From Flavobacteriales bacterium (lineage in GTDB: Bacteria; Bacteroidota; Bacteroidia; Flavobacteriales_F; PHOS-HE28), in NCBI GenBank assembly GCA_016717225.1, contig JADKGB010000013.1:34144-98143 (forward strand): a DNA stretch of 64,000 nt. The letters are read 5' to 3'. The notes under the pieces were generated by a model that was not told the origin of the DNA, ran no database searches, and saw nothing but the letters and a program-made list of their open reading frames with translations. This document shows, piece after piece, positions 1 through 64,000 of this stretch; the stretch's first letter is position 1, and each line of letters begins with the position of its first letter. Both the position numbers and the translations under genes were made by a program.

Positions 1-33
1 CACGACCAGCCGAATGTGCCGATATGTCTTGTC

Positions 34-456
34 TCAAACGTCCACGTGGTAAAGGTCCCGGCTATTGCGTGCTATGCCCGGTACATGAAAGCCGCCGGGT
101 TGCGGGATCACTTCGATCAGATCGAACACGGTGCATTCGCGTGGCAATGGGGCGAAGACCAAGGTGAATTCCATGGCTGCATTTTCGGGTACACGCATCC
201 AGTAGGGCGCATACGTGATGCCTTCGGCATGCAGCAGCTCACTTCGGTGCCCGGTATGGTAGCAGATCAAGAAGGTGCTTTGCCAAATGCGGATGAGATC
301 GCCCAATTCGCTGGTATAACGGCAACGTACAGTCACTTGCCCGCGCTCATCGATGTTCGTGAGCAGTTCACTTTTGAGCGCCGGTTCTACAGGCGCCGAG
401 ATGGAAGGCGCATCAGGCGTTTCCACGGCATCCAAAAGCGGATCTGACTTGTGCAT
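34..456 (-). CDS. hypothetical protein (minus-strand frame preferred over overlapping plus ORF 16..447, which has an Arg-rich junk-like tail)
   Basis: 140 aa ORF with a protein-like composition. It lies on the same strand as the downstream T9SS gene. No family recognised. Confidence 0.3.
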   Translation of the reverse strand: MHKSDPLLDAVETPDAPSISAPVEPALKSELLTNIDERGQVTVRCRYTSELGDLIRIWQSTFLICYHTGHRSELLHAEGITYAPYWMRVPENAAMEFTLVFAPLPRECTVFDLIEVIPQPGGFHVPGIARNSRDLYHVDV

Positions 457-586
457 TCTTCTTCAAATGTAACGATGCCGAGTGGTCGGTGTGAAGGCTT
501 GGTTCTGTCGCTCATGTATCGCCCCCGGACCGATGCTCGATGTTGATCGCGCATTGGTCCGGGGGCGACCAGAACGTGTGTGATCT

Positions 587-1597
587 CTACAACTTCACCA
601 ATCGCTTCATGCCTGTTGCTCCGGTATCATCGGTTACACGCACCAAGTATGCACCAGCTGGTAATCCGATAATATCCAACGATTCACGCTGAACACCAGC
701 CCCGAAAGTTCGGCGTGCTACCGTGCGCACCACTTTGCCGGTAAGGTCCAGTACGTCGATATTCAAGGCATGGCCACTTCCCAAGCCGTAGATCACCTCC
801 ACCTGGTCGATGGCCGGGTTGGGCATCAGGTCCACACCAATATCATGGCGAGCAGCTTCCTCAAGACCTATCGCGCTGGCATCGGCGTACGTAGCGCTTG
901 AATCAGCGAACGAGAATCCGAATATCGAGACCGTAGTGCGATCCACAGAGAGGATGGGCGCATGCACGCCGGGTTTGTACCATCCATAAGTATCATTGTC
1001 ATATACCGAGGCGGGGTTGTATTGGTTATCCACCATGTTCTTCAAAAAGTGGACGCGGAGCACGTTGCTTACCGAGCCCCATGGCAGTACCACTGTTCCC
1101 CAACCATCAGCATTTCCTGTGATACTCGAGGTGCGCGCCCAGGTGGTGGTGCCATCGGTCACACTGCATGTGGAATTGTCCGTGAAGTTGTTGTTGTAGT
1201 TCAGCGGGTAGCTTACGTAAGTGAGGCGGTCGGAGCAGGTGCCTGTGAAGCCTCCAACCGCAAAGCCGTCTTCTTCAAAGCCCGTAGCCGACCCACGGAA
1301 GAATATGTAATCGCCGCCGGTTTCATCCTGTGCCACTGTGGCATTGGGGAACGTGCCGCCAAGCCCTGTCTGGGCTAAGGAAACGTAGCTTACGGTGTTG
1401 GTGCCAACGCTGGGTAGCGAGGCAAAGTCCCAGATCTGGCTCGGGCCACCAGAACCGGGAGCGGAGTACTCGCTGACCACGAAGGTGACCTGTTCTCCGG
1501 GTATTGGGGTTACGGCACCTGCGCCCAATGTCGGCTGGGCCATGGCTGAAAGACAACTGGTGACAAGTACAAGGGAGGTCGCGTAGCGTTGTTTCAT
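587..1597 (-). CDS. secreted protein with T9SS C-terminal sorting domain (Por_Secre_tail)
   Basis: Internal start MKQRYATSLVLVTSCLSAMAQ is a signal peptide. The C-terminus ...GAYLVRVTDDTGATGMKRLVKL is a typical T9SS CTD. The ORF track reports a longer N-terminus (to 1711). Confidence 0.75.
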   Translation of the reverse strand: MKQRYATSLVLVTSCLSAMAQPTLGAGAVTPIPGEQVTFVVSEYSAPGSGGPSQIWDFASLPSVGTNTVSYVSLAQTGLGGTFPNATVAQDETGGDYIFFRGSATGFEEDGFAVGGFTGTCSDRLTYVSYPLNYNNNFTDNSTCSVTDGTTTWARTSSITGNADGWGTVVLPWGSVSNVLRVHFLKNMVDNQYNPASVYDNDTYGWYKPGVHAPILSVDRTTVSIFGFSFADSSATYADASAIGLEEAARHDIGVDLMPNPAIDQVEVIYGLGSGHALNIDVLDLTGKVVRTVARRTFGAGVQRESLDIIGLPAGAYLVRVTDDTGATGMKRLVKL

Positions 1598-1896
1598 ATG
1601 GTTGTGTTCGTAAGCCTGCAAATTAGTGAACGGGTGGGAATGAACGTTCGGTCTTGAATTCCGCCTTTCCCAACCGAGCTGTTGCTCCATATGCTCCAAC
1701 GGTGTTCCCATTCAACAAACTCAGGGAACTGAACGGGTAGGCATGCGTTCTTCAACTTCCATGCTTCGGCACGTGTACGAGCATTCCGTGGATCCTGCAC
1801 GCCGTTCATACACCATCCGTCCACGTGCCAATGCGCTGCGCATCTTTGCGCCGTAGTAAAACCAAACCAACCCATCGGCTCGCGCCGAACATTCGC

Positions 1897-2490
1897 ATGA
1901 ATCGTTCCCTCATTACCTTGATCGTACTTGGCGGCATCGTCGCCTTGATCGCCATGTGGGCCATCGGCTTCCAGCGTTCCACTACCGGCCTCAACGAAGG
2001 CGTTGGAGAGCAATGGAGCAACGTGGAAAATGCCTATCAGCTCCGCTCGGACAAAACCAAGAACCTGGTGGAGATCGTGAAAGGAGCTGCTGATTTCGAG
2101 AAAAGCACGCTTACCGCAGTGATCGAAGCGCGCGCCAAGGCCACGAGCATTCAACTTAAAGTTGATGACCTTACCCCGGAGAAGATCGCTGAGTTCGAGA
2201 AAGCCCAAGCTCAACTGAGCGGTTCACTTAGCCGCTTGCTCGTGGCGGTGGAACAATACCCGAACCTGAAAGCCACCGATGCTTTCCGCGACCTTCAAGC
2301 CCAATACGAGGGCATGGAGAACCGTATCGGTGTAGAGCGCCGCAAATTCAACGAAGTGGCACGTGCGTTCAATACCAAGATCAAGCAGATGCCGAACAAC
2401 CTGCTCGCGGGCTTTTTCGGCTTCAGCGAGAAAGGCTACTTCAAGGCTCAGGAAGGCACGGAGAACGCGCCTGATATCAGTTTCAAGTGA
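1897..2490 (+). CDS. lemA: LemA family protein
   Basis: MNRSLITLIVLGGIVAL TM anchor followed by the conserved LemA core (NAYQLRSDKTKNLVEIVKGAADFEKSTL...). ATG confirmed at 1897. Confidence 0.9.
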   Translation: MNRSLITLIVLGGIVALIAMWAIGFQRSTTGLNEGVGEQWSNVENAYQLRSDKTKNLVEIVKGAADFEKSTLTAVIEARAKATSIQLKVDDLTPEKIAEFEKAQAQLSGSLSRLLVAVEQYPNLKATDAFRDLQAQYEGMENRIGVERRKFNEVARAFNTKIKQMPNNLLAGFFGFSEKGYFKAQEGTENAPDISFK

Positions 2491-2933
2491 CACCGGTCAG
2501 CGCTGAAGAGTTTCTCGGTCCAGCGGATCTGGAACGTGTGCGCGCTGCCATCCGCGCTGCAGAGGCTCGCACCAGTGGTGAGATCCGTGTGCATTTGGAC
2601 GATACGATCGTCGATGATGTGATGGACCACGCTGCTTTCGTTTTCGAAGAGTTGGGCATGCATCGCACCAAGGATCGCAATGGGGCCATGATCTACGTGA
2701 GCGTTTCGGAACGCCGTGCCGCCGTGATCGGCGATGCGGGCATCCATGCAAAACTGCCCAACGGCTTTTGGAACGATACGCTGAACGTTATCCTCGAAGA
2801 GTTCAAAGCTGGCCGCTATTGCGACGGACTTTGCAAGGGTGTCGAACAACTCGGGGGCCAGCTACGTGAGCACTTCCCTTACGAACGGGGTGACCTGAAC
2901 GAACTAAGTGACGATATCAGTTTCGGCCGATGA
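2487..2933 (+). CDS. TPM domain-containing protein
   Basis: Lies between lemA and a second TPM-domain gene (ATGA overlaps at both ends), as in the common lemA-TPM-TPM operon. Call rests on operon context and general resemblance to the TPM/TLP18.3 family. Confidence 0.8.
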   Translation: MTPVSAEEFLGPADLERVRAAIRAAEARTSGEIRVHLDDTIVDDVMDHAAFVFEELGMHRTKDRNGAMIYVSVSERRAAVIGDAGIHAKLPNGFWNDTLNVILEEFKAGRYCDGLCKGVEQLGGQLREHFPYERGDLNELSDDISFGR

Positions 2934-3730
2934 AACAAGCGTTGTTCGCCCTTTTGCTGCTTGTCGGTTTGCCGTTCGGATCGCAAGCGGCAGTTGATCC
3001 GTGTTTGCCGGCGAAACCGACAGACCAGGATCGGCTCGTCTTCCAATACACTCCGTGGCTGAAACCGGACGAGGTGGCGCGCTTGAACGATGTGTTGGTG
3101 CAGTTCGCCCGCGAAACAAGCAACCAGATCGCCATTGTCATCGTGGATTCGCTGTGTGGTTACAATGTCAGCGACTTCGCTTTTGACTTGGGCGAAGCTT
3201 GGGGATTGGGTGGGGCGAAAATGGACAACGGTGTTGTTCTCCTGGTGAAACCTACCGGCGGCCCCGGAGAAAGGAAGGTCTTTATCGCCACTGGCTATGG
3301 GTTGGAAGGAGCTATTCCGGACGCGGTATGTCGACGCATCGTTGACGAGGAGATCGTACCGCGTTTCAAGAACGGAGACTCCTTCGGTGGATTGAACGCG
3401 GCCATCGGTACATTGATGAAGTTGGCCAAGGGCGAGATCAACGCGAAGAGCTATGGTACCCGCAAAGTTCCCTTTAGCGGACTGCTGACCATCCTGGCCA
3501 TTTTCGTGGTGATCATCCTCGTGGCAATATCCCAACGGAACAAAGTGCGCACGTATGCAAGAACGAACAATATCGACTTCTGGGCCGCCTGGTGGTTATT
3601 GAATCAAGCCAGTCGCAGCCACCGTGGTACCTGGGGCGGTTTTAGCGGAGGTGGCGGTGGTGGAGGTGGCGGGTTCGGCGGCTTCGGTGGTGGAGGTTTT
3701 GGTGGTGGTGGAGCTGGTGGATCCTGGTGA
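2930..3730 (+). CDS. TPM domain-containing protein (YgcG-like) with TM segment and Gly-rich C-terminal tail
   Basis: Signal peptide, TPM domain, TM helix, then a [21 protein letters not shown] tail. Overlaps the preceding gene by 4 nt. Confidence 0.8.
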   Translation: MKQALFALLLLVGLPFGSQAAVDPCLPAKPTDQDRLVFQYTPWLKPDEVARLNDVLVQFARETSNQIAIVIVDSLCGYNVSDFAFDLGEAWGLGGAKMDNGVVLLVKPTGGPGERKVFIATGYGLEGAIPDAVCRRIVDEEIVPRFKNGDSFGGLNAAIGTLMKLAKGEINAKSYGTRKVPFSGLLTILAIFVVIILVAISQRNKVRTYARTNNIDFWAAWWLLNQASRSHRGTWGGFSGGGGGGGGGFGGFGGGGFGGGGAGGSW

Positions 3731-3733
3731 TCG

Positions 3734-4510
3734 ATGGGGTATACGAAGTGGATATTCGGAACGCTGGGGTTCGCGTTGAGCGGAACGCCCATTGGTGCGG
3801 TTGTGGGCTTCGCATTGGGCTCCTTGTTCGATAACGTCAGTGTCGGTCGGCAGCCGAACGACGGTTCGGATGATCCTCGCGCACGATCGACCGCCGGAGG
3901 CCAGCGTGCCGGGCAACAAACAGCAACCGCAGGCGATGTGGCGTTGAGCCTTGTTGTCCTGACAGCTGCGGTTATGAAAGCCGATGGCAAGGCAACACAG
4001 GGCGAACTAGGCCACGCGCGAACGTTCTTCAACAAACAATTCGGGCCGCAGCACGCTGCCGAGTTGCTTCGGCTCTTGCGCGATATGCTCCAACGCAGCA
4101 TTCCACTGCGCGATGTATGTGAGCAGATGCGCGGGCATCTCACACACCCGGAACGTCTCCAGCTGCTGCATTACCTGATCGGCCTCGCGTATTCCGATGG
4201 CCAATTGGATCACGCTGAGAGGCAAGTGATCCAGAACATCGCATACTATCTAGGCATTTCAGAGAAGGACCTCGCTTCTATGCATGCGATGTTCACCAAG
4301 GCCACACCAAGTGCCGCTTATGCTGTGCTTGAAGTGGATCCCAAAGTGAGCGACGAGGAACTGAAAAAAGCCTACCGCCGAGCAGCCATAAAGCACCATC
4401 CGGACAAGGTTGCCCACTTGGGCGAGCAGTTCCAGAAAGACGCTGCCGAGAAATTCAAGAAGGTGCAAGAAGCCTGGGACCGCGTGAAGAAGGAGCGGGG
4501 GATGAATTGA
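3734..4510 (+). CDS. djlA: DjlA-like co-chaperone (N-terminal TM, TerB-like domain, C-terminal J domain)
   Basis: The C-terminus ...SDEELKKAYRRAAIKHHPDKV carries the HPD J-domain motif. The middle region is TerB-like. Confidence 0.8.
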   Translation: MGYTKWIFGTLGFALSGTPIGAVVGFALGSLFDNVSVGRQPNDGSDDPRARSTAGGQRAGQQTATAGDVALSLVVLTAAVMKADGKATQGELGHARTFFNKQFGPQHAAELLRLLRDMLQRSIPLRDVCEQMRGHLTHPERLQLLHYLIGLAYSDGQLDHAERQVIQNIAYYLGISEKDLASMHAMFTKATPSAAYAVLEVDPKVSDEELKKAYRRAAIKHHPDKVAHLGEQFQKDAAEKFKKVQEAWDRVKKERGMN

Positions 4511-4556
4511 TCAGTTCGAACGTTGTAACGGCCAACGGGTAACTGCTACGTCGTCT

Positions 4557-4606
4557 TATACAATTTCGCAGTACAGATCGGCCTGATCTGTACTGCGAGA
4601 TTGTAT
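4557..4606. terminator. bidirectional hairpin terminator between convergent djlA and kup
   Basis: Near-perfect inverted repeat tacaatttcgcagtacagatc-ggcc-gatctgtactgcgagattgta, giving a ~21 bp stem. Confidence 0.6.
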
Positions 4607-6603
4607 TACATCCCTTTCCCGATCCTCTTCAGGGGGAATGAGCTTTTTTGTTGGATGACCAAGGGTACTTGTTCCACCACGGTCACATTCGGATCCAATC
4701 CAAAAGCCTCGCGGTCGCTTAGTGCAACGTGTTTCAACGCGAAATAGGCATCCAGGATCATGTCGTCGCGCAACGTGAATTCATTCTCCACGCTCATCAC
4801 TCGCTCCGTCAGAATGTAGCAGATGTCCGTGTGGAAGTCGCCCTTTTTTATGCTCTCGTATTTGCTGCTGAATTCAAGCTCGTGCTCGCTCTCCATTTCT
4901 TCGAGCACGCGCCTGAAGAGTTTGTTGATCCGTGGTTGAACACGGAAGCCCAGATCGAAATCGACCCGGATCACCTTGTCGTCGATCAGTTCTTTCACAC
5001 GATACTCCATCGTGAACGGTTCGTCCGTGTAGTTCACATGCACGAACCAATAGATGTCCGCGCGTTTCACCTTCATCGCTAAAATGCTGTCCATGACCTG
5101 CTTCTCAACGTTACCTGGATTGTCTGCCTTGGTAAGGTAGACCAAGTGGGTGGCGAATTTCGGGATCTCCTTGTCGTCGCTCAGGTCACGCAGTAATTGT
5201 GCGTATTTGCTCAGTTGCACGAATTCCAATAGTCGGTTGGTGATCTTCCGAGCTCGGTACCAGATGTACATGACACCCATCAGCAGAAGAACGGATAGTA
5301 TGAACCAAGGTCGCTGAGCGATCTTCACCACATTAGCTACGAAGTAGGCTGTTTCTACAGAGAAGAACACGGTCATGATCGGTAGTACGATCGCCAGGTG
5401 CCAACGCCTCACGTAGCGCAGGTATCCGTACATCAGCGTTGTGGTCATCAACATGGCCACAACAATGAAGAATCCATAGGCCGAAAGCATTGATTCGCTA
5501 TCGCGGAAAACGTAGAGCACGATCATGCAACCAACGAACAGCAACCAATTCACGCTGGGTATGTATATCTGCCCGCGCATTTGTGTAGGGAATTTCACCT
5601 TCACACGTGGCCAAAAATTCAAGGTGATGGCTTCGTTGATCAACGTGAAGGATCCACTGATCAGGGCCTGGCTTGCGATGATCGTGGCCAACGTGGCGAT
5701 CAAAACACCTATCAACAAGAAGCCATGTGGCATCATTTCGTAGAATGGGTTCAGATCACCGAGGTATTTGTTGTTATGGCTCAATAACCAAGCCCCCTGG
5801 CCCATATAGTTGATTATCAACGCAGCCTTCACGAAGATCCAACTGACCTGTATGTTCTTGCGCCCACAATGGCCAAGGTCACTGTATAGTGCTTCGGCGC
5901 CCGTGGTGCAAAGGAAAACCGCACCTAGTATCCAGAACCCATTTTCGTAGGTGGTAAGCAGCCGGATCGCGTAGTAGGGGTTCAAGCACTGGAACACGTG
6001 CGGATAGTGCACCAATTGCCAAGCGCCCAACACCAGCAACATGCTGAACCAAACGAACATGATAGGGCCGAACGCGAACCCCACCACTTTGGTGCCGAAG
6101 CGCTGGAAGAAGAACAGGAGGGCAAGTATTGCCACGACTATCCCTACAGTTAAACTATTGCCCGGTGCGATCAAGTCCTCGAACGCGGGAACGCCTTCCA
6201 GTCCTTCTATCGCCGACGAAACTGAAACCGGAGGAGTGATGATGCCATCTACCAACAATGTGGCTGCTCCAACGATAGCCGGTAGATAGATCCATTTTGC
6301 GTAGCGACGAACCAAGGCGTAAAGGGAGAATATACCGCCCTCTCCGCGGTTGTCTGCGGTGAGCGTAAGTAGTATGTACTTGAATGTGGTCTGCAGCGTA
6401 AGGGTCCAGATCACGCAACTGATACCACCGAAAACAAGGTCTTCTGTGATCTCTCGAACCCCGATGATCGTTTTGAAAACGTATAAAGGTGATGTTCCGA
6501 TATCACCATAGATGATACCCAGGGTGACCAACATGCCCGCCATTGACAGCGGATGCGTATGACTCTTGTTCATGATGTGCGCAACAATGAATGACCAAGA
6601 CAA
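4606..6603 (-). CDS. kup: potassium transporter Kup (KUP/HAK/KT family)
   Basis: N-terminal ...MAGMLVTLGIIYGDIGTSPLYVFK matches the Kup signature (E. coli Kup has 622 aa; this ORF is 665 aa). Start may be the internal MNKSH at ~6573. Confidence 0.9.
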   Translation of the reverse strand: MSWSFIVAHIMNKSHTHPLSMAGMLVTLGIIYGDIGTSPLYVFKTIIGVREITEDLVFGGISCVIWTLTLQTTFKYILLTLTADNRGEGGIFSLYALVRRYAKWIYLPAIVGAATLLVDGIITPPVSVSSAIEGLEGVPAFEDLIAPGNSLTVGIVVAILALLFFFQRFGTKVVGFAFGPIMFVWFSMLLVLGAWQLVHYPHVFQCLNPYYAIRLLTTYENGFWILGAVFLCTTGAEALYSDLGHCGRKNIQVSWIFVKAALIINYMGQGAWLLSHNNKYLGDLNPFYEMMPHGFLLIGVLIATLATIIASQALISGSFTLINEAITLNFWPRVKVKFPTQMRGQIYIPSVNWLLFVGCMIVLYVFRDSESMLSAYGFFIVVAMLMTTTLMYGYLRYVRRWHLAIVLPIMTVFFSVETAYFVANVVKIAQRPWFILSVLLLMGVMYIWYRARKITNRLLEFVQLSKYAQLLRDLSDDKEIPKFATHLVYLTKADNPGNVEKQVMDSILAMKVKRADIYWFVHVNYTDEPFTMEYRVKELIDDKVIRVDFDLGFRVQPRINKLFRRVLEEMESEHELEFSSKYESIKKGDFHTDICYILTERVMSVENEFTLRDDMILDAYFALKHVALSDREAFGLDPNVTVVEQVPLVIQQKSSFPLKRIGKGM

Positions 6604-6856
6604 GGAACAGCGCGCACGGGAGTAGGGGTTGGCCGTTCTTATGAGGACCTTCTATGGTCGCTTGGCGGGGCGAATTAACTACTTGGAAGCGAACAACGCA
6701 CAGGTCTTTTGATGAATGGCTCTTTTGGGCCAAGGAAGACATGGTACAAAGCGTATGGACCGGTCGCCGATAGTTGTTCCAAAGCCTCCCTTGCTATGCT
6801 TGGAACCATGCGCCGGGCAAGGATCAGTAGCTTCGTGCATCGCTGAATATTCTGCT

Positions 6857-7687
6857 ATGGAAAAACTGTCCTCATTGATCCTCGGTGCAGCACTTGTCGC
6901 TTTCTCTGTGGTCGCCAAAGCCTCCGATGGCCCTGCTGGCCCCGATCAGAACATCTGCACCAACTCAACGGTACTGTCTGCTGATGCACTGGGCTCCGGT
7001 GAGCAAGGCATTTGGTCGATCTTCTCTGGAAGCGGCACATTCTCTTCTCAAACATCAACGGTCACTACGGTCAGTGGTCTTTCAATTGGTGAGAATGTGA
7101 TCCAATGGACCATCCTCGGTAACGGTGCACCGGTTATCGATCAGGTCGTTATCGCCGTGTTCGATCCAACACTACCAGCGGCATCTGCTGGACCGGATAG
7201 TGTGCTCTGCGCGGCTAACCCCACCATGTTCTTGTTGGCCGACCCATTGCCTTCTCTTGTGTTGGGCACTTGGGTGGTTTCAAGTGGAACGGCCACGGTT
7301 GCTTCTCCTACGGATCCGCATTCCTCCGTAACCGTCCAAGGCAGTGGGCCAGCCACGTTGACCTGGATCCTGTTCAATGGCCCTTGTGGTCAATCCGAGG
7401 ATGCGGTCACTTTATCCCTTCAGGAATGTGAAGTGGGCTTGGCAGAAATTCCGCTGAACGCTGCGCGTGTCCTGTTCGATCCGATCCAGGAACGGATCAC
7501 TGTCAATGGCCCACTTTCACTGGAACGGGTGGAGGTCTTTGACGCTACTGGGCGTTCTGTGAACGTGACGAATGCCAGTGGGAGCAGCATTTCCATTCCC
7601 ATGCGGGGCAGGGCAGAAGGCGTGTATTTGGTGAATCTTGTTTCTCCAACGGGTTCTTTGACCCGCCGCGTTGTCATCGGGCGCTGA
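6857..7687 (+). CDS. secreted repeat protein with T9SS C-terminal sorting domain
   Basis: Signal peptide MEKLSSLILGAALVAFSVVAKA. Repeated Ig-like units (ENVIQWTILGNG.. / LTWILFNGPCG). CTD ...GVYLVNLVSPTGSLTRRVVIGR. ATG confirmed at 6857. Confidence 0.7.
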   Translation: MEKLSSLILGAALVAFSVVAKASDGPAGPDQNICTNSTVLSADALGSGEQGIWSIFSGSGTFSSQTSTVTTVSGLSIGENVIQWTILGNGAPVIDQVVIAVFDPTLPAASAGPDSVLCAANPTMFLLADPLPSLVLGTWVVSSGTATVASPTDPHSSVTVQGSGPATLTWILFNGPCGQSEDAVTLSLQECEVGLAEIPLNAARVLFDPIQERITVNGPLSLERVEVFDATGRSVNVTNASGSSISIPMRGRAEGVYLVNLVSPTGSLTRRVVIGR

Positions 7688-8459
7688 TCACCAACCGGTG
7701 ACAAGCAGTTTTCGGGCTGCACCTGGACCGCATTTCTGCCATTTCGAGTAGGCTTGTGCCGCCCGTTCGCGCATTTGCTCATTGCTTTCGTTGCACACCC
7801 AACCTTGTAGAGCGGCGTCCAGCGTATAGGCTTCCGGCGCCATCAAACCAGTAGTCCAGAGCAGAGGTGTGGCCCCGGTAGCCTTCAACGGAGCGTTGAA
7901 GAACCGTTTGCTGATGCACGCGAGAATGACGGCCTCTCTTGTCGCTATTCGCTGGTTGGCGGGGTGCAGGCGGTGCGAAATCCATTAACCCGTCATGGCC
8001 GCAGTAGGCTATCAGATCCGCGGATCCACCAATGGCCAGTTTTATATCACCAACTTGAAGGGTGGTTGGATCATACCCCCCGGCGTAGCTCAAGAAATCG
8101 TTCGTTGCTTGTTGGATGAACTTGCCATCGTACGCATCAGCCACGAGGAACACGTTCTCGGTTACGTGTTTCCAGGTGATCCGTTCCAGAATATTCGTTC
8201 GTGGGTACGTCGAACGCTCGATCCGTTTCCATTCCTTGCTTTTGTTGAACCAGCTGCGCACACCATAAGCCGCACCCCAATACAGATTTCGTTCGGTGTC
8301 CTGGCCATTGCCCAATACGGCCGGTACGGGCACGATCCCCTGGTTCACGTTATCGCACAGGGCCACCACCACATGGATCACGCGTTGCGCGCTACCCAAA
8401 TGGGCGACCATGATCGCCCACGCGAACAGCGTCAACGGTAAACAGTGCCTTGCAGCCAT
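7688..8459 (-). pseudogene. exported hypothetical protein, apparent frameshift near 7930-7990
   Basis: The N-terminal 160 aa (signal peptide MAARHCLPLTLFAWAIMVAHLGSAQ ... LIAYCGHDGLMDF) are in one frame. A protein-like C-terminal ~100 aa (..ILACISKRFFNAPLKATGATPLLWTTGLMAPEAYTLDAALQGWVCNESNEQ..) continues in another frame. The in-frame continuation is low-complexity Pro/Arg junk. Confidence 0.45.
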
Positions 8460-8663
8460 GCGGTCATCATGTTATCGTCCAGTAGTTTTCCGATCACCCG
8501 ATGATGCGAATGCGCGAACGGGTTGTTCCTGTACAACGCCTCGGCCGGCACTCCTATTTCGTAATGATCTGCATCATCTACCTTAGCCAACCGCCTCCCG
8601 TTCCCGATCCAAGTGGATCAGGGTTTTCGGAAATCAACCCCCCCTTTCGCAGCACTTTTTATC

Positions 8664-10303
8664 ATGCGCAATTTCTCGCTGCTCTTTTTCGTCTTCGGAA
8701 TCTCGATAGGGCAGGCCCAGACGATCGGTCTGTTGGAATACTCACCTGGGAATCTGGACGGTTATGTGCTCTTTGCACCTATCCCCAGTACCACCACGTA
8801 CTTGATCGATAAGTGTGGGCGCGAAGTCCACGCCTGGCCCAGTGCCTACAAGCCAGGACAGTCGGTTTACATGTTGGACAACGGATCGTTGATACGTCCC
8901 GCGTCTATTCCGAATAACGTTTTCACTGCTGGTGGAAAAGCCGGTGCGGTCGAGCGGATCTCCTGGGATGGTGTGTTGGAATGGAGCTACCAGGTCAGTG
9001 ATACCGGGCAATGCAGTCATCACGACGTTTACCCGATGCCGAATGGGCACGTTCTCGTTCTGGCGTGGGAGAAGGTCAGCGTTGCCGAAGCGTTGGCGCA
9101 GGGTCGTGATCCGGCACTTCTAACCAATTCGTTGTGGCCAGAGAAGATCCTGGAACTTGAACCGATCGGCGAGAACCAAGCCAACATCGTTTGGGAATGG
9201 CATACATGGGACCACTTGGTGCAAGAATTTGATGATACCAAACCGAATTTCGCTCCCACCTCGGAACACCCGGAACTGGTTGATCTGAATTATGGTAACG
9301 GCATGGCGCAGGCGGATTGGATCCATGCGAACGCGCTCGACTACAATGCCGATCTGGACCAGATCATGATCAGTGCGCACAATTTCGACGAGCTCTGGGT
9401 GATCGATCATAGCACGACAACGGCCGAAGCCGCCTCGCATTCAGGTGGAACACAAGGTCACGGCGGGATCTGCTTTACCGTTGGGGAAATCCGGAAGCCT
9501 ACGGGCGTGGAACGGAAGCGGACAAGCGCCTTTTCGGCCAGCATAACACCCAGTGGATCAGGCCCGGGCTACCGCGCGCTGGTGAGGTTTTGGTCTTCAA
9601 CAACGGGGCTGGCAGGCCGGGTGGTCAGTATTCCTCGGTTGACATATTCGAAACACCGGTTGATGGGAATGGCGGTTATCCGATCGGTGTGGGTGTTCCT
9701 TTTGCTCCCGCAGCACTGGATTTCCAATGGACGGAACCGGTTCCGACGGATCTGTTCGCCCAGCGCATTTCCGGTGCACAGCAGTTGCCGAACGGAGGAT
9801 TACTTGTTTGTGATGGCCCTGCCGGATCTCTTTTCGAGTTGGGAACCAACAATGAGAAAGTGTGGCGGTACATCTCGCCCGTGAATTTGAACGGTCCTAT
9901 GACCCAAGGTGCGCCAGCCATTTTGAACACGGTATTCCGTTGCACGTGGATCGCCTCGAACCATCCGGGTCTGAATGGCCATGACCTCACTCCCGGTGAT
10001 CCCATCGAACTGGAACCATTGGCGAATGCGTGTACCACATCCAACCACCTCGAAGAAGCTGAGAACCCAGGCTTGATGGTCTTTCCTGATCCGACCTCTG
10101 GACCTGTTCAGCTTTCGCTGAACGGAGGTATCAGTTCTGTTTCCGTCACGGATGCACAGGGTAGGAGTATGGGTGTGCACCCATTGGTATCGGCAACAGG
10201 CAGAATGAGTGTGGATCTTTCCTCACTTGCGGATGGTATCTACTTGATACAAGCCGAACAAGACGGAAAGCGCTTTACCTCCCGCGTACTTGTTTCCCGT
10301 TAG
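8664..10303 (+). pseudogene. arylsulfotransferase (ASST) family protein with T9SS C-terminal domain, frameshifted at ~9465
   Basis: The N-terminal part resembles the ASST family. The second frame carries ...DLLYRWGNPEAYGRGTEADKRLFGQHNTQWIRPG..VLVFNNG and ends in the T9SS CTD GIYLIQAEQDGKRFTSRVLVSR. The frames rejoin if ggcggg is ggcgggg (a one-G deletion). Confidence 0.75.
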
Positions 10304-11109
10304 GCACCGGCATTCTTGCTCGCTCGTAAGGCATACACCATCGGTAGTTTGGCTTCCATGCCCTTGATCATGAACTGGCCATCGGCAGTGGCAACAGTAT
10401 TCTGAAAGCAGTCGTAGGGCGAACGGTCGTATTCGCGGAAGACATCCAGGCGAAGGCCTGCGATGATAAGTGCTTGCACCACATCTGCCAGGGAATGGTT
10501 CCATGCGAACGATGGCAGTTGTAATGGGGCGTTCCGAACGGCGTAGGTCCCGGACTCGTTCTCCTCGATCACTTCGCGATTGAAATAGGAGTATTGTACC
10601 CGTGAGAAGTCGTTGCTGTACATCCAGAGAGCCGGATGGAATTCAGCGAAGACCAATCGCCCACCAGGCTTCAAGTATGCTGCGATGTTCGCCGCCCAAG
10701 CGCTCAACTCGGGGAGCCAGCCAATGGTGCCGTATGTGGTAAAGACCACATCAAACCTTCCTTCGAGTTCTGTACGTCGGTCCAACACATTGCCCTCGAT
10801 GAATTCAGCACGAATGCCACAGCGATCGCTCAATTCTCGCGCTTTCGCAACAGCTTGGTCCGATAGGTCCAGTCCGGTGACGTGGGCGCCCAACCGTGCG
10901 AGTGAAAGTGTGTCCTGGCCGAAGTGGCATTGCAGATGCAACAGGTCTTGCCGGTTCACATCGCCCAAGAGATCCAACTCTATCCGGTTCAGCGTGCTTT
11001 TGCCATTCACGAAGGCCTCCACATCGTAGAACTGGGACGCATAGTGAAGCTCGGTGCGAGCATTCCACAGGGCTCGGTTCGCTTCGAAATGTGCGCGATG
11101 ATCATCCAT
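10300..11109 (-). CDS. class I SAM-dependent methyltransferase
   Basis: Assigned from general resemblance to class I SAM-dependent methyltransferases (no motif traced). Start MDDHRAHFE overlaps the upstream gene's stop (ATGA). Confidence 0.8.
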   Translation of the reverse strand: MDDHRAHFEANRALWNARTELHYASQFYDVEAFVNGKSTLNRIELDLLGDVNRQDLLHLQCHFGQDTLSLARLGAHVTGLDLSDQAVAKARELSDRCGIRAEFIEGNVLDRRTELEGRFDVVFTTYGTIGWLPELSAWAANIAAYLKPGGRLVFAEFHPALWMYSNDFSRVQYSYFNREVIEENESGTYAVRNAPLQLPSFAWNHSLADVVQALIIAGLRLDVFREYDRSPYDCFQNTVATADGQFMIKGMEAKLPMVYALRASKNAGA

Positions 11110-11786
11110 TACTTCGCAAGTGGGACCTGCTTTTCCTGTACGGGTTGAAAGGTCCCATCCTTCATGCCCCAGATCACCCAACGTTCGTGATCGCCTTCAG
11201 TGAATTTCTCCATGTTGCTCACCATCGTGAGCACGCCTTTCTCGTATTTGTAGGTGCTTCCACCGCGATGTCCTGGGCCTGCGTACCACTGAGAGCTCAC
11301 CATTTGCCGATCATGGTCGAACATGGGTTGCTGGATGCTATCGAGCATGCGCGACGATGTGAATTGGTTCGTTGCGGCATCCCACAACCAATAGCGGTGC
11401 TCGGCGTTCGTAAGGTCCGCCGCTGCTTCCATGATGCTGATGTCCTTGCTGCCGTTGAAGTCGTAGTCCAGCAGTTGCACCGCAGGGAATTGGCCATCAG
11501 GCATCGGGCAAGGGCAGGTCATGTTCTCGATCGCCAACCGTTGGAACGGTTCCTTGGCTCCTTTGGCACTTACCGAGATCGCATCAACGGAGCATTGCAC
11601 ACCCATGCTCATATGCATGTGTGTGCTCACGAGGAAGCGGATGTCCCGAAGGCTGTCGGTGAACAGGTAGCTTTCTTGTTTTGGTTTCTGTTCCGCAGCT
11701 GCAGCAGATGGGATATCCGCAGCCGCTTGTGGCACTGAGCTTCCTATGCACGCGAACAGGAGCAGAACCGGAAATAGACGGAGCAT
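11109..11786 (-). CDS. hypothetical exported protein
   Basis: Signal peptide MLRLFPVLLLFACIGSSVPQAAA. Translationally coupled to the downstream methyltransferase. No family recognised. Confidence 0.6.
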   Translation of the reverse strand: MLRLFPVLLLFACIGSSVPQAAADIPSAAAAEQKPKQESYLFTDSLRDIRFLVSTHMHMSMGVQCSVDAISVSAKGAKEPFQRLAIENMTCPCPMPDGQFPAVQLLDYDFNGSKDISIMEAAADLTNAEHRYWLWDAATNQFTSSRMLDSIQQPMFDHDRQMVSSQWYAGPGHRGGSTYKYEKGVLTMVSNMEKFTEGDHERWVIWGMKDGTFQPVQEKQVPLAK

Positions 11787-11810
11787 CGGAGCGATCGTTT
11801 GAGTTGCAAA

Positions 11811-11843
11811 AGAAGCAGGGCTTCCAATTGGAAGCCCTGCTTT
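11811..11843. terminator. hairpin terminator downstream of the lolA-like gene (minus strand)
   Basis: Perfect 13 bp stem aagcagggcttcc-aatt-ggaagccctgctt. On the minus strand it is followed by CTTTTGC. Confidence 0.5.
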
Positions 11844-11862
11844 CGGTCAATTTCGGGAAGGA

Positions 11863-12511
11863 TCAGCGTACATCGTTGATCTCTACTCCGGGGAACTTGG
11901 CCTTGTCGAACGTGAACACACTCTCGTACAGGTCCACGTTGGGGCTGAATTTCTTGAGCATGTATGTCACTTCGTTGCCCTCTTTGTAAAGCACCTTCAC
12001 CAGCTTGGGTTCCATTTTCGCTTTGTCCACGGATAGGATCACGGTGTGATAGGGCTTCTTACCAGGTTCCAGAGGGAACAACTTGAGCACTTGCACAACA
12101 GTGCCGTCGGCTTCCTTTTTCTTCAACGAACGTGCTTTTGAATCCCTGCTCATAAATGCTGAAGATCTTTGTGGGGTCCAGTTCCTTGTCCATATCCGCT
12201 GGGTCGCTGATGGTTACCTCGTTGCTCTTCTTGCTGTAAGTCCAAATGGCCTTGCCGTCGTTCACAACGGTGTTGTCCGTAAGCGTGAGGCGGAAGAGTT
12301 TGCCTTTCACTTTCACGTTACCGTCCTGCTTCACGTTCAATTTGCCCGCGGTGTTGATCAGCGTGCTGCTGAAATCGGCTTCGAAACTGGTGTACGCGCG
12401 ACTCTTCGCGATCAACTTGTCGATGATGGCTTTGCTCTTGGGGTCGTCCTGTGCACGAACAGTGGCGGTTCCGAGTATCAATAGAGCGAGGATGAGAAGG
12501 GTCTTCTTCAT
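11863..12511 (-). pseudogene. lolA: LolA-like outer-membrane lipoprotein carrier protein, frameshifted at ~12118 (A/T homopolymer)
   Basis: MKKTLLILALLILGTATVRAQ ... KIFSIYEQGFKSTFVEE in one frame. KEADGTVVQVLKLFPLEPGKKPYHTVILSVDKAKMEPKLVKVLYKEGNEVTYMLKKFSPNVDLYESVFTFDKAKFPGVEINDVR in the other. The two frames meet at gaagaaaaagg. Confidence 0.7.
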
Positions 12512-12615
12512 GTGGGCGAAATTAGCCGACCGCTGATGGCAAGGGTTGTGCCGAATTGTACCAGGGCTTGAAAAGGTTGACCGGAGAAGTGGTTCAGGCC
12601 CTGCGGACTTTGTCT

Positions 12616-13152
12616 TCAGGCCTTGGTCCGTTTCTTCGGAGCGGCCTTGGAAGTGGATCTCGCGGCCGCTTTCTTCACCGGCTTCGGCTTCTTCCACGTC
12701 AACATGGTGCCTTTGCATTTGGGGGAACCGCACTTGCATTCCCACGCTTTCAATTCCGCGGCTGTGGGTGGCTCGCTCAACACGATACCGTAGTCGTAGA
12801 TGATCTCTTCACCGGTCTTGATGTTCCGCTTGGCTTCGATGATCACTTTGTCTTTCGTGCGGTCTTTGCCTTTGGCTGTATGCACAAAAGCCACACCGTT
12901 CGGTTCGCATCCGGTGTTGATCCAGCGCGCATCGTTGCCATCCCGGTTGGCATCGATGACCCACTGCTTGTTCAGGATGAAAATGAACGTATGTCCGCTC
13001 TCGATATCGGAACTGTACCGCTCATCGGCCTCGGCATGCGTGATCAGCTTGCCTTTGTATTCCATGATATCCTCGCCTTTCTTGATATCCTCGAGGGCGA
13101 AGACGCCGTTACCGTGGATCTTCGATCGGCGCATTACTACTTTGTTCTTCAT
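12616..13152 (-). CDS. SET domain-containing protein (putative protein-lysine N-methyltransferase) with post-SET Cys cluster and Lys-rich C-terminal tail
   Basis: IHGNGVFALEDIKKGEDIMEYKG, then RWINTGCEPNG (the NHSCxPN-like motif), then GEEIIYDYG (the ELxxDY-like motif), then post-SET CKCGSPKCKG. Tail KKPKPVKKAAARSTSKAAPKKRTKA. ATG confirmed at 13152. Confidence 0.8.
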   Translation of the reverse strand: MKNKVVMRRSKIHGNGVFALEDIKKGEDIMEYKGKLITHAEADERYSSDIESGHTFIFILNKQWVIDANRDGNDARWINTGCEPNGVAFVHTAKGKDRTKDKVIIEAKRNIKTGEEIIYDYGIVLSEPPTAAELKAWECKCGSPKCKGTMLTWKKPKPVKKAAARSTSKAAPKKRTKA

Positions 13153-13261
13153 GGGCTGGTTTGGGGCCGCGAAGTTGCATGAATGGAACCATAGATGCAC
13201 GCGGATGCACACAAGTAATCCACGACCATGAACATTCTTTTGCGGCGAGGAAAAGCGGCGC

Positions 13262-14687
13262 TCAGAAATACGCCGTACACACGATCACCGCGGTGATCAC
13301 ACAGATCAGGTCCACCAGTAACATTACCCCTAGCGTGTAACGGCTGTTCTTCACGTTCACACTTCCGAAGTAGAGCGCGACCACATAGAACGTTGTTTCT
13401 GCCGCGCCTTGGAAGAGGCACGAGAGCTGCCCGGTGAGGCTGTCCGGGCCATAGGTCTTCATCGCATCCAACATGAAGCCGCGTGATCCTCCTGCGCTGA
13501 ACGGGCGCATAAGCGCGACCGGTATGGCATCGATCACTTGCTTGTCCACGCCTACCAGTCCCATCGTCCACGAAATGCCGTCCATTACAATGGTCATCAA
13601 TCCGCTGTTGCGGAAAATGCTGAGCGCCGCAAGCATCGCGATCATGTAAGGCAGCACCCGAAGGCCCGTGGTGAAGCCATCCTTCGCGCCGTGGATGAAC
13701 GAGTCGAACATGTTGGTGCCTTTCTCCGTGAAGTATTTCTCGAAGAGGAACGCATAGCCCACGATCATTGCGATGATCGCCAGCAGCATGCCATTGCTCA
13801 GGTTATCGGTGAAGTGGAATTTCTGAACACCTGTGAGCTGCGTGATGTAGGTCATCAACCCGCCAATGATGCCGCTGATCAACAACACGAACAACATCAC
13901 CGGTAGGTTGAACAGGTTGATCCGCTGGCGAAAGCCCACGATGAACAGCGCCGCTAACGTGCCTACGAACGACGTGACGCATCGGGATCATGATGTCCGC
14001 TGGATTCGCAGCGCCCTGTGCAGCACGATAGCCGATGATGCTCGTGGGCAGCAGCGTGAGCCCGGCTGCATGCAAGCACAGGAACATGATCTGGCTGTTC
14101 GATGCTTTGTCTTTCGTGGCGTTGCTCTCTTGCATGCTCTCCATCGCCTTCAAGCCGAACGGAGTGGCTGCGCTGTCCAGACCAAGGAAGTTCGCCGCGA
14201 AATTCAACGTCATGAAACCGTAGGCCGGGTGCTCATGAGGCAGATCAGGAAAGATCCGGCGGAAGACAGGGGAGAGGAAGCGCGCGAGTTTTTCCATGGC
14301 GCGTGAGTCTACCAAGAGGTTCAACAGGCCGCAGAAGAACGTGAGGTAGCCGATCAACGGTAGCCACAGATCGGTGATCGTGCCGCGACAGGTCTGGAAC
14401 AGCCCGTCGGCCGGTTGTTTGCCGATGTTCGCACTTAGTACGCCGCCCTTGCTCAACTTGAAAAGCGTATCGCCGCGTTGAACACCATTCTCCCCAGCAT
14501 TGCGCAATTCGATGAGGAAGGCTGTGCTGGCGATCGTCATCGTATCGCGCTCCGCCACCACCAGGGCGTCGCCCTGCTTGCCGTTCACCATGCTGCCCAA
14601 GGTGTACTGCCGTCCAGTGAACAACATCACCAGGATGTAGCCGATGCTGAGAAGAAGTATGAAGGTCCAGAAACGGCTGAGGGCCAT
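13262..14687 (-). pseudogene. nucleoside-recognition (Gate) domain membrane protein, SpmA/SpmB-like fusion, apparent frameshift at ~13985
   Basis: The SpmA-like N-terminal half (MALSRFWTFILLLSIGYILVMLF...) and SpmB-like C-terminal half (..FIVGFRQRINLFNLPVMLFVLLISGIIGG...) are in different frames. The junction is near ..NPADIMIP. Confidence 0.65.
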
Positions 14688-14733
14688 GTGTTGTTCGGTG
14701 GTTGGACAAAGCAGCAATGGAATGCGATCCATT

Positions 14734-14810
14734 CGTGCTCCATCCCCACTCGTGGCGAACAAACCGATGTGAAAGAGATGTCAGTGATGCGTCGGCGAGT
14801 GCGATCTTGG
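14734..14810 (+). repeat. copy 1 of an ~77 bp direct repeat (91% identical to copy 2 at 16784..16860)
   Basis: cgtgctccatccccactcgtggcgaacaaaccgatgtgaaagagatgtcagtgatgcgtcggcgagtgcgatcttgg. Ends 30 bp upstream of the hydrolase ATG. Confidence 0.85.
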
Positions 14811-14841
14811 CGCCCCAAGCATCCCCACAGATCCCCGCAAC

Positions 14842-16670
14842 ATGCCCCTAATGAAGAATGCGCTCTCCTGTTTCCTGATGATCGCATTGTTTGGTTCCTG
14901 TTCCGATCCCGGGCCGGCGGTGGTGGCGAAAGACCCCATCCACGAAGTGGAAACCGGCCTTTGTTATCCCAACTACCTGGTAGGCGACTCCACTTGGACC
15001 ATTGAGGAGCGCATGGCGCATTACGGTGTGCCCGGCATGAGTATCGCGGTGATCAAGGACAACAAGATCGCATGGATCAAGAGTTACGGTGTTGTGGACA
15101 AGGAGACCAAAGAGCCCGTTACGGACGCCACGCTCTTTCAGGCGGATCCATCAGCAAGCCGGTTTCCACATATGGCGCGTTGAAGCTGGCAGAGCTGGGC
15201 CTGATCGCATTGGATGCTGATGTGAACACGCAATTGCATTCGTGGAAACTGCCGGAGAATGAGTTCACGCAGAAGCAGAAAGTAACCCCGAAGTTGTTGC
15301 TTGGCCATATGGCAGGCACCACTGTGCACGGCTTTCTCGGCTACAGCCCCGACCTGCCCGTGCCCTCGCTTGTGCAGGTTCTGAGCGGTGAAGCTCCTGC
15401 AAATTCGCCACCCATCGTTGTGGACAAGCTGCCAGGCGAGAGTTTCCGCTATTCCGGCGGCGGTTACTGCATCATCCAGCAATTGATGATCGATGCCAAG
15501 GGCGCGACTTTTCCCAGCATCATGGATGAATTGGTGCTGCGCCCGTTGGGAATGACCAAGAGCACATACGATCAACCCCTCACCGGTGAACACCTGAAAA
15601 TGGCCGCCACAGGCTACGTGCCCGATGGATCCATGACCAAAGGGAAGCGACATACGTATCCCGAAATGGCTGCGGCAGGATTGTGGACTACGGCCGAGGA
15701 CCTCGCGCGCTATGTGATCGACGTTCAGCGTTCGTACAGCAGCGACAGTGGCGCTGTGATCTCCAAGGCTTCGGCCGCGATGATGCTGTCGCCGTACATG
15801 GAACCCTTTGCAGGCGTGGGCATGTTCCTGCGGATGAACCAAGGTGAAACTTCTTTCGGACACGGAGGTTGGGATGAAGGTTTCTCGAGCGAATGCGTCG
15901 CATACCGCGACAAGGGCTACGGTGTGGTGGTCCTTACCAATGCCAACCAGCCGGACTTCATCAGTGAGGTGATCCGTTCCGTAGCGCGGGCTTATGCCTG
16001 GAAGGGATATGTACCCACGTACACGAAACTGGAAATGGATCCCGCAGCGCTTGGAAGGGTAAGTGGGCGCTACCGCCTTTCAGGAAACTCCTTGACGACC
16101 ATTTCACATTCAGGTGGCCGCTTGTTCCAGCAGGCCATGGGCGAGGAGCCGGTTGAAATGTTCCGGATATCGGATTCCACCTACATCAGTCGGGACGGCG
16201 ACTTCCCTATCCAGTTCAAGGGATCACCAGCAGATAGCACGATGATCATGGTGAGTTGGGATACCGAAAAATGGACTGCCGCGTCAAGCTACCCAAGGTT
16301 GCAGGAAAATGACCGCCTGCCGATCGAGATGGTCCTCTCCGGTGATGTGGAAGGGGCCCTCATCGCTTACCGAACACGCTTGGTTGCGGATCCCAAGGAT
16401 CAGTCCATTTCCGAACAAGCGATCAACGATCTGGGCTACCAATTCCTCGGCAATGCAAAGATCGTGATGGCCAGGGATCTGTTCAACTTGAACAGGCAGC
16501 TATATCCCCAAAGTGCCAATACGAACGACAGTTACGCCGAAGCCTGCCTGAAGAACGGAGAAAAGGATCTGGCGCTGACCTATTACAAAAAAGCCGTTGC
16601 CATGGACCCCACCAACAGCAACGCGGCGAGGGTGATCAAGGAACTGGAGGGGAAGGAGGCTAATAAGTAG
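14842..16670 (+). pseudogene. serine hydrolase of the beta-lactamase (class C/PBP-like) family with C-terminal TPR-like region, frameshifted at ~15145
   Basis: MPLMKNALSCFLMIALFGSCS lipoprotein signal. ...YGVPGMSIAVIKDNKIAWIKSYGVVDKETKEPVTDATLFQA, then in the other frame GSISKPVSTYGALKL (the S-x-x-K active-site motif). The frames rejoin if gcgga is gcggga (a one-G deletion). Confidence 0.75.
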
Positions 16671-16783
16671 CATTCCATCCCGAACGTTCCAGATAGGGAA
16701 TGACCGCTATGGGACTCGAGCATCGTTGTCTGACCACAACCAAGTTCACACGCTGCGGACCTTTCTTGTTTTGAGTAGCTGCC

Positions 16784-16860
16784 CGTATTCCATTCCCACT
16801 CGTGGCGAACAAACCAATGTGAAAGGGATGTCAGTGATGCGTCGGCGTGAGCGATCTTGG
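16784..16860 (+). repeat. copy 2 of the ~77 bp direct repeat
   Basis: cgtattccattcccactcgtggcgaacaaaccaatgtgaaagggatgtcagtgatgcgtcggcgtgagcgatcttgg. Lies in a 900 bp non-coding region upstream of the RND efflux operon. Confidence 0.85.
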
Positions 16861-17577
16861 AGTTCCCGATTCAGCCGAACTCAACGGCGGGGTCCAGCGT
16901 TGAACGATCGCGCGAAAATGAAAAAATGTGAAACCGGGATCATGCCCCGGAACAACCTGATAAGTTCGCCGCCGATTTAGAAAGATGCTCCATCCCGCGC
17001 CCAACAGAATATTGCATGTCATCGTAGCATGTGCGTTCTGGTTCGGATTACAGATGTGCTTTCCGCAGGTGCTTCATGCAGCGGATCTCCCTGGTACGTT
17101 GGAAGAGATCAGCTGTCGCTCCATGGACCCGGAAGATCAGAATGGGAACCCGTGTCTGGGCTTCGGGCATGACATCTGCCTTCCACAGGGACTAACGATC
17201 TGCGCATCTGTGTTGGTGAACGCGCCCTGCCGGTCCTTGGAAACCGCTCATGGCCGTGGAAGCTTGTCGCTTCTTGCTTTAGAGGGTATCCAGCCCTCAG
17301 CCCCTTGATCCGACCAGTCCCGGTCCGCTGACCGGATATGCGGCCTCGTTTCCAGAGCGGCCGTTCCCTGTGAACACAGGCTTTCCGTTTACCGCGTCTT
17401 TCATTCTTGGTGGCGACCGACCCAATGGGCATGGGGCCTCCGCTTCCCGATCACCGATCCATTCTTGGTATGTTCAACAGCAGTCCTTCCATCGATCTGA
17501 AGTCTTCCCCGAAACAGGACCATCCACAACACCGGACGCTCCGGAGCGTTGAGGGAAATGGCCGCCGACAACTGGCC

Positions 17578-18684
17578 ATGGACCTCCCGCGTTCGCGTTG
17601 GCCCGCGTGGTCGCTCCTTGTAAGTCTGTGCCTTACGTTGTTGCTTGTCGGATGTGGTGCGCATGAGGAAGCCGTAGAAGTGGAGGACCCGAAGTATCCG
17701 GTCACCAGCCCGTTGCTCGCAGATACCATCGTTCAAAGCGACTACGTGTGCCAGATCCACTCTGTACAACACATCGAGTTGCGAGCGCTGGAGAAGGGCT
17801 ACCTGCAGGACATGCTGGTGGATGAAGGGCAGAAGGTATCGGAGGGACAGCTCCTGTTCCGGATCCGGCCAGTGCTTTATCAGGCCGAAGTGCAAAGGGC
17901 GCAGGCTGAGGCCGAGTTCGCGGAGATCGAGTACCGCAACACCAAGACCTTGGCGGACAGCAATGTGGTATCTCCCAACGAACTGGCGATGGCGCAGGCG
18001 CGCTACAACAAGGCCAAGGCTGAATTGGCCGCGGCCCAGGCTCACCTGGGATTCACCGAGATCCATGCACCGTTCAACGGCATCATCGGCAGATTCCATG
18101 TGCGGAAGGGTTCTTTGTTGGATGAGGGCGAACTGCTGACGGAGCTTTCGGACAACAGTTCCATGTGGGTCTACTTCAACGTGCCTGAAGCCGAATACCT
18201 GGAGTACAAGAAAAGATCCCTTGGCGGAAATGGTACCAAGGTGAAGTTGAAGATGGCCAATGGCCAGCAATTCGACCAGCAAGGCGAGATCACCGCCATC
18301 GAATCCGATTTCAACAACACCACGGGCAACATCGCGTTCCGCGCCACATTCCTCAACCCGCAAGGATTGCTGAGGCATGGGGAGACCGGCAACATCCTGA
18401 TGGACTCGGAGCTGAAAGGTGTACTGCTCGTACCACAGAAGGCCACCTTCGAGGTGCTCGATCACCGGTACGTTTATGTGGTCGGTAAGGACAGCGTACT
18501 GCACACGACACGCGTGGAGATCGGCCCTGAACTGCAGCACCTGTTCGTGGTGAACAGCGGGTTGAAGCAGGACGATCGGTTCCTGTTGGAAGGCCTCCGC
18601 AAGGTGAAGGACAAGGACAAGGTGGACTTCGAGTTCACCCCGCCCGATTCGGTGATGACGCATCTGGACCTGTACGCCGAGTGA
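17578..18684 (+). CDS. efflux RND transporter periplasmic adaptor subunit (membrane fusion protein)
   Basis: Lipoprotein signal ..LLLVGCG. Coiled-coil and beta-barrel regions typical of the HlyD/AcrA family. ATG at 17578. Confidence 0.9.
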   Translation: MDLPRSRWPAWSLLVSLCLTLLLVGCGAHEEAVEVEDPKYPVTSPLLADTIVQSDYVCQIHSVQHIELRALEKGYLQDMLVDEGQKVSEGQLLFRIRPVLYQAEVQRAQAEAEFAEIEYRNTKTLADSNVVSPNELAMAQARYNKAKAELAAAQAHLGFTEIHAPFNGIIGRFHVRKGSLLDEGELLTELSDNSSMWVYFNVPEAEYLEYKKRSLGGNGTKVKLKMANGQQFDQQGEITAIESDFNNTTGNIAFRATFLNPQGLLRHGETGNILMDSELKGVLLVPQKATFEVLDHRYVYVVGKDSVLHTTRVEIGPELQHLFVVNSGLKQDDRFLLEGLRKVKDKDKVDFEFTPPDSVMTHLDLYAE

Positions 18685-18707
18685 TCGGACGGCTTAACAC
18701 CTGAGAC

Positions 18708-21700
18708 ATGTTCAGAAACTTCATACAGCGGCCTGTATTGGCCATCGTCATCTCGGTGCTCATCCTGTTCGTGGGTGGGCTGGCGATCAAGCAATTGCCC
18801 ACGGCGCAGTTCCCGGAGATCGCGCCCACTACGGTGAACATCTTCATCGCTTACCCGGGTGCCAGCGCGGACGTGCTTACCAAGTCCACGATCATCCAGC
18901 TGGAAACGGCGATCAACGGCGTGCAGGGTATGCGTTACCTCGCCTCGGACGCCACCAGCGCCGGTGAGGGCACCATCCGCGTGATCTTCGAACCGGGCAC
19001 CGATCCCAATGAGGCCGTGGTGCGCGTGAAGACCCGCGTGGACCAGGTGATGCCCAACCTGCCGTTGCTCGTGCAGCGCGAGGGCGTGATCATCACCCCA
19101 GTGCAGCCCAGCATGCTCATGTACGTGAACCTCTACGGCGACGGAAAGGACGCGGACGAGCTCTTCCTCTATAACTACGCGTTCACGCAACTGATCCCGG
19201 AGATCCAGCGGATCCCCGGTGTGGCGCAAGCGCAGATCCTCGGTAGCCGCAAGTACGCCATGCGCGTTTGGATGAAGCCCGATCGCATGCGGGCCTATAA
19301 CATCTCCGCTCAGGAGATCATGACGGCCATGGAAGAACAGAGCCTGATCGCTAGGCCCGGCCGTCTGGGCCAGAGTTCGGGCATCGACGCACAATCCTTC
19401 GAGTACGTGCTCATCTACAAGGGCCAGTTCAACGAGCCCGAAGAGTACCGGAACATCATTATCCGCGCGAATGAGGAAGGGGAGATGATCCGCCTCCGCG
19501 ACGTCGCGGATGTCGAGCTGGGCAGTGAGTTCTTCGACATCTATTCCAACTTGGACGGAAAGCCTTCCGCTTCCATCGTGTTGAAGCAGACGCTGGGCAG
19601 CAACGCCAGCGAGGTGATCGCGCAGGTGAAGGCCAAGCTGGGCGAACTCGCCAAGTTCATGCCCCCCAGCATCGACTACAAGGTGAGCTACGACGTGTCC
19701 ACCTTCCTCGATGCCTCTATAGAGCAGGTGTTGCACACGCTGCGCGATGCCTTCATCCTGGTAGCGTTGGTGGTCTTCCTCTTCTTGGGTGATTGGCGTT
19801 CCACGTTGATCCCGATCCTCGCCGTGCCCGTGTCGCTCATCGGGGCCTTCTTCGTGATGCAAATGTTCGGCCTGTCCATCAACCTGATCACGCTGTTCGC
19901 GCTGGTGCTGGCCATCGGTATCGTGGTGGACAATGCCATCGTGGTGGTGGAAGCGGTGCACGCCAAGATGGAAGGGAACCATCATCTCACCCCGTACGCC
20001 GCGGTGAAGGAGGTGATGGGCGAGATCGGCGGTGCCATCATCGCCATCACGCTGGTGATGGTCTCGGTGTTCATCCCCATCTCCTTCATGACCGGCCCGG
20101 TGGGTGTGTTCTACCGCCAGTTCTCCATCACCATGGCGGGCTCCATCATCATCTCCGCAGTCGTAGCGCTCACGCTCACACCCGTGCTCTGTGCCATGCT
20201 GATGAAGCCGCACCACGGCACGCACCGGAAGAAGTCGATCATGGACCGCTTCATCGATGCCTTCAACCGAGGCTTCGAGCGGATCACCGGCCGCTACGTG
20301 GCCATCCTGAACAGGATCGTGGTGCGGCGCCTGCTCACCTTCGGGTCGCTGGCCGTGTTCTGCGTGGCGATCTGGTTGACCAACCAGGTACTGCCGGCGG
20401 GCTTCATCCCCAGCGAGGACCAGGGCACCATTTACGCCATCGTTCAGACGCCGCCCGGTTCCACATTGGAGACCACCAATGAAGTGGCGCGTGATCTCCA
20501 AAAGATCTGCAAGGAGATCCCCGAAGTGGAATCCGTCTCGTCGCTCGCGGGTTACGAGATCATGACCGAGGGCCGCGGATCGAACGCGGGCACCTGCCTC
20601 ATTGATCTGAAGCCTTGGCACGAGCGCAAGAAGAACGTGACCGAGGTGATGAAGGAGCTCGAGGAGAAGACCAAGGACCTGGGTGCGGTGATCGAGTACT
20701 TCGAACCACCCGCCGTTCCGGGCTTCGGCTCCTCAGCCGGGTTCTCCCTGCGCATGCTCGACAAAACGAACGGCACCGATTACCACGAGTTCGAGCGCGT
20801 GAACAATGAATTCATGGACGCGCTCCGTAAGAGGAAGGAACTCACCGGCCTGTTCACCTTTTACGCGGCCAACTTTCCGCAGTACGAAATGATCATCGAC
20901 AATAAGCTGGCGATGCAGAAGGGCGTGTCCATCGGCAAGGCGGTGGAGAACCTGAACATCCTGATCGGCAGTACCTACGAACAAGGTTTCATCCGCTTCG
21001 GCCGATTCTTCAAGGTGTACGCCCAGGCAGCGCCGGAGTATCGCCGTTATCCCACGGACCTTACCGGCCTGTTCGTGAAGAACGAGGAGGGCGAGATGGT
21101 CCCGTATTCCTCTTTCATGCACTTCGAGAAGCGCCTCGGCCCGAACGAGATCACGCGCTACAACATGTACAATTCCTCCACCATCCGTGGTCTTTCCGTG
21201 GAAGGATACACCAGTGGCGACGCCATCAAGGCGATCCAGGAAGTGGCCAAGGAGAACCTGCCCAGGGGCTACGATATCGCTTGGGAGGGCCTGTCCTACG
21301 ATGAGGCCAAGCGCGGGAACGAGGCCATCTACATCTTCATCGTCGTGCTCATCTTCGTGTACCTCGTGCTCGCCGCCCAGTACGAGAGCTTCGTGCTGCC
21401 GCTGGTGGTGATCCTTTCACTGCCGGTAGGCGTCCTCGGTTCGTTCCTGCTGCTGAAAGCGATGGGGCTGGCGAACGATGTGTACGCGCAGATCGGTATC
21501 ATTATGCTCATCGGCCTGCTGGGCAAGAACGCGGTGCTGATCGTGGAGTTCGCTGTGCAGAAGCAGCGCGCGGGAGCCACGGTACTGGAGGCGGCCATCG
21601 AAGGGGCGAAGGCCCGGTTCCGCCCGATCCTCATGACCTCCTTCGCCTTCATCGCGGGCCTTGTCCCGCTGGTGACCGCATCGGGTGCCGGTGCCATCGG

Positions 21701-21950
21701 GAACCGCACCATCGGTTCATCCTCGCTGGGTGGAATGCTCGTCGGTACGCTGATCGGCGTGCTGGTGATCCCCGGCCTCTACTACGTGTTCGCCACCATG
21801 ATCCAAGGCCGCAAGCTCATCAGCGATGAACGCGATGAACCTGTATCGGAACAGTTCGTCCGCACTGGCGAGGAAGCGAATGAATCGAAAAGACCTATAA
21901 GATGCATTGAACGCACGCCTGAGGACCTGCTCAAGCGCAAAAAGGATTGA
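18708..21950 (+). CDS. efflux RND transporter permease subunit (HAE1/AcrB family)
   Basis: 1080 aa with MFRNFIQRPVLAIVISVLILFVGGLAIKQLP. AcrB-like throughout. Confidence 0.95.
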   Translation: MFRNFIQRPVLAIVISVLILFVGGLAIKQLPTAQFPEIAPTTVNIFIAYPGASADVLTKSTIIQLETAINGVQGMRYLASDATSAGEGTIRVIFEPGTDPNEAVVRVKTRVDQVMPNLPLLVQREGVIITPVQPSMLMYVNLYGDGKDADELFLYNYAFTQLIPEIQRIPGVAQAQILGSRKYAMRVWMKPDRMRAYNISAQEIMTAMEEQSLIARPGRLGQSSGIDAQSFEYVLIYKGQFNEPEEYRNIIIRANEEGEMIRLRDVADVELGSEFFDIYSNLDGKPSASIVLKQTLGSNASEVIAQVKAKLGELAKFMPPSIDYKVSYDVSTFLDASIEQVLHTLRDAFILVALVVFLFLGDWRSTLIPILAVPVSLIGAFFVMQMFGLSINLITLFALVLAIGIVVDNAIVVVEAVHAKMEGNHHLTPYAAVKEVMGEIGGAIIAITLVMVSVFIPISFMTGPVGVFYRQFSITMAGSIIISAVVALTLTPVLCAMLMKPHHGTHRKKSIMDRFIDAFNRGFERITGRYVAILNRIVVRRLLTFGSLAVFCVAIWLTNQVLPAGFIPSEDQGTIYAIVQTPPGSTLETTNEVARDLQKICKEIPEVESVSSLAGYEIMTEGRGSNAGTCLIDLKPWHERKKNVTEVMKELEEKTKDLGAVIEYFEPPAVPGFGSSAGFSLRMLDKTNGTDYHEFERVNNEFMDALRKRKELTGLFTFYAANFPQYEMIIDNKLAMQKGVSIGKAVENLNILIGSTYEQGFIRFGRFFKVYAQAAPEYRRYPTDLTGLFVKNEEGEMVPYSSFMHFEKRLGPNEITRYNMYNSSTIRGLSVEGYTSGDAIKAIQEVAKENLPRGYDIAWEGLSYDEAKRGNEAIYIFIVVLIFVYLVLAAQYESFVLPLVVILSLPVGVLGSFLLLKAMGLANDVYAQIGIIMLIGLLGKNAVLIVEFAVQKQRAGATVLEAAIEGAKARFRPILMTSFAFIAGLVPLVTASGAGAIGNRTIGSSSLGGMLVGTLIGVLVIPGLYYVFATMIQGRKLISDERDEPVSEQFVRTGEEANESKRPIRCIERTPEDLLKRKKD

Positions 21951-23397
21951 TGAATACGACAGCAACAATGAGCCGATCGATCAACCAACTGGCGACCTTT
22001 TCCCTTCTGGCGCTGCTCTCCTTTTCTTCCTGCGTGCCGGCATTGAAAATGCGTGAGGCACGGAAGGCCGAACCCGCCACGTATGCGGGCGTTTACGATA
22101 CCACGGACGCTGCCACTACGCAATGGCGACAGTTCTTCAAAGACCCCGATCTGCGCGCGCTGGTGGACAGTGCCCTGGCCAACAACCAGGAGCTGAACAT
22201 CATGCTGCAGGAGATCGCCATCGCCCGGAACGAGGTGCGCGCGCGCAAGGGCGAATACCTGCCCTTTGTTGACTTCAGCGCGGCCGCCGATGTGGAGAAG
22301 GTGGGCCGCTACACGCGGAATGGTGCCGTGGAGGAGGCGTTGAACATTGATGAGGACAAGGCGTTCCCCGAACCACTGCCGAACTTCATGCTGGCCGCGC
22401 GGGCCTCATGGGAGCTCGATGTCTGGAAGAAACTGCGCAACGCCAAACAAGCCGCTGTGATGCGCTACCTGGGTTCTGTGGAGGGCAAGAACTTCATGGT
22501 GACCCAACTCGTCGCCGAGATCGCAGATTCCTACTACGAATTGATGACGCTGGACAACCAGTTGGAGATCCTGCGCAGCAACATCGCCATCCAGCAGGAC
22601 GCATTGGAGATGGTGAAATTGGAGAAGCTGGCGGCGAAAGTCACGGAACTGGCCGTGCGCCGGTTCGAGGCCGAAGTGCTGAAGAACCGCAGCAAGCAGT
22701 ACGACATCCAACAGCGCATCGTGGAAACGGAGAACCGGATCAACTTCCTGGTGGGCCGCTATCCGCAGCCCGTAAAACGCAACGCCCAGGCGTTCTCCAC
22801 CCTTGTGCCCGATACGATCTACGCGGGTCTGCCATCCCAATTGTTGTCTTACCGCCCCGACATCCGCAAAGCCGAACTGGAAATGGCCGCCGCCAAGCTG
22901 GATGTGAGATCGCCAAGGCGAACTTCTATCCAAGCGTGCGCCTCACGGCGGGCGTGGGGCTGAACGCGTTCGATGCGGCGCTCCTCACCGAAACGCCGGC
23001 ATCGCTGCTCTACACCGTGGCCGGTGACCTGGTCGCACCGCTGATCAACCGGAACGCCATCAAGGCCGTATATGCCAATGCGAACGCCCATCAGATCCAG
23101 GCGGTGTACGATTACGAACGCACTGTGCTGAACGCTTACGTGGAAGTGGTGAACCAGCTCTCCAACATCAGCAACCTGCGCAGCAGCTATGACCTGCGCG
23201 CGCAACAGGTGGCCACATTGAACAGTTCCATCACCATCTCGTCCAACCTCTTCCGTTCCGCCCGTGCGGACTACATGGAAGTGCTGCTCACCCAGCGCGA
23301 TGCCCTCGAATCACGATTCGAACTGGTGGAAACGCGCAAGCAGCAGATGAACGCCATGGTGAACGTATACCAGGCCTTGGGTGGTGGTTGGAAGTGA
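21947..23397 (+). pseudogene. efflux transporter outer-membrane factor (TolC/NodT family), frameshifted at ~22906
   Basis: Lipoprotein signal ..SFSSC. ...RPDIRKAELEMAAAKLDV in one frame continues as EIAKANFYPSVRLTAGVGLNAFD... in the other. gtgag is likely gtggag. The 4 nt overlap with the RND gene indicates an operon. Confidence 0.8.
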
Positions 23398-23517
23398 TCG
23401 GCTGTAGGAACCGGTCCATCGGTATGGAAGGGCCGAAGGCCATGAACGGTTGTGTTCATGACCAAGGTTCCGATCATCCAACGGAGCGAACGCGGTAGCT
23501 CGATCATCCCGACCGAG

Positions 23518-24294
23518 CTACCTCGCGGGTTCTGCCGGAGTCGGGGTCTTGGGCTTGCGCAAGTCCAAATTGTACGTGAGGATCACATGCAGTGTGCTGT
23601 TCATTTCCACGAGGTCGGCACCATTCGCGGCTCCAGGACGCTGCAACGTTTGCAGCAGGTAGCCCACCTGCACGTTTCCTTGCTTGTTGAATTGATAACC
23701 GACCAGACCGCTGATACGGTTCTGGTTCATGAGGTCCAACCGGGCATTGTCGCCGAAGTTCAGGAACAACTCATCATAAGCGCTGAGGAACCAGGCCTTG
23801 GGTTCCACCTTTTCGCGCTTGCCCAACGGCAGGGTGGCCATCAGCCGTAACCGGAATCGCGATTGGTAGAGGTACGTGTCGAACGTATAACCGGACTCCG
23901 ATGATGCATCCGCGTTCTGCAGGGCGATGAACCGTTCTTCCATGCGGTAGCGGTGCTGCAGGGCCACCTTGCCCACACGAGCCGTGAACTGGATCTGCTG
24001 ATACGCTTGGTGCTCCCAGCTGCCGGTCTTGATGGGCCATGCGCCGTAACGGTAGTTGTAGTAGTAGCTGTACCCGGCGGTGAACATTACCTCCGGGTTC
24101 AGATGAAAGTTGATCGCCGGGCGGATCAGCAGCTGTTGGGGCATCGCGCCCATTTCCGCTTGGCGGATGTGTACTTCGGTGTGGAAGCTCCAGTGGTCCG
24201 AGAGTTTGTGGTCGCCGAAGTGCGAGATCCACAAGTGGCTATTGCGATCCGTCACCCGCTGGCCGTGAGCCACGCAGGATGCGCTCAACAGCAT
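23518..24294 (-). CDS. DUF2490-like outer-membrane protein
   Basis: Signal peptide MLLSASCVAHGQ. Beta-rich composition with W/Y/R motifs resembling DUF2490. Lies downstream of the lytS/lytT pair on the same strand. Confidence 0.55.
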   Translation of the reverse strand: MLLSASCVAHGQRVTDRNSHLWISHFGDHKLSDHWSFHTEVHIRQAEMGAMPQQLLIRPAINFHLNPEVMFTAGYSYYYNYRYGAWPIKTGSWEHQAYQQIQFTARVGKVALQHRYRMEERFIALQNADASSESGYTFDTYLYQSRFRLRLMATLPLGKREKVEPKAWFLSAYDELFLNFGDNARLDLMNQNRISGLVGYQFNKQGNVQVGYLLQTLQRPGAANGADLVEMNSTLHVILTYNLDLRKPKTPTPAEPAR

Positions 24295-24344
24295 TACACA
24301 TATGGAGCCCCGGAGCGCTCGTGTGGCCTTCACACGGGCGAAGA

Positions 24345-25127
24345 TCACTCTTCCGATCGCACACCGCCCATCCACTCCTTGAACGATCGCGCCTTCTCAC
24401 GGCTCACCATGGCTTCCGTGGGCGAGGCAGGTGAGAGGATCACTTTCAGCTTCCCCTGGAAATGCTGGTGGACAACCGAGATGGCAACAACACTGGCGAT
24501 GGTGGCTCGGTTCAATCGGTAGAATGCGGAAGGATCCAGCAGCTCTTCGAGCTCATCGAGCGGTTGGTCGATGGGATAGCGGCGCCCTTCACGCGTGGTC
24601 AGCTCGGTGATGCCGTCACTGCTGGTGAAGTACGCGATGTCACTGGCGAGCAGCGGCAGCAACTTCACACCCACCTTCACCAGGAATCGCTCTTTGTACT
24701 TCGGTGTGCGTTGCGTTATGCGCTCGATCAACTGTGACAGGTCGGGCAGCTCGCTTTGTTTGTTCGCCGTGAGGGCCTTGAACTTGGCCACGCCGCGCAG
24801 GAGGTCCTGTGCTTCGATCGGTTTCAGCAGGTAGTCGATGCCGTTGGTGCGGAAGGCCTCCAACATGTACTCGTCGTAGGCCGTGGTGAAGATGATGGGG
24901 CAGGGGATCCTCACCTGCTTGAAGATCTCGAAGCTCAGGCCGTCCGATAGTTGGATGTCGCTGAAGATGAGGTCGGGGGCTTTGTGGTGATCGAACCAAC
25001 GAACGGCCTCGCTGATCGCGTCGATCACTTCCAGTACTTCGAATTCCGGATGATGCTCTTGCAGGAGGCCATTGAGGCGCCGGTAGGCGGGTGCCTCGTC
25101 CTCGATGATGAGCACGCGCTGTGGCAT
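24345..25127 (-). CDS. LytTR-family two-component response regulator
   Basis: MPQRVLIIEDEAPAYRRL receiver domain (D..D, LSDG). C-terminal LytTR DNA-binding domain. Confidence 0.9.
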   Translation of the reverse strand: MPQRVLIIEDEAPAYRRLNGLLQEHHPEFEVLEVIDAISEAVRWFDHHKAPDLIFSDIQLSDGLSFEIFKQVRIPCPIIFTTAYDEYMLEAFRTNGIDYLLKPIEAQDLLRGVAKFKALTANKQSELPDLSQLIERITQRTPKYKERFLVKVGVKLLPLLASDIAYFTSSDGITELTTREGRRYPIDQPLDELEELLDPSAFYRLNRATIASVVAISVVHQHFQGKLKVILSPASPTEAMVSREKARSFKEWMGGVRSEE

Positions 25128-26176
25128 CAAGCGCGAACGGTTTCAGGGTGAGCGGCCATTTCCAACAAGGGCAGGGCCACCAGGAAGTGCTCGCGCGTTT
25201 CGATCACATCCACCTGGCGATCGCTCAGATAGGCGTAGCGCTGCTTGATATTGGCCAAGCCTGTCCCCGTGCTGCCTTCCACGGTCTGTTTGCGGCGCAG
25301 GTTGTTGCGCACGATGAGCGAGCGGCCGTTCTCCACGTAGATGTCCACCCGCAGGGGTGACGCGATACTGGCGACGTTGTGCTTCACGGCGTTCTCCACG
25401 AGCATCTGCAGGGTGAGCGGCGCGATCAGCAGCGACCGCGATCCTTCGTCCACGTTCAGGCGGATGTCGATGCTCTGCTCGAAGCGCATCTTCATCAGGT
25501 AGTTGTACGCTTCCGTGAATTCCAATTCGGTGCGCAGGTCCACCACTTCTTTGTCCTTGTGCTGGAGAATGTAACGGTACACGTCACTGAGTTTCTGCGT
25601 GAAGCGCGCGGCCTGCTGGGCGTCTTCGTCAATGAGCGTCACCAGCGTGTTCAGGCTGTTGAACAGGAAGTGCGGACTGATCTGGTTCTTCAATACGCTC
25701 AGTTCGGATCGCAGGTGCTGGCTCTTCACCTCCTCGGTTTCCAACAACTGCTTCTTCCACTGCCCGAAGAAGTAACCTGCTTCGTAAAGCGTACCCACGA
25801 AGAAGGCGATGCCCATGTTCATCGCGGTGCGCACCCAGAAGGCGTTGGCCAGGTATTCGTTGTTCTGGAGGTTGAATCGGATGAGGGCTTCACAGATGGT
25901 GGTGTCCACGATCATGTTGTAGCTGCCGACCAGTGCGATGCTCAGCAGGACCCGCTTCCATGTGTGGGAAGCCTCCGGCAAGCGCCTCCGCATGGCCATG
26001 ATGATGGTGTAGTCGCCCTGCCAGATGATGGCCGTGATGCTGATGGACAGCAGGAAGTTCCATGCTTCATACGGTGGCTCGTTGTAGATGAGGCCTAGCG
26101 CACCGCCCAGCAAGGGGATGCCGATGATGCGCGGCCAAGGTTCGCGGAGCAGGAAGCGGAAGGCGTTGCCGGCCAT
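25127..26176 (-). CDS. LytS-like sensor histidine kinase (His_kinase family)
   Basis: TM N-terminus. ...HFLFNSLNTLVTLID (H-box of the LytS/YehU type). ATPase motifs ..VENAVKHN.. and GTGLANIKQRY. Its stop overlaps the response-regulator start. Confidence 0.85.
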   Translation of the reverse strand: MAGNAFRFLLREPWPRIIGIPLLGGALGLIYNEPPYEAWNFLLSISITAIIWQGDYTIIMAMRRRLPEASHTWKRVLLSIALVGSYNMIVDTTICEALIRFNLQNNEYLANAFWVRTAMNMGIAFFVGTLYEAGYFFGQWKKQLLETEEVKSQHLRSELSVLKNQISPHFLFNSLNTLVTLIDEDAQQAARFTQKLSDVYRYILQHKDKEVVDLRTELEFTEAYNYLMKMRFEQSIDIRLNVDEGSRSLLIAPLTLQMLVENAVKHNVASIASPLRVDIYVENGRSLIVRNNLRRKQTVEGSTGTGLANIKQRYAYLSDRQVDVIETREHFLVALPLLEMAAHPETVRA

Positions 26177-26443
26177 GTGAACAGAGCACTAAAGTAGAGC
26201 CCTGGACTTGCGCTGCTCGCATGTCGCAAGGGTGGAACGCACGGATCCGGGGGTGAAGTGACGGATGTCGGGGTTGGAACCGCTGCAGCATCCGGTGGAG
26301 TGGAGATCAACGGTCCACCGGTGGAAAATGGCGATCCAACAACCGGACTTGTCGTCCTGCGGTAGGGCATGAGGCACCGCGCAGGCAGCCACGCCACTTT
26401 CGCGGCATCAACGATCACCCCACACGCACACATCCCATCCGTC

Positions 26444-28852
26444 ATGAGCCGAACGATCACCCGCGCAACGCTGCTGTCCCTCCTGTTCACCCCGCTTTTC
26501 GGACTCGCCCAAACCCAGGTGGTGAAGGGCGTAGTGAAAGACATGGACAGCGAAGAGCTCCTTCCCGGCGTCAGTATCGCCGTGATCGATATCGATCCCA
26601 AGCTCACCACCACCTCGGATATCGATGGACGATTCCGGTTGGAAGCTGTCCCGCTGGGTCGGCACACGCTGGCCTTCAGTTTCGTTGGTTATAAGAACGT
26701 CACCGTGCCCAATGTGCTGGTGACCGCCGGGAAGGAGGTGGTCCTGGAGATCGGCCTCGAAGGGTCTGTGGAACAATTGAACGCCGCCGTGGTAACGCGC
26801 GACAGCAAGAAGGACCGGCCGATCAACGACCTGGCCAAAGTGAGCGCGCGGACCTTCAGCCTGGAGGAGGTCACGCGTTACAGCGGGGGGCGCAATGATG
26901 TGGCCCGGCTCGCCACGAACTTCGCCGGGGTCAGCGGGGCCAACGATTCACGCAACGACATCATCGTGCGCGGCAACAGCCCCAGCGGCCTTCTTTGGCG
27001 CGTGGAGGGATTGCCCATCGGTTCCACCAACCATTTCGCCACGCTCGGCACAACGGGCGGGCCGGTGAGTGCCTTGAACACCAACCTGCTGCGCACGAGC
27101 GATTTCCTCACCGGTGCGTTCCCGGCGGAATACGGCAACGCCAATGCCGCGGTCTTTGATGTGAAGTTCCGCAACGGCAACACCGACAAGCACGAGTTCA
27201 CCGGACAGATCTCGGCCTTTACAGGTGCTGAACTGGTGGCCGAAGGGCCGATGAACCGCGAGAAGCAGAGCAGCTATCTGGTGAGCTACCGCTATGGTCT
27301 GGCCAGCCTGGCTGCCACGGGAACCAGCGCCAAACCCTACTTCCAGGATCTGGGCTTCAAACTGAATTTCGGCAAGAGCAAACTGGGCCGCTTCGAGCTC
27401 TTCGGTATGGGCGGCAAGAGCAGCATCGACTTCTTCGGGGCGAAGGTGGACAGCACGGACCTCTTCGCCGACCCCAGCCAGGACGCGTATGTGGCCAACC
27501 AGCTCGCGCTGGCCGGCCTCAGCCACTTCTACCAGTTGGACGAGAAGAGCTACATCAAGACCACGCTGGGCACCACGTACATGAGCAACCGCTACGACCA
27601 GGACAATATCATACCGGGCACCAGCGATCAACCAGAGCGCAAGTACCGGGCGACCGAGGTGAACGACCTGGAGCAGCGCTACACGGTGAGCAGCCAGTAC
27701 AACCGCAAGTTCAGCCCGCGCTTCAACCTGCGTGCGGGGGTGGTGAACGAGTTGATCGCCCTGGACAGCAAGGTACAGGACCGCGATGATCGCGCCGGGA
27801 TCCCGATGCGAACGCGGACAGCATTCCGGACTACTTCATCACCGTGCGCGACGTGAACGAGACCAGTGATCTGCTCCAGGTGTATGCGCAGGGCGAGTAC
27901 AAATTCACCGACCGACTGGAATTCACCTTCGGCCTGCACAGCCAGTACCTCGACATGACCAACGACGTGATGGTGGGGCCGCGCACCGCGATCAGCTGGC
28001 AGTTCAAGCCGAACCAACGTTTCTCGCTCGCCTACGGCCTGCATGGCCAGATGGTGCCGATGCCCATCCTCGTGCGCCTCGCGCCCGATGCCAATGGAGA
28101 CCTGGTGCGCACCAACGGCAACCTCTCCTTCATGAAGAGCCACCATGTGGTATTGGCCTACGACCGTCGCTTCGGTGACAACTGGCGGTTGAAGGCGGAA
28201 GCCTACTACCAATCGCTCTTCGATCTGCCCGTGGACAGCTACAGCAGCTCCTACAACGCCGTGAACGAAGGCGCCAACTTCATCTTCACGGAGCGGAACA
28301 ACCTGGTGAGCAAAGGCACCGGCACCAACCAAGGGGTTGGAACTCACCATCGAGAAGTTCCTGAGCAAGGGCTACTACACCCTGGGTACGGTGTCCCTCT
28401 TCCAGTCGCGCTATGAAGGCAGCGACGGCGTGGAGCGCAGCACGTCTTTCGAGAACGGCTATGTGGCGAACGCCCTCATCGGGAAGGAGTGGGGCATCGG
28501 CAAGGCCAAGCGCAACTTCGTGACCTTCGATACCAAGTTCACCACCAGCGGCGGCCGCCCCTACACCCCGATCGACCTGGAAGCCACGCGCGCCAACGCC
28601 GGTCGGGAAGTACTGCAAGAGGACAAGGCCTACAGCAAGACCTATCCCGACTACCTGCGCTTGGATGTGAAGCTGGGCGTCCGCTTGAACAGTAAGAGCA
28701 AGAAGATGAGCCACCAGTTCTTCGTGGACCTGCAGAACATCACCAACCGGGAGAATGTGTTCGTGGACCGCTACAACCCGGTGACTGACCGCATCAACAC
28801 GGTGTACCAGAACGGCTTCTTCCCTGATTTCATGTACCGTATACAGTTCTGA
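26444..28852 (+). pseudogene. TonB-dependent receptor (CarboxypepD_reg + plug + barrel), two frameshifts (~27799 and ~28345)
   Basis: MSRTITRATLLSLLFTPLFGLAQTQVVKGVVKD... (carboxypeptidase-regulatory-like domain and plug). The protein is split over three frames and ends ...NGFFPDFMYRIQF (aromatic C-terminal residue). Both junctions lie in ggg/gggg runs. Confidence 0.8.
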
Positions 28853-30078
28853 GCGGACGCTGCGATCGAGCGGTTCGTGAGGGGTTGGGCGTCGCCCCCC
28901 CCGCCGGGCCCTCCCCCCCTCTTCCAGTTCGTGAAATTCCCACCATTGAAGAGATACACCCCGCCCGAAGTCCCGATCCAAAGCTGCCCATTGGCATCTT
29001 CGAAAAGGCTTTGGACGTTCTTGAGGCCAGCACCGTCCCGTTCCGTGTAGCAGGTGAACTTTTTTCCATCGAAGGCGCAAAGGCCGTACGCGCTCGCTCC
29101 GATCCAAATGATCCCCGCGCTGTCCTGGTAGATCACCCAAACCTGCTCGCCCAGCACCCCATCCTTTCTGCCATATGCCGTGAATGTCTTCCCGTCGTAC
29201 TTGCAGAGCCCTCCCTTGCGGGTACCGAACCACAGGTTCCCGGCCCTATCCTCCATGACGGTCTGCACGAAGTTGTTGCAGAGCCCGTCAGCTTCAGAAA
29301 GGTTGGTCAGCGTTTTCCCATCGTAGCGATAGACGCCTCCGCCATTGGTAGCGAACCAGATGTTCCCGGCCTTGTCCTGGATCATCGAGTTGATCTGTTT
29401 CGGGTACTTGTAGTAGGGGAACTTTGAAAGGTCCGAAGCAGGGATCGGGAAGGAGGTAAAGGTCTTGGAGCCTGTCCTGAGCGAAGCCGAAGGATCGAAG
29501 CGCGACACGCCTTCTTCGGTACCGAACCATAGACCTCCAGACTTGTCCACCAACAAGCAATACACCTGATCACTGGCCAGGCCATCCTTCGTTGTGTAGC
29601 GAGTGAATTTTGTTCCGCCTGCACTGAGCGTTGCCGCAGGGTCGTAGCGCGATACGCCACCTCCCGTGGCGAACCACAGATCACCATGCTCATCTTGGGA
29701 AATGCCCCCGACCCAATTGCCGCTGAACCCTTCCTGCGGCGTGAAGTACGCGAGCGACTTTCCTTCTGTCCTCAGCGAGGCCGACGGATCATATCGCGCA
29801 ACACCGTCGCTGGTGGTGCCGAACCACATGTTGCCGTCCCGGTCCTGGAATATCCGGCGGATGTACTGGCTGATCTGTTCGGTGGAAGTGGGCGGGTTCT
29901 GAAGGCGGGCCGCGAGTGTTGCGCTGTCCGGTTGCGCGGCCGGTGGTGGAGTTGAGCCGCCAGCACGCTCCGGCGGTGCAGATGACTTGACTTGTTCCGT
30001 GCAGGAAGAAACGAACAGCAGCGACCCGAGCAGGAGGGTGGACAGCTTGTATCGGCCGGATCTTCCGCTCTGAAGCAT
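28771..30078 (-). CDS. two-component-regulator propeller (Y_Y_Y-like beta-propeller) repeat lipoprotein, 3' end uncertain
   Basis: Signal MLQSGRSGRYKLSTLLLGSLLFVSSC. Repeated ...GNLWFGT..GG..RYD units. The C-terminal GGGPGGGG is encoded by C8/C7 runs. The ORF overlaps the convergent TonB-dependent receptor by ~80 nt, which suggests a frame error near 28890-28920. Confidence 0.65.
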   Translation of the reverse strand: MLQSGRSGRYKLSTLLLGSLLFVSSCTEQVKSSAPPERAGGSTPPPAAQPDSATLAARLQNPPTSTEQISQYIRRIFQDRDGNMWFGTTSDGVARYDPSASLRTEGKSLAYFTPQEGFSGNWVGGISQDEHGDLWFATGGGVSRYDPAATLSAGGTKFTRYTTKDGLASDQVYCLLVDKSGGLWFGTEEGVSRFDPSASLRTGSKTFTSFPIPASDLSKFPYYKYPKQINSMIQDKAGNIWFATNGGGVYRYDGKTLTNLSEADGLCNNFVQTVMEDRAGNLWFGTRKGGLCKYDGKTFTAYGRKDGVLGEQVWVIYQDSAGIIWIGASAYGLCAFDGKKFTCYTERDGAGLKNVQSLFEDANGQLWIGTSGGVYLFNGGNFTNWKRGGGPGGGGDAQPLTNRSIAASAQNCIRYMKSGKKPFWYTVLMRSVTGL

Positions 30079-30134
30079 GGTGCAATTGAACAAGTCGGAT
30101 CAAACCTAACCGGGTTTCCATCTCGGACCGCGTG

Positions 30135-30403
30135 ATCACCTGTACAAGCCGAACGCTCATCCACTCAACCACGGATCCGAGTTGTACAAGCCGGGCACGC
30201 GATCAGTGAAGGTCCGTTCGGCCCTGTACACCTGCGGCTCGGTGGCGTTCCAATGCCGTACGGTCTTGTACAGAAAGGCGCTCAACTTGGGCATGAATGC
30301 GGGACGATCGCACAACAATGCCGGTGGCATGTACAGCCGCGTTGAGCATCGCGCCGGTCTTCCTGTACACGAATGCTCCTGCCTTGTACGGGGGGGGGGG
30401 GGG
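30135..30403. repeat. array of seven YYTGTACA palindromic motifs at a ~42 bp period, terminating in a G14 homopolymer
   Basis: TGTACA at 30141, 30184, 30226, 30267, 30330, 30364 and 30385 (truncated). G14 at 30390..30403. The surrounding region 30094..30944 has no credible ORF. Confidence 0.8.
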
Positions 30404-30944
30404 AACCCCGCCTGGGAAGTGTTCGTGGGCAAAGCCGGGCAACTCCAAGTCATGAGCGGACCGCACTTCCCGAACCATGCCATGCTTTTTACGAGCCCGG
30501 CGGAGACGCTGGAGGAGGCAGGGCGCACCGCACGCCATCGTGGCGCGTTCCGGCCGCCGAAGAACGTCCGGCGGGCAGACCTGCTTCGTTGCGCTCAGCG
30601 GCTCGAAGAGGCGCGCGACACGGAACTCACGCGAACCACTTGACTGCCTTCCTTAAGTAAGCTCGGTCGAGGCTTTGAACCGCAAGATTCCAAGCCACGC
30701 CGGGGAGCGAACTAACAACCGAGCGCTCGAGCAGGATGGAGGTTCCTGTACCGTTGCGCGCTTATCAACCGGTTCCTTCCGGAATAGTAGCGATATACGC
30801 GGCGCTATGCTAACCAATTGACCACCAGTAGCGAGAACACCTTCGGCCGGCGCCGGGGGGCAATCTGGCTGAATGCGTTCACCAATCGGTGGCTTTGTCG
30901 GCAGATTAACTGCAAGAATCTGCTCTTTCATCATAACGCATTAT

Positions 30945-33692
30945 TCAAAATCCCCCCATCCCAGGCCCCGCCGGCACACCTGCATTGAGGTGCGCATGCA
31001 ACGCCGCCTCATTCGGGATCAACACCCGCCGCGCCTTCGAACCTTCAAATCCACCGAGGATACCTGCTGCTTCCAACTGGTCCACGATGCGGCCTGCGCG
31101 GTTGTAGCCGAGCTTCAACTTGCGTTGGATCATGCTCGTAGAACCTTGCTGTGTTTGCACCACGATGCGGGCGGCTTCTTCGAACATGCTGTCGCGGTCG
31201 CCGTCGTCCACATCGCCGCCGCCTTCGCCTTCTTCGGTGGGTACTTCGGGTAGGATGAGCGCATCGGGGTAACCGCGTTGGTTGCCGATGAACTCGGTGA
31301 TCTTCTCCACTTCCGGTGTGTCCACGAAGGCGCACTGGATGCGGATAAGGTCGTTGCCGGTGCTCAGGAGCATGTCGCCACGACCGATCAGCTGGTCGGC
31401 GCCGCCGGTGTCCAGAATGGTGCGGCTATCGATCTTGCTCGTAACGCGGAAGGCGATGCGCGCCGGGAAGTTGGCCTTGATGGTTCCGGTGATGATGTTC
31501 ACGCTCGGGCGCTGCGTAGCGATGATCAAGTGGATGCCGATGGCGCGGGCGAGCTGTGCAAGTCGGGCGATCGGCGTTTCCACTTCGCGGCCAGCGGTCA
31601 TGATCAGATCGGCGAACTCGTCCACCACCAGAATGATGTAGGGGAGGAAGCGGTGGCCGTTCTCCGGGTTCAAGCGGCGGCTGATGAACTTGGCGTTGTA
31701 CTCCTTGATGTTCCGCACCTGCGCGTTCTTCAGCAGTTCATAGCGGTCGTCCATCTCGATGCACAAACTGTTCAGCGTGGCCACCACTTTCTTGGTGTCG
31801 GTGATGATGGCTTCACCTTCGCCTGGCAGCTTCGCCAGGAAGTGCCGCTCGATCTTGTTGAAGAGCGTGAGTTCCACCTTCTTTGGGTCCACGAGCACGA
31901 ACTTGATCTGGCTCGGGTGCTTCTTGTACAGCAGCGAAACCAGGATCGCGTTCAAACCAACCGACTTGCCCTGACCGGTAGCGCCCGCCATGAGCAAGTG
32001 CGGCATCTTGCTGAGGTCGGTAACGAAGGTCTCGTTGGTGATGGTCTTGCCCAGAACGATGGGCAGGTCCATGGTGGTGTTCTGGAATTTCTCGCTGGCG
32101 ATCACCGCGCGCATGCCCACGATCTGCGGCTTGCTGTTCGGTACTTCGATACCGATGGTGCCCTTGCCGGGGATCGGCGCGATGATGCGGATACCGAGCG
32201 CGGCGAGGCTCAGGGCGATGTCGTCCTCCAGGTTCTTGATCTTGCTGATGCGCACACCCGCCTGCGGGATGATCTCGTAAAGCGTAACGGTGGGCCCGAT
32301 GGTCGCCTTGATCTTGTCGATGCCGATGTTGTAGTGGGAGAGGGTCTCTACGATGCGGTTCTTGTTCGCTTCGAGTTCCTCTTTCGTAACGGTGAGTTCA
32401 CCTGTGCCGTGATCGACCAAGAGATCGATCGGTGGCAGCTCATAGCTCGAGAGATCCAACTTGGGGTCGTACTCGCCGAACTCTTGCAGCTTGGCTTCGA
32501 TCTGCGCTTCCGTTAGCACTTCGTCTGCCGCAGGCGCTTGCACGCTCATGCCGCCAACGTTCATGGGAATGGCCGCAATGATCGGATCGATCGGTGCGCT
32601 TTCCGCAAGTGGGCTGTCCGTTTCCAATTCCAGTTCAAGCCCGTCCTCGTTTTCTTCGGATGGCAATTCTTCGTCACCGGAAGGGTCAACTTCAAAGTCC
32701 ACGGAATTCGAAAGCTCGGTCGTCTCTTCTTCCACCGTTTCCTCTACCTCGAACGCAGGCCCTGCTTTGGGTGTGGATGCCAGGATGTTCGCCGCTGCGA
32801 TGGTTTCGCGCATCGTGTTGGGTGTGCTCCAGCCTTCTGCATCCTCACTTGTGTTCGAAGTCTGCTCGTCCGCCTCTTCGACAGCATTTTGCTTCCGCTC
32901 AAGCAGCGCGGTCAGCCAACCGAACGATGGATTGAACGTGAATACACCAAAAGCCGCAGCGCTGAAGAGGATCAACGCACCCGCACCAAAACCACCCAGC
33001 CAGGAACTCAAGTGCGCATTGATGGTGTAGCCGATGCCACCGCCCAGGAACATGTATTCGCTATGCGCGAAGAAGAAGCCCAGCAGCGTGGGCACCCAGA
33101 AGAGGGACATCACCGTCCACCGGAAGGTTTTGTTGCGTGGCAAGAGCCATGTGCCCAGCACCACGCGCAAGCCACCGATAAAACTCCACAGCACCGTGGC
33201 GAACGCAGCGATACCGAACCACTTGTAGATGAACTGGTGACTTACGAGCGCTCCCAGCTTGCCGAGCCAGTTCTCCACATGCACCGCCGGGCTGAAGATC
33301 TCACCCCACGGGCGCGACATCAGGTCCTGATCGATGCGCCAGGTGATCAAATAACTGGTGAAAGCGACCAGCAGGTACACCGAAGCGAGTACCAGGAAAA
33401 GCCCGCCCACTTTGTGCGCGCGCTCGTCCGCCAGAAAGGCCTTTACGCGCGACCACTTGCTTTCTGCTGCCGCTTCTTTCTTCTTCCGGGGCTTGCGCTC
33501 CTTCGCCGGAGCCGCGTCCTCAAGGTCTTGCACTTCTGTAGGATCCGCATCGCGGACTTTGTTCTTTTTCTCGCTGGCCACTGTGGTGTGCTTTGATAGC
33601 CGCGATCCATGCCAATGGGCTTGGTGCGCTGACCGAGCGAAACTACCCGGTGCCACAGTGGAGAACGGATGCCGGAACGCGGCTATTATCAA
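30945..33692 (-). CDS. ftsK: DNA translocase FtsK/SpoIIIE
   Basis: N-terminal TM segments. Pro/acidic linker. ATPase core (LLMAGATGQGKSVGLNAILVSLL, VVDEFADL) and C-terminal gamma domain (..MIQRKLKLGYNRAGRIVDQLE). The true start is probably an internal GTG (MASEKKNKVR) at ~33585. Confidence 0.9.
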   Translation of the reverse strand: MIIAAFRHPFSTVAPGSFARSAHQAHWHGSRLSKHTTVASEKKNKVRDADPTEVQDLEDAAPAKERKPRKKKEAAAESKWSRVKAFLADERAHKVGGLFLVLASVYLLVAFTSYLITWRIDQDLMSRPWGEIFSPAVHVENWLGKLGALVSHQFIYKWFGIAAFATVLWSFIGGLRVVLGTWLLPRNKTFRWTVMSLFWVPTLLGFFFAHSEYMFLGGGIGYTINAHLSSWLGGFGAGALILFSAAAFGVFTFNPSFGWLTALLERKQNAVEEADEQTSNTSEDAEGWSTPNTMRETIAAANILASTPKAGPAFEVEETVEEETTELSNSVDFEVDPSGDEELPSEENEDGLELELETDSPLAESAPIDPIIAAIPMNVGGMSVQAPAADEVLTEAQIEAKLQEFGEYDPKLDLSSYELPPIDLLVDHGTGELTVTKEELEANKNRIVETLSHYNIGIDKIKATIGPTVTLYEIIPQAGVRISKIKNLEDDIALSLAALGIRIIAPIPGKGTIGIEVPNSKPQIVGMRAVIASEKFQNTTMDLPIVLGKTITNETFVTDLSKMPHLLMAGATGQGKSVGLNAILVSLLYKKHPSQIKFVLVDPKKVELTLFNKIERHFLAKLPGEGEAIITDTKKVVATLNSLCIEMDDRYELLKNAQVRNIKEYNAKFISRRLNPENGHRFLPYIILVVDEFADLIMTAGREVETPIARLAQLARAIGIHLIIATQRPSVNIITGTIKANFPARIAFRVTSKIDSRTILDTGGADQLIGRGDMLLSTGNDLIRIQCAFVDTPEVEKITEFIGNQRGYPDALILPEVPTEEGEGGGDVDDGDRDSMFEEAARIVVQTQQGSTSMIQRKLKLGYNRAGRIVDQLEAAGILGGFEGSKARRVLIPNEAALHAHLNAGVPAGPGMGGF

Positions 33693-33775
33693 CAGGGGAT
33701 CGTGGCGTGGCTCAAGCGACTACCCAGCCGCTGGATATCACCCGGTTCCTCAAGGGAAAGATTTCCCGGTCAAGG

Positions 33776-34489
33776 TCAACTCTGGAACGTGCTCAGCACC
33801 TCCTCCAACTCGTGGTGGAGTACCTCTGGAGCAACCTTGTCGTACTCCCCCTTGGCCTTGAACTTGATCGGATCCACTGGGCCGGCGGTAACAGATGTGG
33901 CGTTCAGTTGCATGCGCATGCCGTACTGTACCATTTCATACCGGAGCAGAACGCCCGGTATCTCGCTGTAGGGCCCATACCAATTGGGCGTTTCCATTTC
34001 AATGGCGTCAGTGTACCAGAGTTCAGCCTCCGGTTGATCGATGTTGGCATAAACGGCGATCGCCTTTTTGCAAGGGTAGCCAGCGATGGTGTCCGTGATG
34101 TTCGTGAACACAATGGTGAAGGCTTGTGATTCCTTGTTGAAGGAAACCAGGTCGCGCGGGTGCAGTTCGCTCACGAGCTTTTTGCTCATCACACTCATGT
34201 GATAGTTCATCACTTGGTCCTCCGTGTTCACCATCATGCTGGTATGGAAAACGCCCATGCCGGCGCTCAGATCGGCCATTTGTTGCCCATCGCCGAAGTA
34301 CAACAGGGTTTTTTCGGGCAGCATACCCGCCATCAGGCCGTTCGGGTCATAATCAGGGAAGGTGAGCGCGTATTCGATCACGCCTTCCTTGATCTTCCGA
34401 TGGAGCAGGGAATTGCCGCAACCATTGATCAATAGGGGTATAGCGACCACTGCGGGGGCATACCAAAGCTGAATGCGGTAAATGTTCAT
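33776..34489 (-). CDS. hypothetical lipoprotein
   Basis: Internal start MNIYRIQLWYAPAVVAIPLLINGCGNS (lipobox). No family recognised. Confidence 0.5.
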   Translation of the reverse strand: MNIYRIQLWYAPAVVAIPLLINGCGNSLLHRKIKEGVIEYALTFPDYDPNGLMAGMLPEKTLLYFGDGQQMADLSAGMGVFHTSMMVNTEDQVMNYHMSVMSKKLVSELHPRDLVSFNKESQAFTIVFTNITDTIAGYPCKKAIAVYANIDQPEAELWYTDAIEMETPNWYGPYSEIPGVLLRYEMVQYGMRMQLNATSVTAGPVDPIKFKAKGEYDKVAPEVLHHELEEVLSTFQS

Positions 34490-34622
34490 GTTGCGGTTCG
34501 TCAAGTGAAGGTGGCCGCTGATACGGAAAAGGGTAGCTGTTCGTTTCGAGTGATCAATTCGCTCGGTATCTCTGTTCAACCTTCGGCGTGATCTTTGGTC
34601 TCACCGGAACGATCCCGAAACC

Positions 34623-36020
34623 ATGTCTTCTACTTCCCCTCGGTTGGCGCAACATCTTTTTTGGCGTGCAGGTATGGGGCTTACCCCAGCCGAACTCACC
34701 GCCCGCTCGAAGAAGGAGTATGGCGAACTGATCGAGGAGCTTTTCAGCACGGCCAAGGATTTCGTTCCGGTGCGCACCGAGCATGCCGTAGCCACCGAGG
34801 ACGGGTACAAAGGCATGAAGAGCACGGAACAATTCAAGTTCCGCAAGGCCAGCAGGGACGCGAACTACCGCTTGAACGCACTTTGGCGCCAGCGCATGAT
34901 CACCACCGAGGGATGCCTGCGCGAAAAGATGGCGCTCTTCTGGCACGGCCACTTCGCTGCTTGGAGCCACTGGAGCACCAGCACCGAGCAATACCTGAAC
35001 ACGCTTCGTAAGCACGCCTTGGGCAATTTTGGAACGATGCTGAAGGCGATCAGTCGTTCGGCCGAAATGCTCGAATTCCTCAACAACCAGCGCAACAAGA
35101 AGGACGCGCCCAATGAGAATTTCGCCCGGGAACTGATGGAACTGTTCACGCTGGGAAGAGGGCACTACACGGAACAGGACATTCATGAAGCGGCACGCGC
35201 TTTCACGGGCTGGGCGTTCAAATTGGAATCCGCGGAATTCATTTTCCGCGAGAAACAGCACGATTTCGGGGAGAAGACCTTCCGTGGCAAGACCGGCAAT
35301 TTTGATGGCGATGACATTCTCGACCAGTTGCTCGCGGATAAACAAACCGCGCGTTTCATCTCGAACAGGATCTACCAATGGTTCGTGAACGCTGGCACTC
35401 CGAACGAAGCCTTTGTTTCGTCCATGGCTGATCGGTTCTTCGGAAGCGGTTACGACATCGCGGACCTTATGCGTTTCGTTTTTGCCAGCGAGGTGTTCAA
35501 GAGCAGTTTGGGTGCGCGCATCAAATCTCCCGTGGAACTGATCTGTGGGCTGGACAAGAACTTCCGCATCCGTTTCGAGCTGGAAGAGAATGCTCTTTTC
35601 GTACAGCGCATGTTAGGCCAGGAGTTGTTGTACCCGCCCAGCGTAGCCGGTTGGAAAGAAGGCACCGGCTGGATCGACAGCAACTCGCTCATGCTACGCT
35701 TGAAGTTGCCTGCGGCTTTGCTCAACCAAGGCTCGCTCGATTGGGACGCTCCCGCGAGCAGCCCGCAGGAGAATGATATGATGATGTCCATGACCGGCGG
35801 CGACGCCCCCATGCGCGATGGCAAAGGCCGCGTGTTCCGCACCCTGCCCGATAAAGCGGCTTTTCTCGCCCAGTTGGATCCGCACATCACGAACGATGCA
35901 TTGTTCAGCATGCTGCTGCAAGTGGATCCGAGCGATGCCCTGCGTGCCAACGTTTCGCAAGGTGATCTGATGGAACGCGTGCTCGAGATCCTTTCTTCAC
36001 CCGAATACCAACTCTGCTGA
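34623..36020 (+). CDS. DUF1800 domain-containing protein
   Basis: ..HLFWRAGMGLTPAEL.. and the FWHGHF motif are typical of DUF1800. Paired with a downstream DUF1501 gene. Confidence 0.85.
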   Translation: MSSTSPRLAQHLFWRAGMGLTPAELTARSKKEYGELIEELFSTAKDFVPVRTEHAVATEDGYKGMKSTEQFKFRKASRDANYRLNALWRQRMITTEGCLREKMALFWHGHFAAWSHWSTSTEQYLNTLRKHALGNFGTMLKAISRSAEMLEFLNNQRNKKDAPNENFARELMELFTLGRGHYTEQDIHEAARAFTGWAFKLESAEFIFREKQHDFGEKTFRGKTGNFDGDDILDQLLADKQTARFISNRIYQWFVNAGTPNEAFVSSMADRFFGSGYDIADLMRFVFASEVFKSSLGARIKSPVELICGLDKNFRIRFELEENALFVQRMLGQELLYPPSVAGWKEGTGWIDSNSLMLRLKLPAALLNQGSLDWDAPASSPQENDMMMSMTGGDAPMRDGKGRVFRTLPDKAAFLAQLDPHITNDALFSMLLQVDPSDALRANVSQGDLMERVLEILSSPEYQLC

Positions 36021-37201
36021 TGAAGCGCCGCGATTTCCTTCGAAGTACAGGGCTTGTCAGCGCCTCACTGATGATGCCCCGCTTTCTGCAAGGCATGGCA
36101 CCCGTAAAGAGCCAGAACGGACGGAAGTTGGTGGTGGTCCAGCTTTCCGGTGGCAATGATGGCTTGAATACCGTGGTGCCTTTTCGGAACGATATCTACT
36201 ACGCACTCCGCCCTCAATTGGCGTTGGCCCGGGATAAGGTTCTGGGTTTATCGGACGAGCTTGGGTTGAATCCGGGGATGGCCGCAATTCAAGCGATCCA
36301 CGAGGCGGGTGAGCTCACGATCCTAAATGGTGTCGGGTACCCCCAACCGGACAGGTCCCACTTCCGCAGTATGGATATCTGGCATACGGCCAGTGCAAGC
36401 GATGAGTATTTGCAGACCGGATGGTTGGGCCGCTATATGGATGCAACGGAAGCAAAAGCGCATGACGTGATCGAATTCGGCGGAACGCTTTCCCTTGCCA
36501 ACAAAGGCGCGCAGATGAAAGCTCTGGCATTGAACGAGCCAGCGCGCTTCTATGCGAGTACGCGCGAACCATTTTTCGCCAAGCTCGCCCAGGTACAGCA
36601 TCGGGAGCAGCACCAACAACTCGGCTATTTGTATCGTACCATGACCGAGACCTATCAAAGTGCGGGCTACATCCAAGAGCATCTGCGTCCTCGTTCAACC
36701 GAGGTGATCTTTCCGAAAAGCGATCTGGCCAAGCAGCTGCGCAATGTGAGCGCGTTCATTCAAAGCGGTATGGAAACGAGTGTTTACTATACCAGTTTCG
36801 ACGGGTTCGATACGCATGTGAACCAACTGGGGCGGCAGCAGAAGAACCTCACGCAGCTGTCCGAGGCCATCGGCGCATTTTGGAACGATCTGAAAGCCGC
36901 TGGCAAACAAGAGGACGTGTTGATCATGGTCTTCAGCGAGTTCGGCCGTCGAGTAAAGCAGAACGCCAGCAACGGAACGGACCACGGCACCGCGAGCAAC
37001 CTCTTCCTGATCGGTTCCAGCCTGAAAAAGCCCGGCTTTTTCAACGCGATGCCCTCGTTGAGCGACCTCGATGAGAACGGCGACCTGAAGTTCGCGGTGG
37101 ATTTCCGCTCGATCTATTCCACCCTGCTGGAGGGGTGGTTGGGGCTGGCACCAGCCGCTGTTGGATTGGGGTCCTTCAGGTCGTTGCCACTCTTATCCTA
37201 A
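36020..37201 (+). CDS. DUF1501 domain-containing protein (Tat-secreted, sulfatase-like fold)
   Basis: Twin-arginine signal MKRRDFLRSTGLVSASLMM. The DUF1800-DUF1501 pair is a conserved arrangement. Confidence 0.85.
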   Translation: MKRRDFLRSTGLVSASLMMPRFLQGMAPVKSQNGRKLVVVQLSGGNDGLNTVVPFRNDIYYALRPQLALARDKVLGLSDELGLNPGMAAIQAIHEAGELTILNGVGYPQPDRSHFRSMDIWHTASASDEYLQTGWLGRYMDATEAKAHDVIEFGGTLSLANKGAQMKALALNEPARFYASTREPFFAKLAQVQHREQHQQLGYLYRTMTETYQSAGYIQEHLRPRSTEVIFPKSDLAKQLRNVSAFIQSGMETSVYYTSFDGFDTHVNQLGRQQKNLTQLSEAIGAFWNDLKAAGKQEDVLIMVFSEFGRRVKQNASNGTDHGTASNLFLIGSSLKKPGFFNAMPSLSDLDENGDLKFAVDFRSIYSTLLEGWLGLAPAAVGLGSFRSLPLLS

Positions 37202-37704
37202 AACTCCTTGAAAAAGTCATAGGCCACATGCAAAAGGAGCATTAACAGGTAGGTGAAGATGACCATCAGGAAAAGCTCCCGCAGTTCTGTTCCGCTGAGT
37301 CCATTGTCCCTGTGATCGATCCACGTGCGCGAAGACTTGAATCGCTTGTAGTTCCCTGTTTGATCAATAGGTCGAACGGTATTCCAAAAACCGGCACCGG
37401 GGTATTCAACGTCGCCCTTGGTGATCCGATCAGGTTGAAGTGGAAGCGGCATTTCCGGGCTCTCCTCGTCCATGATCCATGTGCGCGGAAGGCCCGGTAT
37501 CGTGTGAGAAATGCTCCTCAACTTGATCGGGGCATGCGCAGACTGTTCGATCTCGACGAACGAAACATCTTCGATCGTACTGCCCACTTCGGCGGTATTT
37601 GTATACGGATCGGTGATCATGATCGTCGGCTTCGACGTGCAAGTTGCTGATCCCGCAGGATCTTTCCAACAGTTTTCTTCAAGAAAGAAGACCGGTGCGA
37701 TCAT
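37198..37704 (-). CDS. hypothetical C-terminally membrane-anchored protein
   Basis: 168 aa with a C-terminal TM helix LFLMVIFTYLLMLLLHVAY. Lies downstream of the M23 peptidase on the same strand. Weak call. Confidence 0.35.
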   Translation of the reverse strand: MIAPVFFLEENCWKDPAGSATCTSKPTIMITDPYTNTAEVGSTIEDVSFVEIEQSAHAPIKLRSISHTIPGLPRTWIMDEESPEMPLPLQPDRITKGDVEYPGAGFWNTVRPIDQTGNYKRFKSSRTWIDHRDNGLSGTELRELFLMVIFTYLLMLLLHVAYDFFKEF

Positions 37705-37734
37705 GAAGGACCACTGCGGGCGCAGTGATCCTGG

Positions 37735-39469
37735 TCAGTGCAAAAATTCCGCCTTGAGCGTGGTCGTGTTCCCACGTTCATCGCTCACCACCAATTCCAA
37801 CTGATGGTTGCCTTTGCCACTGCTGTGCTTATCGAACGTATGGATCAGTTGTTTCCTCTTTTGGTCGAATTCGAAAAGGATCCACTCGCCATCCAACCGA
37901 CCCACGTATTTGTCGATCCCGCTCAGGTTATCGGTAACTTGTATTCGAAGGCTGTCCCGGCCTGTCATCACTGGAACAAGGTCGAACGCTGTCACCTTGG
38001 GTGGAATGGTGTCGATCATCACGCTGTAATCCCCGAAGCCTCGAACTTTGGCCGTTACCCAGCCGTCGGTATATACCCCGCCAACAGGGGAGGGCTGACC
38101 CTTTTCATCGAACTTCACTACAAGAAGTTTGCTTTCCCGGCCCTTGGAGGCCACAGCATCCACCTTTATGGCAAGCTGTCCAGCTATGTGCAATGGTGTC
38201 AATTTATCGTGCAGTGCAAGGGTAGGAGCGAACGGTTCTTTTGAAGGCCCGCTCTTCCAGCTGATGCGCTCGTTGGCGTATAGTGAATTCGCTGGTAAGA
38301 CAAAGCGGAATTCAGGGGTGTTGATGCTGTTCTCTGTGTTGTATGTAAACAACTGACCTGCCTCCAATGACTTCGGCCATTGTGCAGCTTCCTGACTTGT
38401 TGCGCCTAAAAGGGTGAACGGAAATACGCTCCTGTTGCCGTTCGCATCAATGGCCTCGACGAGGATCTTGTAAGCTTTGCCCGGGAGGAGCGTCATCCGT
38501 CCCTGGGCGGTTTCGTTGCCGTAAAGCTCCAACTTGTTGTTCGGCAGCTTGTAGCAGCGGTTGTAATTCATGTCGTTCCCCTTGAACAATCCGTAGTCCA
38601 TGAACGCGTTGGCGTAGCGCTGCAGATCGAAATTGATCTCGTCCAGATCCGCGCTGAACGTGGCTACCCCGTCCACGCTCACCTTCAAACCGCGTATACC
38701 GCAGGTGCTTCCACTGTTGCTGTATCGGTCGATCACATTCACCGAGAGACCAACCGTTCCAAAGGCCATTGGCGTTAGGTCGCCCTTGATCGTATACGCA
38801 CCATCCTTGCCTGCGAGCACGTATCCGCGGGCTTTAGCGGGGTACGGTTGTGCCCGGGAGCTGCTGTCCAGTGGGTCTATTCGCAGGCCAAAAAAGCTCG
38901 GGGAACGCTGTCGGGAATGTCCATGCCAAAACGCTCCGGATCCAGCGCATGCTGGTCGTTGGTTCGCCGCACTTCAAAGTGCAAGTGGGGCCGCCGCTGC
39001 CACCTGTATTCCCGCTATTGGCCACAACCTGACCTTTCTTCACCGCTAGTTCTCCTGGAGAGAAGGTCAGATCCACTTCGAAGGCCTTCGCTTTGTATTG
39101 CCCGTCGAGCGCAGCTCCTGCGATGGTGCCGGAATAGTTCCTGAGATGACCGTACACCGTGGTGTACCCGTTGGGATGGTCTATGTACAGGGCCTTCCCA
39201 TAGCCCCACGGACTCACCTTTATCCGGCTCACCCAACCGTCGCCAGCAGCCTTCACCGGGATCCCTTCTTTACTCTCCGTCCGCATATCCAACCCGCTAT
39301 GGAAGTGATCGTTCCGGAGCTCCATGAAGTTGCCGGAAAGCGAGATCGGTATGTCCATGGGCGGGGAAAACCGTGGCAGGACAGGGGCGAATTGACCACT
39401 TGATACAACGGTTATCAATGAGCTGAATATCAGTAAATTGATCTTCGTCAATTCAATTCGATCGGTCAT
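37735..39469 (-). pseudogene. M23 family metallopeptidase with large C-terminal domain, two frameshifts (~38985 and ~38901)
   Basis: Signal MTDRIELTKINLLIFSSLITVVSS. HFHSGLDM...GYGKALYIDHPNGYTTVYGHL. The GGPHLHFEVRR motif is only readable after restoring one C in a cccc run. The C-terminal 360 aa lie in a third frame reached via another cccc/ccccc run. Confidence 0.75.
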
Positions 39470-39649
39470 TGTTCTTCTCCTTCGTTTGCCGCTCATGTGC
39501 GAGTGGTGCAATCTATCCGCGGCCGTCTCTGCCGTTCCGTTAAGTGCAGCGGCTTCTGTCAACATGAACGGGTTCATACAAAGACCGTACGCAGTTCACC
39601 CCTCATCTTATCTTTGGCACGGACCCTTACGGTCTTCAATTCCAAGAAC

Positions 39650-39940
39650 ATGAGCGACCTCGCCACCCGGATACGCCAAGTGCACGCGCACGTGGGCGGG
39701 CTGCGCAGTGAGCGCGACAAGCTGGCCGATACGGTTTCCTCGTTGGAAGAGGGAGCACGTGAAACGAAGCGGAATGTCGAGGTGCTTCACGCACGCATCA
39801 TGGAGCTGGAACGCGAGAACGAGGTTCTCCGTTTGGTAAAGCCGGCAGCAGCTGCCGAAACTGACCGATCGGGATCGAAGGAACGGATCGATGAACTGGT
39901 GAGCGAGATCGATCGCTGCTTGGCCCTTTTGAAAAATTGA
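39650..39940 (+). CDS. small coiled-coil protein (ZapB-like) upstream of zapA
   Basis: MSDLATRIRQVHAHVGGLRSERDKLADTVSSLEE...LERENEVLRL is predicted coiled coil. Its stop overlaps the zapA start. Confidence 0.55.
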   Translation: MSDLATRIRQVHAHVGGLRSERDKLADTVSSLEEGARETKRNVEVLHARIMELERENEVLRLVKPAAAAETDRSGSKERIDELVSEIDRCLALLKN

Positions 39941-40239
39941 CCACAGCGACCTCCACCATGAGTGAATCATCGATCAGGATCGAATTGGCCGGACGTGCTT
40001 ATCCACTCACCGTTCACCCGAACGAGGAGGAGAATATCCGTAAGGCCGCTACCGAGATCAACGAAAGCATCTCCCGCTTGAAGGCATCCTATCCGATGAC
40101 CGACAAACAGGATCTCTTGGCCATGGCCGCTTTGGAAGTCACCACGCGCGTCCTGAACCAAGCTACGCCCCAAGCCCACGCTGAGGATATCGAAGCGTTG
40201 GAAGACCTGGAGCGACTGCTTTCCGAGATACGCGGCTGA
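39937..40239 (+). CDS. zapA: cell division protein ZapA
   Basis: SIRIELAGRAYPLTVHPNEEENIRKAATEINESI. Lies immediately upstream of rny, a conserved arrangement. Confidence 0.8.
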   Translation: MTTATSTMSESSIRIELAGRAYPLTVHPNEEENIRKAATEINESISRLKASYPMTDKQDLLAMAALEVTTRVLNQATPQAHAEDIEALEDLERLLSEIRG

Positions 40240-40296
40240 TCCACCTTCGCTCCCCGGAGTACTCCAAGGGTCCACTGAACCAATTCACGTGGACAC

Positions 40297-41844
40297 ATGG
40301 ATATGAACATCATCACTGCACTGATCGGGGCCGTTGTGGGCCTTGTCGCCGGAGGAGGGATCGTTTACTTCCTCCTCAACAGCATTATGACCAAGCGCCG
40401 CAGCGCCATTTTGAAGGAGGCCGAAGCGGAGGGCGAGGCCCGAAAGAAAGAAAAGCTCGCTGAGGCCAAGGAAAAGTTCCTGCAGCTTCGCGAGGAGCAC
40501 GAGAACGAGGCACGCGAGAAAGAGAAACGCGCCAACCAGGCTCTCGAAAAAAGCAAACAGCGGGAGCAGCAATTGAGCCGTCAGCAGCAAGACCTGAGCA
40601 ACAAGGAACGCCAGCTGGATGGGCTGAAAAAGGACCTGGAAAGCAAACTTCAAGGGCTGGATCGCCGCCAAGAAGACGTGGATAAGAACCACGCCAAGCA
40701 AGTGGCTATGCTGGAGAAGATCGGCAACCTGAATGCCGAAGATGCCAAGAAGCAATTGATGGAGAACCTCCGCGATGAGGCGCGCACTGCGGCCATGTCG
40801 CACACCAAAGAAGTGACCGAGGAGGCCCGGCTCACCGCGAACGAGGAGGCCAAGCGCATCATCATCCAGACCATACAACGCACAGCTACAGAGCACGCCG
40901 TGGAGAATGCCGTGAGCGTTTTCCAGATCGAGAACGACGATGTGAAGGGCCGGATCATCGGGCGTGAGGGGAGGAATATTCGCACACTGGAAGAGGCCAC
41001 TGGGGTGGAGATCGTTGTGGACGACACACCGGGTGCCATCATTCTCAGCTGCTTCGACCCTGTTCGCCGTGAAATGGCACGTCTCGCTCTGCACCAATTG
41101 GTGAAGGATGGTCGTATTCACCCCGGTCGTATCGAAGAAGTGGTCGCCAAGACCAAGCGCCATCTGGAGGAAGAGATCGTGGAGATCGGTAAACGCACCT
41201 GCATTGACCTGGGCGTTCACGGCTTGCACGCCGAACTGATCAGGATGGTAGGCCGCATGCGTTACCGCAGCAGCTATGGTCAGAATCTCCTGCAGCACAG
41301 CCGCGAAGTGGCCAACCTGAGCGCCACCATGGCCGCCGAACTGGGCCTGAACGTGAAGGCCGCGAAACGCGCTGGCCTGCTCCACGACATCGGCAAGGTT
41401 CCCGATGAGTCTCCTGAGCTACCACATGCGATCCTGGGAATGCAGATCGCCGAGAAATACGGTGAGAAGCCGGATGTTCTCAATGCCATTGGTGCCCACC
41501 ACGATGAGATCGAAATGACGGGGCTGCTTAGCCCGATCATTCAAGCGTGCGATGCCATCAGTGGTGCGCGCCCTGGTGCCCGCCGTGAGGCCATGGAACA
41601 GTACATCCAGCGACTGAAGGACCTTGAGAATTTGGCGATGAGCTACTCAGGTGTGCAAAAGGCGTATGCGATCCAAGCTGGCCGAGAGCTGCGTGTAATG
41701 GTGGAAAGTGAACGCGTAACGGACGCCGAAGCGGATACGATCAGCATGAGCTTGGCCGAGCGCATCCAGAATGAAATGACCTACCCTGGCCAAGTGAAGA
41801 TCACCGTGATCAGGGAGCGAAGGAGTACGGCTGTAGCGAAGTAA
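40297..41844 (+). CDS. rny: ribonuclease Y
   Basis: N-terminal TM, coiled coil, KH domain ([15 protein letters not shown]) and HD domain (LLHDIGK). 515 aa. Confidence 0.95.
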
Positions 41845-41889
41845 ACGCTCCGGTATTCATTCGCGGAAATATCAGGGATCCAACTGGCC

Positions 41890-42594
41890 ATGGGCACCGA
41901 AAAGCGCTTTATTGCCGGTGAGAAGCTTGATGTCTTCCAGTGGGATGTGCGCAATTGGTCTCGTGCTTTGCCGCTATGGAGGCGCCATTTGATCCATCCT
42001 CCAGGTAGTCTGGCTCTTGCCATTGGTGAGCGTGATGGAGGGTTGAGCTTGATGCTCGCGGAAGCAGGCTATCGGACCTCGTGCACAGATGTTCATCCGC
42101 CGAGCGACCGGGCTCACGAACTACACCGCGCCCATGGGGTGGACGCACTGGTCGAATACGAAGTTCAGGATGCGACCGCATTGACCTACGATGCCGATCG
42201 GTTCGATGTGGTTATTTTCAAGAGCGTGATCGGAGCCTTGGGTTCGAAGGACCGCCAACGCCAAGCCCTCCTTGAAATGCTGCGCGTTCTGAAACCTGGT
42301 GGTGTCCTTCTGTTCGCCGAGAACTTGAGCGCCACCATGTTCCACCGATGGCTTCGAACACGGTTCGTGGCTTGGAACTCGTATTGGCGATACCTCTCTT
42401 TCCCTGAAGACCTGGACCTCTTCAAGGGCTACGAGCGACTGGAAATAAAGACCTGTGGATTTGTGGCCAATTTGGGTCGAACTGAGCGTCAGCGCGACAT
42501 ACTGGCGAGCGCAGATGCTTTTCTCGCACCGATCGTGCCTTCAACTTGGAGGTACATCGCATACGGCGCTGCATTCAAGCCAGCGCACGACTGA
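41890..42594 (+). CDS. class I SAM-dependent methyltransferase
   Basis: 234 aa. Resembles class I SAM-dependent methyltransferases (e.g. ..VLKPGGVLLFAENL segment). Confidence 0.75.
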   Translation: MGTEKRFIAGEKLDVFQWDVRNWSRALPLWRRHLIHPPGSLALAIGERDGGLSLMLAEAGYRTSCTDVHPPSDRAHELHRAHGVDALVEYEVQDATALTYDADRFDVVIFKSVIGALGSKDRQRQALLEMLRVLKPGGVLLFAENLSATMFHRWLRTRFVAWNSYWRYLSFPEDLDLFKGYERLEIKTCGFVANLGRTERQRDILASADAFLAPIVPSTWRYIAYGAAFKPAHD

Positions 42595-42603
42595 ACTCTA
42601 CAT

Positions 42604-43587
42604 TTGGCGTCGATCATGTCATCATCGCTTGTTCTCGTTACCGGCGGCTCCGGCTTCATTGGCTCACATGTCTGTGATGCTCTGGTGGCCGGTGGTAATG
42701 AGGTTCGGTGTTTCGACAACCTTGCCACCAGCAAGCGGAGCAACATCGCTCATCTTGAAGGGAGATCCGGGTTCATGTTCGTTGAGGGGGATATCTGCAG
42801 GATCGAAGAACTGAAAGCAGCCATGAGCGGAGCATCTGCCGTGGTACACCTCGCAGCGTTGGGAAGCGTGCCCCGTAGCATCGCTGATCCCTTGCCCAGC
42901 GAGGCCGCCAATCTCGCTGGTTTCGTGAATCTATTGGAGGCTGCACGGCATACAGGTGTCAAACGCATCGTATACGCCAGCAGCAGTAGCGTTTATGGCG
43001 ATAGTGCCGAACTACCCAAGCGCGAAGGCACCGAAGGCCGGCCACTTTCACCGTACGCGGTTACCAAGTGCATGGACGAAGCGTATGCTCATTTGTACCA
43101 TCACATGCACGGCCTGCAATTGATCGGCCTGCGGTTCTTCAATGTCTTCGGCGAGCGCCAGGATCCTGAAGGCCCGTACGCCGCCGCGATCCCCAAGTTC
43201 ATCCGTGCCTTTTTGAAGCACGAATCCCCCGTTGTGAACGGTGACGGAGGCCAAACACGTGATTTTACTTACGTGGCTAACGCTGTTCACGCTGTTCTGT
43301 GCGGATTGGCGGCCAAGGATGATGCGGCCGGTGAAGTGTTCAACATCGCCTATGGCGATCGGTTTGATCTGCTTGGCGTGATCGGCCATTTGCGATCGCA
43401 CCTGGCGCGTATCGATCCGGAAATTGCGCATATAGGCGTGAAGCATGCTCCAGACCGCCCCGGAGATGTGCGCGATTCGCTTGCGGATGTGAGCAAAGCG
43501 AAGAAACTCTTGGGCTACGCCCCGAAATTTGACCTGAACGCAGGATTGGATCGAGCAGTGCCTTGGTATGCAGAGCACTGGCGTTGA
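42604..43587 (+). CDS. NAD-dependent epimerase/dehydratase (UDP-sugar 4-epimerase, WbpP/TviC-like)
   Basis: LVTGGSGFIGSH Rossmann motif and YAVTK catalytic motif. The WbpP/TviC-like subtype is tentative. Confidence 0.85.
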   Translation: MASIMSSSLVLVTGGSGFIGSHVCDALVAGGNEVRCFDNLATSKRSNIAHLEGRSGFMFVEGDICRIEELKAAMSGASAVVHLAALGSVPRSIADPLPSEAANLAGFVNLLEAARHTGVKRIVYASSSSVYGDSAELPKREGTEGRPLSPYAVTKCMDEAYAHLYHHMHGLQLIGLRFFNVFGERQDPEGPYAAAIPKFIRAFLKHESPVVNGDGGQTRDFTYVANAVHAVLCGLAAKDDAAGEVFNIAYGDRFDLLGVIGHLRSHLARIDPEIAHIGVKHAPDRPGDVRDSLADVSKAKKLLGYAPKFDLNAGLDRAVPWYAEHWR

Positions 43588-43611
43588 GTTCATGCTGCTT
43601 TCAAATCACGC

Positions 43612-45408
43612 ATGAGCCCACACGAGATCATTGTTCTGTGCACGGTGCTGGGTGCTTTGGTGCTCTTCATCAGTGAAAAGCTCGGCATTGATCTGGTAGC
43701 TCTTTTGATACTCATGGTTCTCGTTGGAACAGGCGTTATCACCCCCAAAGAGGCTCTTAATGGCTTTAGTGATCCAGCCACGATCACCGTGATGTTCATG
43801 TTCGTTCTTAGTTCAGCACTGCTGCGCACTGGAGCTGTTAGCACCATTGGCCCGAAGCTCTCTCGCATCTTTCGCGCCAACCCCGCGCGGGGGATGTTCG
43901 TATTCGCGCTCTGCATCGGTGGCGTCAGCGCCTTTGTGAACAACACACCTGTGGTCGCGCTGTTGTTGCCAGTGGTGGTGCAAATGGCTCACAGCAGCGG
44001 ACAAGCACCTAGCAAGCTCCTTATTCCCTTGAGCTACGCTACCATTTTCGGAGGTGTTGTCACCTTGCTTGGTACCAGTACCAATATTGTTGTTAGTGGT
44101 GTTCTTACTACACAAGGAAGGCCGGGGTTGGGTATGTTCGATCAAACGCCGTTGGGCCTGGTGTTCCTGGTTGCCGGTGTTTTGTACCTCACTTTCATCG
44201 GGCGGAAGTTGCTGCCCGATCGTAGGGCATCCAAGGATCTTGGCGACAAGTTCAGCATGCGCGGGTATGTGACGGAGATCCAGTTGTTGGCTGGCGCGCC
44301 TGCGGTTGGCCAGCGCATCATGGACAGCACGCTGGTGAAGGAACTCGACATGGATATCATCGAGATCAGACGTGCTGATCAGCGATTCACACTACCCAGT
44401 GGTGATCAGGTGCTTGAGGCCGGGGATGTGCTCAAAGTACGATGTGATCTGGCTCGGATCCGCGACTTGAAGGACCGTGCCCACATTACCATGGAGCCTG
44501 TTCTCACCTTGGCCAACGACGATCTGCGCAAGCGAGGCACAACACTGGTGGAACTGGTGATCACCGCCAGCAGCGATCTGGAAGGCAAGTTGCTCGGTGA
44601 GGCGGACCTCATCCGCAAGTACCGTGCTGTTCCGCTTGCGGTTCGGCATAGGGAGGATGTTGTTCACGAGCGACTGCACGACGTGGTGCTGCGCGCTGGT
44701 GATGTGATCCTGGCGGAAGTCCGCAGCCATTATGTGGCGACGCTCAAGAAGCTGGAAACCACCCAGGACAGCCCGTTCGTGATCCTTACCGAACAAGAAG
44801 GAGTGGCCATTTTCCAGCGAAAGCGGTTCGCCTTTGTCGCCTTGGTCCTGCTCGCCGTGGTGGTGCTTTCGAGCATGGAACTAGTACCCATCGCCATCGC
44901 CACACTGGGCGCGGTGGTGCTTCTGGCGGTTACGCGGCTGATGAAGATGAAAGATGTGTACGAAGCAGTCGAATGGCGCATCGTTTTTCTTCTCGCCGGA
45001 ACCCTTAGCTTGGGTGTGGCCATGGAAAAATGCGGGCTGGCCGATCGCCTCGCACATGGCCTCGTCGACGTGCTTGGTCCATTTGGCCCACGATGGGTGA
45101 TCTGCGGCCTCTATCTGGTAACGCTCATACTTACCGAATTGATGAGCAATACGGCGACAGCGGCCTTGGTAACACCTATCGCACTTGCAACTGCTGAAGC
45201 ATTGGGATTAAGTCCCATGCCGTTCATCATGACGGTCGTATTCGCCGCATCACTTGGCTTTATGACACCCTTTGGATACCAGACCAATGCTATGATCTAC
45301 GGTGCGGGGCAGTACAAAAGCGTCGATTTCTTGCGCGTCGGTGCACCGCTCAGCTTGATGTTCTGGATACTTGCCACGTGGCTCATCCCGGTCTTCTACC
45401 CGCTCTGA
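43612..45408 (+). CDS. SLC13/DASS family permease with two central TrkA-C domains
   Basis: 598 aa. CitT-like TM repeats flank two TrkA_C-like soluble domains. Confidence 0.85.
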   Translation: MSPHEIIVLCTVLGALVLFISEKLGIDLVALLILMVLVGTGVITPKEALNGFSDPATITVMFMFVLSSALLRTGAVSTIGPKLSRIFRANPARGMFVFALCIGGVSAFVNNTPVVALLLPVVVQMAHSSGQAPSKLLIPLSYATIFGGVVTLLGTSTNIVVSGVLTTQGRPGLGMFDQTPLGLVFLVAGVLYLTFIGRKLLPDRRASKDLGDKFSMRGYVTEIQLLAGAPAVGQRIMDSTLVKELDMDIIEIRRADQRFTLPSGDQVLEAGDVLKVRCDLARIRDLKDRAHITMEPVLTLANDDLRKRGTTLVELVITASSDLEGKLLGEADLIRKYRAVPLAVRHREDVVHERLHDVVLRAGDVILAEVRSHYVATLKKLETTQDSPFVILTEQEGVAIFQRKRFAFVALVLLAVVVLSSMELVPIAIATLGAVVLLAVTRLMKMKDVYEAVEWRIVFLLAGTLSLGVAMEKCGLADRLAHGLVDVLGPFGPRWVICGLYLVTLILTELMSNTATAALVTPIALATAEALGLSPMPFIMTVVFAASLGFMTPFGYQTNAMIYGAGQYKSVDFLRVGAPLSLMFWILATWLIPVFYPL

Positions 45409-45428
45409 GGAAGGTCGCAGGCCGATGC

Positions 45429-46223
45429 TCAGCGCAGAACAGCCAGGAAATTCGTCGTGCGGAACTGCTCATGGGTCTCGTAGTAGTGCTCCAACCTGAA
45501 CAGATAACCGGACGGTGTGATCCTGTACAAGTCCATGCCCAGTGGCTCGAAGAAGTACCAGAAATCGCGGAAGTAGGTGTGCGTGTCGATGTTGGCCCCG
45601 CCGAATTCCAACGTGATCATGCCTATCGCCTTTTTGGCGAACATGCCTTTCGCGCCCTTGAAGCAGTCGAGTTCGTGGCCTTCGATGTCCACTTTCAGCA
45701 AGTCGATGCGATCTATACCCTTGGCCGCGCAATAGTTGTCTACAGTATCGATCACCACGGTTTCGCTGCCCTCGTAATTCATTCCGAAGTGGTCGAGGTT
45801 GCGTTTGGTCAGGCTGGCGATCTCGCTACCCGCATGGTCGTAATGCAGAACAGCCTCACTCTTCTCCGCGCCCAGCCCGATATTGTTCAAGTGGACCTTC
45901 GCTTTACCAGCCGCGGTCTTTGCCAGATGCTCGAATGTCTGTTTACCGGGTTCGAAACAATGCACTTCAACATCCTGGCCTTGCATTTGCGCAAGGGCCA
46001 TTGTGAGGAACTGCCCGCGGTTGCTGCCCACGTCGAAGATCCTGTACGGTCCTTTCGATCGCTTCTTCAGATGTTCCAGGATCACTGTTTCGCCGCTGGC
46101 GGAGACTCCAGCTCCTGAGCCGATGCCCATGAGTTCTTGTGCTATTTGCACGTTCTTCTGCAGCAAGCGTTGGGCGAAACGGCTGGCGGTGAGATCAGCA
46201 AGGACCCTCATCAGTACGGACAT
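45429..46223 (-). CDS. FkbM family methyltransferase
   Basis: IFDVGSNRGQF... and ..EFGGANID.. resemble the FkbM family. Confidence 0.8.
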   Translation of the reverse strand: MSVLMRVLADLTASRFAQRLLQKNVQIAQELMGIGSGAGVSASGETVILEHLKKRSKGPYRIFDVGSNRGQFLTMALAQMQGQDVEVHCFEPGKQTFEHLAKTAAGKAKVHLNNIGLGAEKSEAVLHYDHAGSEIASLTKRNLDHFGMNYEGSETVVIDTVDNYCAAKGIDRIDLLKVDIEGHELDCFKGAKGMFAKKAIGMITLEFGGANIDTHTYFRDFWYFFEPLGMDLYRITPSGYLFRLEHYYETHEQFRTTNFLAVLR

Positions 46224-46491
46224 GAATGAACCGGTTTCGTTAAGTGAACGGGCTTTTACGGGCTTCGCTGCTATTAGTTAAGGTCGAAAGTAGCGGTGTA
46301 CATATCCACCTGTTCGGATAGCACTACTCGTTCTCCACAATGAGCCATGGGTTCCGCTACTTCCAGATGCTCGATCCGTATTGCCCATGCATCATCTGGT
46401 CGAGGCGTTGATACACATTGCAGCCAACGACTCTGCAGGGATCCCGTGAAATTGGGATCGCGGTTGGTGATCTTGTTCTCGCTCCGCCTCG

Positions 46492-47406
46492 CTATATCCC
46501 TGACGCGAATGACCAATTTCGAATACTGCGGTCGTCGCTGGCCGTAAGCAAACAACCATCAGCGCACCAAAGCACGTCGTTCACGCTGTGCGTGTGCCCT
46601 CCATTTTTCAGGTCGATGCGGTCCAACTGGTCAAAGGTCTTCGCATCCCAGATCTTCACGGTCTTGTCGCGGCTTGCGGTTGCGCAGAGTGAACCATCGG
46701 GGTTGAAGGCGATGCCGTAGATATTCGCACGATGAGCAGGGATGGCCTGTATCGCTTTGAAGTTCGAGGAGGTCCGCCAGAAGCGCAGTTGGCCATCGCG
46801 GCCTCCTGAAATGAGCACCGGTTTTTTCGGATGCCAGCAAACACTGGCCGCGCCGGTCTTATGGCCTGTGAGCCTATGGATTTCGTTCATGTCCGTGGTC
46901 TCGAGCACACGGATGGATCCATCCAAAGACGCTACGGCCAGCATTGAACCATCAGGACTGATCGACATTCCGCGGATCTTCTCCTCGCTGAGCGGGATCT
47001 GCCGTTCGAGTTCCATCGAGGGTACCTTCCACACACTGATCGTTCCATCACCACCAGAACAAATGATGCGCTCGTTCCCGAACGGAATGATCCGGAAAAT
47101 GCCTCGTTTGTGCGCTTGCAGCAACCTGACCTCTTCGCGCTCCACAAGGTCGATCACATGCAACCCACCTTCGCTGTTCCCGATGAACAGGAGTTTGCGT
47201 TCCTGATCATGGTGAATGGTGTAGATCGACTTCAGCGCATCGGCGATCAACTCGCCTGCATCCGGCGTACGCGTATCCCACCGCACAACACGGCCATCGC
47301 CACTCGCACTGAAGAAGAGGTTCGGGTGGGCGGTGCCCGCTATTGCATGAACCGCACCCCGGTGGCCAACGAAGATCGATCTCCGTTCAAAAGCTGTATT
47401 CTTCAT
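46492..47406 (-). CDS. WD40 repeat-containing protein
   Basis: Seven repeats with GH...WD-like units across the whole 304 aa. Confidence 0.8.
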   Translation of the reverse strand: MKNTAFERRSIFVGHRGAVHAIAGTAHPNLFFSASGDGRVVRWDTRTPDAGELIADALKSIYTIHHDQERKLLFIGNSEGGLHVIDLVEREEVRLLQAHKRGIFRIIPFGNERIICSGGDGTISVWKVPSMELERQIPLSEEKIRGMSISPDGSMLAVASLDGSIRVLETTDMNEIHRLTGHKTGAASVCWHPKKPVLISGGRDGQLRFWRTSSNFKAIQAIPAHRANIYGIAFNPDGSLCATASRDKTVKIWDAKTFDQLDRIDLKNGGHTHSVNDVLWCADGCLLTASDDRSIRNWSFASGI

Positions 47407-47505
47407 TCGTCCGCTTAATGCGAAAAGAACGCTGCATCGTGCGCTCTTCGCATGATCAGGCGCGAAGACGTAATGTTCGAAAATGGTTGCGTCGAATGCT
47501 GTTGA

Positions 47506-48147
47506 TCAGACCAACCGATCGACTTGTGCGGCTGCCTTGCGCTTCTGGTCCGGAGGCATAGTGCCGAAGATGTAGTCCCAGAACGGGCTGCTTACGCCAA
47601 AAGCACCATCATCACCAACGAAATGGTGCAGGTTGTGGTGTTTCCAGATCAGGGAGAGGAAGTTCTTGGGTGGCTTGTACATGTGTATGGCGTAGTGTGC
47701 CGCCAAGTAGGTGCTGTATCCGAAGAGAAATCCGCCCCCGAAGGCATATCCGAATTCGCCCATTACCAAACGGAACAAAGCGATGAAGAGCACCGCCAAC
47801 ACCAAACTGACAATAGGCGGCAGGGCTAACCGGGACTTGTCTCGCGGGTGGTCATGGTGTACCCCATGTATGGTGTACTGGAATTTCTTGCGCTTTTCCG
47901 TGGGAGCAGGGATGTGATACAGGTATCGATGCATCACGTACTCTATAAGTGTGAAGAACACCGCTCCAACGAGGAAAAAAACAGCTGCACTTGTCCAACT
48001 CACGTCCAAAACGGCTATCGAGTACCACAATGTGATCACTCCTGCGCTCCAGAACAGCGTTAACGGCACTGCAATGTGCGTTTTGGTGAGCGCCTCGAGG
48101 ACAGGATTTTCGAAGATCTTTCCAGGACCGGGTTTGGGAGTCGCCAT
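47506..48147 (-). CDS. fatty acid hydroxylase superfamily (sterol desaturase-like) membrane protein
   Basis: His boxes HRYLYH, HGVHHDHP and HNLHH. Confidence 0.75.
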   Translation of the reverse strand: MATPKPGPGKIFENPVLEALTKTHIAVPLTLFWSAGVITLWYSIAVLDVSWTSAAVFFLVGAVFFTLIEYVMHRYLYHIPAPTEKRKKFQYTIHGVHHDHPRDKSRLALPPIVSLVLAVLFIALFRLVMGEFGYAFGGGFLFGYSTYLAAHYAIHMYKPPKNFLSLIWKHHNLHHFVGDDGAFGVSSPFWDYIFGTMPPDQKRKAAAQVDRLV

Positions 48148-48171
48148 GATTTTGCCTTAGCGGCGGCGAAT

Positions 48172-50421
48172 TTAGTTACCAGTTGGCCGCACTTTGCTGC
48201 CGATCGTCAGTCTTAGTCCACCGAATACACTTCTGCCGGGTGCCGGGTTGTAATAACGCCCACCAGGATCATTGACCTGGATCCAGCTGGTGTACTTCTG
48301 GTCCAAGAGGTTTTCCACGTGAACGAAGAAGAGTGGGGCTGTGGTTGTTCGTCCCAACCGCATGCTTAGGCGAACATGGAAAACACTTGAGCCTGAAACC
48401 GAGGCGTCCAGGTTTTTGGAAGCACGTGCAGAACTCCGGCCCTGCCAGCCAATTTCCAAAGCACTTCCACGGTTGTGCACGATCCGGGTCAACAGCGAAG
48501 CTGCCAGATCCGGAATACCGGGAGCGCGGTACTCAATTCCATCGGCCGTGGAGACGGAATTTACTTGTGCACTGGCAGAGCCTGTTCCAAATAGGGTCCA
48601 GGCATTTTTTGGCGATGAGTTCGCCTCAACGGTGACTTCCACTCCGCGTTGCTGGGCACGGCCTTCATTCCGATAGATCGTGCTCTCAGTTGTTTGAACG
48701 GCGGTGATCGGAAGCTCCGATCGACGGGTGTACCAGTTCAGTGAAATGCGCGCTGGCGTGGTGTCGGATCCCCAGTGGATCCCCGCTTCCAGTTCATTTA
48801 TCAGCTCAGGATCCAAGTCTGTATTGAACACGCCCGTGGAACCGAGCAATTCTGAAATGGTTGGGCGGTTCACACTCTCCGCATAACGCACATGGGCCTT
48901 GATGCCGCGGACCACCAGATACTCCAACCCAAGCATTGGAGTTGGCCTGGCGTTCGTTTTTGCATTCTGCTCAGTGGCAACAAGAAGATCGTTGTGGCGG
49001 TACGCTGTTCGCTCCAAACCAAGACCGACCAGAAGGAAAATACGCTTGCTCACTTTCGTGGTCGTTAGCGCGAACGCGTTCAAATTTCCAACCCGGGAAT
49101 CGCCTTTTGTCTTCACGTCGCCGTACACGGCATTCGCATAGGTGTTCTCCTGAAGCTGGTCCCTTTCCAGCAAGGCTTCCACGCCGAATTCCCATGAGAT
49201 CGGCAACTTTACCAGCGCGTGATCCCCACTGATCGAGAGCCTGGCCCCGGCGGCGCGAATGGTTTCCACCTTGTAGCCGGATAGTGCAGCCGTTGTACCG
49301 AACGGGTTCTTCTTGTCGATCAGCTGCGCGTGTACGCCGCTGCGAATGCGGATGCTCTTGCCCATGGCCAGTTCGGTGGCAATGCCGCCCATGATCTGTT
49401 GCTTTTCGATGCGCGCATCGATCAATTTGGAGTATGGCCTTGCACTTCGCGGGTCATTCGCCGCGGTCAGGCTGTCAATGCTGCCCGGAAGCGCCCAAGA
49501 GGCGTTCTGCCAAGTGAGAAAAACCTGGGTGATCCCCCGTTTATGCAGAAACCGGGATGTTGCGAACGCCTGATCATGTGCATTCCATTCCTGCGCCCGG
49601 TATCCGTCGTTCCGCTGGCGGACCACACCAACTGTAATGGCATTTTTTCCTTCGGAGCTGCGGGCCAACGCACCTGCGCGGAAGTAGCCGTAAGAACCGG
49701 CTATTCCCTCGATAAGCAAGTCCCGGCCCAATGCGTTCCTGAACGGTGCTGTTGTCAGCAACATGCCACTGGGTGCGCTCCCGAAAACAGGGCTCCCAAT
49801 ACTCCGCACAATGTCCACGGATCCTACAAGGAGCGGATCCAGTATTTCCAAGGGTGTGCTGCCATCCGCAAGCGTTAGCGGGAACGGTCCCCAATACACT
49901 TTCACGCCGCGCACGCCAAAAGTCGATCGGATCAAACTGCCCCGGATGCTTAATCGCTGTGACCCCCCGTTGCCGCGCTGATCCCATTGCACGCCCGGTG
50001 CCGTTTGCGCAGCATTGCGCAGTGACGATCGCTCGTAGCCCGCGAGCAAAGTGCTGTCAACAGAATAATTCGCGGCCAACGCCTGCCTGTCCTGCTTTCT
50101 GGGCCATGGCTCCACCGTGATCGTCGGCAATTCGTTCGAGACGCGGGTCAATTGCAACTGCCCCATCAGTTCCGCCTCGGCAAACGACATCGATAGAGCC
50201 ATATGTCCTAGCGCCCTCACTTCGAAACGTGCGCAACTTTTAGCCAGACAGATGCGCCCGTTCCTGTCACTGATCGCACCAAGCGTTCCATCGGTACACA
50301 ACACTGTGCAACCAACGATGGGCTTTTGGTCTTCGGCATCCACCACTATGAAACACGACTGGCCCCTACCAAGTGTGGTAAAGGCCAGCGCGCAACAAAG
50401 GATCGTACTGCGCAGGATCAC
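48172..50421 (-). CDS. TonB-dependent receptor (intact)
   Basis: 749 aa. Signal peptide, CarboxypepD_reg-like N-terminus, plug, barrel and an aromatic C-terminus. Confidence 0.85.
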   Translation of the reverse strand: MILRSTILCCALAFTTLGRGQSCFIVVDAEDQKPIVGCTVLCTDGTLGAISDRNGRICLAKSCARFEVRALGHMALSMSFAEAELMGQLQLTRVSNELPTITVEPWPRKQDRQALAANYSVDSTLLAGYERSSLRNAAQTAPGVQWDQRGNGGSQRLSIRGSLIRSTFGVRGVKVYWGPFPLTLADGSTPLEILDPLLVGSVDIVRSIGSPVFGSAPSGMLLTTAPFRNALGRDLLIEGIAGSYGYFRAGALARSSEGKNAITVGVVRQRNDGYRAQEWNAHDQAFATSRFLHKRGITQVFLTWQNASWALPGSIDSLTAANDPRSARPYSKLIDARIEKQQIMGGIATELAMGKSIRIRSGVHAQLIDKKNPFGTTAALSGYKVETIRAAGARLSISGDHALVKLPISWEFGVEALLERDQLQENTYANAVYGDVKTKGDSRVGNLNAFALTTTKVSKRIFLLVGLGLERTAYRHNDLLVATEQNAKTNARPTPMLGLEYLVVRGIKAHVRYAESVNRPTISELLGSTGVFNTDLDPELINELEAGIHWGSDTTPARISLNWYTRRSELPITAVQTTESTIYRNEGRAQQRGVEVTVEANSSPKNAWTLFGTGSASAQVNSVSTADGIEYRAPGIPDLAASLLTRIVHNRGSALEIGWQGRSSARASKNLDASVSGSSVFHVRLSMRLGRTTTAPLFFVHVENLLDQKYTSWIQVNDPGGRYYNPAPGRSVFGGLRLTIGSKVRPTGN

Positions 50422-50483
50422 GGGCCGAAAGTATTCCGCCGCCTTTCCACTCGCCCCTTGCCCCTTAACAGCTTACTTCTTCC

Positions 50484-50978
50484 TCACTTCTTCTTGAAGT
50501 CCAGCGAGACCGAGTTCATGCAATACCGCATGCCGGTTGGCTTCGGGCCATCATCGAACACATGCCCCAAGTGCCCGCCGCATCGGCTGCACACCACTTC
50601 GGTGCGCGTCATGCCAAAAGCTCCGTCGGTATGTTCGGCAACGGCCGTTTTTTCGATGGGCTGATAAAAGCTGGGCCAACCGGTTCCACTATCGAACTTG
50701 GTATCGCTACTGAACAACTCTTGACCACAAGCCGCACATAAGTACATCCCTTGCTCATGGTTGTCCACGTATTTGCCAGAAAAGGCCCGCTCGGTGCCTT
50801 GCTTGCGCAACACATCGAACTGTTCAGGCGTCAATTGCTTCTTCCACTCGTCGTCGCTTTTCATTACGGTATAGGTTGGGGCTTGCTGCGTTGTTTTGCT
50901 GGGCTTGGGCGTTTGGCCGCAGGCTTGGGTGAAGGTAGCTGCTGCCAGTGCCAGGATCCAGAATGGCTTGTTGTTCAT
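50484..50978 (-). CDS. msrB: peptide-methionine (R)-S-oxide reductase MsrB (lipoprotein)
   Basis: [20 protein letters not shown] lipobox. CxxC...CxxC zinc motifs and GWPSF/RYCMNS catalytic motifs. The ORF-track poly-Gly N-terminal extension is translation of the poly-C tract. Confidence 0.9.
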
Positions 50979-50985
50979 GGGGCAA

Positions 50986-51036
50986 CCCCCCCCCCCCCCC
51001 CCCCCCCCCCCCGCCCCCCCCCCCCCCCCCCCCCCC
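50986..51036. repeat. 51 nt homopolymer tract C27-G-C23 (poly-G on the msrB coding strand), 8 nt upstream of the msrB ATG
   Basis: Read directly: C run 50986..51012, G at 51013, C run 51014..51036. Confidence 0.9.
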
Positions 51037-51168
51037 GGAGCATCGGGTGGCATATGCATGAACACGTGTCGTAGGGAAGACGTTCACTCGGACATACGAT
51101 GGTTGCCAGGTCTTGGATCACATTAGCCCTTCACTCTTACATTCGCAGCCCTTTCCACAGAACCCACC

Positions 51169-51245
51169 GGACATTTAGCTCAGCTGGTTCAGAGCACTAC
51201 TTTGACAGAGTAGGGGTCACTGGTTCGAATCCAGTAATGTCCACC
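51169..51245 (+). tRNA. tRNA-Val (anticodon GAC)
   Basis: Cloverleaf: acceptor GGACATT/AATGTCC. D arm GCTC..GAGC. Anticodon stem CTACT/AGTAG with loop TTGACAG. T arm ACTGG-TTCGAAT-CCAGT. Discriminator A. CCA not encoded. Confidence 0.9.
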
Positions 51246-51321
51246 CGTTTTCGCCAGTGACGATTTTAACGAGCGCGTTGGTTGATCTCGCCGAAACGAA
51301 ATCGCCTCGCTTCAACTTATC

Positions 51322-51849
51322 ATGAACCGCTCCCTGATCCTTTCGATATTGGCACTTCTGGGGGTGTTCGTGCTCTTCGTACGCCAAAGTTCGATGCTGG
51401 ACGAGTTGAGGAAAGGCAGGATTACTGGTGCCATAACCTCTGCACCGTTGAATACTACCAATGCTGCACCGGTTGTTGAGGTCGCGCATTATATGGGCCG
51501 CATTCAAAGCCACGCTGAAAAGCTCTGGTGGGCTGGCCAGGCGGGTAATTTGGAATTGGCCAAATTCTACCGGCATGAGATCAAGGAGGAGATGGAAGAG
51601 ATCGCCAACGCGGGCATCACGAACGATGGGATCCGTGTTAGCGAGAACATGAAGGTCTATGGTATTCGTGCCATAGACGCACTGAAGGCACAGATCGCTA
51701 CGGACGGATTGAAGGACTTTCCTGCGCGCTACGAAGCGTTGGTGAATACCTGCACGAGTTGCCATGCGGTTTCGGGCCATCCCGAACTGCGGATCCGCGT
51801 TCCACTGGAGAACCGCTTCACCGGCCAGGACTTTTCGATCAAACCCTAA
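51322..51849 (+). CDS. membrane-anchored protein with C-terminal CxxCH motif (possible class II c-type cytochrome)
   Basis: N-terminal TM MNRSLILSILALLGVFVLFV. Helical core. Single heme-binding motif NTCTSCHAVSGH near the C-terminus, as in cytochrome c'/b562-like proteins. Confidence 0.5.
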   Translation: MNRSLILSILALLGVFVLFVRQSSMLDELRKGRITGAITSAPLNTTNAAPVVEVAHYMGRIQSHAEKLWWAGQAGNLELAKFYRHEIKEEMEEIANAGITNDGIRVSENMKVYGIRAIDALKAQIATDGLKDFPARYEALVNTCTSCHAVSGHPELRIRVPLENRFTGQDFSIKP

Positions 51850-51900
51850 CGTGACCGCGCCGGCTCTCCCCCGTCGTAAGGCCATCAACTGTTCCACCAG

Positions 51901-52485
51901 TTGTTCAAGAGCAGGACAAAACGAGACCAGTCGCTGACCGACGAGGAATTGGTGTCCGTGCTCCAGAAGGAGATGGATGCTGAACGCTTTGCTGTGCTCT
52001 ACGACCGCTATTCACCCAAAGTCTTCCAGAAGTGCATCGGCATGACACGGGATCGTGACTTGGCCAAGGACCTCACACACGACATTTTCGTCAAGGTATT
52101 CCTGAACCTTTCCAAATTCGATCATCGCAGCAAGTTCGGTACGTGGGTTTACAGCATCACCTACAACTACTGTTTGGACACGATCCGCAAGAGCAAACGG
52201 TTGCGTGAAGAGGAGATCGATGAGCGCACAGAAGAAGGGGTGCCTATGGACGAAAGCAGCGAGGCCCAGTTGCTCGGGTTGCGGGCAGAGCGATTGGACC
52301 ATGTGCTGAAAGAGATCGAAGCGACCGATCGCGCGATCTTGTTGATGAAGTACGAGGACGAGCTTTCTGTAGTGGACATGCAGGATGCATTGGGCTTGGG
52401 TGAGAGTGCTGTGAAGATGCGTTTGCTGCGTGCGCGTGAACGAGCTATGGCGAAGTACGCCGAACTTTATCCGGAAGAGCTATGA
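51901..52485 (+). CDS. RNA polymerase ECF-type sigma-70 factor
   Basis: Region 2 (..YSPKVFQKCIGMTRDRDLAKDLTHDIFVKVF..) and region 4 (..LSVVDMQDALGLGESAVKMRLLRARE..). Non-ATG (TTG) start likely. Confidence 0.85.
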   Translation: MFKSRTKRDQSLTDEELVSVLQKEMDAERFAVLYDRYSPKVFQKCIGMTRDRDLAKDLTHDIFVKVFLNLSKFDHRSKFGTWVYSITYNYCLDTIRKSKRLREEEIDERTEEGVPMDESSEAQLLGLRAERLDHVLKEIEATDRAILLMKYEDELSVVDMQDALGLGESAVKMRLLRARERAMAKYAELYPEEL

Positions 52486-52685
52486 GCGAGAACCCGTTCA
52501 AGATCATCCGGTCCACCGACCAACCGCCCGAATCGCTCCGAAAGGAAGTGGTGAGCAGTGTGAAATTCCTCATGCTCATGATGCGGTTCGTTCAACTTTT
52601 TGTGGCCGACTTCTCGTTGGCCTTGTTCGATAAGGTGCGCAAAGCCGATGGCGGTGATGCGGCACAAACAAAACCACGTAAATAA
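52482..52685 (+). CDS. small hypothetical protein (candidate anti-sigma factor)
   Basis: 67 aa. Its ATG overlaps the sigma-factor stop (ATGA). Hydrophobic segment FLMLMMRFVQLFVADFSLALF. Weak. Confidence 0.3.
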   Translation: MSENPFKIIRSTDQPPESLRKEVVSSVKFLMLMMRFVQLFVADFSLALFDKVRKADGGDAAQTKPRK

Positions 52686-52695
52686 ACCGCTCTCC

Positions 52696-53538
52696 ATGGA
52701 CCTTGAACTTTTGAAGAACAGCCTGCGCCACGCGTTCGAGCAGTACATCGTGGCCATCATCAGCGGCCTTCCAGGTATCATCAGCGGGGTCATTGTTCTA
52801 TTGCTCGGTTGGTTGATAGCCAAAGTGTTGCGCGGTATTGTGAAGAGTATGGCCAGCCGCTCGGGCCTTGATGGCATGATGGAGAAAAGCGGGTTCTCGA
52901 AGGTGCTCTCCAAAGTGGGTATTTCGAAGATCTCGTCCTTCCTGAGCGGCCTTGTGTACGCATTCATTTGGCTCATTTTCATCGTCGCTGCTGCCGATGC
53001 CATGCACCTTACGGGTGTTACGAGCGCCATCAACGCACTCTTCGCCTATATGCCAACGTTGTTCACGGCGTTGGCCATTTTCCTGGTGGGTCTTTGGGGC
53101 GGTGAATTGGTGAAGAACGCGGTTGCCACCATGATGGAAAGCGTGGGTTTGAGCGGTGGAAAGGTGCTCGCCTCCGTTCTGTTCGGGATCATCGTGCTGT
53201 TCACGTCCATTACCGCGCTGAACATGGCCGGGGTCGATACGTCGTTGATCACATCCAATATCGTGGTTGTGATGGGGGGCATCCTCATTGCATTTTGTAT
53301 CGCATATGGCTTTGCGGCACGTGAGATCCTGACCAATATCCTGAGCAGTTACTATGGAAAGGACCGTTACAAACCCGGCATGCGTGTGCGTATTGGAACG
53401 GATGAAGGAGTGATCGAAAAGATCGATAGCATCAATATCGTGTTGCGCACACAGGATCGCTTGGTTTTGTTACCCACCAAATTGCTGATCAGCGAGCGGG
53501 TTGAGGTGATCGGCGAAATTCCTGCTACTGAAGAGTGA
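52696..53538 (+). CDS. membrane protein with conserved TM-helix repeats and MscS-like C-terminal beta domain
   Basis: Repeated TM segments (GLPGIISGVIVLLLGWLIAKVL ...). C-terminal GMRVRIGTDEGVIEKIDSINIVLRTQDRLVLLPT. Confidence 0.55.
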   Translation: MDLELLKNSLRHAFEQYIVAIISGLPGIISGVIVLLLGWLIAKVLRGIVKSMASRSGLDGMMEKSGFSKVLSKVGISKISSFLSGLVYAFIWLIFIVAAADAMHLTGVTSAINALFAYMPTLFTALAIFLVGLWGGELVKNAVATMMESVGLSGGKVLASVLFGIIVLFTSITALNMAGVDTSLITSNIVVVMGGILIAFCIAYGFAAREILTNILSSYYGKDRYKPGMRVRIGTDEGVIEKIDSINIVLRTQDRLVLLPTKLLISERVEVIGEIPATEE

Positions 53539-53577
53539 CGAGATCGATCTTTCGCGTCCTTAGCCAAGTCAACTCAA

Positions 53578-54414
53578 ATGCATGACAGCGTGAACGAGCA
53601 GATCGGACAAGTGAACGTATGGGGCCAGAAGGCCATGAGCCTTGCCATGGATTATGCCCCCAAAGTGCTTATGGCACTGCTGGTACTTTGGGTCGGTGGT
53701 ATGCTTATTCGCATGGTGGCCCGGTTGCTGGGAAAAGTATTGGATCGCAAGGGGGTAGAACCCACGTTGAAGCGTTTCCTGCACAGCTTGGTGACCATCT
53801 CCCTGCGCATTCTGCTGTTCATCACAGCCATCCAGATGATGGGTGTGGAGACCACCAGTTTCGTAGCGATCATCGGTGCCGCTGGCCTTGCAGTGGGCCT
53901 CGCCTTGCAAGGAACGTTGGCCAATTTCGCTGGTGGAACCTTGATCCTTCTTTTCAAACCGTACAAGGTTGGTGACCTGATCGAAGCCCAAGGAGTATTG
54001 GGCAATGTGAAAGAGATCCAGATCTTCACAACCGTGCTGCTTACACCTGAGAACAAGACCGCGATCATTCCGAACGGAGCCATGGCCAATGGCAATATCA
54101 TCAACTACAGTGCTGATGGGAAAATGCGCGTTGATCTAACGTTCGGCATCAGTAACGATACTACCATCAGCAAAGCTCGTGAAGCCCTTTTGGCAGCGAT
54201 GCAAGCGAACCCACTTGTTCTTCAAGCTCCTGCACCTTCCGTTACCGTGAACAAGCTTACGATGGATGGTGTCGAGCTTGCCGTTCGCCCATGGTGCGAC
54301 CCTGCACATTATTGGGACGTGTACTTCGGCGTCTATGAACAAGGCCGAGATGCACTTATCGCAGCTGGAGTTAAAGGCCCTCAAAAGGAAGTGAACGTGC
54401 ACAACATCGACTGA
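53578..54414 (+). CDS. mscS: small-conductance mechanosensitive channel MscS family
   Basis: Three TM helices, then ..FKPYKVGDLIEAQGVLGNVKEIQIFTTVLLTPENKTAIIPNGAM. Confidence 0.9.
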   Translation: MHDSVNEQIGQVNVWGQKAMSLAMDYAPKVLMALLVLWVGGMLIRMVARLLGKVLDRKGVEPTLKRFLHSLVTISLRILLFITAIQMMGVETTSFVAIIGAAGLAVGLALQGTLANFAGGTLILLFKPYKVGDLIEAQGVLGNVKEIQIFTTVLLTPENKTAIIPNGAMANGNIINYSADGKMRVDLTFGISNDTTISKAREALLAAMQANPLVLQAPAPSVTVNKLTMDGVELAVRPWCDPAHYWDVYFGVYEQGRDALIAAGVKGPQKEVNVHNID

Positions 54415-54458
54415 CCACCAACTTTTCGGAAGCAACCACCACCCCCAACCAAAAAACC

Positions 54459-55424
54459 ATGAAACGACTACTAACCCTCACCATCGCCTCCTTGCCCGTG
54501 ATATGCGCACAGGCCCAGGACGCTACCAAGGTCATTCGCGAGTCCGCACCTCTATCCGCAGCGGATTCTACCGGTAAGGAATGGACCAAAGGCGCAACTT
54601 TCAACATCAACCTTACCCAGGTCAGCTTGACCAATTGGGTTGCCGGTGGGAACAACAGTGTTGGAGGGATCGTGCTTTTCAACGGCTTCGCCAACCGCCA
54701 CAAGGGAAAATACGTTTGGGATAATTCCTTGGTGTTGGCTTTTGGTGGCCAAATGCAAGCGCCACAGGGGTACAGTTTTGCGGATGGTGCTCCTACGAAA
54801 ACCGATGATCGTATCGAGTTGAACAGCAAGTGGGGACGCGAGATCAAGAAGCCGTGGTATTTCTCTGCGTTGGGCCAGTTCAAGACACAGTTCACTGAGG
54901 GCTTTGATGGATCGAACAACCGGATCTCGAACCTCTTAGCGCCTGCTTACCTCATTTTGGCAGTTGGTCTTGATTACCGCCCGAACGACAACTTCTCGGT
55001 CTTCATTTCGCCAGCAGCCATGAAGTTGACCATGGTGAACGACAAGACATTGTTCGGAGGAAGCACGGATAAGGACCTGCGCGTGTTCGGAGTGAAGAAC
55101 GGCAGCACTACGGAGGTGGAATTTGGGGGTTACCTGCGCGCTCAATACAAGAAGGATCTCGCGAAGAACTTCACCTTCCTGACACGTGGTGATCTGTACA
55201 GCAACTATTTGCGAAATCCACAGAATGTCGACGTTACCTGGGAGACATTGTGGACACTGAAGATCACCGACTGGTTCGCGGCATCGTTCAATACGCTGTT
55301 ATTGTACGATCACGACATCGATGTGCCCAAGTTGAAGGACGTTGATGGTGTGAAAGTGCCATTTGCTGGACCCGGAACACAGTTCAAGCAAACACTCGGA
55401 ATTGGCTTGACCTGGAAGCTCTGA
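54459..55424 (+). CDS. outer-membrane beta-barrel-like exported protein (possibly DUF3078)
   Basis: Signal MKRLLTLTIASLPVICAQA. Alternating beta pattern. C-terminal ..GIGLTWKL. Confidence 0.45.
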   Translation: MKRLLTLTIASLPVICAQAQDATKVIRESAPLSAADSTGKEWTKGATFNINLTQVSLTNWVAGGNNSVGGIVLFNGFANRHKGKYVWDNSLVLAFGGQMQAPQGYSFADGAPTKTDDRIELNSKWGREIKKPWYFSALGQFKTQFTEGFDGSNNRISNLLAPAYLILAVGLDYRPNDNFSVFISPAAMKLTMVNDKTLFGGSTDKDLRVFGVKNGSTTEVEFGGYLRAQYKKDLAKNFTFLTRGDLYSNYLRNPQNVDVTWETLWTLKITDWFAASFNTLLLYDHDIDVPKLKDVDGVKVPFAGPGTQFKQTLGIGLTWKL

Positions 55425-55448
55425 CCAGTCACTTGACCATTGAAATCA

Positions 55449-55485
55449 CAACCCCGACACATCGTGTCGGGGTTGTTTGTTTTTC
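55449..55485. terminator. bidirectional rho-independent terminator between convergent genes
   Basis: caaccccgacac-atcg-gtgtcggggttg followed by TTTGTTTTT. Confidence 0.65.
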
Positions 55486-57484
55486 AACGGTAGAGCCACT
55501 CGCCGTGAATGGGCTGGAAGTAGCTGTAAAGCACAGGATCCCCTTGCCGAACGCGAACGCTGAGTGAACTGATCGACACTTTTTTCTGGCCCGGATTGTA
55601 GAGATATGCTTTCAGACTGAGCCCTTGGCCGTGGCCAGGAAGATCAGCCAATTTTACGGCCGTGATCAACGCTGAACGATCCTTTGTATGCGGCAGTTGG
55701 AGAAGCTCAGAGGCACGATAGAAAACAGTGCTATCCCCATTTTTCAATTCGGCAACAAGTCGCAGGTCGCACGAAGGTTCCGAACGTTCCACGTCCGCGC
55801 GTATTTCAATTACATCGTTGTCGGTCCTCGCTAATTCGCTCACAGGTTTTTCGAACAGCGCGCCGTATTCGTGTCCTGTGAAGTCCCATCGTTCCAGCGC
55901 GAGAAATGGAGCGTTGGCGGGATCGGAAACCAGTTTGATGGAACTATCGATCACCCAATCTTCGCCGCCAATGGCTTGCGGAGTTCTCAGTCCTTTGAGG
56001 TCAGTGTCATCTATTCGGTTGCTCGGAGGACTTGATCGGAACAGAAATGTTTGCCCATCGTTCCTATCGACGCGTTTCACGAGGAATGGGAATCGCACTT
56101 GCACCTTGGCCACGTTCTCGGGCTGGGCATGGGTGGTTTGTCCATAGAAACAACTGCTCACTTCTGTGGCGGCCAAAAGGCTGTCCAAAATCCAAGGTGG
56201 CTGCGTTCTCAGATTGATGTATGGAGCTTGTGATGGATTTACGCACCATAGCTTCCGATAGAATCCCATGACTTCTTCGGGGAGGTCGACAATGGCGAGT
56301 GTCCCATTTTCTTCCGCATCCATGGTTCCTTGCACGATGTCCTCGTACTTGCTGGTCCTGACCATCTCAAAATGCCTGCGTTCTGTTGCCAGCGTCCAGG
56401 TTGCAATTGTCGCACAAATGCCGGCAATCACAATTCCGTGCTTCGGAGCCAAATGACGCAGCCCGGCAAGGATCCCCATGAGCAGATAAGGGAACGAGAA
56501 AAGAACAACGCTGTATTGTAGCACAGGTGACCTGAAGACCGAGTAAGCATAGCCGATCACCAGTGGCAGTAGACCCCATACGAACGTAATGACCAGAAGA
56601 GGAGCGGAAGCGCCCCCCTTATGCTTGATGCGCAAGTAGAGCGAACCGCAACAAAGCATCAATAGCAGCAAGGCAAACAAGGCTGAACAATGGGCGATCC
56701 ACCACACATAGTCCAAGACCCATTCCGGACTTGGCGACGTAAGCCATTCGTCCAAGCCTTTCATACCGAGTTGCGCGAAGAAGAGCGGGATGTTCGGTAC
56801 ATAACCCAGCACAATGATCCCACATGCGATCAAATAGGCCCTGCGTTGTTCCGCATTGATCAAGAACAGCCCCGTAATGCAGATGAACGCGGCGAGCATC
56901 AACGAGAAGTGATGCGTGTACGCACTAAGAACTGCCGAAATACCCAGCCCGATGAGGTGTTTTCGTTGCCCGTTCCCAATGAAACGTGTAAGCTGATCAG
57001 CCAGCAGCGCTGTTGTGAAAAAGCCCATCGCGTAGGGTCGAGCGATCTGCCCGTACATCACCGTGTATTGCATGGAGGCCATCAATGCAGTACCGATCAG
57101 CGCTGCTGTGCTGCTCGTCCAGGCATGCATCACGCGGTACAAAAAGAACAATGCGAGAACGGACATCAAGATGAACGGTGCTTTCACTGCGCCATCTCCG
57201 AAGCCGAACAGTTGTGTCCAGCACCACAGGAAGGCATGCGTTCCAGGTGGATGGGTATCTACGCCGACGACTCCTTTGGAGATCGCTTCGGAGAGCGTTG
57301 AATAGTCCACACGCACCAATGCGCTGATCTCATCGTGCGTAAAAGGGATGCTCGGAAAACCCCAACAGCGAAGTACCAGAGCCAGGGTCAGGAAACAGGC
57401 CAGCGCGATCTTCTCGGCAAACGAACCCGGAAGGAATGATCCAGCATCCGATCCGAGCTGATCGCGCCAATTGGTTCTATCCAT
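55484..57484 (-). CDS. glycosyltransferase family 39-like (ArnT/PMT-type) membrane protein with C-terminal extracytoplasmic domain
   Basis: N-terminal ~420 aa are polytopic TM, with a DE-like motif ..FTHDEISALV in the first loop. The C-terminal 250 aa are soluble. ATG at 57482-57484. Confidence 0.7.
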   Translation of the reverse strand: MDRTNWRDQLGSDAGSFLPGSFAEKIALACFLTLALVLRCWGFPSIPFTHDEISALVRVDYSTLSEAISKGVVGVDTHPPGTHAFLWCWTQLFGFGDGAVKAPFILMSVLALFFLYRVMHAWTSSTAALIGTALMASMQYTVMYGQIARPYAMGFFTTALLADQLTRFIGNGQRKHLIGLGISAVLSAYTHHFSLMLAAFICITGLFLINAEQRRAYLIACGIIVLGYVPNIPLFFAQLGMKGLDEWLTSPSPEWVLDYVWWIAHCSALFALLLLMLCCGSLYLRIKHKGGASAPLLVITFVWGLLPLVIGYAYSVFRSPVLQYSVVLFSFPYLLMGILAGLRHLAPKHGIVIAGICATIATWTLATERRHFEMVRTSKYEDIVQGTMDAEENGTLAIVDLPEEVMGFYRKLWCVNPSQAPYINLRTQPPWILDSLLAATEVSSCFYGQTTHAQPENVAKVQVRFPFLVKRVDRNDGQTFLFRSSPPSNRIDDTDLKGLRTPQAIGGEDWVIDSSIKLVSDPANAPFLALERWDFTGHEYGALFEKPVSELARTDNDVIEIRADVERSEPSCDLRLVAELKNGDSTVFYRASELLQLPHTKDRSALITAVKLADLPGHGQGLSLKAYLYNPGQKKVSISSLSVRVRQGDPVLYSYFQPIHGEWLYR

Positions 57485-57929
57485 GTTCACGAGCCAGATC
57501 GCGTTGCACGTCTTTTTCTTTGAGGCTATCGCGTTTGTCGTAGGTCTTCTTTCCCTTGGCAAGCGCAATGTCAACCTTGGCCAATCCTTTTTTACTGAAG
57601 AAGACACGCACGGGCACGATGGTCATGCCTTGGTCTTTCAGTTTGCGCTGAAGTTTCTTCAGCTCTGTTCGATGCAATAGAAGTTTACGGTCGCGCTTGG
57701 GCTCGTGGGCATAGTGTCTCGCTTTCTCGAAAGGCTGAATGGTCATGTTGCGAAGCACGAGTTCATCCCCAGCGAAGGTGCAAAAAGCATCCGTGATGTT
57801 CGCGTCGCCCAAGCGAAGACTTTTCACTTCACTCCCAACCAGTTGGATACCGCATTCGTAGGTCTCCAAAAAGAAGTACTCGAACGCGGCACGCCGGTTC
57901 TTCACTTCGGGCATTACGGGTGTGGTCAT
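57477..57929 (-). CDS. smpB: SsrA-binding protein SmpB
   Basis: 150 aa. Resembles SmpB (tmRNA partner). The assignment is from memory of the family, not from a traced motif. Confidence 0.9.
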   Translation of the reverse strand: MTTPVMPEVKNRRAAFEYFFLETYECGIQLVGSEVKSLRLGDANITDAFCTFAGDELVLRNMTIQPFEKARHYAHEPKRDRKLLLHRTELKKLQRKLKDQGMTIVPVRVFFSKKGLAKVDIALAKGKKTYDKRDSLKEKDVQRDLAREHG

Positions 57930-57987
57930 TCCAACATCCCTGTTGATGGGAAAGGCGAAGATGCGGGGTATGTGCCGAAGTTCGCTC

Positions 57988-59859
57988 TCAACGAACGATC
58001 AACACCGGCACTTTCACCCGGTGGCGCACGGCATCCACTGTAGCACCCAACAACAGGTCCTTCAGCCCTTTATGGCCGTGGCCGCCCATCACCAGCAGAT
58101 CGCATTGACTCGTATTCACGATAGCGCTGATGGCACGCACTGGATGGCCGTGACCGGTCCGGCTCCATGCTCGGAAGCCGAGTTCTTTCAGCCGGTCCAC
58201 GTAATGCTTCAGGTTTTCCGCGTCGCGCTGTGTTTCGTGGTCCGTGCTCAGTTCGCCAGCGTAACGCGCCGCCGCTGATTCGGTGATGTGTATGAGCATG
58301 TATTCCGCTTCCTTGCCACCTTGTGCAACAGCCGCATCGATGCTACGTTGGTCCACACCGCTGAAATCAACGGCAATGCAAATGCGCTCGTAACGCTTTA
58401 CATTGGGGGGGAGGAGTTCAGGCGCAGCGTCATGCAGGTGTTTTTTAGCCCGGCGTCGAGGTTTGAAGAACGGTTTGAACGCTACATAGATCAGAAGCAG
58501 GAACGCTGCGATCACCACCGGGATCACCAAGACATCCACCCAGATCGCCTGTTCACCGGCAACTGTGCGCCATTCGCTGATCTGCTGCACCACCAAACGG
58601 GCGTTCAACGAAACGATGATGATCGCGGTGAGCCACGCCAGGGCTTGCACCCAGCGTTTGATAACGTGTTCGCCCATGCGCACTTTGTCGCTGGTGAAGT
58701 GGATCAGCGGGATCACGGCAAAGCCCAATTGCAGGCTCAGGATCACCTGGCTCAACACGAGCAATTCCCCCAATGAACCTTCACCGAACCAGACGATGCA
58801 CACCACGGCTGGCACAATGGCGATCATGCGCGTGATCAAGCGGCGCAACCACGGGCGAATTCGCAGATCCAGGTAGCCTTCCATGATGATCTGTCCAGCG
58901 AGCGTGCCGGTGATCGTGCTGCTTTGCCCACTGCCGATAAGCGCGATAGCGAAGAGAGCAGGAGCGAGGTTCCCGAACAGCGAGCGCAATAATTCGTGGG
59001 CTTGGTCGATCTCAGCCACGTCCGTATGACCCGTTGTGTGGAATGCAGCTGCAGCCAGGATCAGTATCGCCGAATTCACCAGGAAGGCAACGTTCAGCGC
59101 GATCGTCGTATCGAAGAAATTGAATCGGATGGCATCACGAATACCCTTGGGGTCGCGACCATGCTTGCGTGTTTGCACAAGCGACGAATGCAAATACAGA
59201 TTGTGTGGCATCACCGTTGCGCCGATGATGCCAATGGCGATATAGAGCGCATTCCCTTCCAAAGCAGAAGGCACCAAGCCCTTGATCAGGGATCCGAATT
59301 CAGGTTGCACAATGAACATCTCTGCCAAGAAAGACAAGCCGATCATGCTCACGAGACTGATGATGAAGACCTCCAGCACGCGCATGCCGCGGTGCATAAG
59401 GAACAAGATGATCAGCGCATCGGCCGCTGTAATGAGCACACCGGTTAGCAACGGTAGTCCGAAGAGCAGGTTCAATCCGATGGCCATGCCGATCACTTCT
59501 GCAAGATCGCACGCGGCAATGGCGATCTCTGCGAGTATGTACAGCGGGATGTTCACCCAAGGTGGATAGGTGTGACGACTAGCCTGTGCAAGGTCGAGCC
59601 CACGTACTATCCCGAGCCGCGCGCTGAGGCTTTGCAATAGCAAGGCCATCAGGTTGCTCATCAGCAGCACCCACAAGAGTTTGTATCCGAAGGCGCTTCC
59701 ACCCGCGATGTCCGTGGCCCAGTTACCGGGATCCATGTAGCCAACGCTCACCAAATAGGCCGGGCCTATGAACGCGAGCAACTTGCGCCAGCCTTTCGCA
59801 ACAGGTACGGCCACGCTGCCGTGAACTTCGCTTAGCGACTTGTGTTCCCTGTCTTTCAT
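57988..59859 (-). CDS. mntH: Nramp-family divalent metal (Mn2+/Fe2+) transporter MntH fused to a C-terminal universal stress protein (UspA) domain
   Basis: GPAYLVSVGYMDPGNWATDIAGG Nramp signature. C-terminal ~140 aa ..ICIAVDFSG...LLVMGGHGHKGLKDLLLGATVDAVRHRVKVPVLIV is a Usp fold. Confidence 0.9.
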   Translation of the reverse strand: MKDREHKSLSEVHGSVAVPVAKGWRKLLAFIGPAYLVSVGYMDPGNWATDIAGGSAFGYKLLWVLLMSNLMALLLQSLSARLGIVRGLDLAQASRHTYPPWVNIPLYILAEIAIAACDLAEVIGMAIGLNLLFGLPLLTGVLITAADALIILFLMHRGMRVLEVFIISLVSMIGLSFLAEMFIVQPEFGSLIKGLVPSALEGNALYIAIGIIGATVMPHNLYLHSSLVQTRKHGRDPKGIRDAIRFNFFDTTIALNVAFLVNSAILILAAAAFHTTGHTDVAEIDQAHELLRSLFGNLAPALFAIALIGSGQSSTITGTLAGQIIMEGYLDLRIRPWLRRLITRMIAIVPAVVCIVWFGEGSLGELLVLSQVILSLQLGFAVIPLIHFTSDKVRMGEHVIKRWVQALAWLTAIIIVSLNARLVVQQISEWRTVAGEQAIWVDVLVIPVVIAAFLLLIYVAFKPFFKPRRRAKKHLHDAAPELLPPNVKRYERICIAVDFSGVDQRSIDAAVAQGGKEAEYMLIHITESAAARYAGELSTDHETQRDAENLKHYVDRLKELGFRAWSRTGHGHPVRAISAIVNTSQCDLLVMGGHGHKGLKDLLLGATVDAVRHRVKVPVLIVR

Positions 59860-59862
59860 GCC

Positions 59863-60519
59863 TCAGGCGTTCTCTACTTGCAAGTGATGGATCACGTCCT
59901 TGCTGAGGCTGAAGGCCGATCCCCGTTGCGGTTTGATGTCCATGCTGCCGTCGAACGCATGTACGTCCTGTACGGACAGGGTGGTGCCGATGCGCAGACC
60001 TTTCGCGTCGAGCAGGCGTAGCAATCCGTCGGTGGTCTCGCTTACCGCCGCAATGCGCACGCTCTCGCCGGGCTTGCACGTGTTCAGGCGCTTTGTCTTG
60101 CGGGTGCGCAGCTTGCCTTGCTTGTCCGGTATGGGATCCCCGTGCGGGTCGAAATGCGGATGGCCCAGGTACTCGTCCAGTTTGTCGATGAGCTTCTCGT
60201 TGGCCACATGCTCCATTTGTTCGGCCACTTCATGTACTTCATCCCAACCGAAGCCGAGGCGTTCCACCAAGAACGTCTCCCACAAGCGGTGCCTGCGCAC
60301 GAGCTGCAAGGCGATGGCTTGTCCCTTGGCGGTGAGCTTCGCGCCGTAGTAGGGTTCGTGCTTCAGCAGGCTCTTGCCGCTCAGCTTCTTCAGCATGTCG
60401 GTGACGCTGCTGGCCTTGGTGCGCAGGCGTTCCGCGATGTCCTTCGTGAACGCGCTCTCGCCCTCTTGGAGCAGGGCGTACACGGCCTTGATGTGGTCTT
60501 CTTCGCTGCGGGTGAGCAT
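59863..60519 (-). CDS. mntR: DtxR/MntR-family metal-dependent transcriptional regulator with FeoA-like C-terminal domain
   Basis: HTH ..FTKDIAERLRTKASSVTDMLKKL... Metal-site residues. Lies 4 nt upstream of mntH. Confidence 0.85.
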   Translation of the reverse strand: MLTRSEEDHIKAVYALLQEGESAFTKDIAERLRTKASSVTDMLKKLSGKSLLKHEPYYGAKLTAKGQAIALQLVRRHRLWETFLVERLGFGWDEVHEVAEQMEHVANEKLIDKLDEYLGHPHFDPHGDPIPDKQGKLRTRKTKRLNTCKPGESVRIAAVSETTDGLLRLLDAKGLRIGTTLSVQDVHAFDGSMDIKPQRGSAFSLSKDVIHHLQVENA

Positions 60520-60548
60520 GACGGTCTGCGGCGAATGTAGAAAATAAA

Positions 60549-60562
60549 TTAGGGACGCCTAA
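60549..60562. promoter_or_regulatory. candidate DtxR/MntR-family operator (TTAGG-N4-CCTAA palindrome) in the divergent mntR / TonB-receptor promoter region
   Basis: aaTTAGGgacgCCTAAaa matches the TTAGG...CCTAA core of DtxR-type boxes. Lies between the mntR start (60519) and the TonB-dependent receptor start (60588). Confidence 0.5.
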
Positions 60563-60587
60563 AAAACGATCTACTTTCGCCGGCAGA

Positions 60588-62823
60588 ATGCGCTTCGCTC
60601 CACTCCTCATCGCCTTCCTGATCGCTGCATACGCCTCGGCCCAGAGCGGCACCCTTCGTGGCCGGGTGATGGATGCAGCAGGCCCGGTTCCGTTCGCGAG
60701 TGTCGCGGTTCGAGGAACCGGCGCTTCCGCAGCAACGGATCAGGAAGGACGGTTCACCTTGATGGATGTCCCGGCAGGGCGGCGTGTCTGGTAGTCATGG
60801 CCATCGGTTTTGAGCGCTTGGAAACCACGGTTCATGCCGTGGCCGGTGGCACGACCGATCTCGGGGATGTGCGGCTGGTGCCCACATCCGGAGAGCTGGA
60901 AGAGGTTGTCGTTACCGGCACGCTGAAGGAAGTGAGCCGCAGTGAGAGCCCCGTTCCGGTGGAAGTCCTTTCCTCCGCGTTCTTCCGCAAGAACCCGAGC
61001 CCGGCGCTGTTCGATGCGGTGGGCATGGTGAACGGCGTGCGCCCGCAGATCAATTGCAGCGTGTGCAACACGGGGGACATCCATATCAACGGCATGGAAG
61101 GTCCGTACACGATGGTGCTGATCGACGGCATGCCGATCGTGAGCGGGCTCAGCACCGTGTACGGCTTGAGCGGTATCCCCAACAGTTTGGTGGAGCGCGT
61201 GGAGGTGGTGAAGGGACCCGGGTCCGCGCTGTACGGCAGCGAGGCCATGGGCGGCATCATCAATGTGATCACAAGGACCCCGTGCTCGCGCCACGGTTCA
61301 GCGCCGATGTGTTCGGCACCACGTGGAACGAATGGAACGCGGATCTCGGCATGCGCTTGGGCAAGGGGCGTGCGCGCGACCTGCTCGGGGTGAACCTGTT
61401 CCGCTACAACGACCCGCGGGACATCAACAACGATGGCTTCACGGATGTCACCCTGCAGGAGCGGGTGTCCGTCTTCAACAAGTTCGACCTGCAGCGACCA
61501 CAGCACCGCTTGGCGAGCCTGGCCGCGCGGTACGTTACCGAGGACCGGTGGGGAGGCCAGTTGCAGTGGACCGATGCCGACAAGGGGAGCGATCGCGTGT
61601 ACGGCGAGAGCATCAACACCGAGCGCTACGAACTGATCGGCCAGTACCAATTACCGCTGCGCGAACGGGTGATCACGCAGTTCTCTTTCAACAGCCACGA
61701 GCAGGACTCGTGGTACGGCGTGGCACCGTTCCGCGCGCAGCAAAAGGTCTTCTTCTCGCAAATGCACTGGGCCCGCGATATGGGCCTTCGGCATGATCTG
61801 TTGCTCGGTGCCGCTTACCGATACACCTGGTATGATGACAACACGGTGGCAACGCGCGATGAAGCCTCCCGCACGCCACTGCCCGGCCTGTTCGTGCAGG
61901 ATGAATGGGCGATGACCGATGCCCAGAAGCTCCTGCTCGGGTACCGGGTGGACCATGATCAGGAGCATGGTCTGGTGCATTCGCCGCGCGTGGCCTACAA
62001 GTGGGCGCCCACAGGGCGCTTCGCTGTGCGCGCGAGCTTTGGCACCGGCTATCGCGTGGTGAACCTCTTCACCGAAGACCACGCGGCGCTCACCGGCGCG
62101 CGGGAGGTGGTGATCGCCGAAGATCTGCAGCCCGAGCGATCGCTGAACGGCACATTGAACATCGTGCGCAAGTGGCCCGGCGTGAAGCACTTCTTCGGCC
62201 TCGACCTCTCCCTTTTCCACACGCGGTTCAGCAACCGCATCCTGCCGGACTATCTGGTGGACCCCGACCTGATCGTATACGACAACCTCAACGGCTTCGG
62301 GATCTCCCAAGGGGTCAGCCTCAACGCCGAGGCGCGGTCGGGGAAAAACCTGCGGCTGATGGCCGGGGCAACGTGGATGGACGTGTATACGCAGGAGGAT
62401 CTCGCCGATGGCATTTCGCAGCGGCAGGACGCGTATTTCGCTCCGGACTGGTCGGGCACCTTAACGGTGAGCTTGGCGCTGCCGAAGCGCTGGAGTATCG
62501 ACCTCACCGGCCAGTGCTACGGACCGATGCGCCTGCCCGTGCTGCCGAACGATTTCCGGCCCGAGCGCTCGCCCACTTACGCTATCGTGAACCTGCAGGT
62601 GAAGCGGCCGATCGGCGAACATTTCGAGTTGTACGGCGGGGTGAAGAACCTGCTCGACTTCGTGCCCAGCGACCCGCTCATGCGGCCCTTCGATCCCTTC
62701 GATCAACAAGCGGGCGACCCCACAACGAACCCGTACGGCTACACCTTCGACACGTCCTATATGTACGCCCCGGTGCAAGGGGCGCGAGGGTTCTTCGGGG
62801 TGCGGTACACGCTTGCGGACTGA
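60588..62823 (+). pseudogene. TonB-dependent receptor, two frameshifts (~60790 and ~61281)
   Basis: Signal and CarboxypepD_reg (..GTLRGRVMDAAGPVPFASVAVRGTG...). Plug (..VVKGPGSALYGSEAMGGIINVITRTP). Barrel ending ..GFFGVRYTLAD. Split over three frames. The second junction is an acccc/accccc run. Confidence 0.8.
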
Positions 62824-62945
62824 CCGATTGGTTCCGCTTGCCCGGGTAACCGCCGATGGAAAGGATGATAGGAATATACGCTGAAGGGGCCTCCCGTAAG
62901 CCTGTATGTGTCGGACTTTGCAGTCGCGGGTACTTTCGCGGCCCG

Positions 62946-64000
62946 ATGTACGCTCTGATTCGACCACTCCTCTTTCTGCTCTCCCCGGAGCGCGCGCACA
63001 AAGTCACGTTCTCAATACTGGAGCTTGCGAAAAATGTGCCCGGAGCGTTGGCACTGGTAGGCGGTATGCGGCCACCGGCAAACGCGGCCGTGGATGTCAT
63101 GGGCCTGAAATTCCCCGGACCCGTTGGTCTCGCCGCTGGCATGGACAAGGATGCGAAGCACGTCGACGCGCTTGGGCATATCGGCTTCGGGCATGTGGAG
63201 ATCGGTACTGTAACGCCATTACCACAACCTGGCAACGATCGTCCGCGTCTTTTCCGCCTGAAGGCCGATCGAGCCTTGATCAACCGCATGGGGTTCAATA
63301 ACGAAGGAGTCATTGCTGCCTCATCACGACTGAAGGATCGTGTACCGGGGATCATCGTCGGTGGTAACATCGGAAAGAACAAGGTGACGCCGAACGAGAA
63401 CGCGGTGGACGACTATTTGAAGTGCTTCGAGGTGCTGCATCCTGTGGTCGACTACTTCGTGGTGAACGTGAGCTCGCCGAACACTCCGGGGTTGCGTGCG
63501 TTGCAGGAGAAGGAGCCATTGTTGGCCCTCCTTTCCACGCTGACAACAGGGTGAGGGGCAGCGCAGTTGCACGAGAGCAACGCATCCACTCGACGACCAC
63601 CTATCCTGCTGAAGATCGCTCCTGACCTAACCAATGAACAGCTCGACGACGTGGTGAGCGTGGTGAAGGAGAGCGGCATTCAAGGCGTGGTGGCAACGAA
63701 CACGACGATCTCGCGTGAAGCATTGAAGATGCCAAAGAGCGAACTTGATGCGATCGGCGCAGGAGGGCTGAGCGGTGCGCCGGTCCGGGCCAGAAGCAAT
63801 GAGGTGCTGCGCTACCTGCGCGCGCGACTACCCAGACCCTTCGTGCTCATCGGCGTTGGTGGAATTGACAGCGCCGAAGCCGCGATCGAGAGATTGGAAG
63901 CTGGTGCCGATCTTGTGCAGGTGTATACCGGTCTCATTTATGAGGGTCCAGCGTTGTTGAAGCGCATCAATGAAGCATTTGTGACATGGAAGGCAAACAA
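62946..64000 (+). CDS. pyrD: dihydroorotate dehydrogenase (quinone), class 2, with an in-frame TGA at ~63552 (3' partial, continues beyond the window)
   Basis: MYALIRPLLFLLSPERAHK... GFGHVEIGTVTPLPQPGN...GGNIGKNK. After TGA the same frame continues ..RRPPILLKIAPDLTNEQLDDVV..GIDSAEAA.. Confidence 0.8.

Follow-up and report, generated by a model that had tools for sequence, protein, structure and literature searches.

The window, by which we mean the whole 64-kb stretch of DNA analysed here, encodes about 55 genes, 10 of which (~18%) are interrupted by a total of 15 small indel events; one further gene, pyrD, contains an in-frame TGA. Coding potential is high in every fragment of the broken genes, most of which are dispensable and encode outer-membrane, secreted or transport proteins. 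Housekeeping genes are mostly intact in the window, with the in-frame stop of pyrD as the exception, and the RND pump, ftsK, rny, kup and mntH are uninterrupted, as had been predicted. The regions 0-5 kb, 23-26 kb and 40-60 kb were also screened with Pfam for other divided genes, and the pyrD stop was the sole addition. For comparison we used short-read references, which are megahit-style k141/k127 metagenome contigs from other strains of the same species, and a sister metagenome-assembled genome (MAG) of this species, GCA_016721685.1 (loci L082 and L091; 97.5-98.4% identity to the window), with all references at 96-98.6% identity. The principal short-read contigs are L080 (98.3% identity over window positions 4849-16658), L081 (98.0% over 31885-40113) and L092 (98.6% over 31786-49940).

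The gene at 7691-8435 (minus strand), encoding a hypothetical protein of 249 aa, has lost 2 nt at 7933-7940, where (CT)4 is contracted to (CT)3; the gap is seen against L080, and the reading moves from frame -3 to -1 at residue ~165. Two events affect the ASST/T9SS gene (8501-10303, plus strand). At 8636-8637 a 1-nt insertion relative to L080 (A to AA, directly 5' of a C7 run) leaves the first 45 aa in frame 8501 and the remainder in 8502, and at 9464-9468 GGGG has become GGG in a run that overlaps the G of a GATC. Residues 28-322 are read in frame 3 and residues 323-600 in frame 2, and the L080 orthologue is an unbroken 600 aa. The LolA-like gene (11863-12511, minus strand) has a 2-nt deletion at 12115-12121 (T7 to T5 on the plus strand) that places the halves of its Pfam LolA domain in two frames, the L080 orthologue again being unbroken (216 aa). 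The fused SpmA/B (Gate) gene (13262-14743, minus strand; 494 aa without a break in L080) carries a complex change of net -2 at 13976-13985, TGATCGTG to CGCATC, at or beside GATC sites, and, around codon 7, a loss of 1 nt with flanking mismatches directly 5' of a GATC at 14720-14726, so that MEHEWI is read in one frame and PLLLCPTTEQ... in the next. In the beta-lactamase-family hydrolase gene (14842-16670, plus strand), GCAGGATCC is shortened by 1 nt to GCGGATCC at 15143-15144, a gap relative to L080, and Pfam PF00144 positions 4-51 and 53-314 lie in different frames. Nearly all of its homologues (at least 120 listed) measure ~595-612 aa, and the closest among those listed, P0001, has 609 aa and 96% identity.

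The TolC/OEP gene (21947-23397, plus strand) has lost one base at 22906-22908, where GTGAAG reads GTGAG, 1 nt 5' of a GATC. This is the lone 1-nt gap against six of six related operons, and in more than 60 homologues the alignment leaves frame 2 and resumes in frame 1 at 22906-22918. The first of two TonB-dependent receptors (26444-28852, plus strand) loses 1 nt within GATCGCGCCGGGATC at 27790-27802: alignments of nine homologues by tblastn run in frame 2 up to 27793 at most and in frame 1 from 27802 or later, and a repair scan agrees. At 28333-28338 an insertion of one base (G3 to G4) returns the frame from 1 to 2 at 28334-28338, again by tblastn; with one G removed, the receptor has 802 aa, the same length as its presumed orthologue, the neighbouring receptor gene called at sister-MAG locus L091. 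The 3' end of a two-component-regulator propeller gene (minus strand) is garbled over a G/C-rich stretch at 28883-28913. Its stop codon is lost, the open reading frame continues to 28771, and MAFFT alignment with L091 and L080 gives gaps of -1, -2 and -6 and ~12 mismatches in ~50 nt between identical flanks. The M23 peptidase gene (37735-39469, minus strand) lacks one base at 38904-38906 (A3 to A2 on the plus strand) and another at 38987-38988 (GTGTGGG to GTGGGG, likewise on the plus strand), with the same gaps against L081, L091 and L092; three frames are in use within 84 nt, and the orthologues are unbroken open reading frames of 541-614 aa. The second TonB-dependent receptor (60588-62823, plus strand) has single-base deletions at 60789-60790 (TCATGG to TCTGG) and 61272-61273 (GATCACC to GATCAC), both gaps against L082. 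Its N terminus, MRFAPLL...PAGRRV, and the following VVMAIGFERL are in successive frames, the L082 reading being continuous and homologous to three TonB-dependent receptors. At the second break four homologues change from frame 2 to 1 at 61273-61318, and the Pfam Plug and barrel domains are in separate frames. Finally, pyrD (plus strand, 62946 to beyond 64000) is interrupted by the TGA at 63552-63554, which is not a frameshift and falls in a variable linker before KIAPD. Pfam DHO_dh positions 3-149 and 147-285 flank it without a change of frame, and the protein aligns collinearly with solved DHODH structures through the stop; the region is unalignable with L082, where a further 60 nt are present.

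The original prediction had listed at least 12 broken genes, and its 12 sites are real, each lying 0-27 nt from the true event, but they represent only 9-10 genes. Breaks placed at 9465, 22906 and 60790 map to 9464, 22906 and 60789, and those placed at 27799 and 28345 map to 27790-27802 and 28333-28336, in every case with the lesion described above. Most events are 1 nt in size, in line with the +/-1 frameshifts proposed, but the sites given as 12118, 13985 and 7960, which we locate at 12115, 13979 and 7933, are -2 changes. At a further four sites the break was found close to its predicted position and the base lost proved to be another: the A of GCAGGATCC at 15143, not a G (predicted at 15145); one C of a CC just 3' of GATCA at 61272, not part of a C5 run (61281); the T of GTGTGGG at 38987 (38985); and one A of A3 at 38905 (38901). 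The propeller gene is indeed damaged at its 3' end, as had been suspected, and disagrees there with two relatives. Three events had not been listed, namely 8636 (+1, ASST), 14723 (-1, Spm) and the pyrD TGA at 63552.

With the garbled stretch at 28883-28913 set apart, the 14 remaining events are simple and comprise 12 deletions (nine of 1 nt and three of 2 nt) and two insertions of 1 nt. Five genes were hit twice, and the events cluster, with 8 pairs no more than 850 nt apart against ~2.8 expected, as estimated from the event coordinates. No IS elements or large deletions were seen in alignments of the window with related assemblies. Such a set of lesions might be read as a group of genuine recent pseudogenes, in which real frameshifts have been fixed in the strain as its genome decays or as it gives up surface and transport functions. 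The mostly non-essential nature of the targets, the local clustering with two lesions in each of five genes and the pyrD stop, which is atypical of long-read indel error, are all in keeping with that idea. It must also be borne in mind that the intact references are other strains. The spectrum itself argues otherwise, since 15 indels stand against at most one nonsense change.

Indirect evidence on the cause comes from the short-read contigs of the same species. In L080, L081 and L092 (~30 kb), every orthologue is one intact open reading frame and no gene is broken; the breaks in the window go beyond chance. In the blocks of high identity, these contigs and the window differ in length at nine indels and nowhere else; all nine fall in coding sequence and none is a multiple of 3. 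The three contigs are intact at nine of nine clean indel sites that they cover, and L080 also disagrees with the window at 28883-28913, just before which its second, more divergent block of alignment ends. Given that the indels are missing from conspecific short-read assemblies at these ten covered sites, long-read consensus errors appear almost certain. We also entertained the possibility that the window is right and the references wrong, and rejected it because the reference versions are full-length open reading frames that match many homologues. The TolC gene and the first TonB-dependent receptor were checked against more distant homologues only, and both sites in the second receptor against the sister MAG and homologues only; in these three genes, 6 to more than 60 homologues cross frames at a single point. 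Contigs that are 99-100% identical to the window (L086-L090 and L095-L097) are short and overlap no indel site, and exact-protein matches to PorTail323 identified two contigs, both ending before 7933. Exact protein matches to Fe-repressor, SET, hyp208 and LytTR, sought as a route to same-strain contigs over the indel sites, were not found. Synteny with the window in a scan of GTDB genomes is limited to the efflux operon, so these genomes are informative for TolC alone. None of the window's indels is shared by any of four related assemblies.

The sister MAG provides the reciprocal observation. GCA_016721685.1 has private frame-breaking indels of its own at window-equivalent positions 33351 (ftsK), 45306 (CitMHS), 59644 (mntH) and 61047/61072 (second TonB-dependent receptor), and the window is intact at all of them. 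Short-read contig L092 matches the window at 33351 and 45306, and the short-read contigs L083 and L084 match it at 59644. At 61047/61072 the window frame is continuous with homologues, which places the fault in the sister MAG. In that assembly ftsK, CitMHS and mntH are uncalled and the receptor is called only as a truncated protein of 576 aa; two of the private indels abut GATC. The different private indels of this MAG indicate that frameshifts follow the assembly and not the phylogeny. The JADJ... accession series consists of MAGs assembled from nanopore reads with CANU and processed with Racon, medaka and Illumina-based Racon (PMC8012365). JADKHP plausibly belongs to this series, and GCA_016721685.1 is, judging by the accession series, probably nanopore-based.

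Selection on the repaired genes bears further on whether the frameshifts are real. After repair, pN/pS is 0.167 in the broken genes compared with 0.098 in the intact ones, values for which power is limited at ~2% divergence, and the 170 substitutions seen in those broken genes that allowed comparison include no nonsense change. Broken and intact genes are both strongly constrained by purifying selection. The essential status of ftsK in well-studied bacteria makes its inclusion in the different private set of the sister MAG improbable as real loss. The strain differs by less than 2% from strains that carry intact copies of every one of these genes; in addition, the sequence contexts fit known classes of nanopore error, and the garbled sites at 13979, 14723 and 28883-28913 resemble poor consensus rather than point mutations. 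Pseudogene-rich genomes are found in host-restricted or recently specialised bacteria such as Mycobacterium leprae and Sodalis. The window resembles these in its many interrupted genes (~18%), some with multiple lesions, but it lacks their mixture of nonsense changes, deletions and IS elements, its broken genes are under purifying selection, its 98% identical relatives are fully intact and the lesions of the sister assembly do not overlap its own. On balance, we regard recent pseudogene formation as improbable.

Another origin to be weighed is a consensus mosaic, in which strains of 96-99% identity were co-assembled and indels arose where their reads disagreed, rather than from platform chemistry as such. 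Public wastewater data contain at least four strain-level variants of the species, and the garbled sites at 13979, 14723 and 28883-28913, together with the pyrD linker, are located in or beside strain-variable sequence. The high pS of Spm and of the beta-lactamase-family gene (0.10-0.13) and the clustering of events would also fit. Most events, however, are clean single-base deletions amid identical sequence, and the most divergent gene, mntH (pS 0.23), is error-free in the window, which leaves a mosaic very unlikely as the main cause. Such a mosaic is an artefact too, and is compatible with residual consensus error rather than a true alternative to it.

Programmed frameshifting, or phase variation at contingency loci in which slippage in short repeats toggles surface-protein genes, would account for the short repeats at some sites (T7, G4 and (CT)4) and for the several surface targets, including the TonB-dependent receptors, TolC and a T9SS substrate. 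The mutable tract of contingency loci typically has 7-8 or more units; apart from T7 in the LolA-like gene, the tracts in the window have 1-4 units, far below this range, and at many sites (15143, 38987 and 60789) there is no repeat. The -2 and complex changes and the presence of two breaks per gene are likewise a poor fit to a programmed shift. As the orthologues are single continuous open reading frames in all relatives, the shift is not conserved, and for want of conservation this mechanism appears to be effectively refuted.

We interpret the frame breaks, with a probability of about 0.9, as residual long-read consensus errors introduced during assembly, the affected genes presumably being functional in the organism. 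The source genome is most likely a MAG of a Flavobacteriales bacterium from activated sludge or wastewater, whose consensus would derive from error-prone long reads, probably of the Oxford Nanopore R9 type, with incomplete polishing. Residual errors would then be mostly deletions of 1-2 nt, situated in short homopolymers and dinucleotide repeats, no more than 2 nt from GATC, or in a handful of places where the consensus is locally garbled. As each such error shifts the reading frame, 10 genes that are otherwise intact come out of gene calling in pieces. The core of the original prediction, indel error of a long-read sequencing or assembly type as opposed to genome decay, is thus upheld by the short-read assemblies of the same species (intact at ten covered events), the other private frameshifts of the sister MAG, the deletion bias and purifying selection. 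Its attribution of the breaks almost always to homopolymers did not hold: the homopolymer explanation is incomplete and covers only about one-third of events. Runs of at least 3 nt in the correct sequence hold ~5 of 15 events, against 12.5% of positions, an enrichment well short of the one proposed, and several of the apparent runs exist only as a product of the deletion.

Half of the simple events (seven of 14) are no more than 2 nt from a GATC, compared with 1.75 expected (permutation P ~7e-4 for a motif picked post hoc). GATC is 2.8-fold over-represented in this lineage, and only ~1% of the 687 sites are affected. Substitutions are not enriched near GATC (rate 0.015 near and 0.017 far), so the effect is confined to indels. 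This distribution suggests that a methylation motif, and not homopolymers alone, contributes to the errors, and methylated GATC would perturb the pore signal of neighbouring bases. Other events reflect the contraction of a dinucleotide repeat or a consensus that is locally garbled. One could instead suppose that the GATC-near single-base deletions are real mutations, produced by a GATC-targeting process (a GATC-specific restriction-modification system that cuts its own genome, or nicking with subsequent error-prone repair). Such a process would create a frameshift hot spot and inactivate genes for surface and transport proteins in natural populations of Flavobacteriales in wastewater; we give this proposal very little credence.

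Consensus error of this kind has precedents in nanopore sequencing. Oxford Nanopore consensus errors occur foremost in methylation motifs and next in homopolymers (PMC6591954), and have also been described in heteropolymers, in GC-rich sequence and at positions up to 5 bp on either side of methylated bases, those in GATC among them (PMC12392509). In unpolished nanopore MAGs, indels lead to frameshifted gene calls (PMC9262707). The window shares with R9-type residual indels, which are the target of the IDEEL test and of short-read polishing or proovframe-type repair, a bias towards deletions of 1-2 nt in homopolymers and short repeats, fragmented gene calls without a counterpart in short-read assemblies, and differences between each assembly of the species (PMC9262707). 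It departs from them in that just ~1/3 of its events fall in runs of at least 3 nt, and its own platform is one that we infer. Similarly, the gathering of errors a few bases from a short palindromic motif recalls the methylation-motif errors of the Dcm CCWGG and Dam GATC classes, but the published cases are mostly substitutions, unlike the deletions of bases flanking GATC in the window.

The result contains no new biology, and its value is as a quality-control flag. Annotation would wrongly present about 18% of the genes in the window as fragments or pseudogenes, inflating pseudogene counts, breaking the domain architectures of the TonB-dependent receptors, TolC, M23 and ASST proteins and biasing pangenome or metabolic inference from this genome. 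Since the residual errors extend beyond homopolymers, polishers or quality-control rules directed at homopolymers only would miss the half that lies near GATC. For the organism itself, the motif association hints that it methylates GATC.

The window has a G+C content of 51–62% and carries the kinds of genes usual in Flavobacteriales, including T9SS sorting domains, TonB-dependent receptors and an RND efflux operon. The pump of this operon shares 87–91% amino-acid identity with pumps from uncultured Flavobacteriales MAGs. Almost the same DNA is present in ENA metagenome assemblies (from wastewater and elsewhere), Logan read-run assemblies and one NCBI MAG. Over 56904–58791 and 39283–40245, short Logan/ENA contigs (runs SRR11673995, SRR11673999, ERR5523447 and others) are 99.1–100% identical to the window; thus the window's own strain exists in public short-read data, which could serve for polishing.

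A codon-usage scan of stop-to-stop ORFs revealed many high-scoring same-strand ORFs overlapping in differing frames, at the sites where the original prediction had placed frameshifts. Pfam searches assigned adjoining parts of single domains to two frames: PF00144 positions 4–51 and 53–314 of the beta-lactamase-family hydrolase (14842–16670) on either side of ~15143, the OEP repeat pair of TolC (21947–23397) either side of ~22906, the Plug and barrel of the TonB-dependent receptor TBDR2 (60588–62823) with a break between ~61260 and ~61390, and the N- and C-terminal halves of LolA. The M23 peptidase domain (37735–39469) is likewise broken, with only positions 2–56 matched. Altogether, 15 indel events affect 10 of ~55 genes, in addition to one in-frame stop. 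Each of the 12 positions originally predicted lies 0–27 nt from a real event, but these represent 12 sites rather than 12 genes, and three lesions had been overlooked.

A homologue search with the hydrolase fragment identified an intact 609-aa protein, 96% identical, encoded on the same-species short-read contig L080, which carries a megahit-style name (k141). This contig is collinear with window 4849–16658 at 98.3% nucleotide identity and holds intact genes for ASST (600 aa), LolA (216 aa), fused SpmA/B (494 aa), a hypothetical protein (249 aa) and the hydrolase (609 aa). Over these 11.8 kb the two sequences differ in length only by seven indels, all coding and none a multiple of three: −2 at 7933, +1 at 8636, −1 at 9464, −2 at 12115, −2 (complex) at 13979, −1 (complex) at 14723 and −1 at 15143. 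All seven frame jumps are borne out by translation. A 72-nt direct repeat, 93% identical, lies on either side of the hydrolase gene (14739–14810 and 16789–16860), its left copy spanning the SpmA/B–hydrolase intergenic region.

Two further short-read contigs were reached through the M23 locus: L081 by homologue search and L092 through an exact match to a 96-aa protein encoded nearby. Across window 31786–49940 (18.2 kb, 98.6% identity to L092), length differs only at 38905 and 38987, both in the M23 gene. In TolC, the window has a single 1-base gap at 22906 relative to six related operons, and at this point more than 60 homologous proteins leave frame 2 and continue in frame 1. SmpB look-ups led to L082 and L091, two parts of one 165-kb contig (JADKHP010000016.1) of the same-species sister MAG GCA_016721685.1, with 97.5–98.4% identity to the window. 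Compared with this contig, TBDR2 carries deletions at 60789 and 61272; at 60789 the sister version is correct, as judged by three homologous receptors. Homologues of the other TonB-dependent receptor, TBDR1 (26444–28852), are ~800 aa long (full-library search), and tblastn places a change from frame 2 to frame 1 at 27790–27802 and a return to frame 2 at 28334–28338. Repair (one base added at the first site, one G removed at the second) gives 802 aa, the exact length of the sister MAG's adjacent receptor, the presumed orthologue.

TBDR1 lies beside the two-component-regulator propeller gene in both assemblies. The surrounding region differs structurally between strains (window ~16660–28900 versus L080 11830–14267): the window also holds the RND efflux operon, a DUF2490 gene and a LytTR/histidine-kinase pair, whereas in L080 the hydrolase and propeller genes are separated by Choice_anch_L and Metallophos genes. 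Compared with L080 and with L091, the propeller 3′ end (28883–28913) is garbled, with gaps of 1, 2 and 6 nt, ~12 mismatches, a lost stop codon and identical flanks. A consensus formed from a mixture of strains may add to garbled sites, an artefact all the same. In pyrD, Pfam revealed an in-frame TGA at 63552, the rest being collinear with solved DHODH structures; it may reflect an erroneous substitution, an artefact of mixed strains or a genuine mutation. This TGA falls within a variable linker preceding KIAPD (window 63480–63620; L082 4265–4388), in which the sister MAG has 60 additional in-frame nucleotides, with CACTCGCCAC repeats and a palindrome.

None of the window lesions is present in the short-read contigs at the sites that these cover. 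The sister MAG carries private indels of its own, at window-equivalent 33351 (ftsK) and 45306 (CitMHS), where the window agrees with L092, at 59644 (mntH), where short-read contigs L083 and L084 read as the window does, and at 61047/61072 (TBDR2), where the window's frame is continuous with homologues. Among its gene calls ftsK, CitMHS and mntH are absent and TBDR2 is a truncated 576-aa gene, and these frame-breaking indels indicate that the GCA_016721685.1 record shares the same quality problem. Judged from these alignments, the lesions follow the assembly rather than the lineage. The JADKHP accession appears to fall within the JADJAA... series of Singleton et al. (PMC8012365), 1083 MAGs from activated sludge that were generated from nanopore data using CANU, Racon and medaka, with one Illumina Racon round.

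Real, recent pseudogenisation would accommodate the local clustering of events and the double hits in five genes, but is argued against strongly by the lesion spectrum (12 of 14 simple events are deletions, with no IS elements or larger deletions among the lesions), by intact relatives at 98% identity, by the sister MAG's lesions, which include ftsK and do not overlap those of the window, and by constraint on the broken genes. After indel repair pN/pS is 0.167 in broken and 0.098 in intact genes, 0 of 170 substitutions in broken genes create a stop, and all fragments retain strong coding potential. Programmed frameshifting or phase variation was rejected because orthologues are single ORFs and most sites have no slippery or long repeat. 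The clean short-read contigs, the sister MAG's differing private set, the lesion spectrum and constraint uphold the predicted sequencing or assembly error, and on this comparative evidence the frame breaks are almost certainly not biological. Residual indels that frameshift gene calls are a well-known weak point of nanopore MAG assemblies (PMC9262707).

Strain divergence is mostly low (pS mostly 0.00–0.05 in the genes compared, with a few, such as SpmA/B, hyp237 and Fe-repressor, at 0.10–0.13). The exception is mntH, here joined to a universal stress protein domain (57988–59859), with pS 0.23 and pN/pS 0.04 against L084, a pattern suggestive of recombination or of an old allele class.

The attribution of the breaks to homopolymers was only partly sustained: relative to the correct sequence, ~5 events change runs of at least 3 nt (G4 at 9464, T7 at 12115, A3 at 38905, G3 at 28335 and partly 13979) and the rest do not. 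Dinucleotide repeats are contracted at 7933, (CT)4, and 38987, GTGTG, and a unique base is lost at several events (15143, 60789). GATC lies within 2 nt of seven of the 14 localised events (9464, 13979, 14723, 15143, 22906, 27790–27802 and 61272), the other seven being at least 17 nt away; permutation gives 1.75 expected (P ~7e-4), for a hypothesis formed after the first sites were seen. The sister MAG, too, has two private indels that adjoin GATC: 61047 (A of AGATC lost) and 33351 (GATCAAA to GATCAA). Strain-to-strain substitutions are not enriched near GATC, so the effect is limited to indels. Across the window GATC occurs at 687 sites (one every 93 nt), a 2.8-fold over-representation, with most sites in codon phase xxG-ATC, while GATT/AATC and CTAG stand at 0.39-fold and 0.05-fold of base-composition expectation. 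Short-read relatives and more distant Flavobacteriales MAGs (L080, L092, L001–L007) show the same skew, so it belongs to the lineage. Among nanopore consensus errors, those at methylation motifs form the largest class, with homopolymers next (PMC6591954), and errors fall within ±5 bp of methylated bases including GATC, in 'heteropolymers' and in GC-rich stretches (PMC12392509). The GATC-near indels match such consensus errors at a putative methylation motif.

Frame breaks of this kind are useful as a quality-control flag, and their placement hints that GATC-flanking errors, beyond homopolymer ones, persist in assemblies of this type.

Follow-up and report, generated by a model that had tools for sequence, protein, structure and literature searches.

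A predicted SET-domain protein with a basic C-terminal tail, encoded by a stand-alone Flavobacteriales gene and belonging to a widespread bacterial family

Introduction

What are the targets of chromosomal, non-secreted SET enzymes in free-living bacteria? Bacterial genes with a SET domain were recognized more than 20 years ago, and to our knowledge functional work on their products has dealt nearly entirely with effectors that pathogens inject into host nuclei. The question is raised here by a gene for a small protein in a 64-kb window of Flavobacteriales DNA (the window being the whole stretch that was analysed, 64,000 nucleotides), which a preliminary description had picked out as encoding a SET-domain protein with a post-SET cysteine motif and a lysine-rich, histone-like tail. 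The locus does not constitute a new kind of system; it is a clean, minimal example of a very widespread SET family.

Results and Discussion

The gene and its product

The SET-domain gene occupies positions 12616..13152 of the window on the minus strand and is complete, with 178 codons followed by a stop codon; the ATG start codon at 13152 corresponds to the same methionine as in the aligned homologues. Every segment quoted in the preliminary description is present in the 178-residue translation, with GNGVFA at residues 14–19, RWINTGCEPNG at 76–86, GEEIIYDYG at 114–122, the post-SET segment CKCGSPKCKG at 139–148, and the tail, TWKKPKPVKKAAARSTSKAAPKKRTKA, at residues 152–178. Four genes near the SET gene are split by frameshifts in the window, and a frameshift origin of the tail was suspected for this reason. 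This explanation was rejected, as Logan contig L001 (SRR11673999), an independent assembly, encodes an identical 178-residue protein, and equivalent basic tails are found in the 17 closest homologues; neither the open reading frame nor its tail is therefore a frameshift product. Nor is the protein a degenerate fragment, a possibility named beforehand as an objection to the assignment.

Predicted fold

The SET core was delimited by Pfam, AlphaFold2 and Foldseek at residues 14–122 (12787..13113, minus strand). It is the only domain that Pfam finds in the protein, and the match spans positions 1–105 of the 105 in the SET profile (PF00856; E=1e-23, 84.2 bits against a cut-off of 22.4), a similarity well past what chance would produce. 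A phmmer search of all PDB chains gave 116 matches, the best of them to SET1 of yeast and K. lactis and to human MLL1–4, with best E-values of 5e-20 (to yeast SET1) to 1e-16; the top 19 sequence matches are all to SET1 or MLL1–4. These alignments extend from residue 2 to residues 147–149 and thus include the post-SET CxCxxxxC motif.

An AlphaFold2 model, built with a 45-sequence alignment of homologues, has a mean pLDDT of 85.2 and a pTM of 0.74, with values mostly above 90 in the core and of 73–78 in the short SET-I insert (residues 41–60). The protein is predicted to have the SET fold, a beta-fold with a knot-like C-terminal arrangement, and in the model its N-terminus forms the first beta-strand of that fold, with nothing lying N-terminal to the SET domain. 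When the model was compared with the PDB using Foldseek, the SET domains of MLL1, MLL3, MLL2, MLL4 and yeast SET1 ranked first, with E-values of about 1e-13, TM-scores of 0.74–0.82 (normalised to the target) and 33–36% identity, and those of NSD, ASH1L, SETD2 and EZH2 came after them. The top 24 structural matches are all to SET1 or MLL1–4, there are 364 matches at E≤0.001, and all of the 50 listed are SET-domain enzymes. Structure prediction, on which the SET assignment had been made to depend, thus keeps the fold and superposes it on MLL1–4 and SET1, and the earlier reading of the protein as a genuine SET plus post-SET protein stands.

Catalytic, AdoMet and zinc residues

Invariance was scored in the alignment of 45 homologues, which are 54–88% identical to the window protein. 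Invariant positions within and next to the SET core are H13, G14, G16, Y32, N79, C82, P84, N85, E115, E116, Y119 and Y121, and those of the post-SET region are W137, C139, C141, C146 and G148. The GxG AdoMet motif (H13-G14-N15-G16; 13105..13116, minus strand) aligns to IHNWG / IQGLG of SET1 and MLL4. [quoted passage not shown] The post-SET motif, W137-x-C139-x-C141-GSPK-C146-KGTML151 (12700..12744, minus strand), aligns to CLCGAPSCKGF of yeast SET1. The residue lined up with the catalytic Tyr of SET1 and MLL is Y121, and Y119 falls at the Phe/Tyr-switch position, which we take to be that of MLL1 Y3942 and DIM-5 F281. We infer from the Tyr at the switch position that the enzyme is a mono- or di-methylating one. 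C82 and the three post-SET cysteines presumably take the places of the four zinc ligands in the canonical post-SET site, which is putative here. The catalytic Tyr and Asn context, named beforehand as a point on which the assignment could fail, is therefore present and invariant in the family.

The preliminary description had called the protein canonical, and for the fold, the motifs and the other catalytic residues the word is apt; it does not hold for the NHSC motif, which belongs to AdoMet binding and the pseudoknot: R76, N79, C82, P84 and N85 are in place, but His is replaced by Thr (T80) and Ser by Gly. All of the residues of the AdoMet pocket and the lysine channel (GxG, Y32, N79, and GE(x)5Y with Y119 and Y121) are present except one. 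The His matters in that H324K, the change at the corresponding position of SUV39H1, is a standard catalytically dead mutant (PMC4960310), so the activity of a Thr-type protein is not to be assumed. Loss of this His could mean that the protein is a SET pseudo-enzyme, acting as a binder or scaffold rather than as a methyltransferase, and T80 is the observation that speaks for such a role. Among the best 120 homologues, the residues following the motif Asn begin with Thr in 58 (TG in 43, TS in 14, TA in one) and with His in 52 (HS in 50, HG in two), with Cys, Gln or Phe in a few others. The Thr form runs through the whole clade of the window protein, and the Xanthomonadales members are nearly all of the NHS type. 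Because Thr is fixed across an entire clade in which every other catalytic residue is invariant, the comparison argues that the substitution is tolerated. As the position also accepts Cys, Gln and Phe in relatives, it suggests in addition that in this SET family the contact at the His position is made by the backbone. Both this permissiveness and the invariance of the other pocket and channel residues in Thr-type and His-type members alike count against a pseudo-enzyme, which we regard as very improbable, and the reading that we prefer is of an active methyltransferase.

Relationship to characterized SET enzymes

The SET1/MLL (KMT2) group provides both the best sequence match and the best structural match to the window protein, and the likeness extends to organization: the SET domain is followed directly by CxCxxxxC, neither a Cys-rich pre-SET region nor an AWS region is present, and Tyr occupies the Phe/Tyr-switch position of the GE(x)5Y motif. 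There are also clear differences. The window protein, at 178 residues, lacks N-SET, WIN and the other regions through which WDR5, RbBP5 and ASH2L are bound; Thr stands in place of His in its NHSC motif; it continues into a basic, disordered tail where the SET1/MLL proteins end in ...KGFLN; and it is found in bacteria, which lack nucleosomes. Judged by these comparisons, the protein appears to resemble the KMT2 catalytic module in its working, yet it is not a member of the KMT2 family, because the N-SET, WIN and partner-binding parts are missing.

Other stand-alone or bacterial SET proteins are more distant. LegAS4/RomA of Legionella (NCBIfam NF043024, T4SS_AnkI) has a similar SET core, matching the window protein over residues 10–121 with 51.6 bits. 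This score is far below the family cut-off of 550, and the window protein has neither ankyrin repeats nor a Dot/Icm signal; orthology with LegAS4 was therefore rejected. Go1-SET of Methanosarcina and vSET of Paramecium bursaria chlorella virus are, like the window protein, stand-alone minimal SET enzymes, although no basic tail is described in the literature on them. We know of no Cys-rich post-SET motif in either.

Distribution of the family

A scan of GTDB by motif and tblastn, with one genome per species, gave at least 597 confirmed relatives among the species representatives, mainly in Xanthomonadales and Flavobacteriales. The best 80 of these comprise 11 loci from Flavobacteriales or other Bacteroidota metagenome-assembled genomes (MAGs), 68 from Xanthomonadales in a broad sense or from unclassified proteobacterial MAGs, and one from an Eremiobacterota MAG. 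The Xanthomonadales carriers include Xanthomonas, Stenotrophomonas maltophilia, Pseudoxanthomonas, Lysobacter, Rhodanobacter, Dyella, Frateuria and Luteibacter, among others, and Xylella, of the same order, is among the SET carriers listed in the literature (PMC10117894). A search of a large protein database gave 377 matches at E≤1e-3, some of them from Flavobacteriales MAGs and Dyella, and some relatives carry the NCBI name 'SET domain-containing protein-lysine N-methyltransferase'. With phmmer against 1.84 billion representatives clustered at 50% identity, 25 clusters were matched at E≤1e-30, 2,488 at E≤1e-10 and 9,970 at E≤1e-3. These figures do not bear out the statement in the preliminary description that bacterial SET proteins are uncommon, and neither do earlier counts: by 2007 SET genes had been recorded from 83 of the 390 bacterial genomes considered, and in 2014 the number of genomes with them exceeded 500 (PMC3980110); given the family and genome counts, 'uncommon' is an unfair description.

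A neighbour-joining tree with SET1 as its root separates the two main groups: the Gammaproteobacteria make up a single clade, with the Eremiobacterota sequence nested among those of Dyella, and the Bacteroidota lie at the base as a grade or clade. The window protein shares all of the motifs of the annotated Xanthomonadales/Flavobacteriales family and differs from it only by NTG for NHS and by the 27-residue basic tail; it is a plain member of this annotated and widespread group. A full-text literature search found no paper characterizing the family, and returned only general reviews and the known effectors.

The basic C-terminal tail

The tail (residues 152–178; 12619..12699, minus strand) was recognized by its composition, low pLDDT and comparison with homologues. 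It contains nine Lys, two Arg, six Ala, three Pro and five Ser or Thr residues and no Asp or Glu, with a calculated pI of about 12. It is predicted to be disordered: pLDDT falls below 50 at residues 167–170 and 174–178, and the AlphaFold2 block means from residue 161 onward are 49 and 48, with a block mean of 77 at residues 151–160, indicating moderate confidence there. The lysine-rich and histone-tail-like character given to it previously is therefore well founded, in that it has the Lys/Ala/Pro-rich, acid-free and disordered composition of histone H1-like and nucleoid-protein tails; the likeness is one of composition and does not amount to a claim of homology. No other stretch of this Lys-rich, acid-poor kind occurs among the open reading frames of the window.

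Comparison of the tails across the family shows several patterns. First, the baseline C-terminus of the family consists of nine residues past the last Cys, xGT[LM]L[KQ]PK[RK] (…GTLLKPKR); nine is the median in the 69 non-Bacteroidota loci, compared with a median of 23 in Bacteroidota and 32 residues in the window protein, and in Xanthomonadales a tail is all but missing from most members. The longer basic tails are clade-specific additions, and the basic extensions that occur sporadically in members from Nevskia, Dokdonella and Rudaea arose separately. Secondly, the 17 closest homologues (71–93% core identity) have tails of 15–38 residues that are 37–53% basic, with at most one acidic residue, and match the window protein at 5–16 of the 27 tail positions; the only motif common to them is x-W-[KR]-[KT]-P-[KR]. 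Thirdly, Lys and Arg interchange, homologue P0013 having one Lys and six Arg and homologue P0017 seven Lys and nine Arg, so that it is charge rather than lysine identity that is conserved, and a charge-based role of the tail is favoured by the comparison over a Lys-specific one. Finally, two fairly close relatives (P0018 and P0019) have acidic tails, and in remoter Flavobacteriales relatives the C-terminus takes other forms: some have tails of poly-Lys/Asp/Glu that reach 95 residues, others a 'GKKVREVIKxHPNWxK' motif, and others acidic tails that are short. Given the acidic tails of P0018 and P0019 and the near absence of a tail in most Xanthomonadales members, the core function can do without the contribution of the tail, whatever that may be.

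An electrostatic, polyanion-binding appendage would be expected to keep its charge while its sequence and its lysines drift, and to be gained repeatedly and independently, as is seen here; such a pattern would be less likely for a methyl-acceptor site that is specific. There is functional precedent, by analogy, for a basic tail on a bacterial SET protein in NUE/cpnSET of Chlamydia (the CT737 family), which by its description is likewise a small, single-domain bacterial SET protein with a basic C-terminal extension; in NUE this extension helps to target the protein to chromatin, and when the last 12 residues are deleted, nuclear enrichment falls and so does histone methylation (PMC2904774). Unlike the window protein, which has no secretion signal and comes from an environmental Flavobacteriales genome, NUE belongs to an obligate intracellular pathogen, which secretes it as an effector by a type III system.

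The NUE precedent can also be read in another way, with the tail acting mainly as an automethylation or pseudo-substrate element whose lysines enter the protein's own active site and tune its activity. The basic C-terminal KHRKKR of NUE is automethylated at K209/K210, and loss of the KK pair, as of the last 12 residues, lowers histone methylation (PMC2904774); moreover, in the family studied here a basic motif (GTMLK-W/P-K-K/R) always lies directly after the post-SET cap, near what is the substrate groove in MLL and SET1, and the block at residues 151–160 is not fully disordered. We consider such a role unlikely to be the main one, since no tail lysine is invariant, the tail of P0013 is Arg-rich, two relatives have acidic tails, and AlphaFold2 leaves the tail undocked from the active site, with its distal part below a pLDDT of 50. 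Automethylation and tethering, the two roles that the preliminary description had suggested for the tail, are not mutually exclusive and could coexist.

The reading that we favour, with a probability of roughly 0.55, is that the protein is an active, cytoplasmic, SAM-dependent lysine methyltransferase, with the basic tail tethering it to nucleic acid, most likely to the nucleoid. On this proposal the protein would be a small AdoMet-dependent protein-lysine N-methyltransferase, consisting of a minimal SET domain with a post-SET cap that binds zinc, active in spite of the His-to-Thr change and restricted by Y119 to mono- or di-methylation. The 27 disordered residues, rich in Lys, Arg, Ala and Pro, would hold it non-specifically, by charge, to a polyanion, most likely the DNA of the nucleoid, and would concentrate the enzyme beside substrates bound to that DNA, for instance HU or nucleoid proteins of the H1-like kind. 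It would act inside the bacterium itself. Nucleoid DNA and the basic proteins bound to it are put forward as the likeliest target by analogy with two enzymes that have endogenous DNA-associated substrates, cpnSET, which methylates Hc1, and Go1-SET, which methylates MC1-alpha (PMC10117894); the latter is a prokaryotic precedent for an endogenous chromatin-protein substrate. What counts against DNA specifically is that a basic, disordered tail could bind RNA or ribosomes just as readily.

A broader proposal, which we offer as speculation and hold to be doubtful, is that the family as a whole acts as a 'chromatin writer' native to bacteria. It would then be the nearest prokaryotic equivalent of the SET1/MLL catalytic module, kept on the nucleoid in Flavobacteriales by its H1-like tail, and by methylating HU or H1-like proteins would regulate DNA compaction or transcription. 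If true, lysine methylation of chromatin proteins would be native to hundreds of free-living bacterial species and not only a weapon of pathogens. Because the carriers include cultured, genetically tractable genera, the role of the family can be tested directly, and two natural variants, with or without the basic tail and with His or Thr in the NHSC motif, should be useful experimentally.

Genomic context

The SET gene stands alone between a LolA_2 lipoprotein carrier gene downstream (104-bp gap) and a gene for an SpmA/SpmB-like membrane protein with two Gate domains upstream (109-bp gap), both on the minus strand, which agrees with the lolA-like and nucleoside-recognition neighbours named in the preliminary description. 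The loci closest to the window are in Flavobacteriales MAGs, which, together with a Por_Secre_tail (T9SS) domain at 9590-10303, supports a Bacteroidota origin of the window. When the neighbours in the window were run by tblastn against the 80 related loci, the order spmAB-SET-lolA was found in ten Flavobacteriales loci and was confined to that order of bacteria. The flanking open reading frames of the Xanthomonadales loci, which were clustered and then searched with Pfam, are variable, including SufB/Rrf2, acyl-CoA dehydrogenase, an EF-G paralogue and a GreA-like gene, mostly on the opposite strand. No partner gene conserved across phyla, and no gene for SWIB, HU or an H1-like protein near the SET gene, was found in the 80 loci. 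A functional partner in the neighbourhood was accordingly rejected, the Flavobacteriales synteny being local and the Xanthomonadales neighbours unrelated and variable. A gene for an H1-like substrate within the window was rejected as well; no HU or H1-like gene was found in its 64 kb, where the tail of the SET protein is itself the sole stretch of the Lys-rich, acid-poor kind. The spmAB and lolA neighbours are functionally unrelated to protein methylation, and the context gives no clue to the substrate.

Some of these neighbours bear on a different role, in which RNA, such as rRNA, would be what the tail binds, and the enzyme would modify translation factors or ribosomal proteins instead of nucleoid proteins. 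In 17 Xanthomonadales loci the gene just downstream is an EF-G paralogue, and a GreA/GreB-like factor is nearby in seven; moreover, disordered basic tails bind to RNA no less than to DNA. In bacteria, ribosomal proteins and EF-Tu are commonly methylated on lysine, and the known enzymes, PrmA and EftM, are class I methyltransferases and not SET enzymes. The EF-G and GreA-like neighbours are, however, on the opposite strand, are present in a minority of loci and are absent from Flavobacteriales, and no SET enzyme acting on bacterial ribosomal proteins was found in the literature on bacterial SET proteins. A translation- or RNA-directed enzyme is thus improbable in our estimation, and we continue to prefer tethering to the nucleoid.

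The context also helps in weighing whether the protein could be a secreted 'nucleomodulin', delivered into protists or algae, with the tail as a nuclear localisation signal and host histones as substrates. The well-characterized bacterial SET proteins are host effectors (NUE, BtSET, BaSET and RomA/LegAS4), with the exception of cpnSET acting on Hc1 (PMC10117894). The catalytic domain of the window protein is most like those of eukaryotic H3K4 methyltransferases, and its tail contains KKPK, KRTK, and a KK-x11-KKRTK arrangement that fits the classical bipartite consensus, although such patterns match any Lys-rich stretch. The search for a secretion signal covered signal peptides and T9SS domains, and found neither; sequence cannot reveal cryptic signals of the T3SS or T6SS type. 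A signal peptide is absent because the N-terminus in the AlphaFold2 model is the first SET beta-strand, and a T9SS C-terminal domain because Pfam finds SET alone. The gene furthermore lies in a conserved housekeeping context rather than on an island, and the family is vertically inherited across genera that live free in soil and water, among them Dyella, Rhodanobacter and Lysobacter, with most members tailless. Secretion into a eukaryotic host therefore strikes us as highly unlikely, and the preferred reading remains that of an enzyme working within the bacterium.

The GC content of the SET gene matches that of its surroundings, and recent horizontal acquisition or contamination was rejected, there being no GC anomaly, with synteny kept and with a tree that follows phylum boundaries except for the one Eremiobacterota MAG. 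A role in a defence system was also rejected, as PADLOC gave no match for either the SET protein or an adjacent 225-residue hypothetical protein. Normal GC content, conserved synteny and the lack of a PADLOC match together identify a resident, stand-alone gene, which is vertically inherited in Flavobacteriales; its placement in a bacterial chromosome, specifically at a resident Bacteroidota locus, is thereby upheld.

A promoter scan found no sigma-70-like promoter, as expected for Bacteroidota. A terminator scan found none between the SET gene and lolA, and identified a terminator-like hairpin at 13256-13275 (minus strand), at the end of the upstream spmB gene, an arrangement that weakly hints that SET may have its own start and be read through into lolA.

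Gene organization around the SET gene

Within about 7 kb of the window surrounding the SET gene, four genes are each divided by a frameshift into two overlapping ORFs. These are an arylsulfotransferase gene with a Por_Secre_tail (8613-10303), the LolA_2 gene (11863-12511), whose two ORFs meet near 12117-12121 at an A5 run, a fused spmA/spmB gene with two Gate domains (13262-14693), whose halves lie in a single frame in the related locus L002, and a beta-lactamase-family gene (14842-16670). Because four genes in so short a segment are split alike, we suggest that the interruptions are homopolymer indel errors of long-read assembly and that the genes are not pseudogenes. Indels are also present in the closely related locus L028, which lies on a 'tig...' MAG contig, even within its own SET gene.

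The spmB-like ORF ends just upstream of the SET gene, and its stop codon is overlapped by a GC-rich hairpin that resembles a terminator, with a T-rich run after it (13256-13275, minus strand); no comparable terminator-like site is present in the interval between the SET and lolA genes of the window. Farther downstream is a 225-residue ORF (11109-11786, minus strand) with a signal-peptide-like N-terminus, which has no match in Pfam or PADLOC, and whose only counterpart among the best 80 of at least 597 related loci is in L028, the closest of them. It is followed by a class I SAM-dependent methyltransferase gene (10300-11181, minus strand; Methyltransf_12/25/11). In six of the 11 Bacteroidota loci among those best 80 relatives, such a gene lies no more than about 3 kb from the SET gene; its side and position differ from one locus to another, and its proximity is probably plain synteny.

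Diversity among the SET relatives

Some Flavobacteriales homologues carry very long poly-Lys/Asp/Glu tails of 45-95 residues (e.g. KKKKKKDKEKEKD... repeats), and a separate subgroup shares a conserved C-terminal motif, GKKVREVIKxHPNWxK, as seen from the database proteins P0026, P0030, P0031, P0035, P0037, P0058 and P0071. The C-terminus of this family is therefore a hotspot for lineage-specific appendages.

The SET gene of locus L012, from a Candidatus Eremiobacteraeota MAG (CAJCJD010000152.1, 6001-6462), falls in the tree within the Dyella/Lysobacterales clade beside the related locus L036, a placement that could reflect either mis-binning of the contig or a recent transfer. The best representative-library matches include two multi-SET proteins, P0132 (4,152 residues, five SET-like stretches) and P0123 (352 residues, two), a tandem arrangement that is unusual for SET domains.

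Follow-up and report, generated by a model that had tools for sequence, protein, structure and literature searches.

The 77-bp direct repeat that flanks a serine hydrolase gene in the 64-kb stretch of Flavobacteriales DNA analyzed here (the window) most likely owes its second copy to an ordinary rearrangement, as a scar. Copy 1 is part of a real, ancestral cis-element: conservation in relatives places it on the minus strand, as the distal, upstream half (about -75 to -50) of the promoter/control region of a divergent gene encoding a Gate-domain (SpmA/SpmB-like) membrane protein. Copy 2 is best explained, with a probability of about 65%, as a truncated leftover of this Gate promoter region at the junction of a strain-specific block, and not as a control element shared by the hydrolase and the neighboring RND efflux pump.

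The repeat itself was confirmed as the first-pass annotation had described it. A repeat search of the window aligned the two 77-nt segments without gaps at a spacing of 2050 nt, with 70 of 77 positions identical (91%) and longest perfect runs of about 21-22 nt, and a repeat scan of all 64 kb found no third copy. The long cores of the repeat (one of 21 nt, the other of 31 nt including a single R) have two exact matches each in the window and none in 100 dinucleotide shuffles. In a four-way alignment the similarity begins and ends abruptly at the coordinates listed in Table 1, and the sequences flanking the two copies are unrelated. The distances proposed earlier were approximately right, with 31 nt between copy 1 and the hydrolase ATG at 14842, 113 nt between the hydrolase stop codon (16668-16670) and copy 2, and 717 nt between copy 2 and the ATG of the RND adaptor gene at 17578. 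The last interval had been taken for a long leader of the RND operon; it is not empty, since the RND module begins within it with a conserved ORF of 107 aa, and copy 2 lies 124 nt upstream of that gene.

Table 1. Features of the repeat-bearing locus and of the adjoining strain-specific segment (window coordinates)
Feature	Position	Strand	Remarks
Gate-domain (nucleoside-recognition, SpmA/SpmB-like) membrane-protein gene	13262..14687	-	ATG 14687-14685; several frames in this assembly from indels
Putative -7-type box of the Gate promoter, TGCTTTGT	14706..14713	-	family consensus TtCTTTGc; outside the repeat
Repeat copy 1 (R1)	14734..14810	-	native distal part of the Gate gene control region; orthologs at the same place in L020 and L011
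Conserved upstream motif in R1, TTCACA-TCGGTT-TGTTCGCC (TTCACA-N6-TGTTCGCC)	14754..14773	-	family consensus TcCACA-N6-TGTTCACCaag
Beta-lactamase-family serine hydrolase gene with C-terminal TPR	14842..16670	+	resident gene between the copies; intact in L011 and L020
Patchwork junction, 216 bp, unique to this genome	16659..16874		no counterpart in L011 and L020 (hydrolase side) or L012 and L015-19 (RND side)
Relic, 5' part of a metallophosphoesterase gene	16721..16763	+	matches L020 13231-13270, which sister strains carry here
Repeat copy 2 (R2)	16784..16860	-	shortened copy of the Gate upstream region; motif retained at 16804-16822; no -7 box, no gene
RND module's own conserved upstream region	16875..16984	+	TAAGTTCG -7-like box and compensated palindrome
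Conserved small ORF, 107 aa	16985..17308	+	signal-peptide-like N-terminus; first gene of the RND module
RND operon	17578..23397	+	adaptor 17578-18684; HAE1 pump 18708-21950; outer-membrane factor 21947-23397
Remainder of the strain-specific segment	23518..28852		DUF2490 (-); LytTR response regulator (-); LytS-type histidine kinase (-); TonB-dependent-receptor-like gene (+)
LytTR response regulator	24345-25130	-	within the strain-specific segment
LytS-type histidine kinase	25127-26176	-	within the strain-specific segment

The assignment of copy 1 to the Gate gene follows from a comparison of 30 non-redundant Flavobacteriales loci from metagenomes, which carry Gate orthologs with 72-87% amino acid identity and whose upstream neighbors vary in identity and orientation. 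All these independent Gate-upstream regions conserve the motif TcCACA-N6-TGTTCACC at about 2 bits per position, compared with about 0 bits in its flanks. The full consensus on the Gate strand is C.TcCACA.c.c.cTGTTCACCaag-N37/38-ccccTtCTTTGc, and in 27 of the 30 relatives a CTTTG box stands at a fixed offset, 51 nt after TGTT. The same motif-box spacing of 51 nt is found in two sister-strain loci, L020 and L011; it is 50 nt in the window because of a 1-nt indel at position 14723. While this spacing is fixed, the distance to the start codon is variable: it ranges from 72 to 100 nt across the loci, and the TtCTTTGc box itself lies a few to about 30 nt before the Gate ATG. The Gate gene is intact in L020 (494/475 aa). 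The motif became visible only by inspection of anchored Gate-upstream regions, and BLAST found no R-like sequence upstream of the Gate orthologs. Additional occurrences sought in the Gate loci amounted to two conserved coding-sequence look-alikes downstream of Gate, within chance expectation.

The upstream half of the Gate control region probably holds a transcription factor site, this motif, at a fixed 51 nt from the Gate -7 box. Readings of the motif by eye as a sigma-54, ECF, CRP/FNR-type, Rex-type or DnaA-box sequence do not fit the positions that are conserved in relatives. The motif pair is a modest side finding of this study. Nevertheless, it is sharply defined and previously unannotated, many uncultured Flavobacteriales have it in front of their SpmA/SpmB-like Gate genes, and a search for the regulator of this gene family, which has no assigned function, could start from it; as a by-product it is more useful than the scar.

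The left part of the locus is shared with the sister strains. L020 is 98.3% identical to the window over 11.8 kb (4849-16658) and L011 is 95% identical over 14035-16658, and the homology of both ends at the same position, 16658. The homology of L020 is back at 28914 (weak from about 28846) and is collinear also at 30945; the L011 locus ends before position 28914. Between these breakpoints, 12.3 kb of the window correspond to a 2.5-kb segment of L020, in which the sister strains hold genes for a T9SS-secreted protein and a metallophosphoesterase, so that conspecific genomes have different content between the same flanks, as in flexible islands. Both L011 and L020 carry copy 1 and the hydrolase gene and lack copy 2; the hydrolase is therefore a resident gene and not an acquired cassette. 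This comparison, which had been recommended along with the original observation, settles one of its proposals in part: a recombination scar is still the preferred reading, whereas the idea that the scars bracket an acquired cassette fails, because the variable side is that of the RND module.

The hydrolase also fits poorly with the proposed pairing of two resistance-like units, as its score against the NCBIfam model bla_class_C is 66.4 bits with a cutoff of 415. Its domain composition is that of a generic serine hydrolase (PF00144) to which a TPR tail is attached. Its ORF is broken in this assembly by a 1-nt indel near position 15143.

The 216-bp patchwork that begins where the sister strains diverge is, as delimited by these alignments, the left edge of the 12.3-kb segment with the small ORF, the RND operon, the LytTR two-component system and the TonB-dependent receptor. 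In addition to copy 2, it contains a relic of the metallophosphoesterase gene displaced in this genome, with about 85% identity over 40 nt and a long exact run, TTGTCTGACCACAACCA. On the other side, the closest relatives of the RND module (L012 and L015-19) align with the window from exactly position 16875 on, 15 nt past copy 2; upstream of the module they have an aminotransferase and no R. The more distant RND modules (L022 and L023) have other neighbors again. The small ORF belongs to the module, with 72% amino acid identity in L012/L015 and 36% (E 2e-16) in L023/L024, and the gene of the outer-membrane factor is frameshifted in this assembly. The earlier remark that a local TetR/AraC regulator is missing needs a correction, in that a local regulator exists, the LytTR response regulator with its histidine kinase at 24345-26176. 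When the main ORFs from about 12600 to 33700 were scanned with Pfam, two had no match and no integrase, transposase or recombinase was detected.

Copy 2 has no core promoter and no downstream gene in the native orientation, lies outside the RND operon's own conserved promoter region, and is thus most likely a functionally inert scar. In particular, no CAAAG is visible on the plus strand at 16741-16790, a stretch that spans the point 50-51 nt downstream of the copy-2 motif on the minus strand. All specified positions of the motif are intact in R2, the sole change within the motif span being in the N6 spacer, so that a retained binding site is possible from the sequence; with 7 changes in 77 nt, an intact motif is expected by chance in about 25% of cases.

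We therefore considered whether copy 2 could have been co-opted as a working second operator for the factor that recognizes the Gate motif, acting on the RND module about 100-200 nt downstream, by antisense transcription into the 3' end of the hydrolase gene, or as a decoy. The identity of the specified motif positions in R1 and R2 agrees with this possibility, and the location 124 nt upstream of the first RND gene loosely fits the position of an upstream activator. However, the motif is oriented toward a -7 box at rigid spacing, and this box is absent in R2; the RND modules of all relatives examined lack R2 and have their own conserved promoter region from 16875; and the intactness of the R2 motif is statistically not separable from chance. 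Co-option is thus an unlikely explanation. The earlier proposal of a cis-element shared with the RND operon is not supported either, as the upstream region that the RND relatives have in common begins only beyond copy 2. A more specific version seems slightly less likely still. In it, an undescribed regulator of high-GC Flavobacteriales would have the bipartite Gate element (TcCACA-N6-TGTTCACC and, at exactly 51 nt, the -7 box) as its operator, and copy 2 would be a functional second operator, captured or retained because through it the same signal controls the newly acquired RND operon or, by antisense, the hydrolase. If true, the duplication of a promoter fragment would here have been observed to rewire regulation.

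The main idea of the first-pass annotation was that the hydrolase and the RND operon are co-regulated through a duplicated plus-strand promoter or leader, a small RNA or a leader peptide. Both copies are indeed upstream of plus-strand genes, and the repeat end GATCTTGG is a weak (4/6) match to a -7 box, from which the start would fall some 25-35 nt ahead of the hydrolase ATG. Nevertheless, what relatives conserve is on the opposite strand and belongs to the Gate gene. A scan for sigma-70 promoters and terminators found none in or beside either copy. The only Rfam match at the gathering threshold in the whole window is a tRNA at 51169, and even at E<=10 the region 14600-17100 yields one chance snoRNA match, outside the repeat. 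The repeat does not fold better than shuffled sequences on either strand (z from -0.3 to +1.2). Similarly, a search for a conserved hairpin or attenuator between the motif and the Gate ATG, in which 34 regions (31 relatives and the three sequences of this species) were folded against shuffles, gave a significant fold only in the three sequences of this species (z of about -4.7), and the relatives scatter around z = 0.

Both copies do read MSVMRRR(V/E)RSW, encoded by ATGTCAGTGATGCGTCGGCG(A/T)G(T/A)GCGATCTTGG, and both are followed by ATGCCCC (at 14842 and 16942), as had been noticed. The peptide frames have 11 common residues inside the repeat and diverge fully right after RSW, the copy-1 frame entering the hydrolase gene out of frame and the copy-2 frame having 50 aa without similarity; no such ORF is conserved elsewhere, including the Gate-upstream regions of relatives. 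L012 does not conserve the ATGCCCC that follows copy 2. A co-regulating plus-strand leader is accordingly improbable. As a caution, an upstream repeat common to two "resistance-like" genes is no evidence of their co-regulation here.

If the repeat were mobile or dispersed, as a MITE, a REP-like sequence or a pair of att sites around a cassette, this would explain why direct repeats bracket a single gene in a strain-variable region. Copy number beyond the window was assessed by exact-word scans of representative genomes, the source genome being read within the window. An 18-mer core has one true match among the GTDB species representatives (185,579 genomes), the R1 ortholog in L011, and 10 other matches are due to chance. 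A 20-mer of the same core has no matches in JGI metagenomes, the 18-mer none in viral contigs, and a 351-nt BLAST query over the junction and copy 2 (16640-16990) none in plasmids and phages; R-like BLAST matches are absent from 94 related loci with 578 kb in total. Moreover, the ends of the 77-mer carry no inverted arms, the scanned ORFs include no recombinase genes, and an att-type layout lacks its copy at the far end of the variable DNA, which is to the right of copy 2. Finally, the sisters keep the intervening gene without copy 2, the opposite of an empty site. The MITE-like element suggested earlier is the least credible of the explanations considered.

The assembly deserves separate attention, as a chimeric or mis-joined contig could in principle make the second copy. 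It is rich in indels, about 10 of which, each of one or two bases, set it apart from L020 over 11.8 kb, the Gate, hydrolase and OEP genes are each broken, and its identity to L020 steps from 99.5% to about 95% at roughly position 13850, which could reflect strain switching in the metagenome assembly and not recombination. On the other hand, a mis-join at a repeat collapses copies and makes no second one, and assemblers do not make diverged copies: there are 7 differences between R2 and R1, and the identity of the relic to L020 is no more than about 85%. The R1 ortholog has one difference in L020 and five in L011. Copy 2 differs from the three R1 orthologs at 7-8 sites, more than they differ among themselves (1-6), and is thus of old or imported origin, not a duplicate made during assembly. 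An assembly artefact is very improbable, somewhat less so than a mobile element.

In the preferred reading of copy 2 as a junction scar, a 77-bp segmental copy of only the upstream half of the Gate control region would have been deposited in a mosaic junction during the rebuilding of the neighborhood downstream of the hydrolase gene, when the 12.3-kb block arrived in place of the genes for the T9SS-secreted protein and the metallophosphoesterase. The joining was probably illegitimate, and we infer that it took place by homology-facilitated illegitimate recombination or that a template switch copied sequence from nearby. The 9% divergence of the copy implies that the event is old or that the template came from another lineage. 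The whole haplotype has probably since moved between strains, the conserved flanks serving for homologous recombination. Taken as a scar, the repeat is of little weight by itself; it marks, and helps to date, the exchange of gene content between strains through which this genome gained an RND efflux module, a two-component system and a TonB-dependent receptor. In addition, a 77-bp direct repeat could occasionally cause deletion of the hydrolase gene through recombination.

The locus can be compared with several known systems. Like flexible (replacement) islands, it has a 98%-identical left flank, gene content that differs from the hydrolase up to the Reg_prop/FtsK genes, scanned ORFs that include no mobility genes, and locally raised divergence in the flanks; the feature studied here differs from them in being a 77-bp internal duplicate at one edge, and such scars are by-products of these islands and do not define them. 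Junctions formed by illegitimate recombination or template switching are likewise short patchworks of unrelated pieces, here including the relic of a displaced gene and a copy from 2 kb away. Such joining is described in general for naturally transformable bacteria and E. coli conjugation (PMC3240628); at the present locus the mechanism is proposed from the arrangement, and the microhomologies at the joints are not convincing.

MITEs and REP-type repeats are also short, intergenic and present more than once, whereas here there are two copies, which lack inverted termini and a stable fold and have no family of related sequences in related genomes. The ATG-initiated Arg-rich frame in both copies resembles leader-peptide attenuators and small uORFs, from which it differs in having no common stop, a similarity that stops at the repeat edge, no terminator or antiterminator structure and no conservation in relatives. 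A parallel for the Gate control region is the Bacteroidota sigma-A promoter with an upstream regulator site, the flavobacterial -7 boxes of which are TAnnTTTG and TAnnTTGY at -12 to -5 (PMC9723704). The Gate box resembles this published box in position and form, while its second position is usually T, not A, and no conserved -33 TTG is visible. The upstream block of the Gate genes fits no regulator motif we can name; as a candidate counterpart of the regulator site, this second conserved block stands exactly 51 nt upstream of the box.

Most probably (about 65%), copy 1 (R1) of the repeat is the distal half of a real and conserved control region of the Gate gene, a minus-strand membrane-protein gene divergent from the hydrolase, and copy 2 (R2) is a truncated, probably inert leftover in a rearrangement junction that borders a strain-specific 12.3-kb segment. 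The two copies, 14734-14810 and 16784-16860, are identical at 70 of 77 positions without gaps in the repeat search of the window, and a four-way alignment that also takes in the orthologous stretches from two related genomes shows that the similarity starts and stops abruptly at these coordinates. The direct repeat reported by the first-pass annotation is thus confirmed; its gene distances, the peptide start MSVMRRR(V/E)RSW and the ATGCCCC strings were all recovered, approximately as described.

Within the 64-kb window the long cores common to both copies have exactly two occurrences, against none in 100 dinucleotide shuffles, and the whole-window repeat scan detected no third copy. An exact 18-nt core was compared with one genome per species (185,579 species), yielding 11 matches, ten of them chance 18-20-mers in unrelated phyla and the last one, from a Flavobacteriales MAG, being the orthologous site. 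A 20-mer of the same conserved core had no match in the JGI metagenome collection, the 18-mer core none among viral contigs, and a 351-nt query across the junction and copy 2 none among plasmids or phages. Exact-word scans recover just the orthologous site besides chance matches, and a dispersed element was therefore rejected; a mobile or dispersed origin is hardly tenable. A conserved peptide was also rejected, since the frames are common only inside the repeat, then diverge, and neither is conserved elsewhere. No Rfam family matched the repeat at the gathering threshold or at E<=10, and on both strands it folds no better than shuffled sequence.

A protein-guided scan for Gate orthologs gave 80 metagenome loci, in none of which BLAST detected an R-like sequence. 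Once the upstream regions were anchored at the start codon, a Gate-strand motif became apparent. The consensus of 30 non-redundant Gate-upstream regions (72-87% amino acid identity) is C.TcCACA.c.c.cTGTTCACCaag, followed by 37-38 unconserved nt and then ccccTtCTTTGc, with information near-maximal in the motif columns and absent from the flanks. A CTTTG box follows TGTT at a constant offset of 51 nt in 27 of the 30 regions, and the distance to the ATG ranges from 72 to 100 nt. The upstream neighbours vary in identity and orientation, which assigns the element to the Gate gene. In form the box is similar to the -7 promoter boxes of flavobacteria, TAnnTTTG and TAnnTTGY, found at -12 to -5 (PMC9723704); by this analogy the upstream block would lie between about -75 and -50, where regulator sites are typically placed. 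The bipartite element (TcCACA-N6-TGTTCACCaag plus the -7-type box TtCTTTGc), which has no Rfam entry, was observed at SpmA/SpmB-like Gate genes of high-GC Flavobacteriales (metagenome loci L025-L056); all that recurs in low-GC relatives is an ATCCACA-like word.

Copy 1 contains a match to this consensus (see table). The spacing between motif and box is 51 nt in two sister-strain loci, L020 and L011, and 50 nt in the window owing to an indel at 14723. The repeat takes in the upstream block plus another 38 nt and ends 20 nt short of the box, and hence does not include the core promoter. A strong hairpin (MFE -28.6 kcal/mol, z -4.7) is predicted between motif and Gate start (14694-14753, minus strand), also in L020 and L011, its 5' arm being the left end of copy 1. 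More distant relatives gave no significant fold between motif and Gate ATG; as the fold is limited to this species, we treated the element as acting at the DNA level.

Genes and signals around the two repeat copies
Feature	Position	Strand	Context
Gate-domain ("nucleoside recognition", SpmA/SpmB-like) membrane-protein gene	ATG 14687-14685	-	left of copy 1
-7-type box TGCTTTGT	14713-14706	-	outside repeat
Motif in copy 1, TTCACA-TCGGTT-TGTTCGCC	14773-14754	-	match to consensus
PF00144 serine hydrolase with TPR tail	14842-16670	+	right of copy 1
Small ORF, 107 aa, signal-peptide-like start	16985-17308	+	after copy 2
RND adaptor	17578-18684	+	after small ORF
HAE1 pump	18708-21950	+	after adaptor
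Outer-membrane factor	21947-23397	+	after pump
DUF2490 gene	within 23518-28852	-	downstream of RND genes
LytR-like LytTR response regulator	24345-25130	-	downstream of RND genes
LytS-type histidine kinase	25127-26176	-	downstream of RND genes
TonB-dependent-receptor-like gene	within 23518-28852	+	downstream of RND genes

The ENA contig L020 is 98.3% identical to window 4849-16658 and the GTDB MAG locus L011 95% identical to 14035-16658; both have the Gate gene and copy 1, their hydrolase is intact, and in both the homology stops at 16658, the hydrolase stop. The hydrolase is followed there by a gene for a T9SS-sorted choice-of-anchor-L protein, and in L020 next by a metallophosphoesterase gene, the L011 locus ending before this point. 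Homology of L020 resumes at 28914 and 30945, so that window 16659-28913 (12.3 kb) stands in the place of 2.5 kb of L020. A C-rich low-complexity tract, cgtcgccccccccgccgggccctccccccctc (28880-28930), lies exactly at this right boundary. No integrase or transposase was found among the segment ORFs scanned. The last four genes of the table adjoin the RND module in the window and are not beside it in the more distant modules L022 and L023; at least two blocks thus make up the segment, which is itself a mosaic. A four-copy family of 35-nt direct repeats (29221-29849, spacing 126-297 nt) inside a Reg_prop (two-component regulator propeller) gene most likely represents coding repeats of propeller blades.

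In the closest RND modules (L012 and L015-19, 83-87% nucleotide identity) the alignment to the window begins only at 16875, 15 nt beyond copy 2; an aminotransferase lies upstream of these modules and the repeat is missing, and modules further removed have different neighbours again. Conservation covers the 110 nt between 16875 and the small ORF, with a -7-like box (TAAGTTCG/TACGTTCG) 17 nt before the ATG, and the RND module thus brings its own promoter region. The ~720 nt between copy 2 and the adaptor are not an empty leader, as they hold this conserved ORF (amino acid identity 72% with the nearest RND relatives and 36% (E 2e-16) with remoter ones), and with the LytTR and LytS-type genes a local regulator does exist. 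The hydrolase scores 66 bits against a class C beta-lactamase cutoff of 415 and is therefore not recognisable as a resistance enzyme. A plus-strand promoter or leader shared by hydrolase and RND operon, as suggested by the first-pass annotation, is improbable: the conserved motif is on the Gate strand, and the RND promoter region lies beyond copy 2.

In this RND module the small ORF (L012 5545-5868, L023 1021-1338) invariably stands before the adaptor gene; its ~105-107-aa product, with a hydrophobic signal-like N-terminus and a conserved HGRGSLSLL...PSAP tail, has no Pfam or NCBIfam match. An imperfect palindrome 5' of it (16932-16955, AACCGGG-atcatg-CCCCGGAA) has a counterpart at L012 5493-5518 (AACCGGGG-gtggct-CCCCGGAA) with the stem kept and a different loop, and possibly serves the RND module as operator or hairpin.

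The stretch 16659-16874 (216 nt), found only in this genome, is a patchwork: ~50 nt of unassigned sequence come first, then a 40-nt gene relic, and copy 2 is set between two fillers of ~20 and 14 nt. The relic matches the metallophosphoesterase gene of the L020 type in its 5' part (a long exact run, ~85% identity overall). Copy 2 retains the motif (16822-16804, minus strand). Plus-strand 16741-16790, which covers the point 50-51 nt minus-strand downstream of the motif, shows no CAAAG, so copy 2 has no box there; beyond it the minus strand meets the gene relic and then the hydrolase 3' end. That copy 2 is a retained operator co-opting the RND operon, or a decoy, is unlikely: its motif is intact, but such intactness is statistically unremarkable.

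The Gate (13262-14762), hydrolase and outer-membrane factor genes are each split into overlapping ORFs, and about ten 1-2-nt indels in 11.8 kb (e.g. at 13979, 14723 and 15143) distinguish the window from L020, a same-species Illumina contig. The splits look like long-read consensus error rather than pseudogenisation, and the hydrolase "frameshift" is probably such an error. The three R1 orthologs differ pairwise at 1-6 positions and R2 from each at 7-8 sites, with two states common to R2 and L011 lost in the window R1 and L020. This pattern identifies R2 as neither a fresh duplicate nor an assembler product, and an assembly artefact is very improbable. Judged from these sequences, R2 dates back about as far as the divergence of these lineages (ANI ~95%) or further, or is an import from a slightly more distant relative.

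Identity to L020 steps near 13850 from ~99.5% (4849-13848) to ~94-96% (13849-16658), and is 93.6-94% beyond the variable segment (28914-31929). The step fits haplotype transfer by homologous recombination, which would have included the Gate 5' half, R1, hydrolase, junction, island and right flank; strain switching in metagenome assembly would look the same. The joining itself may have involved homology-facilitated illegitimate recombination, described in PMC3240628, or template switching with neighbouring DNA as the template. As a whole the finding is one more example of a known and ordinary type of feature, and only the bipartite Gate-upstream motif merits further attention.

Follow-up and report, generated by a model that had tools for sequence, protein, structure and literature searches.

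The region analyzed here spans 850 bp between ftsK and the gene for a Reg_prop propeller lipoprotein, within a 64,000-nucleotide stretch of Flavobacteriales DNA (hereafter, the window). It contains a series of TGTACA hexamers, a homopolymeric G14 run and the remnant of a protein-coding gene that we designate gene A (Table 1). Both flanking genes are as described in the initial annotation. The same annotation described the interval as gene-free, a description that does not hold for the plus-strand segment at 30404-30643, which is the remnant of a real gene. The source record itself annotates two hypothetical ORFs in the region, IPO90_09750 and IPO90_09755. The first of these, which follows what we term the L-Y frame, is probably not a functional gene, and this frame matched no protein family; a Pfam search with all six-frame ORFs of the 850 bp likewise returned no match. 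Exact-protein look-ups of the propeller protein and of P0001, the ORF of the gene A remnant, found no record, and scans of the region for sigma-70 promoters and intrinsic terminators gave no match. The 300 bp that separate the gene A remnant from the ftsK stop codon showed no coding signal, homologue or RNA family in our searches. GC content is 0.57-0.68 over 30000-30900, with no AT-rich stretch.

Upstream of the propeller gene lies a Bacteroidota-type -7 promoter box, 33 bp past the last array unit and identical in the related contig L217. The underlying pattern, TAnnTTTG, occurs five times in the window against 14 expected, and each of the five precedes, by 7-34 nt, the start codon of an ORF that is 96 aa or longer.

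Table 1 Features of the region between ftsK and the propeller lipoprotein gene (positions in the window)
Feature	Position	Strand	Remarks
Reg_prop propeller lipoprotein gene	28771..30078/30093	minus	Other flank of the 850 bp region
Bacteroidota-type -7 promoter box (TAnnTTTG), TAGGTTTG	30101..30108	minus	22 nt upstream of propeller ATG (30078)
Unit h, TGTACA	30141..30146		Aligns with L217 1375, L025 15231
IPO90_09750 (P0128), 57 aa	30157..30330	minus	L-Y frame across units c-g
Unit g, TGTACA	30183..30188		TTGTACAA is an 8-bp palindrome; aligns with L217 1333, L025 15189
Unit f, TGTACA	30225..30230		Degenerate in relatives: TGTGCA (L217), TTCACA (L025)
Unit e, TGTACA	30267..30272		Aligns with L217 1249, L025 15105
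Unit d, degenerate (CGCACA on plus, TGTGCG on minus)	30309..30314		Aligns with L025 TGTACA 15063, L217 TGTGCG
Unit c, TGTACA	30330..30335		Aligns with L217 1186, L025 15042
Spacer with 8-bp deletion relative to L217	30336..30363		34 bp instead of 42 bp; gapped alignment
Unit b, TGTACA	30364..30369		Aligns with L217 1144, L025 TGTGCA 15000
Unit a, TGTACG on plus	30385..30390		Cut by homopolymer; intact TGTACA in L217 (1123), L025 (14979)
G14 run	30390..30403	plus	Breakpoint; about 190 bp of relatives' sequence missing
Gene A remnant	30404..30643	plus	5′-truncated, indel-ridden pseudogene; contains IPO90_09755 (63 aa, 30452..30643)
Gene A remnant to ftsK stop	30644..30944		300 bp
ftsK	30945..33692	minus	Pfam FtsK_SpoIIIE, alpha, gamma and 4TM domains

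Results

TGTACA array in the window

The hexamer TGTACA occurs 18 times in the window, where 7.9 ± 2.5 copies are expected and no shuffled sequence reaches 18; six exact copies fall within 229 bp of the region and the other 12 are scattered over the remaining ~63.8 kb. Seven palindromes had been reported at this locus in the initial annotation. Six are exact TGTACA sites, at 30141, 30267, 30330 and 30364 as originally placed and at 30183 and 30225 instead of 30184 and 30226, which were off by one; the seventh, at 30385, reads TGTACG, is not palindromic and ends on the first G of the G14 run. With these corrections, the spacings of 43, 42, 41, 63, 34 and 21 bp become 42, 42, 42, 63, 34 and 21 bp, and the fundamental period is 21 bp rather than ~42 bp. 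The 63-bp spacing resolves into 42 + 21 because the degenerate unit d sits between two exact sites, and units a and b are out of register with units c-h because of the 8-bp deletion in the intervening spacer. A 21-bp register amounts to two helical turns, which upholds the proposal that the dyad sites are helically phased on one face of the DNA. Units 30141 and 30183 share TGTACAAGCCG, as had been noted, and the palindromic extensions of 8-10 bp are real only in part: no perfect palindrome here is longer than TTGTACAA, at 30182, and the 10-mer CTTGTACAAG is absent from the window, existing as the family consensus only. Tandem Repeats Finder detected no tandem repeat in the region, although the 21-bp register exists.

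Conservation of the register in related sequences

The eight register slots of the window (a-h) match one-to-one the arrays present in five other sequences, and all six arrays, that of the window included, keep the 21-bp register. One of these sequences, L217, is an independent contig that is 96.5% identical to the window over 921 nt and has unit spacings of 21, 42, 63, 84 and 42. The array of L025 aligns site by site and over its full length with the reverse complement of the window array, with an alignment score of 41 against 20.5 ± 1.8 for shuffles, and a block (CTGTACAAGACCG..GCATTG) at unit e is common to the aligned arrays. The distance from a to h is 252 nt in both L025 and L217, without an indel despite 37% divergence. 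These comparisons yield a-21-b-42-c-21-d-42-e-42-f-42-g-42-h as the ancestral layout in the sub-lineage of the window, and more distant relatives have 12-13 consecutive 21-bp slots filled.

Across three genomes, the cores of units a, c, e, g and h show no change in 30 nt while the spacers differ by ~37-45%; by our own calculation, the chance of such unchanged cores is 0.63^30, or about 1e-6. The register is also kept where gene A loci share no more than 59% identity. Core identity and persistence of the register therefore indicate that the element is under selection as a family, even if the window copy may be dead. Between L025 and L227, gene A has a pS of 0.17, yet the array spacers are only 46-66% identical, and this excess of spacer divergence over synonymous divergence in gene A points to recombination or unit turnover rather than to simple conservation.

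In blastn and tblastx searches of the region against 80 FtsK-anchored loci, the L025 array was the sole match. A pattern scan of viral sequences recovered only unrelated iterons and exact tandem repeats, and a single one of metagenomes gave 15 coding tandem repeats of 21/42 nt, all of them unrelated, and no homologue. The suggestion of a dispersed repeat or MITE can be set aside, given that neither the rest of the 64-kb window nor 1.54 Mb of related DNA outside gene A loci contains a second copy.

Association with gene A

Gene A encodes a 205-aa protein composed of an N-terminal helical bundle and a C-terminal fn3 domain, and the arrays lie 55-160 bp upstream of it, pointing away from it in a divergent arrangement. 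A scan for the unit position weight matrix (PWM) in register, on which both strands score equally, detected arrays at only six loci in 1.54 Mb of related DNA, all of them with gene A, and every gene A homologue found (59-90% aa identity) has an upstream array. Propeller orthologues that lack gene A (L009, L201, L218-L223) also lack an array, as do the upstream regions of the propeller homologues P0004, P0125, P0005 and P0007. With arrays occurring only at gene A loci, we conclude that the array belongs to gene A and not to the propeller gene, for which it had initially been proposed as an operator. The N-terminal domain of gene A is a generic helical bundle with no DNA-binding fold, and no regulator gene is conserved beside the arrays at the six loci.

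The window retains gene A only in part. By tblastn, residues 4-36 of the L217 protein map to 30383-30475 (E 1.3e-4) and residues 15-60 of the L025 protein to 30416-30619; by blastn, the remnant is 79% identical to L217 850-923. Gene A is also frameshifted in L217.

The G14 breakpoint

The sequence missing at the G14 run comprises a 158-nt spacer, which includes a conserved CTGCCAGCTTGGCGC block, and codons 1-11 of gene A. A reading of this block as a sigma-54-like promoter was rejected on visual inspection, with a spacing wrong by one and no conservation of the -12 part. The run lies where it was first reported and represents a breakpoint that cuts unit a rather than the end of a unit. Suspicion of a misjoin was justified, since homology to the 96.5%-identical L217 stops exactly at the run, with 30389 as its last position and no homopolymer at that point in L217. 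Elsewhere the same assembly has a 51-nt poly-C block (C27-G-C23; 50986-51036) and genes split by 1-nt indels in homopolymers, which makes an artefactual origin of the run possible; the run may represent a deletion scar or an error of assembly or polishing. We recommend that the G14 run and the poly-C block 20 kb away be treated as unreliable assembly junctions. A phase-variable homopolymer tract was also considered and discarded, for neither L217 nor L025 has a tract at this position and homology breaks there.

Unit consensus

A consensus built from 61 units reads tCyTGyACArG, with mirror-symmetric flanks. TTCTTGTACAAGAA represents the ideal site and TGYACA its core, with column counts of T55, G54, y, A46, C52 and A52 out of 61, and the flanks mirror each other in frequency (C36 vs G34; T32/C19 vs A32/G15). 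Information content is limited to columns 4-14 and is dyad-symmetric.

Discussion

Our results reveal that positions 30141-30390 of the window are a copy of a conserved cis-element made of dyad sites in a strict 21-bp register, and that the 850 bp are the decayed remnant of a small module found in a few related uncultured Flavobacteriales. As to what the element does, we consider it moderately probable that the array is a dyad-symmetric series of protein-binding sites on one face of the DNA, forming a divergent control region of which the window holds a relic. A symmetric, presumably dimeric, DNA-binding protein would occupy the array in a cooperative manner, always on one helical face, and the resulting nucleoprotein filament, whether repressing or activating, would cover the divergent control region and regulate both gene A and the gene on the opposite side. 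Against this reading stand the generic fold of the N-terminal domain of gene A, the lack of a conserved regulator gene beside the arrays, the coding-like composition of the array in some relatives and the excess divergence of the spacers. The relic state of the window copy consists in the reduction of gene A to a pseudogene, the truncation of unit a by the G14 run and the dephasing of units a and b by the 8-bp deletion, with the leftover units c-h abutting the promoter box of the propeller gene. The module is broken in the window, and so it may have no function here. A search of the literature on TGTACA/TTGTACAA operators found no relevant report.

A rather unlikely alternative is that the array encodes a small heptad-repeat protein that evolves fast, is transcribed divergently from gene A and is present in the window as a pseudogene. 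A period of 21 nt equals seven codons, and the units can be read as a heptad, L-[Y/H]-[K/N/T/R]-x-x-x-hydrophobic, in which TGTACA specifies Leu-Tyr and an A-starting codon under strong GC3 bias. Units a-e of L025 have a GC1/2/3 of 0.46/0.33/0.92 (GC3 0.87-0.92) and carry a codon signal of 0.55-0.63 bits per codon, where 0.2% of wrong-frame chunks exceed 0.5; the window gives 0.18, and the motif itself generates part of the signal. ORFs stay open for 115-129 codons, with a GC3 of about 0.8, in L224 and L226, and gene callers annotate ORFs here (P0127, P0128). In-frame stops number 3 against about 5.9 expected, a depletion that is not significant once the motif columns are set aside.

Constraint on the array, however, is exerted at the nucleotide level. 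In the L-Y frame, the window and L217 differ with a dN of 0.035 and a dS of 0.039, against 0.011 and 0.066 in the adjoining propeller gene, which corresponds to a dN/dS of about 1 versus 0.17. The L025 and L217 arrays differ with a pN of 0.38 and a pS of 0.34. Mismatch rates in the array are even over the three codon positions (0.39, 0.39, 0.32). Synonymous choices are frozen beyond what amino-acid selection would impose: the leucine at unit position 1 is xTG in 42 of 43 cases (62% genome-wide), motif leucines never use CTC and are encoded by the rare TTG in 60% of cases, all 41 NAC codons have a final C (about 71% genome-wide) and arginine at position 3 is AGR in 13 of 13 (11% genome-wide). 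A coding constraint would also leave the mirror symmetry of the flank frequencies unexplained. No start or stop codon is conserved, and in-frame TGA stops are placed differently in L025, L217 and the window. Database searches return the syntenic ORFs themselves: a profile of the L-Y frame (minus strand) against 5.8 billion clusters matched only P0127 and P0128, and the plus-strand ORF, searched with HMMER against 1.84 billion representatives, only the 63-aa fragment of itself, plus two TPR matches inflated by repeats. The array frame may still be translated in relatives, where its composition is coding-like, much of this being due to the three-nucleotide structure of the motif.

A bolder version of the protein-binding interpretation, to which we assign little probability, would make the array and gene A a previously undescribed self-contained module. 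The product of gene A, or an unlinked partner, would polymerize on 8-13 same-face sites that act as an operator- or centromere-like platform, the DNA might be dual-coded for a heptad micro-protein, and the whole would move between hypervariable chromosomal spots by recombination.

We deem it improbable that the array is a tandem repeat in decay and without function, with the 850 bp as deletion junk, in part misassembled, in a hypervariable hotspot. Such decay would be in keeping with the loss of gene A by truncation in the window and by frameshift in L217, with the 8-bp deletion and the G14 breakpoint, with an ftsK-propeller interval that is completely different in L009 and L025, and with the homopolymer errors of the assembly. 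It does not account for five cores that are identical in three genomes amid strongly diverged spacers, nor for a register that outlasts the divergence of gene A loci to 59% identity.

There is only a slight probability that the array acts as RNA, as a leader or small RNA whose self-complementary UUGUACAA units pair with one another or are bound by an RNA-binding protein. The units are indeed self-complementary, their position between a pair of divergent genes leaves room for 5′ leaders, and the plus strand of the window folds slightly better than shuffles (z -2.0). The minus strand, in contrast, yields a z of -0.8, adjacent units offer no excess of Watson-Crick pairs over non-adjacent ones (5.6 vs 6.3), complementarity within units equals the expectation from column frequencies, with no covariation, and self-pairing is lost in TGCACA, a common variant. 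The mirror symmetry of the flanks agrees with the recognition of double-stranded DNA instead. In agreement with the failure to recognize RNase P or tmRNA in the initial annotation, Rfam 15 returned no match at E ≤ 10 in 29500-31500 except for a chance miRNA match inside ftsK.

Very little weight attaches to the proposal, put forward at the outset, that the sites are iterons or a partition centromere, which would here be left over from a plasmid, phage or integrated element in decay. Iterons typically have a 21-bp period, the locus shows hypervariability and a mosaic make-up, and phage-like contigs of ~56 kb in IMG/VR carry 5-7 iterons of 21 bp (CGTGTACAAAAAGTGGAGTAT) directly upstream of a rep-like gene. 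Yet no Rep, ParA, ParM, TubZ or integrase gene lies beside any of the six arrays, and an operon of a partition NTPase and a small centromere-binding protein is absent from all six loci. Searches with gene A against Pfam, PHROGs, NCBIfam and PADLOC gave no match to a Rep or Par family, and a PDB search gave no Rep. Moreover, the conserved part is a dyad core of 10-12 bp rather than a full-length direct repeat, and an AT-rich unwinding region is lacking, with GC at about 0.6 throughout.

Finally, it is hardly credible that the array is the operator set through which the nearby LytS/LytTR two-component system (24345-26176) controls the propeller gene: the 21-bp spacing resembles that of classical LytTR repeats, a His_kinase (PF06580) and a LytTR response regulator are encoded as a pair at a distance of 2.6 kb from the propeller gene and the array abuts the promoter box of the latter, but the link is rejected because system and array do not co-occur, L201 having the same system and propeller gene without an array, L009 being collinear with the window across these genes and devoid of one, and L224, L226 and L227 having arrays without such a system in the sequence covered, and, besides, LytTR sites are direct repeats, normally paired, not 8-13 dyads, and the HK/TBDR intergenic region has no sites.

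For the window, the message is a modest one, namely that the region is a decayed relic. If the protein-binding reading holds, the arrays represent an uncharacterized cis-regulatory architecture in an uncultured, wastewater-associated lineage of Flavobacteriales, in which as many as 13 dyad sites keep a spacing of two helical turns and are linked to a single small gene, and they would provide a testable handle on a new regulator-operator pair in Bacteroidota. They would also call for caution in annotation, since a motif with an internal 3-nt structure lets a protein-binding array pass for coding sequence and be called a 'hypothetical protein'.

Several known systems come close to the array. The CGTGTACAAAAAGTGGAGTAT iterons of the IMG/VR contigs (L089) resemble the array in their 21-22-bp helical register, in their location right upstream of a gene and in their TGTACA core. 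Iterons are direct repeats conserved along their full 17-22 bp and accompanied by a Rep initiator gene and an AT-rich region, whereas the array conserves a dyad of 10-12 bp with free spacers in GC-rich DNA that has no Rep gene. In the R1 parC-ParR, pSM19035 omega heptad, tubC-TubR and MetJ met-box systems, cooperative dimers bind short sites and form a continuous nucleoprotein filament; the units abut (7-12 bp) and lie beside a partition NTPase or biosynthetic operon. Like these, the window family places many short sites in the control region of an adjacent gene; unlike them, its units are 21 bp apart and accompany an fn3 protein, with no RHH or wHTH gene. Cryptic coding heptad repeats of the kind recovered in the metagenome pattern scan (L205, L215) share with the array the 21-nt periodicity, the recurring xTG-TAC-A and open frames, but they preserve the whole unit at the protein level (e.g. 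GHGDLNERHSHLYN), whereas the array preserves only the hexamer, with a dN/dS of about 1. LytTR regulators classically bind direct repeats of 9-10 bp that lie 12-13 bp apart, with a centre-to-centre distance of 21 bp, and ArgR binds ARG boxes (TGAAT-N4-ATTCA), with two boxes in each system. ARG boxes and LytTR promoters have in common with the array a centre-to-centre spacing of 21 bp, so that in all three the sites line up on one side of the helix; the array differs from both in its 8-13 dyads and in its consensus, and the local LytTR system does not accompany it.

A TGTACA array in a 21-bp register

The interval between ftsK and the gene for a propeller lipoprotein (30094-30944) holds a cluster of TGTACA hexamers, the only element that recurs within the array and one for which Tandem Repeats Finder reported no tandem repeat. 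The window contains 18 copies against 7.9 +/- 2.5 expected, a count reached in no shuffle, confirming the cluster described in the initial annotation, two of whose coordinates were off by one. Other parts of that description had to be revised: its seventh palindrome is TGTACG, a 10-mer it quoted (CTTGTACAAG) is absent from the window, and the spacings of 42, 42, 42, 63, 34 and 21 bp reflect not a 42-bp period but a 21-bp register with every second slot decayed, the 63-bp step concealing a degenerate unit. We term the eight slots units a to h, from the G14 run towards the propeller gene; in the window, units b and c are 34 bp apart, not 42 bp, owing to an 8-bp deletion.

Coordinates of features in the window and of the arrays at two related loci
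Feature	Position	Strand	Description
FtsK gene	30945..33692	-	Pfam FtsK_4TM, alpha, SpoIIIE and gamma domains
Propeller gene (Reg_prop lipoprotein)	28771..30078/30093	-	Flanks the other side of the region
Exact TGTACA	30141, 30183, 30225, 30267, 30330, 30364		Six copies within 229 bp
Degenerate unit d	30309-30314		Inside apparent 63-bp gap
Seventh 'site' (TGTACG)	30385		Last base is first G of G14 (30390-30403)
Gene A remnant	30404-30643	+	tblastn with L217 and L025 gene A
TAGGTTTG box	30101-30108	-	TAnnTTTG type
TAnnTTTG sites in window	464-471, 30101-30108, 39609-39616, 42599-42606, 54711-54718
L025 array	14979, 15042, 15063, 15105, 15189, 15231; 15000		TGTACA; TGTGCA at 15000
L217 array	1123, 1144, 1186, 1249, 1333, 1375		TGTACA; spacings 21, 42, 63, 84, 42

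The array accompanies gene A

A scan of 80 loci for TGTACA clusters revealed one further instance, at the related locus L025, where every spacing is a multiple of 21 and the array is flanked by a DUF6563 lipoprotein gene and a minus-strand gene A, a small gene whose product there has 205 aa and a C-terminal fn3 domain. The reverse-complemented window array aligns to that of L025 with a score of 41 (20.5 +/- 1.8 for shuffles), and the two match site by site along their entire length. Searching with the translated array retrieved protein P0127 on L217, an independent 2-kb contig that is 96.5% identical to window positions 30389..29477 and on which gene A, a 158-nt spacer, the array and the propeller gene follow in that order. 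Gene A homologues at L227 (90% identity), L224/L225 (60%) and L226 (59%) all have an array 55-160 bp upstream, with 12-13 successive 21-bp slots filled in L224 and L226, and the register of the sub-lineage reads a-21-b-42-c-21-d-42-e-42-f-42-g-42-h. Propeller homologues without gene A (L009, L201, L218-L223) have no array, and scanning 1.54 Mb of related DNA with the position weight matrix (PWM) in register located arrays at the six gene A loci and nowhere else. From these sequence comparisons we infer that the array is a member of a family, belonging to gene A rather than to the propeller gene.

Directly upstream of unit a in L025, L217, L226 and L227 lies a nearly invariant 15-nt block, CTGCCAGCTTGGCGC (e.g. 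L025 14955-14978), which is the best-conserved intergenic piece, even though the gene A proteins of those loci share only 59% identity. The window lacks this block, which falls within the part replaced by G14.

A truncated relic at a homopolymer junction

Homology between the window and L217 stops at 30389, exactly at G14. Past this breakpoint L217 and L025 continue with the T of unit a, the conserved block CTGCCAGCTTGRCGCGATTTCT, a spacer of ~158 nt and the gene A start, all absent from the window, and G14 therefore replaces ~190 bp and truncates unit a. In tblastn searches, residues 4-36 of L217 gene A map to window 30383-30475 (E 1.3e-4) and residues 15-60 of L025 gene A to 30416-30619, with large indels, and 30644-30944 gave no matches. 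The source annotation of this NCBI MAG places three genes here (IPO90_09745, propeller; IPO90_09750, 57 aa; IPO90_09755, 63 aa), the 63-aa ORF being a piece of the gene A remnant.

The same contig carries a 51-nt poly-C block (C27-G-C23, 50986-51036), located between tRNA-Val(GAC) at 51169-51245 and the 5' end of a minus-strand gene (ATG ~50979). The block almost certainly arose in assembly or polishing and may conceal missing sequence. A TonB-dependent receptor gene (26369-28416) whose L009 orthologue is intact, at 828 aa, is broken here into ORFs of 495 and 190 aa by 1-nt indels in short G/C runs (1 nt missing at 27802, 1 nt too many at 28333), and an OEP efflux gene (21947-23397) is similarly split, which points to long-read-type indel errors in the MAG. 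Given the poly-C block and these gene-splitting homopolymer indels, the length of G14 is unreliable, as is possibly the junction itself, which is either a deletion scar or a polishing artefact. We conclude with high confidence that the window holds only a truncated relic of the array, next to a pseudogene and a homopolymer junction that is unreliable. At the 3' end of the propeller gene (28895-28919), C8 and C7 runs encoding GGGPGGGG differ from L009 by several indels, which makes the annotated C-terminus uncertain (435/440 aa vs 395 aa in L009).

Coding repeat, RNA structure or DNA sites

A heptad-repeat ORF was a serious alternative: 21 nt make seven codons, and on either strand TGTACA has the reading xTG-TAC-A. 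Its 'L-Y' frame (minus strand in the window, annotated as IPO90_09750) runs without a stop for 115-129 codons in L224 and L226, and units a to e of L025 have GC1/2/3 of 0.46/0.33/0.92 and score 0.55-0.63 bits per codon. Purifying selection is nevertheless absent: dN and dS between the window and L217 are 0.035 and 0.039 (0.011 and 0.066 for the neighbouring propeller gene), pN and pS between L025 and L217 are 0.38 and 0.34 with no better frame, and mismatches per codon position amount to 0.39, 0.39 and 0.32. Start and stop are not conserved, in-frame TGA positions differ between genomes, and the open frame is not significant, with 3 in-frame stops against ~5.9 expected when the motif columns are set aside. 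Across 61 units, xTG encodes 42/43 leucines (genome 62%) and CTC none, the third base of NAC codons is C in 41/41, the rare AGR serves 13/13 arginines (genome 11%), the A following TAC is retained regardless of the resulting amino acid, and flank frequencies are mirrored (C36/G34 and T32,C19/A32,G15); a one-strand PWM scores the opposite strand equally well. Host-trained codon scores for the interval stay close to zero whichever of the six frames is read (at most 0.04 bits per codon, compared with 0.50 for FtsK and 0.16 for the propeller gene), no ORF of the region matched Pfam, and a sensitive HMMER search of the plus-strand ORF against 1.84 billion representative proteins retrieved nothing beyond its own 63-aa fragment and two repeat-inflated TPR proteins. 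The coding-like signal stems largely from the motif's own 3-nt structure, with T/A at 'position 2' and G/C at 'position 3', and the codon-choice, symmetry and selection results therefore indicate a dyad-symmetric constraint acting on nucleic acid.

Both in-frame 'L-Y' TGAs of L025 (14966-14968 and 15129-15131) are TGG in relatives (PAWRDF, RHWN), two independent G-to-A changes in the same kind of codon.

An RNA structure is unsupported by folding (z-scores of -0.8 on the minus and -2.0 on the plus strand), by inter-unit pairing, which is no better for adjacent than for non-adjacent units, and by within-unit complementarity, which equals the column-frequency expectation; the frequent variant TGCACA is not self-complementary, and Rfam (E <= 10) returned nothing in 29500-31500.

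Putative binding mode and candidate regulators

The array sites are dyad-symmetric, 10-14 bp long and placed one per 21 bp, or two helical turns, and between L025 and L217 their spacing is kept over 252 nt with zero indels, despite 37% divergence. This layout suggests that a symmetric dimer would bind cooperatively along one DNA face in a divergent control region, and this binding mechanism is proposed with moderate confidence.

The TAnnTTTG pattern is strongly depleted in the window (5 copies vs 14 expected), and each copy precedes a start codon by 7-34 nt, consistent with sparing use of the Bacteroidota -7 promoter element in this high-GC lineage; sigma-70 and terminator scans of the region found nothing. 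Units c to h end 33 bp from the TAGGTTTG box, so that the relic array occupies the place expected of an operator or activator array upstream of the propeller promoter, a juxtaposition peculiar to the window/L217 lineage.

The gene A product, a helical bundle with fn3, has no DNA-binding fold; NCBIfam gave no hits, PADLOC marginal or generic ones (one at E 0.014) and PHROGs the fn3 part only. A LytS-type/LytTR pair of histidine kinase (PF06580) and response regulator is encoded 2.6 kb away (24345-26176), beside DUF2490 and a TonB-dependent receptor. Their arrangement with the propeller gene is conserved in L201 and collinear in L009, and neither locus has an array.

A hypervariable interval with a mosaic history

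When GTDB genomes were scanned with FtsK as the anchor, the window fell within a clade of uncultured Flavobacteriales with high GC. L009 is the genome locus nearest to it, with flanks 93-96% identical; homology between the two ends exactly at the ftsK stop and within the propeller signal peptide, and the gap in L009 (11981-12508) holds an unrelated ORF of 175 aa that has a signal peptide and no homologues. The ftsK-propeller interval is therefore a hypervariable spot. The L025 interval (12665-18600, ~6 kb) comprises a 148-aa ORF, a MORN_2 protein, gene A, the array, the DUF6563 lipoprotein and a CHU_C/PKD T9SS protein.

L025 and L227 have a gene A pS of 0.17 but share only 66% identity in the upstream spacer and only 46% in the array spacers; the L025 upstream region is closer to L217 (78%), although gene A pS is 0.58 there. 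This mismatch implies separate histories for the control region and gene A, by recombination or by unit turnover where gene A starts, and the mosaic seen among L025, L227 and L217 suggests a recombination boundary at the gene A 5' end.

Comparison with known systems

We found no literature on such TGTACA arrays. L089 (6861-7009) and more than 80 related IMG/VR contigs of ~56 kb carry five to seven iterons of 21 bp (CGTGTACAAAAAGTGGAGTAT) immediately before a rep-like gene (MSELTGNNLVEKSKALVWAKFTDYTAGELRLLEVYLSRINPRD...); these contigs, with only two GenBank phage matches, both unannotated, seem to represent a large family of phage-plasmid-like elements from the gut.

Among known systems, the array most resembles iterons, centromere-operators of the ParR/omega/TubR type and two-box systems with 21-bp spacing (ArgR, LytTR). 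Iterons and centromere-operators are accompanied by Rep or Par genes, which are absent here; unlike iterons, moreover, the array repeats a dyad core and not a whole direct repeat, and it has no AT-rich region. In contrast to LytTR promoters, no regulator co-occurs with it. The array would thus be a phased protein-binding array that departs from the defining features of the systems tested.
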